Of a DNA stretch of 64,000 nucleotides, positions 1-64,000 are shown piece by piece. The notes below the pieces were generated by a model. It saw nothing but the letters and a program-made list of their open reading frames with translations. It had not been told where the DNA came from and ran no database searches. The DNA comes from Leucoraja erinacea. Lineage: Eukaryota. Within the stretch, counting starts at the first letter, position 1, and each line of letters opens with the position of its first letter. The stretch is taken from assembly GCF_028641065.1 (NCBI RefSeq), contig NC_073380.1, forward strand, positions 70,370,001 to 70,434,000. The letters are read 5' to 3'. The translations under genes and the position numbers were made by a program.

Positions 1-1240
1 TGGCTAGTGGGGTGGTGCTGAGGAGCGATCCAGGGTGCAATGTAGCAGATGATCTATGCCTTGGATTGGCCTTGACCCAAGAAGGCTTAGTTTCAGACTG
101 CGCCATCTCGCCATGGAAGCAGCCAGGGAATGATAAGCTGCAGGTAACTAATTGCAGAGCAAACCAGCGGAGTGATCCAAAAGCGTTATCCCAAAGAAAA
201 GGACTGTGTTTACGCTGCTGTGCCCCTCATCCTTTGTGTTATTTTATTATAGGGAGAATTACAGAACTGCTCGACACCTCAAATATCACTTCTTTCTCTT
301 GATGGCAATATTTGAATGCGCACATGGAGAATGTGGGAGTATATAGCAGGGATCTGAGCTTTAATAGCACTCCCCAAATGCTGTGTGTGAGTTGACACGT
401 TATTCATCCGATGTAGCTTGTTGGTTGATCCTACTGGTGTTGAATGGATTTATCCACCATTTCTATGATGGAAAGCTTGGTCTCCAAATGCTCCAAACTG
501 CACAATGCTCTGTGAAAGGCCGGTGCTAGGGTCCCCCACAATCCTTCAACATTGTCTTTTGGCTCTGTCACCCCAAAGTATATGCATCAGCCTTCATCTG
601 TTTGCTGCCCTATCAATGTCCTGACTTAATTCTATTACAGCAGATCTGGTGTCCTCCTGTGAGCTGCCACTTGGACCATATTTTGCTCCTAACCTTCCAC
701 AGGTCAATTATGCCTGCTGCTTCACTATGCACAGACCATGCCTCAGGCTAAGTAGTACTCTATGCTGTGTATCTGAGTCCCAGTTGGTGCTTGTGCACAT
801 TAGATCAAGGAATAGTGGGCTCTCATCTTTCCTTCATGTTTAACCATCACTGGTAAAGATGGACCTCTTGTCCACCTCAAATGGGAACGACATATGTAAC
901 TTGTGAGGTGGTGGGGATTTGAGGGGGGGGGGGGGGGAGGTAGTAATGGTAAGAGCTAAGAGCTGTGTGCTAGCACTAGCTGTAGATTGCAAATCAGAAG
1001 ATACTTCATGTTTAATGTGGAAGCTAATGTGTATCTGAATGTGGTATCACAATAAAGTGACTTTGGAATTGTGCTCCAATCTGGTACTCTCCTTTAGATG
1101 GAGCAACTAGGGCCAAAAGCCACCCCAACAGAGTCTGTGCCCTGCTGGGTTTTATTTTTGCTGCTGGCAACTATTTTGAGCTATTTTGCCTCAAAAGGGT
1201 GAGGAAAGTGTGTTACTGAGCATTGTGCAATATTTTTAGA

Positions 1241-1450
1241 TGTGTGTATGGCATATTTGAATGGCCTCTCTGCATGCGTGTATATGTACTGTATGTACAT
1301 ATGCATATATTTGTGTGTTGTGAATGCAAGGGTGTGTCTTTATGCATGAATATATATATATGTGTGTGCATGTGCATGTGTGTGTGGGTGCGCATGTGCG
1401 TTTATATGTCCTGCTGGTATATGTTACTGTTATATACTGAACAGTGTGTA
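1241..1450. repeat. Degenerate (TG)/(TA) low-complexity microsatellite
   Basis: Run of tgtgtgtatg...gtgtgcatgtgcatgtgtgtgtgg. Confidence 0.8.
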
Positions 1451-2379
1451 AGCAATTGCAGTACATGGCCTTTGAAGATACATTACCTGACCCTGAAGTC
1501 ACGTTCACTTTCTCTGACACTTTGCAGGATTCAATCCAGAGGATTAAAAAAAAAAGAAGCGTTCTTATGTCAACAAAATGATAAGGAAAACAAAACCCAA
1601 ATTTACAGATAAAGATAAGTTATAAATTTAACAAGTCCATGAAAAATTAATAAATTCAGAATAAACAAATTTGTATTATTAATGGAATTTCATACAGCAT
1701 TCTATATCAAGGGCTTAAATGGTAGCTATGTTCCTTCTGCGCAAAGATTCATTCCTTCCTGCCAATCCAGTATTGGCCCAAGTCCTTCTCATCACCTAAT
1801 GCGTTTCCTTTAGTCTCAAGATCCTGTCTTACTGTTTTGTTGTCATCTGCACATTCCTGTACACCCAGGTCTTTTACCTGCCAAGTCCAACTCTTTTCCT
1901 GGCAAAGCTCATGGTCTCTTCAGATTTGAATTCTTCCCTATGAATAAGCTTGGAACTACATTTTCTCTGATCTAATACTTTAATCATTTGTTTTCAAATC
2001 TTTCCATCAACTCAGCAAATGTCTGAGCATTCTCCAGATAACATGAAGGTTTTTCGTCTTATCCTGTTGCAGTTTACACGACTCTACTCAGATTATTCTT
2101 CATACTTTTAGCCAAAGCATGTACAACTTTCTCTACCCTTTGAAAGGAAACAGAGAACTTGTCCAGATCACATGCTGTAGATGTGCAATGAAAGAATGGT
2201 GCTGTAATAGAATGCTCACTCAACCATGCATAAGTTATACTATGGTTTCTGCAACATTTTACTACGAAGAATCGTAAATAATTTAACACAATTTTATCAC
2301 AAATTAATATTTATACTTTAGATACTGAAGGAAACCTGTCGGGCATTGATGAAGAAGTGGCAACAACTTGCATATAGAG

Positions 2380-2860
2380 TATGGCATCACATAGCATGGA
2401 AACCATCAAATGCCCATCAATACTATTCCTGCTTTCCAGGACTTGGCTGGTAGCCTTCTACGCCATGGATTTCCAAGCACGTGTCTAGATGCTACTTACA
2501 TGTTATGAATGTCTCTGCTTGAACCACTCTTTCAGGTAGTGTGTTCCAGATTTCAGTCGTTCTTTAGATTAAACAAAATCTTTGTCAGATCTCCTCCAAA
2601 CCCTTACCTCAAACCCATTCGCTCAGGTTCTAGGCACTTCAGCTATGGGGAGAAGTTTCTTACTATCTACTCAATACATGCACATCGTATTTTTGAATAC
2701 CTGCCGGGTCTTCCATCAGCCCTTCAGCTCCTGGAGGTACAAAGCCAGCTATCCTCATTCCTGAAATATTCCATCCCAGGCAGCATTTTAGTGAATCTCC
2801 CTTGCCCTTGCTGCAATAGAAACACATCCTTCCTCTAGTCTGGCCAGCAGAACTCCAGCT
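2380..2860 (-). mobile_element. Old CR1 LINE 3' fragment
   Basis: Degenerate similarity to the intact CR1 copies in this window (cccaggcagcattttagtgaatctccc, ccagctgtggtctaa). Confidence 0.55.
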
Positions 2861-2869
2861 GTGGTCTAA

Positions 2870-3190
2870 GCTAATCAAGTGAAAGGGGAAGTCAGGAGAC
2901 CATGTCCACATTTCATTGGTGGGTCGACATTGGAGAGAGTTAGCAGCTTCAATTTCTGGGCATCTCGGATGTCCTGACCTTGGCCCATTACATTGATATA
3001 ATCACAAAGAAGGTGCATTGGTGCCTCTGCTTTCTCAGAGGTTTATCGAAATTCGGCATGTCACCAAATACTTCAACATCTTCCATAGATACACTGTAGA
3101 AATTATCCTAACTGGTTGTGTCATGTCTGGCACGGCAATTCCAATGCACAAGAAAGCAAGAGGCTGCAGAGAGGCTAATTCTGCACCAAG
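2870..3190 (+). mobile_element. Rex1-like LINE RT C-terminal fragment
   Basis: Encodes NIFHRYTVEIILTGCV, like NFCRCTIKIILSESITAWFG of the Rex1 copy at 60.1-60.3 kb. Confidence 0.55.
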
Positions 3191-4070
3191 TAGTTGTCTA
3201 GCAAAGCCATTTTCAGCCTAGCATTGCAGCAACTACATACCATAGCTTTACTCATGCTTATCAAGTTTCAGACAACCCTATCTTGTGGGTTTAAGGTATA
3301 TGTTACTAGAACGTGGAACATTTTGTTGCAACATATATATATTTTTTTACCTGATACCTCTCCACACTGATATTAAGCTTGTAAATGGTCTTAAGCATTG
3401 TACATATGCTCCTTATGCAAGGGAAAGATGATAGAGTAACATGGGGGATCGGGGGGCATTAGTTTGGGGCCATTCAGCCATTTGTGCTTGTTCTGCAATC
3501 CACTTAGATCAAGGCTGATTGTCATCTTAACTCCAACTACTCATATTGTTCTAATTCTTTCCTACACAAGCAAAAAAAAGAAATCAAGCAGTCTTAGCTA
3601 TTCAGTGTTTAATTGTGGGTCCAGGGCTGTTGAAGGCAGAGTTCATAGATTCCACCAGCTTCACAAGGAAATGTTTTCTGACTTCATCTTTGAGTGGTTT
3701 GACCTGAACTAATGTCCTATTGTCCTGGACTCCCATATGAATAACTCCTTGATTGCCTTAAACATCTGTTTGTTGCATCAGCTGTAATCTACGTTCAGGG
3801 AAGTGTTTGCATAGTTTATAGAACACGTCTTTACTCCAACATTGTTCTCCTGAGGCCACCCACAGTTGACAAATCCATCCAAAAGCCAGGGAATAAGAGA
3901 TTTGAGTTAACCTGACATTTTTATCTGAAATAGTGAAACGTTTAACTCCTAAAAACAGTGTTCAGGCTAATGGAGTTTTTGGTTGGCATGATAAGTGGTC
4001 AGGAATTTTTTGTTTACAGAGGATGAGTGAATGAACAAAGTACTAAATCTTTCGAGGTATTTTTTCACTA

Positions 4071-5205
4071 GGATGGCACAGCGGCACAACCAGTTAAACT
4101 GTGCTACTGACCTGAGTTCAATCCCGACCTTGTGTCCTATCTATGTGAGTTTGCATATTCTCCAAGACCACATGTATTTTCTCTAGATGCTTCGGTTTCC
4201 CCCAGTGCCAAATATGTGCAGATAAATAGAAACATAGAAACATAGAAATTAGGTGCAGGAGTAGGCCATTCGGCCCTTTGAGCCTGCACCGCCATTCAAT
4301 ATGATCATGGCTGATCATCCAACTCAGTATCCCGTACCTGCCTTCTCTCCATACCCTCTGATCCCCTTAGCCACAAGGGCCACATCTAACTCCCTCTTAA
4401 ATATAGCCAATGAACTGGCCTCAACTACCCTCTGTGGCAGAGAGTTCCAGAGATTCACCACTCTCTGTGTGAAAAAAGTTCTTCTCATCTCGGTTTTAAA
4501 GGATTTCCCCTTTATCCTTAAGCTGTGACCCCTTGTCCTGGACTTCCCTAACATCGGGAACAATCTTCCTGCATCTAGCCTGTCCAACCCCTTAAGAATT
4601 TTGTAAGTTTCTATAAGATCCCCTCTCAATCTTCTAAATTCTAGAGAGTATAAACCAAGTCTATCCAGTCTTTCTTCATAAGACAGTCCTGACATCCCAG
4701 GAATCAGTCTGGTGAACCGTCTCTGCACTCCCTCTATGGCAATAATGTCCTTCCTCAGATTTGGAGACCAAAACTGTACGCAATACTCCAGGTGTGGTCT
4801 CACCAAGACCCTGTACAACTGCAGTAGAACCTCTCTGCTCCTATACTCAAATCCTTTTGCAATGAAAGCTAACATACCATTCGCTTTCTTTACTGCCTGC
4901 TGCACCTGCATGCCTACCTTCAATGACTGGTGTACCATGACACCCAGGTCTCGCTGCATCTCCCCCTTTCCCAATCGGCCACCATTTAGATAATAGTCTG
5001 CTTTCCCGTTAAGGAAAGGTTAAATAGGTTAGATGGCCATTTGGAAATGGTCTCTTTTTTAGGTGTAGAATCTGGGAATAGTCAATCAGATGTGACAAGA
5101 ATGAAAATGGCATTACTGTATGATTAATGTAAATAGGTGGTTGATGGTTAGCACAGATGTTGTAGATTGAAAGAACTGGTTCTATATTTCCATCATTCAA
5201 TCTAT
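4071..5205 (+). mobile_element. Old HE1-type SINE split by a young CR1 insertion (SINE halves ~4071-4225 and ~5010-5205)
   Basis: tRNA-like head gatggcacagcggc...gagttcaatcccgac at 4071-4130; the degenerate tail resumes after 5008. Confidence 0.55.
4226..5008 (-). mobile_element. Young 5'-truncated CR1/HER1 LINE
   Basis: Uninterrupted 216-aa ORF2 C-terminus (LYRVLVRPHLEYCVQFWSP, RTRGHSLRI, VVNLWNSLP) and a (TTTCTATG)n tail at 4226-4248. Confidence 0.95.
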
Positions 5206-6684
5206 GACTATGGTTTTGTTCATCAATCTTTTTAGGTCACCTGGGACAAGTTCTAGAGGTTCCTCTTTATTTAAGTGCAAACACTGTTGCTAAGTGATCT
5301 TTTCTATGATCTTCCCACAGAGAAGTATAAAACTCATACAAGAACTCCCCATTTGAAGTGGTGAATAATGGTTTTGATAAGTAGCATACCATCCTATCTC
5401 AAAGCAGACTTCCAGCATCTCTTCTAGCACACAATCGAAGTGACTCATTTTACCCACAATGTTTAAAACTTAAAACTGAATGCTGTTGTCAAAACTCAGT
5501 TTATAACACAAATTCATCTACAAAAAGGAACAGTATAATGGTACCCAAGTGAAACTCAGGATTTCATAATGTTTAATGGTACAAAAATTCCCTGTTCGTC
5601 AGATCTGCAACAAAGATTCAGATCATATTTCCCTGACTAGAGACCCACCAGCTATCTGCCATTCTCTATGCTTGCAGGTGCAGAGGTTAGGTCTGAGTAA
5701 GAGCACAGATTAGTGCATCTGGCCTCCAATTCCACTACTAGACTTACCATAGAGCTCAGTAGTGGAGCATTGAGTTACTGGGGAAAAGCAGCTGCATGGA
5801 AAGTGCTTCTGGCCGTTCAGGTTTACACCAGGGATGGATGACGTGAAAAGGTATAAGCCCGTTTATCTAAATGAAATTAACTCAAGGGTTGCGGAAAAGT
5901 CACCAAAAGGAAAACAGTTTACACTTTAAGACAGAGCATGGACATGACCTTTCTGTACTTATTCATTGACTGCCCTAGAGAAAACACACCTACCTTGTAA
6001 TGTAGAGAGTTCCAGCAGCTGGCTGGGTCTTGGCACTTTTATGGTTGTATTATGCAATTATATAGGTTCCATAATTCCCCAAATGACAATTTGCATCATG
6101 GGGAGCAAGAAATGGAAACCACATGTTTTCTCAAAATGTGAGGCTGGGGATAAATCTGCAACATTGTCTTTAGGCACTTTGCTGGATTGCTGCCTGAACT
6201 CACCATCCACAATGTTCCTCCATCTATATTATTCTGGATATGGTGGGATAGCCAAGTTGACCTCTGTACACAAATCCTCCCACAAACCAGTGACTAGGTC
6301 TCAGGTGTGAATCCTACACTTGGAATATGTGCCACTGTCAATGTCCTTTGAATTATTGTTACATTTTTCTAATAGTTACCATTTAAAGCTGCCACTTAAT
6401 GTAAATAGTTAAAATAAAAACTATATAAAATAAAAGAGTAATGGTAATTTACCCTCACCTAGCTTTTTACTCAGGTTCAGCCATTTTATTTGATGCAAGT
6501 AAACGGCTCTGTTTAAGTACAAAATCCTACACATTTCAACTTACTAAATATAATAATTCTGCAAAAAGTGTTGCCGTGTGGTAGTTTAATTTTCATAAAT
6601 ATATCATGGGTAGTAACGATTCAAAATTCTCACCTACCAGGTAAAGAAGTCTGTCTCTGGTTGTGCCTGATGTTTTTTACATTA

Positions 6685-7361
6685 AACATAGAAACATAGA
6701 AAATAGGTGCAGGAGGAGGCCATTCGGCCCTTCGAGCCAGCACCACCATTCATTGTGATCATGGCTGAACGCCCCCTATCAATAACCCGTGCCTGCCTTC
6801 TCCCCATATCCCTTGACTCCTCTAGCCGCGAGAGCTCTATCTAACTCTCTCTTAAATCCACCCAGTGACTTGGCCTCCACTGCCTTCTGTGGCAGGGAAT
6901 TCCATAAATTCACAACTCTCTGGGTGAAAAAGTTTTTTCTCACCTCAGTCTTAAAAGACCTCCCCTTTATTCTAAGACTGTGGCCCCTGGTTCTGGACTC
7001 GCCCAACATTGGGAACATTTTTCTTGCATCTAGCTTGTCCAATCCTTTTATAATTTTATATGTTTCTATAAGAACCCCCCTCATCCTTCTAAACTCCAGT
7101 GAATACAAGCCTAGTGTTTTCAATCTTTCCTCGCATGAAAGTCCCACCATCCCAGGGATCAATCTCGTGAACCTATGCTGCACTACCTCAATCACAAGGA
7201 TGTCCTTCCTCAAATTAGGAGACCAAAACTGTACACAATACTACAGATGTGGTCTCACCAGAGTCCTATACAACTGCAGAAGAACCTCTTTACTCCTATA
7301 CTGAAATCCTCTTGTTATGAAGGCCAACATTCCATTAGCTTTCTTCACTGCCTGCTGTACT
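6685..7361 (-). mobile_element. 5'-truncated CR1/HER1 LINE
   Basis: 144-aa ORF homologous to 4324-4974, with the same 3'UTR and tail. Confidence 0.93.
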
Positions 7362-7779
7362 AAACGTTAGAAACTGGAATCATGTTCTCAAAAACCATTG
7401 TGTACATTTTTTTCAAGAAGTGTTTTCTCATCTGTCCAGAAGTCTCTAGAACTGGAAAGCAGGCACGACCTTTCAACCAGGTTTTGCACAAGATCAATAC
7501 TTGTGTCTTTATATTTCACATAACCATAGGAGACCCCAAAATGGTGATAACCAACTGGATGGCAGTCAATCTTCTAGTGCAGATTCGATGCAGGACCTTG
7601 TGCTCAGATATACCTTTGTTGGCCTTGTAATACAACTGAATAAAAAACTGATCAAACATATGCCCATGTAATTAAAGAATCATTATTTTGAATATCAAAC
7701 AAAGGGGATGAATCCTCAATGCTTTAACTTGAGCTTTATAGGCAAACTATTCCAACTACTGTATAAACCAGCCACCCGC

Positions 7780-8065
7780 TAGTCACGGCACCAGGCGGAA
7801 GAGGGCTCTGCCCGAGCCGGCTGCCTGCCTCTTTTCCGGGGTTACGTCCATGCACGGGTGGTGTTAGAGAGGGACTGCGCGCTGTCCACGGGTGCCCTGG
7901 TGGATTTCCAGGACCGCTAGGCACCACGGGGGATGAATGCATCCTGGACAAGGAGTGTAAGATAGTTGTATAATAGTTTATCGTTTGTCGTGTATTATGG
8001 TGGTGGGTTCTGTTTTGTTTTTACTGTACATTATATATTATTTTAATATTTGATTATAAAACAAT
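7780..8065 (+). mobile_element. L1/Tx1-clade LINE 3' end fragment
   Basis: Encodes LFRGYVHARVVLERDCALSTGALVDFQDR*AP, resembling the Tx1-type ORF2 C-terminus, followed by a T-rich 3'UTR. Confidence 0.55.
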
Positions 8066-8847
8066 TCTGTAAACCAGAGTTTTGTTCTAATCTGAAAAAT
8101 CATCTCTATTGATTCTGCTTTAAGTTGCCATGCAAAGTGTATATTTGTCACAATGCCGTTTAGATGTTATGCTTGGTACAGGTAAAGATAATGATGTAAT
8201 ACTAGGATTCAGAAATGCAATTACACAGCAATTCATTCTTTAAACAGCAAATGTTTCTCTGATGTTTGCAAAGCTTGTTCAGTACTGTTCCACAGGAAAA
8301 AACATACTTATCTCATCATAATAGCTTTATTACATTAAGGATTATTATACTTCATTGTAGTACAACAGATGGCAGGCATAAAAATCTTGCAGTTATAAAT
8401 ACCTGGATTATTTGATTGTTTTGACAGTGAAACTGTGACAGTTTCCCTGAATACAGCATGAAACCAACAGGAACGTCCGGACTATGTACATAAGCATATG
8501 CAAGTGGAAATCCAGAATCTGGTTGCAGTAATTCCCTGCTCTTCCACAGGATGCATTATTTTGCCAAATTCTGCTGCATAATCACTATTAATCAGAAACT
8601 GACCAAAACGTTGTGTGAATATAAGAGCAAAGATATTGTGGTTACTGGACACTTATTCAAGTGTTTTTCCTGCCACCTGTATTTGTCTACAATAAATCAA
8701 TTAATACATTATTATTTCAGACCCAGTGCTCACAGGACAGAGGACTACAATGTGCTTTGTTTTTTCAGATGTCTTCTCCCATTCTGAGCCTGCCAGTGCT
8801 GGATTAACTAAAAAGATAAGAACCCGACATTAAATTTTGGGCTCAGG

Positions 8848-9165
8848 TTGCGGCACGATCGCACGGCAGTAGAGTTGCTGTCTCACAGCGCCAGAGCTCT
8901 GGGTTCGATCCCGACTACGGGTGCTGTCTGTACGGAGTTTGCACATTTTCCCCGTGACCACGTGGGTTTTCCCTGGGTGCTCCGATTTCCTCCCACACTC
9001 CAAAGACATGCAGGGTTGCAGGTTTACAATCTTTGGTAAGGATTGTAAATTATCCCTAGTGTGTGTAGGATAGTGTTAGTGTATGGGGATCCCCGGTCGG
9101 CACGGACTTGGTGGGCCGAAGGGCCTGTTTCCACACTAAACTAAACTAAATCAAACTAAACTAAA
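8848..9165 (+). mobile_element. HE1-type tRNA-derived SINE (V-SINE group)
   Basis: Box A/B-like head (gggttcgatcccg), conserved core, CR1-like tail ggccgaagggcctgtttcc and (CTAAA)n. Confidence 0.88.
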
Positions 9166-10414
9166 CCTAAATTAGTTGATTAGTTCCATTTTATGGAATG
9201 CTACAATACTATGCGGTTCCGTGGGCTTTGTAACATTGGCTTTCCCCTTCTTACAGCTACCAAACTCTCTTTGGTGATGACTTAATAATGTTTTCATTCA
9301 GGCTGTGTAAAGGCAATGGGAAAAAGTTCCCCTATAATGTATATAACTTAGATTGAGCACAGAATCTGTACACAAAGAAGAAGTGAAAGTCAACCTCATG
9401 ATTTGCAAATTAAAAATAAAAAGCCATGGTAAGTAGATTGAGATCTCTTGCCATTCCAATCCTATGTACAAAGATTGGCTGAGCAGAAATAAAATGTAAC
9501 GCAGAATTTATGTCAAATACAAATCTTCAAAAATATGTGGCACGAAAGAAGACAGAATATGCTGTATCACAGATTGTAAAGAATTATGGTTGTGACCTTG
9601 AGAGCATCAACTCATGAATTTCATAGTATTTTCTTTTCAATCACTATAAATAATAATTGAATTCCAATGCGGTGGTTATGTTCAGCAATGAAAAACTCAT
9701 TCTGGATTCAATAAGGTGGAACAACAATCAGAGGTGATAACAATTAGCTTTGTAACTGTATATATTCATGATGCAGCTCTATAGGACTTTGATTAAGCCA
9801 CATTTGGAGTATTGGGTGCAGTTCTGGTCACTACATTACAGGAAAAACATGCAGGCTATGTAGAGGATGCTGAGGTGGTTTACCAGATGCAGCTTCGATT
9901 AGAGGGTTTCAGCTACAGGGAGAGGTTGGATTGACTTGGATTGTTTTCTCTGGAACGTCAGAAGTTAAGGGGAAAATTGATAGAAGTAGATAAAATTATG
10001 AGAGGCATAAATAGAGTAGAGACAGTCAGAACATTTTTCCCCAGGGTGGAAATGTACAGCACTAGAGACATACTGTAGCTATAAGGCAAGAGAAGGAAAG
10101 TTTAATAGAGATATGTAGGACATTTTTTTTTTACACAGAATGTGTTGGGAACCCAGAACACATTGTCAGGGGAGATGCTGGAGGCAGATATAAAGTGCAT
10201 TCAGAAAGTATTCAAACCCCTTCACTTTTCCACATTTTGTTACGTTACAACCTTATTGTAAAATGGATTAAACTCTCTTTTTTTTAAATCATCAATCTAC
10301 ACACAATACCCCATAATAAAAAAAGCAAAAACAGGTGTTCAGAAATTTTTGCAAAGTAATTAAAAAGAAATAACTGAAATATCACATTTACATAGGTATT
10401 CAGACCCTTTACCC

Positions 10415-11601
10415 CAGGGGTCGGCAACCTACAGCCCCCGGGCCGAATGCGGCCCGTAACCCGAAATCATCCGGCTGCAGGCGCATTTTTTTCCCCGTAA
10501 TCATCTGACCCGCAGACTTCCATCATCCCCGGTACCTCAGTGCCCAAGCGCGGTGATCCAAGGACGCAAGGAGGCCTGCGCTGGTGGCCGCAATGGTGGA
10601 GCCACTGATGCTGAGTGAATGTTGATCTTAAATTGTGTTTAAGATTAACACTATTTAAGTGGAGTGGGGTTGGCTGAGCAATGCCACTCTGGTAGCCACT
10701 GCTCCGCGGAACCTGCCACGCCTTCGACCCTGGAACTGTGTGAAGTGGGAAGCGGCTGTAAAAGGACAACGCTGCTGGGGGTAGGGGGATGGGGAAGAGT
10801 TCCTTTCCACAGCATGTGGGGAGTCTGGCCTGGGTCAGTACGGCCTGGGCTGCATAAAGTAGCAAACTTGGCTGGGCCGCTAGGGGTAAAGTTGCTGGAA
10901 GGGCAGGAGCGTTGAGAAGGAGGGGGTCGAGGATCATGCCAGCAACTCATTTACTCACTCAGTTGCTCAGGCGGCTGTGAGCTGCTGCCGGGACTAGTTA
11001 GCGGAACAGGCCGCCACCTCAGCGCCTTCTGCCGGCAGGCTGGCCCGCCAGCTACGGTGTCCTTTGGCACAGGCACAACCGGTGGAGGTGGTGGTTGGCG
11101 AGTAGCTACTAGGCGGAAGGCTGGCTGCTCCATCCTGGGCTCTCTCTCTCTCTCCCCATTATGTGATCTCCCTGAGCCAGAAAGTCCCCGACCCTCAGAC
11201 ATGAACCGCACAGTGTGTTGTGGGACAGGCGAAGATGGAGGCTCCACGGTCCTCAATGCTTCCTTGAAGGAGTTTCCCATCTTCCTTCCCACTGACCAAG
11301 CCAAACCCTTGATCCAGTCCCACCAGGCTTTTTTCAAAATTTAGCAAAAATGGGGGTGCGCATTCATCGCCTGGAAATACAGCAACTCAAATTTCACTGG
11401 TTAACTGACCATAGACACAAAGCTGATCTTGAGCTTGGTTCAATACCAGTGTCTCAAACTAATTCCTATGTTCAGTAGACATAATATTTCTTAAATATAT
11501 AAATATGTCAAAGTTTATTAACCATGGCGATAGATGTGGCCCTCCAACCGCTCACAGACATGGGACCCAACCCCTCTGCACAACAAGGTTGCCGACCCTT
11601 G
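10415..11601. mobile_element. Non-autonomous hAT element nested in Tc1
   Basis: TIR CAGGGGTCGGCAACCT / AGGTTGCCGACCCTTG, 8-bp TSD ctttaccc / ctttactc, subterminal gggccgaatgcggccc. Confidence 0.9.
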
Positions 11602-11607
11602 CTTTAC

Positions 11608-12600
11608 TCAGTACTTTGTTGAGGCACCTTTGGCATCGATTACAGCCTCAAGTATTCTTGGGTATGACGCTACAAGCTTGGCACACCTGTACTTGGGTAA
11701 TTTCTCCCATTCTTCTCTGCTGATCCTCTCAAGCTCAGGCTGGATGGGGAGCATCGATGCACATCTATTTTCAGGTCCCTCCAGATATGTTCGATCGGGT
11801 TCAAGTCCGGATTCTGGCTGGGCCACTCAAGGACATTCCCAGACTTGTCACGAAGCCACTCCTGCATTGTCTTGGCTGTGTGCTTAGGGTCGTTGTCCTG
11901 TTGAAAGGTGAACCTCCGCCCCAGTCTGAGCACCAGAACGCTCTGGAGCTGGTTTTCATCAAGGATCTCTCTGTACTTTGCTCCGTTCATCTTTCCCTCG
12001 ATCCCGACTAGTCTCCCAGTTCTTGCGGCTGAAAAAGATCCCCACAGCATGATGCTGCCACCACCATGTTTCACCGTAGGTATGGCAATGGCCAGGTGAT
12101 GAGTGGTGCCTGGTTTCCTCCAGACATGACGCTTGGCATTCAGGCCAAAGAGTTCAATCTTGGTTTCATCAGACCAGAGAATCTTGTTTAGGTGCCTTTT
12201 GACAAACTCCAAGCAGGCTGTCATGTGCCTTTTACTGAGGAGTGGCTTCTGTCTGGCCACTCAACCATAAAGGCCTGATTGGTGGAGTGCTGCAGATATA
12301 GTTGTCCTTATGGAAGTTTCTCCCATCTCCACAAAGGAACTCTGGAGCTCTGCGAGAGTGACCATCGGGTTCTTGGTCACTTCCCTGACAAGGCCCTTCA
12401 CCCCGATTGCTCAGTTTGGCCAGGCGGTCAGCTCTGTAAAGAGTCCTGGTGGTTCCAAAGTTCTTCCATTTAAGAATGCCAGAGGCCACTGTGCTCTTCG
12501 GGACCTGAAATGCTGCAAAAATTGTTTTATATCCTTCCTCAGATCTGTGTCTCGACACAACCCTGTCTTGGAGGTCTAAGGACAATTTATTCGACTTCAT
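11608..12600 (-). pseudogene. Frameshifted Tc1 transposase
   Basis: Three ORF pieces: MKSNKLSLDLQDRVVSRHRS..., [13 protein letters not shown]...QQDNDPKH...DLNPIEH, and ...AVIDAKGASTKY. Confidence 0.93.
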
Positions 12601-12753
12601 GCCTTGGCTTTTGCACTGTCAACTGTGGGACCTTAAATAGAAGGGTGTGTGTCTTTCCAAATCATGTACAATCAATTTAATTAAACACTGGTAAACTCCA
12701 AGCAAGTTGTAGAAACATCTCAAGAATAATCAATGGAAACAGAATGCACCTAA

Positions 12754-13850
12754 TGGGCCTGCCCGACTTAGGCGATTTTTCAGCGGACTACCAGTGACTG
12801 TCAAGCTACCGGCAATGCCTGAAAAACCGGGAATTGGANNNNNNNNNNNNNNNNNNNNNNNNNNNNNNNNNNNNNNNNNNNNNNNNNNNNNNNNNNNNNN
12901 NNNNNNNNNNNNNNNNNNNNNNNNNNNNNNNNNNNNNNNNNNNNNNNNNNNNNNNNNNNNNNNNNNNNNNNNNNNNNNNNNNNNNNNNNNNNNNNNNNNN
13001 NNNNNNNNNNNNNNNNNNNNNNNNNNNNNNNNNNNNNNNNNNNNNNNNNNNNNNNNNNNNNNNNNNNNNNNNNNNNNNNNNNNNNNNNNNNNNNNNNNNN
13101 NNNNNNNNNNNNNNNNNNNNNNNNNNNNNNNNNNNNNNNNNNNNNNNNNNNNNNNNNNNNNNNNNNNNNNNNNNNNNNNNNNNNNNNNNNNNNNNNNNCG
13201 TGTGAATTTTTTAGACAGCGCTCCCCCTGCTTGCCCTGTCTAAAACATTCACAGTGTGCAAAGCCAAGGTGATACAGCCACACAATGCTATGAACAGGAA
13301 GGTTGGCGCTGTAAAAAGATGGCTAAAGCACAGTGTATGGTAAATCCTTTAAAAGAGGGGCTGAGAGGGGGGGAGAGAATGGGAAGAAGGATGACGAAGT
13401 AGTGGAGACAACTTTTAAGAAGCCAGAGATACACGGCTGTGAAGCTCGGCGGACATTTAACATTACCGGTTGTTTATCCTTGGTTCTGAAAACTACTGCT
13501 TACCTTTTATTTCCCAATGAGCCAATGAAATTCACTGGTCAGCACCGGCTACAACCTATGAGAACCTCCGACCTCCTGGCAACCCACTAGGACCTCCTGG
13601 CGACCCACCTACAGCACGAGAATTCTCGCTACTCTCCATGGCGGCTTCATTCTAGTCGCTGCTAATTTTTCAACAGGTTGAAAAATTCATGACGACCATA
13701 ATGAGGCCGCGACTAGTTCCCAGAATGCGGGAACTCCTCACGACCATGAAGGCGACTCCCTGGCAACCACCCACGAACATGTGACGACCATGTGGCAACT
13801 GCATAGTCTCCTGCAGTTGCCTAAAAAGTCGCCTAAGTGGGACAGGCCCA
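12754..13850. mobile_element. PIF/Harbinger non-autonomous element nested in Tc1 (spans the N gap)
   Basis: TIR tgggcctgcccgacttaggcg / cgcctaagtgggacaggccca with TAA TSD at 12751-12753 and 13851-13853. Confidence 0.85.
12839..13198. other. Assembly gap (360 N)
   Basis: Run of N. Confidence 1.
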
Positions 13851-25424: not shown

Positions 25425-27500
25425 TGTAATGAAAGGTATTACCTGCCTCCAAGTTAAAGGGGGAGGAGTATTATGTATGTAATATAATTGGTGTTACCGG
25501 CCTCCAAGTTAAAGGGGGAGGAGTGTTAGGTATGGGATAATTAGGATAAGTAATTGGTGTCTTGTGATGTCTGGGGCAAGTACGCAGGAGCAAAAAAGAC
25601 AAGGTGGCGTCCTGCAGTAAAGAAGCTTGTATGATTCCTCCCGTGTCCGAGCCTTTATTCAAGACTGTTCAAAGCATCCGAATACACAACAATTGGCGAC
25701 GAGGATAAAAGAACGAAGATAAGAACAAGGCCAGCAAGAAGAATCGAAAACAAAAGTTAAAAATAGAAGTAGTATTTGGAAACAAGTGGAACAGCACCAA
25801 GCCAAATGGTTTTGAATTGGCGCCAAAAAGAAAAAAGGTAGGAACGGGAAGCAATAGCTCAGGGAAGAGCTAGGAAAACAAGCAGGGGCAGTAAGGGTCA
25901 CCAAGCACGGTGTCAGCTTACCTGGAATGTATCCAGGGCTGTGCAGCCCACAGCCAAGCCCAAGCAGCAGCCACAGACGTCGGGTGGGGGCCTAGTACCG
26001 TGAAGGCCACGGACAGGTCCAGAAAAGCCACCGACAAGAGGGCCGTGTAGCCCACGGCCAGCCCCAGTAGCAGCCACAGACGTCAGGTGAGGGCCTAGTA
26101 CCGTGTAGGCCACGGACAGGTCCAGAGAGCCACTGACAGAGGCTGAGTCTTCAGCCCAACTGGGAACAGTCAACCCGGTGGGGGGAGAAAGCAGAGAAAG
26201 CCCGGTCGGGAGCAGAGTCAGCCCGACCGTGAACAGAGAAGCGGAGATAAGCCGAGTTCCGCCCGGGGATTTAAAAAAGGCGCACACAGCACCGGAAGCG
26301 AGGAAAAAGACGGACGTTGACTTGCGGCTAAAAACTTGAACAGTATAATCTAAGAGTGTCCTAAAAACTGCCGCGATCGCCAGCGAAGGCATGCAGGACT
26401 GATTATCTACAGCACCCGATTGGCAGCCAGTTTTTCACCTGCTAAAAGACTAAACTGTTAAATACCTTAAGACCTACAACATCCAAATGGCTTCAAAGTA
26501 ATGGCTGAAGCAATAAATCAAGTGAAACTGTCAATTAATTGCTGAATCTGCCAAAATAAAAGGAGAAAAAAAATGGAAAATAAGTGGTTTGGTCATTGAG
26601 TGAAATCCAGTTCATCATTTCGGGATGGATGAATCAGATCCCTTTCAAGCGGGGAATCTGCACAAAAATATTAGAAGACTTGACAGTGAAAAACTGCTGT
26701 GACCAGGATATCTGGAAACCTGGAAAAGAGACAGTTAATTCAAGATAAATCATGGCTGATGAAGTTACTGGAAAGTCAGCTGAGCAGCTCAAGGTGGAGA
26801 GGACAACAGCAAAACGGGCATTCTCTCGTCTTGTTAACAGCATCATTAGGAACAATAAAGAAATGTCTGAAGAGGAGCTCAGGAACAATTTCAACAAACT
26901 CATGCAAGAGGCCAAAAAAGTCATGGAAGCCAATGACGATGTGGAGGCTGGACTCATTGCAGAGCTGGAGGCGGAGCTGGACGCAGATGAGGAAGCTATG
27001 TTAACTGAACAGCAAAAAGCTGACCTGGCAAAGACTGCAAAGGAGTGTGAGTCGAAACTAAAAGAGGTCAAAGGGCTCATCCAGGACACTCTACGGGCAA
27101 ACTTTGGAAATGTTGAATTATCCACCTCACTACAGACAGCAGATGGTGCATGTGAACTTGCTGCTGCCACCGCACCATCAAATAGCAACCAAGAAGCATA
27201 TGAATTCATGCTTAACCACCTGCAGAAACTGGTAGAGACTGCAAAGGAGACGTACAGTCGGTGGAAACGTTGGGTCCCTCTGGATGAGCAAGAGAGCTTC
27301 CAGAAACACCTAAGAACACTCGAGCTTCTCGTCCCCAAGCTGGTTTCCAGGAAGGCTGACTTCATACAGGCAAGAATAAAGAAGGACGCTAAAGGATTAG
27401 CACAAGCCAAGGATACAGGAAGACTGTTGGTGACTGTGAGAAAGGGGAGTAACTGTAGTGCAGGAGACCCAGTGGCTGTGCCAATTGAAAACAGGTACAC
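25425..27500 (+). mobile_element. 3'-truncated LTR retrotransposon: LTR, PBS, leader and gag-like ORF
   Basis: LTR ends ...CAACA at 25691. PBS TGGCGACGAGGAT (25694-25706) is complementary to the tRNA-Ser(GCT) 3' end. Followed by a repetitive leader and a coiled-coil ORF from 26752. Confidence 0.72.
26752..27500 (+). pseudogene. Truncated gag-like N-terminus (BEL/Pao-like); the ORF reads through into unrelated repeats to 27777
   Basis: MADEVTGKSAEQLKVERTTAKRAFSRLVNSI... is helical and resembles the N-termini of fish BEL/Pao polyproteins (recalled, not searched). Confidence 0.55.
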
Positions 27501-27607
27501 CCATTTGGGTGTTCAAGAAGGAACTGCTGATGCTGGAAGATCGAAGGTACACAAAAATGCTGGAGAAACTCAGCGGGTGCAGCAGCATCTATGGAGCGAA
27601 GAAAATA

Positions 27608-27641
27608 GGCAACGTTTCGGGCCGAAACCCTTCTTCAGACC
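27608..27641 (-). ncRNA. Minimal type I hammerhead ribozyme motif within Penelope terminal unit 27510-27641
   Basis: GGU CUGAAGA A GGGUU UC GGCCC GAAAC GUU|GCC: intact core, stem II, palindromic ACGU stem III, stem I GGU/GCC. Confidence 0.7.
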
Positions 27642-30600
27642 ATTTGGGTGCTGTCTGGGCAGACGACGCTTACAGTCCGAGTGGGGGACACATGGTGGCT
27701 CCAATCCTAGCGATGAGACTCGACTAGCGAGACCGACGTCGCGCAGAGCTATAATGGTGGATGACTCCATTGTCTGAGGTGCGGACATGAGATTCTGTGG
27801 CAGCAGACAAAACTCCCAGATGGTATGTTGCCTCCCTGGTGCCAGGGTTTAAGATATCACAAACCAAATTCAGAACATCCTCGAGAGGGAAGGTGAACAG
27901 CTGGCAGAGTTGTGCACGTGGGCACAAACGATGTCTGGAAGAAGAGGAAGGAGGTTCTGTAACGCAAGTTTGGAGAGTTAGGAAGATGACTGAAAATCAG
28001 GACTTCTAAGGTGGTTATCTCTGGATTGCTTCCCGTACTTCGTGCTAGTGAGGGCAGGGAGATAGGGGATCTGAATGTGTGGCTGGGGGCTGGTGCAGGT
28101 AGCAAGGATTTAGATTTATAGACCACTGGGATCTCTTCTGGGATAGGGGTGACCTATACAAAAAGGACGGGTTACACCTTAACTGGAGTGGAACCGACGT
28201 TCTGGCAGGCAGGTTTGCTAGGGCTACACGTGTGTGTTTAAACTAAATAGTGGGGGGAAGAGATTGACATATTGGGAGTATAAAGATGGAGTTGAAGGGG
28301 AAGTGAGTACAGGAAAAGTTACAAAAGACTCCCAAATTAATCTGAAGGAAAGTTCGAGAAGGGATCAGAGAGTAAGGTCAGAGCCAATAGTAACCGTTTT
28401 GAGAGGGGAGGTGAATACCGAAGTCAAAGTGTTGCATATAAATGCGCGAAGTATAAGAAATAAGTGGATGAGCTTGAGGCTCAGTTAGAAATTGGCAAGT
28501 ATGATGTTGTGGGAATTACAGAGACATGGCTGCAAGAGGGCCAGGGCTGGGAACTGAATATTCAAGGGTATACCTCCTATCGAAAAGACAGATAGGTGGG
28601 CAGAGGGGGTGGGGTAGCTCTGTTGGTGAGGAATGAAATTTAGTCCCTAGCGAGGGGTGACAGAATCAGGAGATGTAGAGTCAGTATGGATAGAACTGAG
28701 GAATTGAAAGGGTAAGAAGACCCTAATGGGAGTTATCTACAGGCCCCCAAACAGCAGCCTGGATATACGGTGCAAGTTGAATCAGGAGTTAAAATTGGCA
28801 AAAGTAGCAAAGGTAACGCTGCAGTTGTTATGGGAGATTTCAACATGCAGGTAGACTGGGAAAATCAGGTTGAAACTGGACCCCAAGAAAGGGAGTTTGT
28901 GAAGTGCCTCCGTGATGGATTCTTAGAGCAGCTTGTACTGGAGCCTACCAAGAAGAAGGCAATTCTGGAATGAACCGTTGATAAGGGAACGCAAGGTAAA
29001 AGGAGCCATTAGGAGGTAGTGACCATAATATAATAAGTTTTAATCTATAATTTGGGAGGGAGAAGGGTAAATCGGAGGTCTCAGTATTACAGTTGAACAA
29101 AGGGGACTATGAAGCCATGAGGGAGGAGTTGGCTAAAGTTGACCGGAAAGATACCCCAGCAGGGTGACAGTGGAATAACAATGGCAGGTATTTCTGGGAA
29201 TAATACAGAAAGGGCAGGATCGGTTCATTCCAAAGAGGAAGAAAGATTCAAAGGGGAGTGAGGAGCGACCATGGCTGACAAGGGAGAGTATAAAAATAAA
29301 AGAGAAGAAATATAACATAGCAAAGATGAGCGGGAAGCCAGAGGATTGGGTAACTTTTAAAGAGCAACAGAAGATAACTAAAAAGGCAACACAGGGAGAA
29401 ATTATGAGGTACAAGCTAGCCAAGAATATAAAGGAGGATAGTAAAAGCTTCTTTAGGTATGTGAAGAGGAAAAAATTAGTTAAGACCAAAGTTGGACCTT
29501 TGAAGACTTAAAAAGGTGAACTTATTATGGGGAACCAGGAAATGGCAAGAATGAACAGGTTCTTTGGATCCTTCTTCACTAAGGAGGACACAATCTTCCT
29601 GATGTACTAGTGGCCAGAGGATCTAGGGTGACAGAGGAACTGAAGGAGTTTCACATTAGGCAGGAAATGATGTTGGGTCGACTGATGGGACTGAAGACTG
29701 ATAAATCCCCAGGGCCTGATGGTCTGCATCCCAGGGTACTTAAGGTACTTAAGTGGCTTTAGAAATCGTGGATGCATTGGTGATCATTTTCCAATGTTCT
29801 ATAGATTCAGGATCAGTTCCTGTGGATTGGAGGGTAGCTAATGTTATCCCACTTTTTAAGAAGGGCGGCAGCGAGAAAGCAGGGAATTATAGACCAGTTA
29901 GCCTGACATCGGTGGTGGGGAAGATGCTGGAGTCAATAATAAAAGATGAAATAACAGCACATTTGGATAGCAGTAGCAAGATCGGTCTGAGTCAGCATGG
30001 ATTTACGAAGGGGAAATCATGCTTGATGAATCTTCTGGAATTTTTTGAGGACGTAGCCAGGATAATGGACAAGGGAGAGCCAATGGATGTACTGTACCTG
30101 GACTTTCGGAAATCATTTGATAAGGTCCCACATAGGAGATTAGTGGGCAAAATTAGAGCATATGGTATTGGGGGTGGGGTGCTGACATGGATAGAAAATT
30201 GGTTGGTAGACAGGAAACAAAGAGTAGGGATTAACGGGTCCCTTTCAGAATGGCAGGCAGTGACTAGTGGGGTACCGCAAGGCTTGGCATTGGGACCGCA
30301 GCTATTTACAATATATATTAATGATTTGGATGACGGATTAAATGTAACATTAGCAAATTTACAGATGACACAAAGCTGGGTGGCAGTGTGAACTGTGAGG
30401 AGGAGGCTATAAGGATGCAGGATGACTTGGACAGGTTGGGTGAGTGGGCAGATGCTTGGCAGTTGAAGTTTAATGTGGATAAATGTGAGGTTATCCACTT
30501 TGGTGGCAAAAGCAGGAAGGCAGATTATTATCTGAATGGTGTCAAGTTAGGAAAAGGGGAAGTACAATGAGATCTGGTTGTCCTTGTTCATCAGTCACTG

Positions 30601-31290
30601 AAAGTAAGCATACAGGTACCTGCTGTACCTGTGAAGAAAGCTAATGGCATGTTGGCCTTCATAACAAGAGGAGTTGAGTATAGGAGCAAAGAGGTCCTCC
30701 TGCAGTTGTACAGGGCCATAGTGAGACCGCACCTGGAATATTGTGTGCAGTTTTGGTCTCCAAACTTGAGGAAGGGCATTCGTGCTATTGAGGGAATGCA
30801 GCGTAGGTTCACAAGGTTAATTCCTGGGATGGCGGGACTGTCATATGTTGATAGATTGGGGCGGCTGGGCTTGTATACTCTGGAATTTAGATGGATGAGA
30901 GGGAATCTTATTGAAACATATAAGATTACTAGGGGTTTGGACACGCTAGAGGCAGGAAACATGTTCCAGATGTTGGGAGAGTCCAGAACCAGGGGCCATA
31001 GTTTAAGAATAAGTGGTAAGCCATTTAGAACGGAGATGAGGAAAAACTTTTTAACACAGAGAATTGTGAGTGTGTGGAATTCTCCGTCTCAGAGGGCAGT
31101 GGAGTCTGGTTCTCTGGATGCTTTCAAGAGAGAGTTTGATAGAGCTCATGGATAGTGGAGTTAAGGGATATGGAGAGAAGGCAGGAACGGGGTACTGATT
31201 GTGGATGATCAGCCATGGTCACATTGAATGATGGCGCTGGCTCGAAGGGCTGAATGGCCTACTCCTGCACCTGTTGTTTATTGTCAATTG
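27642..31290 (+). mobile_element. Long CR1/HER1 LINE: ORF1 esterase (SGNH) remnant, ORF2 APE endonuclease and RT, 3'UTR; disabled
   Basis: RAIMVDDSIV / MVCCLPGARV / YKKDGLHLN (ORF1); [52 protein letters not shown] (ORF2); many stops and frameshifts. Confidence 0.95.
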
Positions 31291-31369
31291 ACACTGGTTT
31301 CACAGAAAAAATCTCTTAGTGATATGCTATTATACATTAGGCATGAGATTTTAGACTTGGCCAATCTCT

Positions 31370-31560
31370 TGAGAACAAAAAAAATAAACTGCTGGAGGAA
31401 CTGAGCAGATTAAATTGTTACTATGGAGGGAAATTATGTTTTGAGTCAAGACCTAGCTTAGACTAAAAGTGGAAGGAAACCAGTATAGAGAGGGGAAGAG
31501 GCAAGATAGGGGTTGGTTGGGGACAGAACCAGGTGGTGAGGAGTGAACGATGGTGGAGAC
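31370..31560 (-). mobile_element. Old Penelope terminal fragment (host of the 7-bp-TSD element)
   Basis: aaactgctggaggaactgagcag...gagtcaagacc, a degenerate copy of the unit. Confidence 0.5.
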
Positions 31561-31566
31561 AGAGGT

Positions 31567-32429
31567 TAGCAATGTTACAAAATTTTGAGATTTAAAAAAT
31601 CAAGTCTGCAATTTATCCCATCAGATAAAGCATAACAATAAGTTTAATTTGACACCAGATTCACTTTCATATCTCAAGTATTAAAAAAGTTATGACCATT
31701 TTCATACTCGGAAATTAGCATCTTGTTCCCTATTGATTTTCAATGGACATTACAAAAAAGCTGTGATCTTGGATAGTCAACAGGCCATTTCTTAAGGAAA
31801 GATTAACATTTTTAAATAGCCTAAGTGTCCAAAGATTATTCACAAATAATTCACAATATAACATGATTTTTATATCTAATTTACATTAATTTATAGGCCA
31901 AATGGAAGGAATTTAGTGTTCAATTGCTGTAAATAAATGCCCATTTAAATCGGCTTTCTAGTGGGTTCATGTGGAACGCGCCGGTTTAGAACGTTGACAT
32001 AGCGCTGGATCAGTGCCCTCAAGTGCCGAGAAAAATACTGCGGGATATAAAAAGCCCAAAATGAGCTATTCGTTATAGATAATTTGATATATAGGGTTAT
32101 ATATATGCCCCATTTAATGTAAAAATAAGGTACATACCTTTAATTGTTTGCTCTATAAAACCCTGGGGCTGCGAGAGGTTGCGAGATGAAACAGTAATTT
32201 TAAATCTATTAGAACTATATTATCGAGGCCTATAAAACTAATAATACCTTTTGCGACCGGGTCTTGCAGCGATTTTTCGTTAATGATTTACTAGGCTGAA
32301 CATGTGCGATTAGTACAGCCTAGTAAAAATCGCGTTTTAAACCCGCCCCCTCCAAACAGCGCCAAAATCGCGGGCCTGGCTGAGGGCAGATTCCCAATGG
32401 CGATTCAGGTAGGTTTTGTAACATACCTA
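31567..32429. mobile_element. Non-autonomous TIR DNA transposon, TAG...CTA ends, 7-bp TSD
   Basis: TIR TAGCAATGTTACAAAA vs TAGGTATGTTACAAAA (14/16). CAGAGGT is duplicated at 31560-31566 and 32430-32436. Confidence 0.8.
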
Positions 32430-32499
32430 CAGAGGTGGATGACCAGAAACACAAAGGCTACGTACTGGAATCTGGCAAGTACCCTTGGCATCCTGCTGA

Positions 32500-32895
32500 T
32501 CACTTTCTTGTCACCCCTCCCTCCCCCTCCCCTCCACCACTTGATGCCACCAACCCCCACCCCTGGCACTCACCTCCCCACCTTCTTTCTCCCCTCCCTT
32601 TTCGGCTTGTTTCCATGTGCCTGTCTCCCAACTCCACATCTTTCCCTCCCCCTCACTTGATTCCTCCTGCCCAGCATTTGTCACTCTTCCATGGGCCTCC
32701 TTCACCGACCGGCCGCTCTCACTCCTCTCCCTCCTTTTTTACACCAGCAATCTTTCCTTTCCACTCTCAGTCCTGATGCAGGGTCTCGACCCGAAACATC
32801 AGCAATTCCTTTACCTTCACAGAAGCTGCTCAACCCACTGAGATATTCCAACCATTCGGGTATTTTTTGCTCCAGATTACAGCATCTAGAGTCTT
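32500..32895 (+). mobile_element. Penelope 3' region (pyrimidine-rich) and terminal unit
   Basis: ctctcagtcctgatgcagggtctcgacccgaaacatc...gctccagattacagcatct. Confidence 0.65.
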
Positions 32896-33192
32896 GATGT
32901 CCTCCAGCCCCGACGTCGGACTTCCATCACCCCGGCAAGCGGGCCTGAACATCGGGCCGCCCGTAGCGGCAACAGCGGGGGTTCGGGAGCCCCCCCGACC
33001 ACGGGAGGACAACAGAAGAGGATGACTGAATTTTGGAGCTTTGGGAAACTTTGATCCCGCTGTGTGGGGATGTCTGTGTTAAAGACTATCGTGTTCTGTG
33101 CTCTTTATTATTCGTATGGCTGGCAACCACACATTTCATTGTACCAATTGGTACATGTGACAAATAAATGTATCTTGTATCTTGAATCTTCC
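32896..33192 (+). mobile_element. GC-rich non-autonomous retroelement 3' part with Rex1-like tail
   Basis: Ends atttcattgtaccaattggtacatgtgacaaataaa(tgtatct)n; the tail is shared with the Rex1 copy end at ~60940-60980. Confidence 0.6.
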
Positions 33193-33349
33193 AAATATTT
33201 AGAGTTCACTGTTTGACTTAAAATTAATACTTTTTCTGGATAACTCTAGTTTGTGGCAGTTTACTTTTTTACAATGTTTTGAAGTAATTTTAATAAAAAA
33301 TATCACTAACAGTTAACAATCAAAATGATGAATATGCAATACAAAATCT

Positions 33350-36300
33350 AATATGAACACATGGAATATTTATTTTATAATAGCAGTTATCCATATATTT
33401 GCACAAAATTTCAATTCATACAGATGTTTATTTGTCAATATGGTAATGCACCAAGCACAAGACAATCTAAGGTTATAAATAACAAGTGCGAGGTAAATAA
33501 GAAAATAGATCCAAATAATAGGCTTTAATTAATTGTGGACTTCATACGCTTGGTCCTAGCACAGGTCATGTGACAAGAATAAAAAATAAGACAATTAGAC
33601 CGACAACAATAAGTCCAAACCTAGGAGAAGTGATGTGGAAAAACCATCACTTTTTGGCAGCAATTTCTTCTTCAGATTTAAAGAATCAATCTGATTAATC
33701 CCCAAATCAGATGGTAAAATGGGTCAAACTACCCTAAACTGGAAATGTGAAGAGCTGTGTGATTTAGAGTAGTGCCCAAAATATTCAACTTTGTCATTAC
33801 AGATGTACCTTTTTTATTTTTTGACACTTAGATGTAAACCACTCTGAAATCAATTTCATCGGGCATCATTGCAATGAAAACAACAAAACTCTTCTCTGGC
33901 TCAAAAACAAAACTATAAAATGCCTTTTCATTAAAGTAACATCTTATCAAATACACAAAATTTGTTAAACTTCTAAAGTAATATACAGATTTCATAAAAA
34001 ATAATAGAAATGTATTCATTAGTCTTAAGTAAAATTTGATGTATATATATATTGTAATTTAAGTACAAAAGATTTATCTAAAAGTGAATACAAAAGTTAC
34101 TGAACTTTATGTAATATGTACCATATTTTGTAACACAGAGGATCATAGATGCTACAGCTGAAACAAAGTATAATTGGTAAATAAACTCAAGTAATGTGGA
34201 TACGTTATAAAATTCCTTTGGAGTTGGAAGTGCAGCATTCATTTAAGTTTCATTTCATTTTATCACCACATTACATTTGAATCCTTTTTCCAATATGTCA
34301 AATCGTTTAATTAAAAGCAACTGGATAGGATGCTACAGAAATATGCAGATGAATAAGGTAAATGTCAATATCAGTCGTAAAGGATTCTGCTAAAACTAAC
34401 AGATCAAGTCTCCAAGTGGTACCCACATTATACATCTTATAATAGCATTTCATCAAAAAGTATTACCAATGCCAATTTGGTAAATGTTTTTTTTAAAACA
34501 AGGCATATTTAAACTGAAAGATTGAAATTGGGTATATATGGTATAACATTGTGTCCTGTGCTTTTCTGTGGATCCATTTGCTCTGGAAGCCACAAAATGA
34601 AAATGAACTATTGCAAGAAAACATCATGCTAATTATGCTGTTATGCTAATTCCACAAAGGAACACGAAGCATACCAACTTTGGTGTGCATACATTAACTT
34701 TTTGAGAATATGAATTACTCAATATTGTCTCAGCACCAGATTCATATCTGTTACCCTCCCCCTCCCTAAAAATACAATATGGTAACTTGGAATTGAGCAG
34801 CTTTTGGATGCCTGAATTTCCACATAATCAATTTACTGAAGACATTTAAAGTATTAGAACAGGCAAGTGACTAAACTTAATTATTCCACTTATTGTTACA
34901 ATCATAAATATGGTTGAACGAGACCGATTGAATTAATGAACCCAGACTGATCCCGATCGTCATGCATTGCAGATATCATTGTTTTCTTTGCTTTTGATTT
35001 TTCATGGTTTCATTGTTGTAGTTTAAAATACTTTGTAATAATGATTTTCTATATTTTAGCCAAAGAAACATAATTGCCCTTGTCATTGGTTATAATTGTT
35101 ATTTATCACCTGGCCTTGATTGGACATGTGTGAAGTCTACAACATACTTGGGTATTTTTCAGCTTTACCCTTTGCTACTTTGACACTATGAACAACGGAT
35201 AATTTTCTTATGATGTCATGACTTTTCTACCATTCCACATTAAATGTTTATCAATAATGTGAAGAGGGCAGGAGTTGCAACAAATCCATTGTGATCTAGT
35301 ACCCTAAACTACAGAAGAGTTCACAGTCAAACAGACAGCATTATCTCTTCGGTGTTGAGAGGGGGCATTGAATATGTTTAACTTGTATCCATGTCTAGGA
35401 AAACAAATCCCTTATTCAACAGGCTATTTAATAGAAAACCCCACAAGGAACTGTGTTCTATCTAATTTGAGAGGACCATGATCTGATTAAAAGTGCTTGT
35501 CAGTGGATCAAGCTTGATTGTACATTCACCACTCGAAGCATTGCCGTCATAACTGACCAATCTGTGTTTTGAACACTTGCAGGAGTGACCAGTTTCTGAA
35601 GCTGATATGTGGGAGAGCAGTTACTTAAATTTCTCCACTAAAATATCACGGGAACAACTTGTCTATGGATTAGCAATTCAAAGCCTCAATCAAAGCTTTA
35701 AATTATTAGACAGTTTGATTTTTGGTACATAACTATAGGAAGACCACAGTGATATAGGAGAGTAATGTACTTCCCAGTCATTACAAATGTTCAGTGCTTA
35801 ATAAACCTAAACCAGTGAATTTGTGCTTTTCTTTAACTTAAGAAGTGCAGTTAAGATTAATTTCTGGTGCGTTGTGTTAAATTAGACTCTCGATCAGAGG
35901 TTAACATTCCAATTCTTCACAAATTTTTACAGCCATCTTTTGAAAACAAGTTTTATGCTTATAGGAAAACAGGTTGTTTGCCTGTTAGAGTAACAGCAAG
36001 ATATAGGTACAGTAGGAGGAAGGTAATTAAATTATAGTTTGTAAAACGCTTCAGTAGGCTGAAGCTTAAAAAGGAAAAAAAACTCAAGAGGAATACAATG
36101 GCTGTGAGGTGCCTGCAGACAATCTAATCTCCTTTGCATTGGGATAAGACCAGGCAGCTGCTGCTAATCTCTGCCAAATCTCAGTGTTGTGCTTGCTTCT
36201 GCATTAAAGGGGGGGGAAAAATTGTGTTCATGCCAGAGATTGGCAGATGGGAACAAATGTTTGCCTGCATTGCACACTTGCAAAATCAAGCCGTTCTTAG

Positions 36301-36939
36301 ACAGCTTTCATGTAGTTTTATTTTTAAAAGACCTTCTAGCAAACTCTTACATGTGGTAGTCTCCACATGCCTCTTGCATTAAGAAAGCATCTCCAACAAG
36401 AAATATTCTTCACCAGTTTTCTTTGACCTTTCGGATTTCTGTAGTTGTCTGCCACTGTCCCTCCAAACAATGCAACGTGCATTACACCATTGCAATTAAC
36501 GATCATATCCTTTACTTTTACAAACACAATTTTTGATCCATGGTGCTAATTTATAAGTAATATGCTAATTTGTAGTAAAGTAATTTCTAGCCCTCCATCT
36601 TTAAGAAATGAAGATGTTGTCTTTACTCTCCCACGATGTAAATGATAGGTGTACTGTTTGCAGCTTTCAAGTTTAAACCATTATTTTTGCTTGAAAATGG
36701 GCTATCATTAGCAAAATAAATCTTGCAAATTTTCTACTCATAAATTCAAAAATGATTTTGCAGTCTTAAAAGCCCTTTTCATTAATTCTCAGGAGTAAAT
36801 GTCACAGAATATTTCCTCCTTGCATTCTATTTACATTTGAAGAAACGTCAAGCAACAAATGATTTTAAAGTAGAAGCCTAAATTGTGTCTCAGCAGATAT
36901 TTAGGAGATATAGCAGTCAAACACCAGGATCAGCATGTA
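33350..36939 (-). other. Probable long 3'UTR of the PAG1-like gene
   Basis: About 3.6 kb of AT-rich sequence with no recognisable TE directly after the stop codon. AATAAA on the minus strand at 33374-33369 is followed by GT/T-rich sequence; there is an alternative AATAAA at ~33818-33813. Confidence 0.55.
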
Positions 36940-37284
36940 CTATTTCTGATCCATGTCATGAATGCTTTCATAATCATTCTCTCCTAGGCCGGTGGACTGC
37001 TTTCCAGTAGATTCAGCTTTCTCTTCTGGTGGAACCTCTTTCAGAGCTCTGATGGCTGCATATCCGGGATCAACATCATCTCCTTCCACCACTGCAGATT
37101 CATTCAGGTGTGGGACTTCAGGTACTTCTTCATAGTCAGTAACAGATGCATAAAGATGGTTAGGCGTACATGGATATCTTCCAGGGGTTACTTCATCAAT
37201 GCAGGCGTAACCAGCTTCCTGCTCTGTGTCTGTTTGAAACCATGGCGGTGCTGATTTACTCACAGTGGAGTACATGGCTGCAAT
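36940..37284 (-). CDS. PAG1: PAG1-like last coding exon (Csk-binding IAAMYSTV motif, C-terminal ENDYESI)
   Basis: ttttgccccAG|IAAMYSTVSK...LYASVTDYEE...DPGYAAI...ENDYESIHDMDQK*, matching human ISAMYSSVNK / LYATVKDFE / EPDYEAI / ENDYESISD. Confidence 0.93.
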   Translation of the reverse strand: MAAMYSTVSKSAPPWFQTDTEQEAGYACIDEVTPGRYPCTPNHLYASVTDYEEVPEVPHLNESAVVEGDDVDPGYAAIRALKEVPPEEKAESTGKQSTGLGENDYESIHDMDQK

Positions 37285-37502
37285 CTGGGGCAAAATAATC
37301 ATCCAAATTAAAATTCCAGATGGACAAAAGGAAGACCCATCAATAGATTTCCCCCAACTAGTTGAAGAATACACTCCACTGACGTTGATTGATTAATGGA
37401 ATATTTCAAAGTATAATACACAGCATTCCTCCACATCGTTTGTGCCAATATCATATTCATAACCTCATTTTTCTGATAGCTAAACAGTTAAGCATCATCT
37501 AT

Positions 37503-37635
37503 TGTGGAAGGAGGGTCTCAACCCGAAAACGCCACTCATTCCTTCTATCCAGAGATGCTGCCTGTCCCGCAGAGTTTCTCCAGCATTTGTGTCTATCTTC
37601 AGTGTAAACCAGCACCTGCAGTTCACTCCTACACA
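37503..37635 (+). mobile_element. Penelope terminal unit
   Basis: gggtctcaacccgaaaacgcc...ccagcacctgcagttcactcctacaca. Confidence 0.7.
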
Positions 37636-38958
37636 TCTATTGTGGCTGCCAGCTCTACTACCTTATGGCAATGGGGGGAAATAAATTGGCTTGTGTTTGG
37701 AGTATAAATAACGTTGTTTGACAAGATTCAAATGACTTAACTTGGCAGTGTGTAGGAAGAATATTGATACAAGTTATTCAAAACATTTTACCATAAATTT
37801 CAAGTTATGAATATTGCTTTTAGTAGGGTATTGATGATGTGGCAGTGTGAGCTTCAACATACAATTAAATCAGATGCTTATAAAGCCCGAGGATGGACAG
37901 CACAGTTATTAAAATTGTGAAATAGGTTATGAGAAAGATGAAAAGGTAATAGAGGATCATTTGCATTTCACAGGAAAGTACTGTCTTGTCAAGCAAATTG
38001 GTGCTATCAAAAGTATTTCTCTGAGCAAGTTCTAATTCCATAGAATAGATTCCCAGATGAGACGAGGGATAAGTAGTATTGGTAAATACAAATATAAATC
38101 AGATACTATGTTATATTTTGGAATAAAGCAAATTATAATTTGGGAAATTATATAGTTAAGTGCAATGTGTGTATTCCTGTCGGTATTCATGTAGAATACA
38201 CAAAATGTGGCTGCAGTGGTAGGAAGGACATAGTCATCTTAAGTTGTTATATTGAAATGGAAACTTAGAATCACAGTTAGCACCAAAGTATTCATATACA
38301 AAGTCATGTCCACATTAACTTTGATCTCACAGCTCATCCAAATGATACCACGTTATTTTAGAGTCATGCGGCATGGAAACACTCCCTTCGGCCAACTTGC
38401 CCACATCAACCAACATGCCCCATCTACACGTTCCACCTGTCTGTGCTAGGCCATGTCCTTCTAAACTTATCTTATCCAATTACCTGTCCAAATGTTTTTA
38501 AACAGTACCTGCCTCAACTACCTCTTTTGGCAGCTCATTCTATATACCGACCACCCTTTGTGTAAAAAAAGTTGCCCCTCAGGTTCCAATCAAATCTCCT
38601 TCCCTCACGTTAAACCTATGTCCTCTGGTTCTTGATTCCCCTACTCATTCCCCCAGTCTCCAAGGAATAGTCCTAGCCTGCTCCACCTCTTCCTATAGCT
38701 CAGGCTCTAAAGTCCTGGCAACCCTTTCTGGCTTAAGTCCTCCCTCCACCACCTCCAGTTTAAATTCCATTTGGAATATCTTGGAGGACCAAGAAACCAA
38801 GAACATCCTCACAAATCTTCTCTGTGCCCTTAGATACTGTGCCTTTTTCAGCTTAACAACATCTTTCCTATAATAACCAAAACTGAACACAATACTCCAA
38901 ATGTGGTCTCACCATTGTCTTGTACAACTGTGACATAAAACTCCAATTTCTATACTTA

Positions 38959-39649
38959 AGGGCCTGTCCCATTTACGTGTCCTTGGTATGCAAATTACAC
39001 GACCTCGTGGTCGCGTTGAAACGCGACAGTCCCGCGAAGGTCGCGCGCGATTTCATGCGTACGCACAGCCGTCTGGAGCGCGTGACGTAATTTGAAGATG
39101 GACACAAAGCTGGAGTAACTCAGCGGGTCCGGCAGCATCTCTGGAGAGAAGCAATGGGTGACGTTTCGTGTAGAGACTCTTCTTCAGTCTGAAAAGGGTC
39201 TTGACCCGAAACATCGCCCATTCCTTTTCTCCAGCGATGCTGCCGGTCCCACTGAGTTACTCTTGCATTTTGTGTCTATCTTCAATATTCTTGCCCTGCT
39301 CTGGGAGTAGGAGTGGGGGCGGATCCAGACTGCAACGGCCGTGAGCCCCAGGCCGAGTTCGGCGATCGTTTGCCTGCTTCTGCTGCTGTTAGAGGTGAGA
39401 CGTTGCATCGCGCCAGGGTCTTGGGCCTGTCCCACTTTGGCCGTCAGTTACACGACAGGCCGTTGGCACGCAAAGATTTAGTTCGCTACAAAAATTTCGG
39501 AGCCCCACGCAATATCGCGCACAACTACATACCCCTCCGCGTTTCTCAGTGGGACCAGCCCCATGCGGCCATACGATACCCGTGCGCCTCAACGCGACCA
39601 CGACGTCGCGTAATTTGCATGCCAAGGACACGTAAGTGGGACAGGCCCT
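38959..39649. mobile_element. PIF/Harbinger MITE (~60-bp TIR, TTA TSD) carrying an inverted pair of Penelope terminal units
   Basis: tta|agggcctgtcccatttacgtgtccttgg ... ccaaggacacgtaagtgggacaggccct|tta; internal palindrome ~39092-39285. Confidence 0.9.
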
Positions 39650-39875
39650 TTAATACTCTGTCTGATGAAGGCCAATGTGCCAAAACCCTGTTTGACCACA
39701 CTATCTTCCTGTGACGCCATTTTCAAGAAACTATATACCTGCAAGCCTAGATCTCTCTGCTCTACACCACTCTCTGAAGCGCTGCCATTCACTGTGAAGG
39801 TCCTGCCCTGGTTAGACTTCACAAAATGCAACACCTTACACTTATCCGTTCTAAGCTCCCTTAATCATTAACCTT

Positions 39876-40180
39876 AGGGGCGTGATGGCACAGCGGTAGA
39901 GTTGCTGCCTTACAGCGCTTGCAGCGCGGAAGACCCGGGTTCGATACTGACTACGGGTGCTGTCAGTACGGAGTTTGTACATTCTCCCAGTGACCGCATG
40001 GGTTTTCTCCAAGATCTTTGATTTCCTCCCACATTCCAAAGACATACAGGTAATTGGCTTGGTGTATGTGTAAATTGTCCCTAGTGTGTGTAGGATAGTG
40101 TTAATGTGTGGGGATCGCTGGTTGGCGCAGACTCGGTGGGCCGAATGGCCTGTTTCCGCCCTGCATCTCTAAACCAAACC
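39876..40180 (+). mobile_element. HE1-type SINE
   Basis: gatggcacagcggtagagttgctgcc...gggttcgatactg...gcatctctaaaccaaacc. Confidence 0.88.
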
Positions 40181-40842
40181 AATCCATTCCTCAGCTCAAC
40201 TGCCCAACCGATCAAGTTCCTGCTGCAATTTTTGACAACCATCTTTGCTGTCCACTGCAGGGTCATCTGCAAATATACTAATTATGCCTTGTACGTTCTT
40301 TTACAAATCATTGATAAAGATAACCAACAGGAATGGGCCTAGAATTCTGAGGCACCCCACTAATCACAGCCTCCAATCCAAAAAACAACCATCCAACATC
40401 AGCCTCCACTTTGCTGAAACCAATTTTCTATCCAGTCGGCTAGCTCGCCTTTGATCCCACACAATCTAACCTTCCAGAGCAGCTTACCCTGTGGAACCCT
40501 GTCAAATGCCTTGAGAAAATCCACGCTAAATGTTTACAGCTCTGCCTTCATCAACCTTTTTAGGTACATCTTCAAAAAACAGATTTGTGAGACACAATCT
40601 CCCATACAAAACCGTACTAACTATCCCTAACCAGCTCTTGCATATATAAATGCATACTTAAGAATACTCTCTCGTAACTTTCCGACCACAGATGTCAGAC
40701 CCACTGGCCTACAGTTGACAGGGTTTTCTTTGCAGCCCTTCTTAAATAGAGGCACATTTGCAATCCCCCTCGTCTATGTTTAATGATGACTTTGTCTAAG
40801 TTTAAGATGTAGATTACACAAAATCAATGAAACATCACCCAC

Positions 40843-40893
40843 TTCAGCTTGTGTCAGTGATGAATCCTCATCTTGAATCTTGCAGTTTTGTGC
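40843..40893 (-). CDS. PAG1: PAG1-like coding exon 5 (51 bp)
   Basis: ttgtgtttctcAG|AQNCKIQDEDSSLTQAE|GTGGGT, similar to human YKSREEDPTLTEEE. Symmetric phase 0. Confidence 0.78.
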
Positions 40894-41459
40894 CTGAGAA
40901 ACACAAGATACCGATTATTATATAAATAAAGATGATAATGAAATGTTATATTCTGTTCAATTTACAATAAATGGATGGCAGAAACTGACAAGTGTTGAAG
41001 TTTGGTTTTGGCATCTTGGTGACCTTTGCCAATGCATTAGTGAACAATATAATAGATAGAACATACACAAGAAAATTCAACCTCTTCAGGAAGCGAATAC
41101 ACAATATATTGTTAACCTGGTACTTGAGAATTAAACAAGCACAGACTATAATGATCAATTTGGGTTTGATTTGCCCAATAAATACAAAGGATACAATTGC
41201 ACAATTAACAGTTTAACTTGTCTTTGTATAAAGGGATATCTCAATCACTTTCAATCACACCCTCATGGCTGGAAGGTAAACAATAAGTGAGGATCTCATT
41301 AGTTTAAAAAGTGAACAGCCACAGGAGAATTTAAAAGTGTCAAATTGAAAACTTATTTCTTTCAGTCTCATGGCTTCTCATAATACAATATTTTCTTTGA
41401 GTTATTTCGCCTGTACTTTAGGTCACCCTCACTGATTCAACAACTTGTTAAGGAACCCA

Positions 41460-41588
41460 TTCGGAAGAAGGTTCTCGACCCGAAACATCACCCATCCCTT
41501 CTCTCCAGAGATGCTGCCTGTCCCGCTGAGTTATTCCAGCATTTTGTGTTCACCTTTTCTCTGGAGATGCTGCCTGTCCCACTGAGAA
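41460..41588 (+). mobile_element. Penelope terminal unit with partial tandem duplication
   Basis: gaagaaggttctcgacccgaaacatcacc; gagatgctgcctgtccc(g/a)ctgag occurs twice. Confidence 0.7.
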
Positions 41589-41879
41589 TTGGGAAATTTC
41601 CCATTGTGAAAAAAAGCAGTGTTTTTTTTATTGTTAGATATTGAAGTTGCTAGTCTTCAGAGGAACCTATTCTCATTTACAAGAGTAAATGCATCTCACT
41701 GCAATTATACAGGACCTTGTGAAACCCCACATGGAATGGTGTGTATTCACCTGATTACCCCTAAATAATGAATACACATACACATCAAACTTTTTGTTGT
41801 TTATTATGATGTTTACCAAGCACTATGTTTATATATCTTTTGTGATGCCACAAGTAAGAATTTTGTTGTTCAGTTTCCT

Positions 41880-42740
41880 TCAGCAGGAAGCTAGAGGATT
41901 GGGAAACATTTAAAGAGCAACAGAAGATAATTAAAAAGGCAAGACAGGGAGAAAAGATGAGATACGAAGCCAAGAGAGCTAGCCAAGAAAAAAATATTGA
42001 AGACAAATGTGGGTCCCTTGAAGACAGAAACAGGTGAATTTATTATGGGGAACAAGGAAATGGCAGACAAGTTGAACGGGTACTTTGGATCAGTCTTCAC
42101 TAAGGAAAACACAAACAATCTCCCAGATGTACTAGTGGCCAGAGGACCTAGGGTGACGGAGGAACAGAAGAAAATTCACATTAGTCAGGAAATGGTGTTG
42201 GGTAGACTGATTGGACTGAAGGCTGATAAATCCCCAGGGCCTGATGGTCTGCATCCCAGGGTACTTAAGGTACTTATTTTATTTTATTATTATTTTTTTT
42301 AATTTTTATTAACACAGTTAAGAATGTTTCATGGACACTGGCTGGTTTCTTACATAACAGCACTGTATTTAGTGGTGGCATCATAGTTTATGTTTCTATA
42401 CCAAGTGTATAACGTTACTAAATATGCGGTTTCCCTTTCTGCTTGTATGTTACAGTTTCACAGTTGAATACAGTAAAGAATCAACAAAATCTCGTGTCTA
42501 CGGGCCTTTATTGGATTAATTGTTTAACTTGCTAGATAGCTGGATAGATCTCTCTTCCTTTTTTTATTTTTTATATACACACTTCACGTTTTTCTACTTT
42601 CTACCATCTATTTTTCCACTTTTTCCCTTTTATTGCTTGTCTTGTCCTGCTTACTTTTCACATAAAACTACAGGTTGTACAAAGAATCAACGAAATTACA
42701 TAGTGTCTACGGGCCTTTGTGCTGGATTAACTTCTAATTG

Positions 42741-42771
<31 letters not shown>

Positions 42772-43483
42772 TAGCTGGATAGAGACATTCAGCAAGTCCA
42801 GTATAGAAAGTAAGCATGCGTGTATCGTAGGCAGCTAAGAAAGCTAATGGCATGTTGGCCTTCATAACAAGAGGAGTAGAGTATAGGAGCAAAGAGGTCT
42901 TTCTGCAGTTGCACAGGGCCCTAGTGAGACTACACCTGGAGTATTGTGTGCAGTTTTGTTCCCCAAATTTGAGGAAGGACATTCTTGCTATTGAGGGAGT
43001 GCAGCATAGGTTCACGAGGTTAATTCACGGGATGGCGGGACTGTCATATGTTGAAAGAATGGAGCGAGTTGGCTCGTATACACTGGAATTTAGAAGGATG
43101 AGAGAGGATCTTATTGAAACATATAAGATTAAGGGATTGGAAACACTAGAGGCAGGAATCATGTTCCCGGTGTTGGGGAAGTCCAGAACCAGGGGCCACA
43201 GTTTAAGAATAAGGGATAGGCCATTTAGAATGGAGATGAGGAAAAACGTTTTCACCCCCAGAGACTTGTGAATCTGTAAAATTCTGTGCCTCAGGCAGTG
43301 GAGGCCAATTCTCTGGATGTGTTCAAGAGAGCGATAGAGCTCTTAAAGATAGCGGAGTCAAGGGATATGGGTTGAAGGCAGGAACGGGTACTGATTGTTT
43401 AATGATCAGCCATGATCACAGTGAATGACGGTGCTGGCTCGATGGGCCGAATGGCCTACTCCTGCACCGATTGTCTATTGTTT
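41880..43483 (+). mobile_element. CR1/HER1 LINE, internally deleted, with a foreign insert at ~42275-42790
   Basis: ORFs 41997..42302 and 42852..43271 are homologous to the 29.3-29.75 kb and 30.6-31.3 kb parts of the long CR1. Confidence 0.9.
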
Positions 43484-43569
43484 CAGGACATACGAGAATA
43501 AAACACTCTTGACTTTATTTCAAAAAAAATATGTGGTCTGTTTAGAATCAGGATTTCAGAGCTCCTGAT

Positions 43570-44230
43570 TTGTCCCTCGAGTCATGGTATCTATTTCCCT
43601 CATGCACCACTCAGATCAGTCTTCTGCCTGTGCATTCCAAGGAAAAGCCCTGGCCTCCTCAACTTCTCTGTAGCTCAGGCCCTTGAGTTCTGGCAACATC
43701 TTCATGAATTCAAACACAATACTCCAATTGCAGCATCACCAATTCTACAGCAGTAACATTAAATCCAAACTTCTATACTAAATGATGAAGGTCAATGTTC
43801 CAGAAGCTTTCTTCACCACTATCCACCTATGGCACGACTTTCAGGGACTATGTACCTTTACTCCTAGATTCCTCTGTACAATACTCCTTAAGGTCACGCT
43901 GTTCACAGTGAAGGCCCCCCTTAAGGTCCCGCTGTTCACAGTGAAGGCCCTGCCCTGGTGGCTCGTACAAGTAAAAAGTAACAATCTTTTTCATCACAAG
44001 TATTTTTTGCAGGCATGAAAAAACGTCACGAGTTTACCGGATGTCCCAAGTACCTACCGTTAGCATTACGAGCCGCTACGAGACATCCACGAACTCCTAC
44101 GAACCCGTTACAGACATTCTCTGAGTTCAGATCAGGGGAAAGCTCGGGAGAACTCTTGAATTACCTCGGACAGTGGGACAGGGGCTTATGACTTCCTACA
44201 ATGCAAATTGTAACACCTCACACTTGTTCG
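43570..44230 (-). mobile_element. Old CR1 fragment with a 30-bp tandem duplication and a one-ended Harbinger insertion (~43960-44186)
   Basis: ccttaaggtc.cgctgttcacagtgaaggccc occurs twice (~43887-43951); right TIR cagtgggacaggggct ends at 44186. Confidence 0.65.
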
Positions 44231-44397
44231 GCCAGGAATGATTCTCTATCAGAAATGTACACTTAGGAATATCAACGTTGTTAGCATATAACTTGTCAAA
44301 AATAATGGCAGTTTTAACATGCATTTTCATGCCAGGCTAAAGTTACATGGTGATTAATACAAAATCACGTGCTGCCCATGCTGTCTCACTTTAATAT

Positions 44398-44493
44398 GGA
44401 CACAAAATATTGTAATAACTCAGCGGAACAGGCAGCATGTCTGGCTAGAAAGAATGGGTGCGTTTCAGGTCGAGACCCCGACCCTTCTTCAGT
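44398..44493 (-). mobile_element. Penelope terminal unit
   Basis: gacacaaaatatt...cgtttcaggtcgagaccccgacccttcttcag. Confidence 0.7.
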
Positions 44494-44857
44494 GGTTTAG
44501 GGTCACATCAATGCCTGGATCCTGAATCTTCTTTGGAATGACAAATTTAATGACAGTATATAGTATTTGGCTCATTTACGAAATTATTAAGGTTATACGA
44601 TTCGTCTGGAGTTTATTTTATTTGGCAACAAATATCCTTGAGAAAAGGCAATTAATAATAAATTTTAGGTTGAATCGGTGAACCTCCAACTTAAAGAGCA
44701 CAGCACAAACGGGTATTAACGCCATTGCAGAATTTGCTAACTCACTCACGATGGTGTACGAACAACAAATTAATCATGGAGAAAGCTGATATTATCCTCT
44801 CGATGCATTCTGGAGACAAACAACACCACACATTTTGTATCTTGGCCTGAAGATAGT

Positions 44858-45342
44858 ATGGCTTGACCCACTTGCGTGCGATTGCGTACGTCTGGCGAAT
44901 GACGTCATTTACATCATGCTTACAAATCAGCTGGGCAGGAGGTGGGCCGACTGAATTTGGGCATCGCACGGCATTGGGTGGTGACGTCATCATGCAACGC
45001 CACGCCGGGTGGTGATGTCATCACACAACGCTACGCGCTAGGCATACGCCGTCAAGACGCTGCGTATGCCATCAAGACGCTGCGTACAACTTTAAGACGC
45101 TGCGTACGACGCGAAGACGCTGCGTATAACTATAATGTGCCTGCGTGCGTACGCGGGCCGACAGGTCATTGGCACGCAAAGATTTCGCTCACTGCAAGAA
45201 TTTCGGAGCCCCGCGCGATGGCGGGACCGACCCCACACAACTCGAGACCCCTCCGCGCTTCTAAGTGGGACCGGCCCCGTGCGGCTATACGGTGCCCGTA
45301 CGCCTCAAGCGACCATGAGGTTGCGTAAGTGGGACAGGCCCT
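44858..45342. mobile_element. Harbinger MITE related to 38959-39649 (left end degenerate), with (aagacgctgcgta)n repeats
   Basis: Right end gcgtaagtgggacaggccct|tta; shares the block atttcggagcccc...gtgggacc.gcccc. Confidence 0.75.
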
Positions 45343-45769
45343 TTAATGTATAGTACAACAGAACCAAATTATATGGACTAATGCTTCTGAGGCTAGGACC
45401 GATTGAAACCGATGGCATCAATCAAGAGCTGTTGTAATGTTCGTCTCTGGACGGAGCTGAAATACTTCTACAAAGACATTGAAAGATAGCTCATTCGATC
45501 AGGTTAAACCATTTTATGTATCAACATAACAAGTCAGTCAATGTTTTCAATGACAACCCTTCCAGCAATGAAAACTAGGGTGTCCTATTCAGATTAGGAT
45601 AAAGATGACGTATAAACACCTCAAAATGTACATGGGGTGAAAACAAATGGGTATAACTAGGAAGGATGTGAAGCATTCTCAACTATGCTCTCAACAAACC
45701 GGTATTTGTTCCAGGAATGGTATGAACATTTATCAGTCATTGAAAAGCAACCATTGTTTCCCTCTCCAC

Positions 45770-46560
45770 CACCATCAAAAGCCATGTCAACTCTTGTGTT
45801 GACTTGTTTCACTTCCCAAATTTCTGCTCCATTTCCATCCCCCGAACCCCTTCTTCCTACTCAGACCAAGGAGGAGTAGGCTGGGGGTGGGAGGACCCCC
45901 TGACCCTCGGCTGCACATTCAAATTTCCACTACTCCGTCATGTTGATGGCCACAGCGAGCCAGCACAGGGAACAGCACCTCATATTCTGGGGACTACACC
46001 CCCGGGGCATGAACATCGAATTTATTCTGTTAGCATTTCAGCTCCCCTAAGGAGCCTTCTGTTACTATCTTTGGTTCACACCCCCGATCAGTCTGAAGAA
46101 GGGTTTCGAAACGCCCACTCTCATAGAGGCACTTTCCCAGCCATCTTGTGTTGACTTGTTTCACTTCCCAAATTTCTGCTCCATTTCCATCCCCATCCTT
46201 ACCAGACCAAGGATTAGGGGTCCCCTTGTCCTCGGTCTTGTTTCATGTTGATGCCACAAACCTCCTCATCCTCCCAGGGCTGGATGGTAATTCACTTCAT
46301 ACTTCCCGCATTCAGTGCTGGTTGCATTGTGTCCCATTCATTGGAGAAAACAAATGCAGAATAGGTGACCATTTGTGGAATGCATAGACACCTTTTCTCT
46401 ATATACACTTCACAAGGGGGCACCTGCAGATGTCAATCTCTTTAATCTTTGACCCACTCTTCACTGTGGCCAAAGCAAGCTTGAAGAATAGCATTTTATC
46501 TATCAACTGCCTATGACTTCCCTCAGGACCTAACGCCAAATTAAACAATTTCCAGATAAA
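45770..46560 (+). mobile_element. Two tandem degenerate Penelope fragments
   Basis: A ~50-bp block is repeated at 45792 and 46144; cagtctgaagaagggtttcgaaac at ~46089; GIY-YIG remnant FIGENKCRIGDHL. Confidence 0.6.
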
Positions 46561-46623
46561 CTGCCTCTGAATCAAAACACATGTTAGCAGCCTGAAACAT
46601 TAGAACACAAAGTGCTGGAGTAA

Positions 46624-47097
46624 AGGGCCTGTCCCACTTGGCCGTCATTTGCGCCTCATTTACGCTTCATATGTAAAATAGGTCAGCGCATTGTGACGCA
46701 CGGCACGGGTAGTAGCGCGGGACAGGCGCATGGAGAGGCGTGGAGGAGTGTGGAGTTGCGTGCGGTATCGCGTGGCGCTCCAGGATTTCGTCCTGTATGA
46801 AATCCTCATGCGCCACCTGCATGACGTATCGCGTACGCACGCTGATGCATTGGCTGATGCATTGGCGTCGCACGCTACATCCCGACGTCTCACGTGTATT
46901 GCGTGGTGACGCATGGTTACGTCACCGTGTGTAACCATGCGTCGCCGCGTGCCGCAGGGTATTCTAATGACGTCACGTGCACCAGATGGCATGATGTCGC
47001 ATGATTTGCGAGCGACGTCACGTGTAACGATGCGTCGACCTATTTTACATATGACACGTAAATGAGGCGCAAATGACAGCCAAGTGGGACAGACCCT
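46624..47097. mobile_element. PIF/Harbinger MITE (~65-bp TIR, TAA TSD) inserted in a Penelope terminal unit (46604-47235)
   Basis: gctggag taa|agggcctgtcccacttggccgtcatttgcgcctc ... gaggcgcaaatgacagccaagtgggacagaccct|taa cttagc. Confidence 0.92.
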
Positions 47098-48133
47098 TAA
47101 CTTAGCAGGTTGGCAGCATCTCTGGAGGACTTGGATAGGCAACGTTTCAGGTTTGGTCCCAGCTTCAGGCCTTGATTTACTCCAGCATTTTGTATTCTAT
47201 GCACGATTTCAGCATCTGCAATTACTTGCATCTCCAACTGGAAACATTAACTGTTTTGCTCTCTACAGATGGTACCTGGCTTCCTGACAATTTCCAACAT
47301 TATTTGATGTCAAATGTCAAGCATCTGAAATGTTTTGAATCTTCTCAGCTCTAGCATCTCTTTCCTTTACTCTGCATTTGTTCTTTACCTTACACTTAAA
47401 TATTTTGCAGCCAGACCATCTGTGATTAATACGCTTACACCCATTGACTGTCAATTGGCACCATCAATGTGTCATCCATTCTCTCCTGTTCTCCATATAC
47501 CTCCTTCAAAGGCACTTCCTTAGTTCTCCCCATCACTCTCCCGCAGCTTAACAACAAAGTCTTTGTTTTCTTAGACCTGATGCAGGGACAATGGCCTGAA
47601 ACAATGGCAGGGATTCTCTCTCCACAGGTTCTGCTTGACATGCTGAGTATTTTCAGTGTTTTGTTTTTATTTATGAAAGCTTACCCGATGAAAGACATGC
47701 AACACTAAACGGAACTAAACTGCATCTCTAAATATTTTAATTTAGGATGTCAGTTTTAAGAGCCACATGTTCAAAACAATTGATCATACAATAAGTTGTC
47801 ATTATTACTTAATATTGAACATGATCACACCACAAAAAAATTGGCAGGCAAACAAGGAGATCTCTTTTTAAAAGCATTTCTGCAAACCCAGAGGAAATTT
47901 GAGCTCCGCAAAGGAAACCTTTAAATAATCTTAGCCAACACCCCTCTTAACTTGGCTTCACATTTAGTAGGTTTATACATGATAACTTCACAGCTCAAGT
48001 TCTTTATTTACAATGTTTCACTTGTAAGATTCAACACAATACTATTACTATCATGGAGGAAACAAAGTTGCAAGATGTATACATGAAAGCAAGGCGCATG
48101 TAACTATAGTAAATGCTAATAAAGGAAATTTAT

Positions 48134-48805
48134 AGGGATTCCCTGTCCCACTTAGGCAATTTTTTCGGCGACTACAGGCGACTAGGCTGTCGTCACATGG
48201 CCGCGGGGTGACACCTGTATGGTCGTGAGTTGTCTCCTCAAGTCGCCTAAAGAGTCATAACGTTTTTCTGGTCGCCGCTGAACTTTGAAATGTTCAAAAC
48301 TTTTCGGCGACTGTGGGGTTGACGTAGCTTGTCTTCTCCTGTCGTAGGTGCTGTCGCCGGTTGTCACCAGGATGGCGCCGGTTGTCACGTAGGTGCTGTC
48401 GCCGGTTGTCACGTAGGTGCTGTCGCAGGTTGTCACGTAGGTGCTGTCGCCGGTGAATTTCATTGATGACTACCTACATCAACCAGCGACAGGTACCGGC
48501 AACTGAATTGTCTTCAATTGTCGCCGACAGGGTCATTGCTTGTCGTAGCTTGTCGCGGGTGGACCTAGGTTGACTTTGGTTGTCGCCTGTGTGGTTGTAG
48601 GTTGTCGTAGGTGTGCTCATAGGTGGACGTCCTAATCGGTCGCCGGTTGTTGGTAGCTTGACATTGACTAGGTGGTAGGTGGTCGTAACTTGTCATAGAC
48701 ATTGTCGTAGGGGTGGTCCAGTTGCCGCTTTTTCGGAGACCTGCTACAACTTTGACACTTGCCGGCAGTCGCCGAAAAGAAATCGCCTAAGTGGGACTGG
48801 ACCCT
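48134..48805. mobile_element. Harbinger MITE (same TIR family as 12754-13850) with a 24-bp tandem repeat
   Basis: cctgtcccacttaggcaattttttcggcgact / agtcgccgaaaagaaatcgcctaagtgggac; (gtcacgtaggtgctgtcgccggtt)n at ~48343-48454. Confidence 0.8.
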
Positions 48806-48818
48806 TAATCACTCTAAC

Positions 48819-49702
48819 AGCCCTTTTTCACGGGGCAACGACGCAAGATGTAGCCAGAGTGGAGTGGTCGTGGTCTAGCACGATATCACACGATATAACG
48901 GGGGTAGAGTAAAGAGTTCCCACTGTACTCGGCAATTCTGTCATTTGTGCGAGTGACTTGTCCGTCTCCCGATCTTTCCCGTTAATCGTGAATGAACATC
49001 GTGGACTGTAGTGTAGTTAATCACGTGGCACAAATGATGTTACTTTGTTGTCACACACTATATTGTTTTTTTTCACCCGAGCTCTTTAATGAGCTGAAGA
49101 ATAATCTGTGTTTCTTTAGACAAACGTTGTTTGGTGTGATCCACGTTCTCTCACTATGTGCAAGAAGTCGTCTTTTTATTTTGTCAAATATGAATAAAGA
49201 CTGTGTCTCACATTGACCGTGATGATTGTGTTATTTCTATCATCTACTGAGAGGTGAATCTTTCAGTCTCCCGAATCTTTCCCCTCGACCGTGAATGAAC
49301 ACCCGTTCCTTCTCTGATGCTGCCTGTAGTCCCGCACGTTGCTCCAAGCAACTGGTTACTCTGTTGTCACACACACTATATTGTTTTTTTTCTCTCTCCG
49401 AGCTCTTTAATGAGCTGAAGAATAATCTGTCTTTTTTTTAGACAAATCTATTTGGTGTGATGCACCTCTCTCTCTCTGTGCAAGAAGTCGTCTTTTTATT
49501 TTGTCAAATATGAATAAAGACTGTGTCTCACATTGACCGTGATGATTGTGTTATTTTATGATCTACTGAGAGGTGAATCTTTCAGTCTGAAGAAGGCTCT
49601 CGACCCGAAACGCTACCCGTTCCTTCTCTCCAGAGATGCTGCCTGTCCCGCTGAGTTGCTCCAAGCAACTGGTGTCTATCTTCAAAGGACTGACCAGGAC
49701 TG

Positions 49703-49748
<46 letters not shown>

Positions 49749-50317
49749 CCTCCCTCTCACACAGGCATGACTGGAGGAACTCCACTGGCCAGGCAGCATT
49801 TACGGAGGGAAATGGACAGGCGACCCATTCTTCAGGCTGCCTTATGTCTCTCTCCCCCCCCTCCCCCCAACTCCCACCCACACACACGAATGCTGGAGAA
49901 ACTCAGCGGGTGCAGCGGGGCCGAAACGTTGTCTATTTCCTTTAGGGGGGGGGGGGGGGTAGAGAGATAAGGCAGCCTGAGGAAAGGCTCGCCTGTCAAT
50001 TTCCCTCCGTAGATGCTGCCAGGCCCGCGGAGTTCCTCCTACCGTTCGCAGGAGTTCCCACGGTAACCGCAAGAGTTACTACGGATATCGCACTGGCCAC
50101 TACGTTCATAAAATGTTGCAATGCTCAACCACAAGTGTACAAGTCACTCTTGGACAAATTCAAACATGTTTGAATTTTCTCCCGAGTACCTAAGTTACAC
50201 GATTACCTGCCGTTAGCGCCACGGTGGTCCACGAATGCCGTACTGTTACCGCACGAGGTTCCCACGATGTTAAACTCTGGTTACCTCTTGCGTCAAGTCA
50301 CCCCGTGAAAAGGGGGT
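48819..50317. mobile_element. Harbinger-like non-autonomous element (~45-bp TIR) with a ~310-bp tandem duplication and Penelope-derived cargo
   Basis: agccctttttcacggggcaacgacgcaagatgtagccagagt vs reverse complement acccccttttcacggggtgacttgacgcaagaggtaaccagagt; duplication 48960-49270 / 49270-49590. Confidence 0.75.
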
Positions 50318-50404
50318 TTAATGGTGGACAGCTACTCGCCCAGGTTTGCCAACCAGTTATCAATGGCCAAGATTACAGGACCAAGTTCTTGCTACAGATA
50401 AAAG

Positions 50405-50572
50405 CAGTGGCGGACTGGGTCTAAAAATATTGGTTGCCAGGAGACAAAGGGGGCCCACCCACAACTACAATGCTATCATTTAACAGGGGCCCACTTGCCA
50501 TCACTTGCTATCACTTCATCAGGGGCCCACTTGCCATCAGGCAAGCTGACACCCTGGCCAGTCCTGCCACTG
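50405..50572. mobile_element. 168-bp hAT-type MITE
   Basis: TIR cagtggcggactgg / ccagtcctgccactg; 8-bp TSD gataaaag / gacacaag (6/8); internal ggggcccac repeats. Confidence 0.75.
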
Positions 50573-51526
50573 GACACAAGTAAATCCTATCAATCCATTT
50601 TTCTCCAGTTGGGAGAGGCAAGTGGATTGCAGGCTTGGATGGACAGATGAGGGGATTGGACAAAGTAGCTGGTAAACACATTTAGAAAACCAACAGCCAA
50701 CTCTACAATGTTATTTGGGATCCAGCCAAAAGGCACATTATAGCAAGATACACATCTCAGGAGAAATAGAATGGACCCATTAGAGGCTGAGAAGAAGCTT
50801 TCCATTATTGTTTGAAAACACTTCAAGTCCATTACTGGAGTTGAGTAGTTATTTCTGTGATAAAATTGATGGAATGACTCGGTCTCGTGATTTTGAACAC
50901 AGGGCTGAATTTTGTTTTTTACTTTGGTTTATAGTATTTAAAAAAAAACCCAAATTGGCATGCTCATGAAACCGAATGCTATTCTCCACAGAAAATACAT
51001 TCAAAAGCCCTGCAAAGAAAGAGGCATGATAAATGAAAGGTAACATTTTCACTGAAATTAGTGTGTGCGAGTGAGTGCATTGAAACACCTGTACAAGTTT
51101 GGAAAGATAATGTCCGTGTAGTTATGGAGTTAGATTCTTTGGATCTCACAGTGTAACTCTGTTTCAGTGTGCAGTGGCATTGGATCTCACTTCAGTGGTC
51201 ACCTTATAAACAGACTTCCCATTTGTGCAGTTCATTGAGAATTTATCAGGCAGGGGTGGAGGTGTGAGCATGCACATGAAACTTTTGAAGGTGCCATGAG
51301 TGGTTGATAAAGCAATTTAAATCAGGAAAGACACACTACTTTAACTGTTGCTCAGTTCAGAAACTATATGAAAAATACTAAGGGTCCCAATAATTTGTGG
51401 ATTCATTGACAGGTCATCGATTGGTGGCCATTCAATGGAGAAGCTGATAGAAACATTATGCTTTTCTCTTTCTAGACAAGGTGGTTGAGAGAGACATTAA
51501 CGGAACTGTTCAAAATCACAAAGATT

Positions 51527-51675
51527 CAAGGTAGACACATAATGCTGGAGTAAGCATCTCTGGATAGAAGGAATGGATGACGTTTCAGGTCGAGACCCTT
51601 CTTCAGACTGAGAGTCAGGGGAGAGGGAGACATAAAGATATGGAAGGGTAAGGTATTGAAAACGAGAGAGCTTTG
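51527..51675 (-). mobile_element. Penelope terminal unit with intact hammerhead core (~51575-51610)
   Basis: Reverse complement cagt CTGAAGA A GGGTC TC GACCT GAAAC GTC atcc. Confidence 0.75.
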
Positions 51676-52459
51676 TCCTACATAAGACTCGGGGCAGTGT
51701 GGGAGAGCAGAAACTGCCCTCAAAAGGCGAAAGGGATCAACACTTGATTGAGGGCCAGAGTGATGTAGAAAAAGTTGTGAGCAGTCATGTTCTAGAATTC
51801 AGTGAATGTGTGATGAAACCAGATTCAATTGCCAACTTTAAAAGAGAATTGGATAGGTATCAGGGAGAAAATCCAATGGAAGAGTGGATAGATGGCTGGA
51901 GGAAAAGGAAAACTAGATAAATACAAAATATTGTTTGTATTGTTTTCTTCTGCGTAACTTCACAGATAACAAATTAAACTATTGTTTCGAGCTTAAATTA
52001 ATTAAGGCAATAATATTGGCCTGTGAGAACAGGATCAAATGAAAAATATTTAGAGGCTATTTTTCCATTTTATTCTTGCTATCAAATATTAATTAGCACA
52101 ATTTTAAAGAAAACTCCTTTTGACATTAATCATTTTTTCCTGTTGATTGCAGTGATTCTTGTTATCTTTTTTTTAAAGCTAAAATCATTCCACACTGATC
52201 AAATTTAATTCAAATTTTATTTGAGAAATTACTCACTTTGCAACCAAAGATAAATAGGTGGTTAGAATTATAAATCGTTGCAGTCTCCTTCGAAACAGAT
52301 TTGAGTCTAACATGACCTTTGAATTCCCTGGAAGTGATAACGCAATTGTAGACTTGATGGGCCGGATGGCCTAATTCTGCTCCTCTCACATGAATTTATT
52401 ACCAATTTGTATACATCCAGTTTGAGTACATACTGCAGTTCCAAATCATACTAAGGACA

Positions 52460-53105
52460 AGTGATAAGATGGTCAAAAAGGCTTTTGGCACATTGGCCTT
52501 CATCAGTCAGAGTATTGAGTATAGAAGTTGGGATGTCATGTTGCAGTTATACAAGACGTTAGTGAGACCACATTTAGAGTATTGTGTGCAGTTCTGGGCA
52601 CCATGTTATAGGAAATATATTATCAAGCTTGAAAGAGTTCAGAGAAGATTTACGAGGATGTTGCCAGGACTAGAGGGTCTGAGCTATAGGGAGAGGTTGA
52701 GTAAGCTGGGACTTTATTCCTTGGAGTGCAGGTGAATGAGGGGTGATCTTATAGAGGTGTATAAAATCATGAGAGGAATAGATCGGGTAGATGCACTGAA
52801 TGCACTGAATCTCTTGCCCAGTGTAGGGGGATCGAGGACCAGAGGACATGGGTTCAAGGTGAAGGGGAAAGGATTTAATAGGAATCTGAGGGGTAACCTT
52901 TTCACACAAAGGGTGGTGGGTGTATGGAACAAGCTGCCAGAAGAGGTAGTTGAGGCTGGGACTATCCCAACATTTGAGAAACAGTTAGACAGGTACACAG
53001 ATAAGACAAGTTTGGAGTGATATCGATCAAGCACAGGCAGGTGAAACTAGTGTAGTTGGCCTGTGTGGGCAAGTTGGGCTGAAAGGCCTGTTTCCACACT
53101 GTATC
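52460..53105 (+). mobile_element. 5'-truncated CR1 LINE (second subfamily, tail shared with HE1)
   Basis: LYKTLVRPHLEYCVQFWAP, RTRGHGFKVKG, VGVWNKLP; tail gggctgaaaggcctgtttccacactgtatc. Confidence 0.92.
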
Positions 53106-53220
53106 AATCTTTGACTCTTTGACTCTCGATGACAGTTTATTAGACCCATGTGCCAAAATATTGGGAGTTTCTGAAATAAAATGTTTCATTGAATTACAAA
53201 CAATAAACAAGGTGGCTCAC

Positions 53221-53723
53221 CTCTGTGTTTTCATCCAGCTGCTTTATCGGAAGTGGTGGAGGATCATCTTCAATAATCAATCTCTGCTCTGTGGAAATAC
53301 TGCGATTCATTTTCACATTGCTTACTGTTGCATATGCTGCAGCCCCATCAGCAAGCTCGTGATTGTGATCGAGTGCCGGGATATCCAAATCCGTGTTGTC
53401 TGCCTGACCATATATTTCATTGGCCACACTGCCGGATTCCTCTTTCAGCTCTTTCACAGTTTCATAGAGAGAGTCTTCGATGATTATGTCCTGAGATGAG
53501 CTGTCCTTTAGCACTTCATAGGTGTTACACACTCCATGCAAGATCTTGACTTCATTCACCTCCGCAGGTTCTGTGCTCAGCAATGAATCATTGCCGGGTA
53601 TTTGAGGCAGTTCTCTACTCTGTGGACATTTTGATGATTTACTCTGTGTATCTTGTTGGTCTGGTTCAACTGGAAGCAATGCATCTTCAGAGGAATTAAT
53701 AATTGTGCTCCGATCTGAAAGAA
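53221..53723 (-). CDS. PAG1: PAG1-like coding exon 4 (503 bp; Tyr motifs YEVL, YETV, YATV; Pro-rich motifs)
   Basis: ORF 53194..53751 contains KCPQSRELPQIP, YEVLKDSSSQD, EDSLYETVKELKE and PPPLPIKQLDEN, which are hallmark PAG1 motifs. Acceptor ctttcatAG at 53725-53724, donor GTGAGC at 53220. Confidence 0.93.
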
Positions 53724-54090
53724 CTATGAAAGTGAAATCATAGAGCAACATGTCTCATTGCAAAACCATTGTTACACTTTTCTTCTCCAAATGCAAAATA
53801 ATCTGATAGTCAACAAACCTGCCAGATTGATGGGAATGAACAATAAATAATCCTTACATGAAAAAAAAACTTTAATATTGAAGAATGACAAGGATAAAAG
53901 AATCAATGATTAAAACAGGATGAGATGTTGATGATTTCCACACATGGAGCAGTTATCCACTTAGAAACTGTTGAGAATCTCCTCACTACAAACCACTTCA
54001 GTAAAAATATTCCAATATGCCCCTGTGTATTTATCATTTCTTCTTCTAACTGATGTTACTTTAGATTGTACATGCTAATTGTAACCTTAC

Positions 54091-54181
54091 CATCTCCATT
54101 TGTAAGGCTCTCGGTGTGGCCATTTGCTGGTAGCTCATTTCTGGAGCTCAATGGGAAACTGTTGGTCTCCTTATCTGAAAG
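54091..54181 (-). CDS. PAG1: PAG1-like coding exon 3 (91 bp)
   Basis: tatttttcAG|LSDKETNSFPLSSRNELPANGHTESLTNGD|GTAAGG, similar to human PSDKEMFS...NGALTNGD. Phase 0 to 1. Confidence 0.88.
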
Positions 54182-54250
54182 CTGAAAAATATTTTCCCAA
54201 TCATTGTTGGTGATAAATGCATTAGTACTCTTTTAAAATGAGACTGCTTT

Positions 54251-54370
54251 AAGGCAGGTACGGGATACTGAGTTGGATGATCAGCCATGATCATATTGAA
54301 TGGCGGTGCAGGCTCGAAGGGCCAAATGGCCTACTCCTGCACCTAATTTCTATGTTTCTATGTTTCTATG
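54251..54370 (+). mobile_element. Young CR1 extreme 3' end, ~70 bp from the exon-3 acceptor
   Basis: Near-identical to the reverse complement of 4226-4345, with (TTTCTATG)3. Confidence 0.9.
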
Positions 54371-55862
54371 CTTCACATGAACAAAATTAAACAAATTCCA
54401 CTTTCCCTTAAAAGATTTAATATTCAAGTGTTTTCAGGCTGCCCTAAGGAAAAAGCAACTTGCACTTCATAAATATACCTGGCTAACTTCCAGATAAGGG
54501 ATGCATTCTTGAACAATTTTGGGTCATATAAATAAAATTATACTGCTTTGTGGTACAGTCAACAAATCAAATTTTACAAGTTTGCATTGCACCAAAAGGA
54601 CATAACCCTGGAAATTCATCATAGGCCGGAAGGTCAGGTGAATCTGGCAATGTGCACAGATCAGCGACTAGCTTGGAGACAAGCCTTTCATTAAAAGCAG
54701 TGTTACACCAGTGCTCCAAGGCGATGGATACCACTAAATGATCACAAGGGGAGTTTGTAAAAGTGTTCAGGGTTCAGATTGTTAGACGCGGATGTGGATT
54801 TTAGGAGTGGTGAGGGGAATGTCATGCCAGAGGATCAGGTTCAGGAAGAATCGTAGAGAGTGGCAACCAGATATCTTGTATAGCAAATAATGGGGGCCAA
54901 TCCTATAAAAAAAAATAATGGGTATTAGTTCGAATTATATTCTCAGTGGACTGGTTCAGGTTGCCTTCCTTTAAGTTTCAGAGTGCTGTTGAAAGATTGT
55001 ACTGAAAATGCCAAATTACATGCATGATCTGTACAAGTAATACACAAGAACTCTATGTTGAGTTCACAACTGATGCCACAACCTGCATCTGCACAAAATG
55101 CCATTCACGAACTGCAAGGCTGAATTTGAGGAATTGTACGATTCAAGTCAAAAGTCCAGAGTGTTTTATTGTCATATGTCTACCTGGAATTGACTGTTGG
55201 AGCAGTGAAAGCGAATAAAACAACAATCCCATTTTCACATATGTAATGCTGACAGACTAAAAAGCCTTCTAAAATGTTTCATTCACAGATTCGTCTAGAA
55301 GGTAACTAATCATTTTGGAAATAAAATTAAACTTGCAGTATACCGATCCAAATGCCAAGATATAGAACTTTGCTGAACTCCATTGACAATTTAAAAATTA
55401 CAGATTTACAACGTAAAGGCAAGAGTTGGAAATGCCATAAAAATGTGGATTGGATGATTAATAATTTTGTTTACTTTTTTATGTTTAACGATTGGCTCAA
55501 GAGATTGGACGTTGCCATAAAGATTAGAACAATGTGTGCCAGCAAGATTAATTAAAAATAGAAAATGAATATAATTTATCATTAAAAGTCAACATTTAAT
55601 CATGTGGGTTTAGATTTAAATTGATGAAAAGATGCACAATAAACAGTAACCAGGCAGAGCAGAATCAATAAAATGGAGAAGCAAGGTTGATGTGGGGGAG
55701 GGAGGGTTGAAAGAGATAGCACACCAAACAGAGTGAATGGACTGAATGGGCTTTGTTCCAAACACGAGAACAAAAAGATTAAATTTGAGATATTGGGGAC
55801 ATGGATAAAAAGGGAAAGACATGAATGCATCAACAGAATACTGAGGGTTGTGATACACTTAC

Positions 55863-55896
55863 CACACTCATTAAATGCACATCATCCTCTGGGGGC
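55863..55896 (-). CDS. PAG1: PAG1-like coding exon 2 (34 bp)
   Basis: tttctacttacAG|g ccc cca gag gat gat gtg cat tta atg agt gtg|GTAAGT = (R)PPEDDVHLMSV, similar to human HSGDHENLMNV. Phase 2 to 0 fits the neighbouring exons. Confidence 0.85.
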
Positions 55897-56129
55897 CTGT
55901 AAGTAGAAAGGCAAATTCATCATTACAGCTTTAAAAATGTTTTTTTTAAAACACATTTGATGAGTTTCCTTTGCCCAGTTATGGAAGTGAAAAGTGCATT
56001 GTGATGAAACTTGTTTCAATGCTCCACGATCCAGCTCAATAATCAATACAAACGACCAAAATGGTTCAGTTAAAAACATAATCTCAAAATTCCCTTTACA
56101 AACAGGGATTATGGCTTGAAAGAAATTCT

Positions 56130-57050
56130 TTAGGTAATGGGGGATCCTCTCTTTCATCATAAATGAGGCCCTCGCACGTCTCCTCGGTATTCCGCAGCTC
56201 CCTCTGCCAAGTCGCAACAGAGACAGTCCCCCTAGTCCTCCCATATCAAGCATTACATACAGCACATAATCTCCTGACATTTCCGCCACCTGATCCCACC
56301 ACTAGTCACATCTTCCCATCTCTATACTTTCCGCAGAGACTGTTTCCTCCGCATCCCTTTTCATCCCTGCTCACCCAAACCACCCCCTCCCCAGGTACCT
56401 TGTGCTGCTACCGCAGGAGATGCATCACCTGTCCCTATATCTCCATCCAGAGACCCTGACAGCCCTTTCAGGTGAAGCAGAGCTTGCACCTCCTCCAACC
56501 TCTTCTACTGTAATCGCTGTTCCAAGTGTGGACTCCTATATATTGGCGAGACCAAGCGTAGACTGGGCAATCATTTCACTGAACAGTCCACCTTGGCATC
56601 GGTGATCTCCTGGTTGCAAAACACTAACTCCCCTTCCCATACTGACCTTTGTGTCCTGGGCCTTCTCCATTGTCAGAGTGAGGCAGCTTACAGCCCAGCA
56701 GTATGAATATTGATTTCTCAAATTTTAAGTAACCCATGCTTCCCCTCTATCTCCGTCTCTCCCCAACGCTAGTCGTCGTACTAGTTTCACTGTTTTCCTG
56801 ATCAGTTTCACTGCCTGTATAACTCGTTATCACCTACCTCACAGCCAACAGTAGACCATTGTGGGCTGCACCTTTCCTCGATCATCGTTAGTTTTTGCAT
56901 AATTTTAATTCATTCATCCTATCTTTCTTCTGTACCTCCCGTGTCCCTTTCCCCTGACTGTATGAAGAAGGGCCTCAACCCGAAACGTCACCTATTCTTT
57001 TCTCCTGAGATGCTGTCTGACCGGCTGTGTTACTCCAGCTTTTTGTGCCC
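56130..57050 (+). mobile_element. Penelope-like retroelement 3' part: GIY-YIG endonuclease remnant and terminal repeat
   Basis: RCSKCGLLYIGETKRRLGNHFTEQ at 56515-56586; terminal unit tgaagaagggcctcaacccgaaacgtcacc at ~56962-56992. Confidence 0.85.
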
Positions 57051-58129
57051 ATAATCTTTCCTTCTCTGCAAGACGATTACAATGAGGTCGACTCAATTTA
57101 AATGGATCACAAGATTACTAACTTCAGGTTCGGTCACGATGGACAGCACTTATAATCCAGAAACATTTGTTGAACTGCTGGACTTTATTTCACCTTCGGT
57201 CAGGCAAAGTGTTGGGACAACACAATTGCACATAAGCCCCCACACCCCTCTGTCGCCTGGGTGATGAGAGAAGGAAAACAAAGCTCTGAAGTTCCTATTA
57301 CTTTCCAAACAAACCGTTCATTATAGTAGAGAGAAAATATTGATTCTGTGTTATTTCTAACATCACATCAGTTCATTACTCAAAGGAAGTGTAGATCTTA
57401 ATAGGGCAATAAATCATACAAGAAAGGTGGAGGGAGAGAAGGGCAATCTAATCCCTCTTCATTGGCATGTGCATTGTTAAATCTTTTTAAGGACACTATA
57501 CCACTGGTTTTATAGGATTTCTATTTTAACTGGTCATTCTTGGTTCTTGGGAAATTCATCGGGTAAAATGAATGTAGCCTGATTCAATATGCAAGGACCT
57601 TTATAGCACAGCTGGAGGCATTGAGAATAGCTGTACTTTCCTGCTGCTCACATTCCATTCTAACCTACATAATTCCCCCCAAAACAGCATCCACTGGGAT
57701 CAATGGGCATCCCATGATTTCCAATGCAGCACCTTCCCCATCGTATTATTCCTGTGCTTCTGACCTCTTAACTACACTCTTCTCATCCCCACAATATCCA
57801 TTCCCAAGATTGGTTAAATCTGCATCCTTTTCTGGAACTTTGGATCTCATCGAGAGCAGACAGCATCAGAAACTATTGCAACAAGTGATGGCTCCCACTG
57901 ATTGTCGCCGGAAGCTTGCATCCTTTTCAGGACGGACGATGACAGCGATGTCAACATTTGAAACATGGAATATTGACACGAATGAAGAAGACCCATTGAA
58001 CACACCCATCGACGTCATGGAACCTGCAACTCTGCACACTGTCTTCGGGGCCCAACCGAAAGTAGCCACTTACCTAAAATAGTTTGGGAAAAGCACTGGT
58101 CCACAGATAAGACAGTGATTTCAAGCCCT

Positions 58130-60985
58130 TGTCTCCCACTTCTCCTCACCCCATCCCATCCCCCCTCTTCTCCCCAATGTACTCCTGGCAAAACCAAATC
58201 ATTGAAAACAAGATGAATAAACTTAAAATGAGTCTCACCTTCTTTAGGGAACTGAGAGACTGTTGTGTGCTCTGCTTCACAGAGACATGGCTCACACCTG
58301 CTTCATCTGTCTGTGTCATGCAACTCAAAGGCTTCTCACTTCATCTGTTGGACTGTACACCATCATGGGGCAAGGTTAGCGGCTGTTTCCTAGTCAAGTC
58401 ATTGGGCTGGTCAGAAACCACAGTGTAAAGCTTGCCAGAAACTAAGCTTGCCCTGGATGAACTGCTGTGACCAAGAGCCTTGAAACAAAGCACCCCAGGG
58501 CTGCTTTCATAATAGGTGGAGCCTTCCACCAGGCCAACCTCAGGATTGTGTACCAAGATACTGTCAGCTCATCTTCCGTCCCACCAAATGTCCAAACACC
58601 CTCAACCACAGCTATACAACAATCAAAGATACTTCTAGCATGAAATCCTTCACAATTGGTTTTGAGTTGGTGGACATGTTCCTTTACAAAAACTCTGAAG
58701 CCAATCTAAATGAGAACGCCACTGACATCACACACCTCATCAGCAAGTCAATAAAGGAATGCCAATAAAGTCAATATGATTCTTCTCCAAACGGTAACCA
58801 TGGACGAACCACGTCCATTCCCAGGTGAAGTCCAAGTCTGAAGAAGGGTTCCCAACCAAAATGTCATCTGTGCCTTCCCTCCACAGATGCTGCCTGGCCT
58901 GCTGGGTTCCTCCAATAGTTTGTGTTTTGCTCCAGATTCCTGCATCCACATTTCTTGTGTCTCCGAGGTCTATGTCTGCAGTGTTCAAGTCGATTGATCC
59001 CAAATTATGATCTCCGCAAAGCCGTCAAGGTTGGCGAGAGGGAGCTCTGGACAAAGCTAGATTCCCAGGATAACCACATGGACTACCATCAATTGTGGCA
59101 AGGTTTTCACAGCATAACGGTGACAAAGTGAAGCAGTATCACCGACAACTCAATGCATTCTATGCTCGCATTGAACAGAAGGTCACTGCAATGAAACAAC
59201 CTGCCCAGAGACCCCGTGGTGCACATAAACCCATGGTCACTGGTGTCAGACCAGCCTTCCTGAAAGTGAACCCAAGATAACAACTGGACTGGATGAAGTC
59301 CCAGGACCTGCTCAGACCATATTCACAGACATGGTTAACCTCTTCCTAATTTATTCTGAGTTCCTACCTGCTTTAAGAACACCACTATCAACCTGACACC
59401 AATGAAGAGCAAGGTTGTGGCCTTAATGACCACTGTCAGAGGCTCTGACGTCCACTATCATAAAATGCTTTGAGAGGCCGGTGTGACACAAACTCCCGCC
59501 TTCCAGAAAGCTTCTTCCACTGCCTTTTGCCTACTGTTGGAACAGGTCCATGGCAGACGTCATCTCTCTAGTCCTGCGCTCATTGCTGGAACATATAGAT
59601 AACATATAGACAGACATCTGCAGTAGACTATAGATTGCTTGTAGCTATGCCGTCAACATCATATTGCCAAGAAAATGCATCTCCCCAACCTCTCAGACAT
59701 AGTAGACAGTACCTCCCTCTTCCACTAGATCCTTGACTTCCTGTTCGAAAGAAAACTACAACCAGTACGAATTTCCAAAAAAATGTCCTCCACAATAATT
59801 CTCAACACATACAGATGCATTCAGCCCCTTATACACTCAGCACTATGCAGCCAAATTCTGATCTATTTCATTTCAAGCTTGCAGGTGACATAATTATAGT
59901 GGGCCAGATAGCAAACAATGGTGAGATACTACAGGAAAGAGAGTGTGTTTAGTAACATGGTGTCAAGATAACAACCTGCCCATCAATGTCAGCAAGGAGC
60001 TAATTATTGACTTCATCGTCAATGGTACTAAAGTGGAGATGGTGGGTAGCTTCAAGTTCCGAAGGATAAATATCACCAGCAACATGTCCTGGACCTAGCA
60101 CATTGAAGCTATGGCGAAGAAGACACATCGGAACCTCTACTTCCTCAGAAAACAAAAGGAAGCTCAGCATGTCCACACTGACACCTACCAATTTCTGCAG
60201 ATGCACCATAAAAATCATACTATCAGAAAGCATCACAGCTTGGTTTGGAATATCTCTGCCCAAGCCCACAAGAAATCACACTCATGGATGTATCCCAGTC
60301 CATCACACAGACCAGCCTCCCCACCATTGATCACATCTACATTTCTCGCAGCCTTGGGAAAGCAGCCAACAAATGAAGGACCTTTTTCACATCAGTCATT
60401 CCCAACTCTCCGAAGATAGACAGGGAATGCTGGAGTAATTCAGCAGGACAGGCAGCATCTCAGTAGAGAAGGAATGGGTGACGTTTCGGTAGAGACCTTT
60501 CTTCAGACCGAAGAAGGGTCTCAACCCGAAACGCTACTCATTCTTTCTCTTCACAGATGCTGCCTGTTCCACTGAGTTATTCCAGCATTTTGTGTCTATC
60601 GTCAGTTTAAATCAGCATCTGCAGTTCCTTCCTACACATTCCCTCTCCAGTCAGGCAGAGGATACAAAAGCTTAAAAGTTTGTATCACCAAATACCGGAA
60701 CTATTTCTTCCTTGCTGTCATCAGATTACTGAATGGTCCTCCCATAAACTAGGCTGCAGTCCCGAACTTTCAACCTGCCTCATTGCAGATCTTTCTCCGC
60801 AACTGTAAAACTATTGCTTTAATATTACATTCTACACTCTGGTATTTTTCTCTTTGCACTGCCTGTTGTAATTGTGTGCAGCTTGATTGTACTCTTGCAG
60901 AGCATAATTCGATTTGACTGGATCACAAGCAAACAAAAGCTTTTCACTGTGTCTCAGTCCATGTGACAATAATAAACCAATACTA
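58130..60985 (+). mobile_element. Degenerate long Rex1-like LINE with two Penelope-unit insertions (58836-58965, 60413-60638)
   Basis: RELRDCCVLCFTETWL, QLNAFYARIEQ, NFCRCTIKIILSESITAWFG; tail aaaagcttttcactgt...tgtgacaataataaacc. Confidence 0.8.
60477..60509 (-). ncRNA. Minimal hammerhead ribozyme motif in an inverted Penelope-unit pair (60413-60638)
   Basis: GGU CUGAAGA AA GGU CUCU ACC GAAAC GUC|ACC; stem I GGU/ACC is perfect. Confidence 0.65.
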
Positions 60986-61907
60986 GACTGTGTTTGTTTC
61001 ATGCAAATAAGCGCCATGATAGGGAAATTGCATTTGTTCCACGAAAGAAAGTAGGATTTAGAGAAGATTACCAAATGAATATTCAAATGAGTGGATTTTG
61101 GCTACTGTATATATAATTGGATTATTCATTTTTACTTCTATGTAATATAATACCAAATATATTTAAAAATACTGGTGCCGGCACATTTAAGCAATGGAAA
61201 TGTCTTGCCAAACGCTGGACCTTGAATAGAAGCTCAAAAGATTTCTGTCAACATGAATATTTATTGTTCAGATGGATGTTTAGACCATCACTACGTAGGC
61301 CCCTCTCGGTCATGATTGACCATGGGTGATGCATCCTAGTTGTTGGCTGCTTGCTCCAAACCTCGGGTAGACCATCACTAGTCATTCAATAATAAGAGCG
61401 AGTTGTCAAATTTTCATGTTTGCTTGGAAGAATTATAACCAGACTGCCATCTACTGCATGTCTGTATTGACAATCTCAAAAAGGAAAAGGTTTATCCACT
61501 TGCTGCATCCACAGCGAATTCTGTTCAGGGCAGATTTTACAAACCAAGAGATCAATAGCAAATTATTAGAAGACCGGCTTCTCCACATAAGCTCTTTAAT
61601 CTTCTGCCCATAATGTTCCAAAAACCTTACTATAAACAATGAAATCTAGGTCACTGATGGCCTCGCTACTATGAGCATTTTTAGGAGATAATTAAAATGA
61701 ATTCACTTTCTCTGGTGAATTCTCCTTTCTCTGGAGCAGGGAACAAGTTTGGAACGGTTCTGTTTCTTAATTACCACAGTGCAGTCATTAAACACTCCAA
61801 ATTTTTGCTCAGAGTTGCACAAACGTGATATTGAGAAAAAGAAAAGCTGCCGATTGGATTCTGAACTGGTGCAAACTATTTTATAAGTTAAGTTTTGTTT
61901 TTCTTAC

Positions 61908-62050
61908 CTGTCACAGATACTGCACAGAAAAAGGAAAACAGACAGGACCAAAAAGGCACAAGCTAAGGCAAGTAGACCCCAGAAAATATCTTGTCCACTG
62001 TTAATTAATCCTGGGATAGGTCCAATGACGATAACAGAGTTTGGAGCCAT
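61908..62050 (-). CDS. PAG1: PAG1/Cbp-family adaptor, coding exon 1 (short ectodomain, TM helix, CxxC palmitoylation motif); exon spans 61908-62108 including 5'UTR
   Basis: Translates MAPNSVIVIGPIPGLINSGQDIFWGLLALACAFLVLSVFLFLCSICD(R), resembling human PAG1 ...[26 protein letters not shown] (recalled). Acceptor ttcacatattgcAG at 62110-62109, donor GTAAGA at 61907, phase 2. Confidence 0.9.
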
Positions 62051-62085
62051 TAGAAAGGCAGGTGATGGTGACCACCCAATGACAT
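62050..62085 (-). promoter_or_regulatory. uORF MSLGGHHHLPF* whose TAA overlaps the main ATG (TAATG)
   Basis: Minus strand reads ATG TCA TTG GGT GGT CAC CAT CAC CTG CCT TTC TA(A TG)GCT. Confidence 0.6.
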
Positions 62086-62169
62086 CAGTGTAGTAATCTT
62101 CTTCTTACCTGCAATATGTGAAAAGCAGAAAAATTCTGATTAATAAATTTGTGCAATTTAAATAAGACA

Positions 62170-63175
62170 GCATAACAGGAGCAATAACAAGGCCGTTCAG
62201 TTCCCCAAGTCTGTCCTGCCATTCGGCAAAATCACGACTGATATTCTGTTTCCAAAGTATAACTTTCCTGCCCTGACCCCAATATCCCTCAATTCCAGTA
62301 AAACATTTATTAAGCCTCCACAGGACAATGAGATAGAGAATACCAAAATGTTATCACCCTCCAAGTGAAGAAATCTCTCATCTCAGTCGTAAACACCCTA
62401 TATCATTGAAACTGAATCTTGGTTCTAGGCTCATTGTCCAGAGGAAATATTCACCTCAGATCAAAAATGTTGATCCCTTTAATATGTCACCTTTCATTCT
62501 TCTAAGCTCCAAGTAATAGAGTCTATTCAATTGCCCCTCACAACTGATGTGCCATTCTGGGAATCTATCTGGTAAAGCCTTGTCGCACATGTTCTAAAGC
62601 AATCTGAAAGACCTGAACTGTGCAAAATACTCAAAATATGGTCCAACCAAGGGCCTGCATGCACATAGTAAGACATGTTTTCTCTTGAACTCTAATCCTT
62701 AAGCAATCACGGCCAACATACTTGTCCTTCAATTTGTCTGCTATGCCTACCCATTTTTCAGTGACTTCAGATAGAGTCTTGAACATCAGCATTCCCCATC
62801 ACCTCATTAAAAAAGAAAATGTGTTTTCTTTCTATGTTATGGTCCATATACCATGCCATTAATTAACTAACTTAAATTCCAATCAAGTCTCTTTTGAATC
62901 TCATTATTGATGCTCTTGCTTGATTTTATGAGACCAATAAGATGGAAATCTTGCATTTTGTGTCCAAATCCAAATCATTGTTACAGAATGTGAATGGAAA
63001 TCCCTGCACCATCTGCGAGCCTGAGAAGAACCCTTTGTTTTCTGTTAATCAATTCTTAATCCACACCTGGATATGTTATAATACACTGATCATTGTTCAT
63101 TAACCTCCTGTGTGCAACCACATCAAGTCTTCTGAAAATCCAAATGCACCACTTGAACTGGTTTCTCCCTAGATC
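62170..63175 (-). mobile_element. Old CR1 fragment
   Basis: Degenerate 3'UTR (ggccgttcag...ctgccattc) and VVHLDFQKT RT remnant. Confidence 0.7.
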
Positions 63176-63182
63176 CCTGGTC

Positions 63183-63555
63183 AGCACTGTGGCGCAGCGG
63201 TTGAGTTGCTGCCTGACAGCGATAGAGACCCGGGTTCGATCCTGACCTGATGGTGCTGTTTGTATGGAGTTTGTACCTTCCTTTGCATACCTTGGGTATG
63301 CAGGCAAAGAATTTCACTGTGCCTTGTCACATGTGACAATAAAGTATTCTATTCCATTCTCCCCGTGACCTGCGTGGGTTTTCTCCGAGAACTTCGGTTT
63401 CCCCCCACACTCCAAAGACGTACAGGTTTGCAGGTTAATTGGTTTGGTAAATTGTCCCTAATGAAGGATAGTGTTAATGTGCGGGGATCGCTGGTCGGCG
63501 CAGTTTCAGTAGGCCGAAGGGCCAGCATCCGTGCTGTATCTTTAAAACTAAAAAC
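63183..63555 (+). mobile_element. HE1-type SINE with a ~75-bp Rex1-type tail inserted at ~63285-63358
   Basis: The SINE head and core continue across an insert containing the hairpin tgcatacc-ttg-ggtatgca and gaatttcactgt...tgtgacaataaa. Confidence 0.82.
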
Positions 63556-63581
63556 ATCCTCAAATAACTCCAATAGAATAG

Positions 63582-64000
63582 CCTTCCGGTAGGCGGCGCG
63601 GCTCTGGCCAGCAGCGGCCTCTGCAGTCTGTCCGCGTTTTATTATTTTTTGTCTGTGTTTTAATGTAGTTTTTGTTATATTTTTGTTGGGGTGTGTGTGT
63701 GGGGGGGTGGGAGGGGGGGGGGGGAAACTTTTTAAATCTCTCCCTGCACTGGAGACCCGACCTTTTCTCGTCAGGTTTCCGTTGTCGTTGGGGCCGCAAC
63801 GAGGAGCGGCCTCCAACAGGAAGAAGCCGGGGACTCTGGTGCTACAACTCACCGTCGCCGTCGCGGGGCTGGCCGAGTCCGGAACGGTTGGAGCGGTGGA
63901 GGAGCGCTGCTGCTGCTGCTGCTGCGGCCCGACCGGAGAGTCGGAGGCCCCAACAACAGGTCTGTGGACGGCGGCACCGGGAGCCCGCGGCTCCCTGGAG
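63582..64000 (+). mobile_element. 5' part of a CpG-rich interspersed repeat (runs off the window)
   Basis: Starts cttccggtaggcggcgcgg; style and composition resemble the GC-rich pieces at 16140-16600, 18936-19185 and 32896-33192. Confidence 0.45.

What the first reader, a model, noticed from the sequence alone, without database searches (positions are those of the whole stretch)
27608..60638. Dense field of minimal hammerhead ribozyme motifs carried by Penelope terminal repeats, several sense-oriented in the adaptor gene's introns
Seen: a ~100-bp unit recurs more than 15 times in the window and contains CTGAAGA-a-GGGTC-TC-GACCC-GAAACGTC. The unit ends the GIY-YIG Penelope copy at 56130-57050. 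Variant copies keep the pairing, for example GGGUU/GGCCC with GGU/GCC at 27608-27641 and GGU/ACC at 60477-60509. Known: Penelope-like elements carry minimal type I hammerheads whose palindromic stem III suggests dimer-dependent cleavage. Inference: minus-strand copies at ~39160, ~44460, ~51575 and 60477 lie in one pre-mRNA and could dimerise in cis to cut introns co-transcriptionally.
Basis: partly seen in the sequence, partly recalled or inferred. Interest (0 to 1): 0.7.

Follow-up and report, generated by a model that had tools for sequence, protein, structure and literature searches.

The report
Decayed Penelope ends with minimal hammerheads
The ~100-base repeats in the introns of this PAG1 gene are leftover ends of a very abundant, known kind of jumping gene; they carry a known miniature self-cutting RNA motif that is damaged or predicted to be folded shut in every copy facing the same way as the gene, so they likely do not cut its RNA.

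Summary
The repeat is real: 18 window copies span a minimal hammerhead motif. They are terminal-repeat stubs of a Neptune-type Penelope element (RT, zinc-finger linker, GIY-YIG). The window is not a dense field: 1 copy per 3.6 kb against 1 per 3.8 kb in 1.6 Mb of other gene bodies, with 39,626 intact-pattern cores genome-wide. The intron-cutting idea is not supported. None of the 5 sense copies in PAG1 introns passes a hammerhead descriptor, and two are arms of fold-back pairs predicted to bury the core. The only intact copy (27608-27641) lies about 5.7 kb past the mRNA end. In other genes intact cores are not depleted on the sense strand (26 against 16), and the core decays as fast as the tail (8.9% against 8.5%). 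The core is invariant between subfamilies, so it was likely selected in the transposon, not in the host. Of some interest: copy ends record the insertion process. This scan has reported the same family on other DNA several times.

The parts
56130..57058 (+). 5'-truncated, frameshifted Neptune-type Penelope copy: zinc-finger linker and GIY-YIG remnant, 3' UTR, terminal unit with hammerhead motif (C3>A); antisense to PAG1
   Evidence: start approximate (homology seen from 56150)
27539..27641 (-). Stub with the only descriptor-intact minimal hammerhead in the window (27608-27641); about 5.7 kb beyond the PAG1 mRNA 3' end
39090..39286 (.). Head-to-head pair centred on TCAG-N-CTGA; minus arm (sense to PAG1) has all core letters but a broken helix II and no helix I; predicted long hairpin
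44391..44492 (-). Sense stub with insertion in helix II, C11.1>U and loss of U16.1
47098..47170 (-). Older sense stub, A9>C and C11.1>U
51523..51614 (-). Sense stub, G10.1-U11.1, 2-bp helix I, deletion in the tail
60410..60606 (.). Head-to-head pair; minus arm (sense to PAG1) has a 3-bp helix II behind a 2-nt bulge; predicted long hairpin
32769..32863 (+). Stub, two core changes
37506..37603 (+). Antisense intronic stub with long tail, four core changes or losses
41457..41586 (+). Antisense intronic stub with a partial tandem piece, two core changes
47593..47671 (+). Old antisense stub, three core changes
49578..49687 (+). Antisense intronic stub, U16.1>C
58835..58927 (+). Antisense intronic stub, G12>A and C15.2>U
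23185..23288 (-). Stub outside the finding's range, two core changes
23958..24058 (-). Stub outside the finding's range, two core changes
14391..14496 (+). Stub outside the finding's range, two core changes
61892..62023 (-). PAG1 exon region encoding the transmembrane segment (host gene)
53220..53724 (-). PAG1 large coding exon (host gene)
40843..40892 (-). PAG1 small coding exon (host gene)
33400..37284 (-). PAG1 last exon, stop codon at 36943-36945, 3' UTR to about 33.4 kb
   Evidence: 3' end approximate

Best explanation
The units are 100- to 135-base terminal-repeat stubs of an abundant Neptune-type Penelope retroelement, carrying its minimal hammerhead motif, and in PAG1 introns they are likely inert passengers that decay neutrally. 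Shown: the motif sits about 110 nt behind the stop codon of an RT plus GIY-YIG frame and, in one locus, also in front of the element body; stubs end at two positions about 35 nt apart; about a third are head-to-head pairs. Inferred: the element's protein starts reverse transcription at two sites downstream of the motif on uncleaved RNA, as shown for the anole element (PMC11167929); most copies stop at or just before the motif; selection kept the core intact only in the transposing lineage, where tandem repeats or the bound protein would help it fold.
For: Element anatomy: RVT_1 E=1.2e-5 and GIY-YIG E=0.0066 in a 686-aa frame, both under Pfam's cut-off; GIY-YIG over the cut-off in a 307-aa frame that is 66% identical to the window fragment; upstream unit running into the element body in L253. 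Abundance: 15,042 exact 28-mers; 39,626 intact-pattern cores, 0 for the reversed control; 1.2 expected per 64 kb and 1 seen. Neutral decay in 215 of 509 aligned copies (those with an intact 5' edge): core non-CpG 205 of 2315 against tail 435 of 5093 (p=0.66); catalytic G12 in a CpG 43 of 211 against tail CpG 49 of 211 (p=0.56). Selection in the source: 0 of 15 core columns against 21 of 66 tail columns differ among five subfamily majorities (p=0.009). No strand depletion in 17 gene bodies: 217 sense and 205 antisense units; 26 and 16 intact cores (95% interval for the sense share 0.46-0.76). Spliced PAG1 mRNA across the two mapped stub-bearing introns is seen in 3 of 4 runs laid. No significant pile-up of 5' ends at the predicted cleavage site: 11 against about 8 expected among 376 solo copies.
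Against: Sense copies are slightly better kept than antisense at core positions (186 of 1588 against 220 of 1572, p=0.056; the tail shows the same direction). More copies have a fully intact core than independent decay predicts (46 against 26 of 215), which age differences would explain because core and tail divergence correlate (rho 0.31). The LINE control also shows no strand bias (110 against 105), so this sample cannot see weak selection. 42 intact cores give limited power. Folding predictions are equilibrium models. The RNA libraries looked unstranded and cannot show cleavage ends.
Confidence: 0.88

Rival explanations
1. Sense copies in PAG1 pre-mRNA would pair in cis through their ACGU palindromes and cut introns during transcription, with half-damaged copies complementing each other.
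For: The four copies are intronic and sense. 39160, 51575 and 60477 keep ACGUC. Dimers of such motifs cleave weakly in vitro (PMC4209133).
Against: 0 of 5 sense intronic copies are intact. Two are predicted in hairpins of -203 and -182 kcal/mol for the 440-nt context. Partners are 5-9 kb apart; the ACGU duplex is worth -1.7 kcal/mol and helix I is 2 bp in the family. Cofolding gave non-hammerhead duplexes. No sense depletion. The anole motif needed the element's protein and no RNA-seq ends were found at its site (PMC11167929).
Confidence: 0.03
2. The tens of thousands of intact cores elsewhere in the genome would cut host transcripts at a low rate when the element's protein is present (for example in the germ line), too weakly to leave a strand bias.
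For: 39,626 intact-pattern cores; protein-assisted cleavage is reported for the anole element (PMC11167929); the family is plentiful in poly(A) RNA reads.
Against: No depletion on the sense strand; neighbouring intact same-strand cores were at least 2.2 kb apart in 28 of 28 intervals; 9 of 42 intact cores are in fold-back pairs.
Confidence: 0.07
3. The units are an independent short non-autonomous element (SINE-like or retrozyme) with its own transcript, not stubs of the Penelope element.
For: 101 of 178 solo copies with a locatable C3 begin within about 6 nt upstream of it, giving a uniform size.
Against: 77 of the 178 run on upstream in sequence shared with other copies, and long copies join the unit to the RT-GIY-YIG frame. 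Only 15 of 389 same-strand neighbours lie within 300 nt, so there are no tandem arrays. The two 3' ends match the Penelope tail.
Confidence: 0.05

Closest known systems
Minimal type I hammerheads (min-HHR) in pLTRs of metazoan Penelope-like elements (Cervera and De la Pena 2014, PMC4209133; parts 1-2 of 4 read)
   Same: CUGANGA, one extra base before helix II, G10.1-C11.1, GAAA, palindromic 15.2-16.2 with no loop 3; most copies solitary and truncated; found in Neptune elements of fishes.
   Different: Helix II is 5 bp and helix I only 2 bp here, against 7-8 and 4-5 bp for the Schistosoma motifs there (a 2-bp helix I is reported for D. virilis). The count of 39,626 exceeds the 4,000 and 9,000 called remarkable there, though counted with a different descriptor.
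EN+ Penelope-like elements, Neptune clade (Craig et al. 2021, PMC8557442; passages read)
   Same: RT, CX2-5CxxC linker and C-terminal GIY-YIG; heavy 5' truncation; inverted 5'-truncated copies; 30-40 bp tail at only one end of the insertion.
   Different: Clade was assigned from motif order, not from a tree. The passages read do not map inversion junctions to the ribozyme's palindromes.
Poseidon element of the green anole, PAc (Frangieh et al. 2024, PMC11167929; parts 1-2 of 4 read)
   Same: Two reverse-transcription start sites downstream of the hammerhead that set the genomic ends; uncleaved RNA as template.
   Different: Different clade; there the frame starts inside the ribozyme, here the first ATG of the upstream frame in L253 lies about 160 nt after the motif. 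No biochemistry here.
Non-LTR retrozymes (bioRxiv 10.64898/2026.07.22.740005; passages read)
   Same: Hammerhead-bearing derivatives of pLTRs in vertebrates; one chondrichthyan was sampled.
   Different: Those are tandem arrays and are reported as under-represented in introns; these are dispersed stubs and fold-back pairs with no strand bias.

Membership tests
Metazoan PLE min-HHR | Core CUGANGA ... GAAA ... NUH with G10.1-C11.1 and an extra base before helix II | tested here: met
   All subfamily majorities; 1 of 18 window copies fully intact
Metazoan PLE min-HHR | Palindromic 15.2-16.2, no loop 3 | tested here: met
   ACGU in all subfamily majorities
Metazoan PLE min-HHR | Helix I of several base pairs | tested here: inconclusive
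   Only 2 bp in the family; 5 of 60 intact cores reach 3 bp. Shorter than most cases in PMC4209133, equal to D. virilis
Metazoan PLE min-HHR | Compensatory changes in the helices | tested here: inconclusive
   Three pairing-compatible one-sided changes, no two-sided change among five subfamilies; the subfamilies are close
Metazoan PLE min-HHR | Located in the pLTR of a Penelope element | tested here: met
   About 110 nt after the stop codon in 7 of 10 long loci, a little further in an inverted duplication in 1, absent in 1 truncated locus, 1 with the frame broken before its end; upstream of the body in L253
Metazoan PLE min-HHR | Self-cleavage as a dimer or with protein help | not testable with these tools
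   No assay; RNA libraries cannot show cleavage ends
Rfam hammerhead families | Match to a curated model | tested here: not met
   0 hammerhead matches among 4 hits at E<=1
Neptune-clade EN+ PLE | RT domain with DKG motif | tested here: met
   RVT_1 E=1.2e-5, below the curated cut-off; ADKGG and YIDD in the frame. Not present in the truncated window copy
Neptune-clade EN+ PLE | C-terminal GIY-YIG endonuclease | tested here: met
Neptune-clade EN+ PLE | CX2-5CxxC linker between RT and endonuclease | tested here: met
   CNRKKCNTC in L226; CYRRRCITC in a shifted frame of the window copy. The linker is shared with Nematis (PMC8557442)
Neptune-clade EN+ PLE | Inverted 5'-truncated copies and one-sided 30-40 bp tail | tested here: met
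   107 head-to-head against 4 tail-to-tail pairs; 74 of 107 pairs have one long and one short end
Neptune-clade EN+ PLE | Placement in the Neptune group by RT phylogeny | not tested
   No reference sequences were fetched
Non-LTR retrozyme | Tandem arrays of hammerhead-bearing monomers | tested here: not met
   15 of 389 same-strand neighbours within 300 nt; median 4.3 kb

The most novel reading that the evidence does not exclude
The stubs are a genomic record of how Penelope elements insert. Many are run-off copies of the 5' end of a transcript that starts at the ribozyme's edge (TCAGTCT, initiator-like), like retroviral strong-stop DNA. Inverted pairs come from two reverse-transcription events, one from each start site, joined at the ribozyme's own palindromes. 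In support, 26 of 65 abutting pairs are centred on a palindrome of the motif, and the centre moves with the subfamily sequence: 7 of 7 at the helix II loop lack the subfamily 4 variant, and 8 of 8 at +17 carry it. The hammerhead region would then shape integration as a DNA structure whether or not it cleaves.
Probability: 0.3. Interest if true: 0.5.

Novelty: new member of a known kind. Interest (0 to 1): 0.17.

Why it matters
As found, it matters little: it is a known ribozyme motif on a known retroelement, decaying in introns. The negative result is useful, because about 40,000 intact-looking cores appear to be tolerated on either strand of genes, which fits very low activity without the element's protein. 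The regular ends of several hundred thousand stubs (about 580,000 by extrapolation from gene bodies) give a large natural data set for the open question of how Penelope elements make tails and inverted repeats.

Tried and rejected
Rfam scan: no hammerhead match; the miRNA hits at 49817-49995 come from a fold-back repeat. PDB sequence search with the 686-aa frame: 0 matches. Run search: no RNA holder listed on record; runs added by species label were laid instead. Read laying cannot place repeat-derived reads and showed no listed pile-up of ends at a cleavage site; this is not counted as evidence. Fossil of cleavage as 5' ends at +28: not significant. Cap-derived G at the 5' junction, a lead from e1-9533551: G excess in 24 of 42 unpaired truncated copies and 41 of 100 at position -4 (hand tally, p=0.002); at -3, 51 of 100, but 35 of these are GGGT, which self-derived junctions can give, and without them there is no excess (16 of 65; hand tally). 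The result is suggestive only. The polypyrimidine-CAG before the motif looks like a 3' splice site, but truncated copies share no common upstream exon, so a spliced template was rejected. The extension histogram was confounded by inverted partners and was replaced. Lunse et al. was not held; it is known here only through the review PMC6765202 (passages). Literature searches: 'hammerhead ribozyme' + 'cartilaginous fish' + 'Penelope' gave 0 papers; 'Penelope-like' + 'inverted' + 'template switch' + 'microhomology' gave 1 general review, listing only; 'Penelope' + 'skate' + 'shark' + 'repeat' gave 4, listings only. No supplements were read; those of PMC4209133 may list cartilaginous-fish motifs.
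Full report
Setting. The window is G000:C4:70370001-70434000 of a 2.19-Gb genome, likely a skate or ray (inferred from the repeats, from recall, and from earlier notes). The host gene is PAG1 on the minus strand: Pfam PAG matches at 36943-37392 and 53197-53754 and at 61892-62023. RNA reads give splice joints 37284/40843 and 40892/53220 in 3 of 4 runs laid. Unique coverage of the last exon ends near 33.4 kb.

Observation. A profile built from seven window copies finds 30 hits at E<=1 and 25 at E<=1e-3; 18 span the motif. The quoted 28-mer has 9 matches at up to 3 mismatches, none exact, against 0 in shuffles. The density is ordinary for this genome: 422 near-full units in 1.6 Mb from 17 gene bodies, 15,042 exact 28-mers and 39,626 intact-pattern cores. 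That rate predicts 1.2 intact cores per window; 1 is seen. Rfam has no hammerhead match.

What the unit is. The copy at about 56130-57058 holds a frameshifted zinc-finger linker and GIY-YIG remnant, 66% identical over 73 residues to a frame that passes the Pfam GIY-YIG cut-off. Longer relatives carry RT, linker and GIY-YIG in one 686-aa frame, with the motif about 110 nt after the stop. In L253 a unit lies upstream and runs through its tail into the element body. Stubs end at two positions about 35 nt apart. There are 107 head-to-head pairs and 4 tail-to-tail pairs; 74 of the 107 have one long and one short end. This is the architecture described for EN+ Penelope elements, including the one-sided tail (PMC8557442, passages), and the two ends match the two internal start sites of the anole element (PMC11167929, parts 1-2 of 4). 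The motif fits the published minimal hammerhead (PMC4209133, parts 1-2 of 4), with a 5-bp helix II and a helix I of only 2 bp.

State of the PAG1 copies. Of the 18 motif-spanning copies, 13 are intronic: 5 sense and 8 antisense. None of the 5 passes a descriptor asking for the core, G10.1-C11.1, helix II of 4 bp or more, the palindrome and 2 bp of helix I. 39160 has two mismatches in helix II and no helix I. 44460 lacks U16.1. 47098 has A9>C. 51575 has G10.1-U11.1. 60477 has a 3-bp helix II behind two extra bases. 39160 and 60477 are arms of inverted pairs, and in pre-mRNA context most of the core is predicted to be paired to the partner arm. The only intact copy, 27608-27641, lies about 5.7 kb beyond the mRNA end; it could be in read-through RNA only. 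The ACGU duplex that would hold a dimer is worth -1.7 kcal/mol, and the proposed partners are 5.3, 7.1 and 8.9 kb apart.

Selection tests. Gene bodies were oriented from runs of same-strand spectrin-repeat or fn3 exon matches; the genes were not named or annotated, and one gene supplies 400 of the 1,600 kb. Units are 217 sense and 205 antisense. Intact cores are 26 and 16 (p=0.16), with 0 in the reversed-sequence control. Among 509 aligned copies, the 215 with an intact 5' edge show core changes at 8.9% against 8.5% in 24 invariant tail columns, and G12, which sits in a CpG, decays like the tail CpG (20% against 23%). In contrast, subfamilies clustered on the tail alone share an invariant core (0 of 15 columns vary, against 21 of 66; a cluster of 14 copies with a deletion was left out of that count). 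So the core was likely constrained in the transposing lineage and released after insertion. Against this reading: sense copies are marginally better kept (p=0.056), intact cores exceed the independence expectation (46 against 26, likely from age spread), and a LINE control is also unbiased (110 against 105), so weak selection would be missed.

The claimed covariation. The subfamily differences are C-G to U-G and U-A to U-G in helix II, U-A to U-G in helix I, a loop change and GUC to GUU. All keep pairing, none is two-sided. The third helix I pair is not inherited: the family has CAGU, and G at -3 appears mostly in copies whose 5' junction lies there (15 of 65 truncated against 2 of 64 extended copies with GT).

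What the ends record. 101 of 178 solo copies with a locatable C3 begin within about 6 nt of it. Penelope of D. virilis has an internal promoter (PMC2377424, passages), so a transcription start at this edge is plausible; evidence for a cap-derived G is mixed. Of 107 pairs, 94 had arms of 45 nt or more, 83 of these 94 have both arms from one subfamily (21% expected), and 65 abut. 26 of the 65 are centred on a palindrome of the motif: 11 at -1, 7 at the helix II loop and 8 at +17, the last two splitting by subfamily (p=1.6e-4). Some +17 cases may be inflated by the motif's self-complementarity, and changes after insertion were not excluded. Both window pairs are centred at -1. I did not find this mapping in print in the searches, which cover open-access papers only; earlier notes of this scan already remark on the regular ends.

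Verdict. A real and correctly named motif on a known kind of retroelement; the proposed effect on PAG1 is unlikely. Interest 0.17.

Noticed in passing
G000 gene-body sample L051-L210: Junctions of head-to-head pairs pile up at the motif's own palindromes and shift with the subfamily sequence; 74 of 107 pairs have one long and one short tail end.
   Followed up: partly
window 26749-27777 (+): 342-aa open frame, helical, with no Pfam match over cut-off; possibly a mobile-element remnant. The intact stub at 27539-27641 lies inside its 3' part on the other strand.
   Followed up: no
window 11670-12618 (-): Broken Tc1/mariner-type transposase (DDE_3, E=2.4e-12).
   Followed up: no
window 49768-50039: Fold-back structure of nested tail fragments with C and G runs; source of the sub-threshold Rfam miRNA hits.
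   Followed up: partly
window 46604-46697 and 47024-47195: Inverted 79-nt arms 326 nt apart, flanked by pieces of the unit; may be a small non-autonomous element.
   Followed up: no
window 51588, run X21: 150 single-cell reads carry what looks like a template-switch oligo (recognised from recall) joined at the helix II complement; likely a library artefact from copies elsewhere.
   Followed up: no
window 4324-5019, 6779-7240, 30571-31155, 42831-43271, 52394-52735: Several LINE-like 3' fragments (label from recall); one was used as a strand control, 110 sense and 105 antisense.
   Followed up: partly
window 27539-27640: This subfamily is plentiful in poly(A) RNA reads (about 750 reads at 27602 in run X23) and appears to be among the youngest; the reads come from many loci.
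   Followed up: no
window 22300-22810: 500-nt G-rich low-complexity tract.
   Followed up: no
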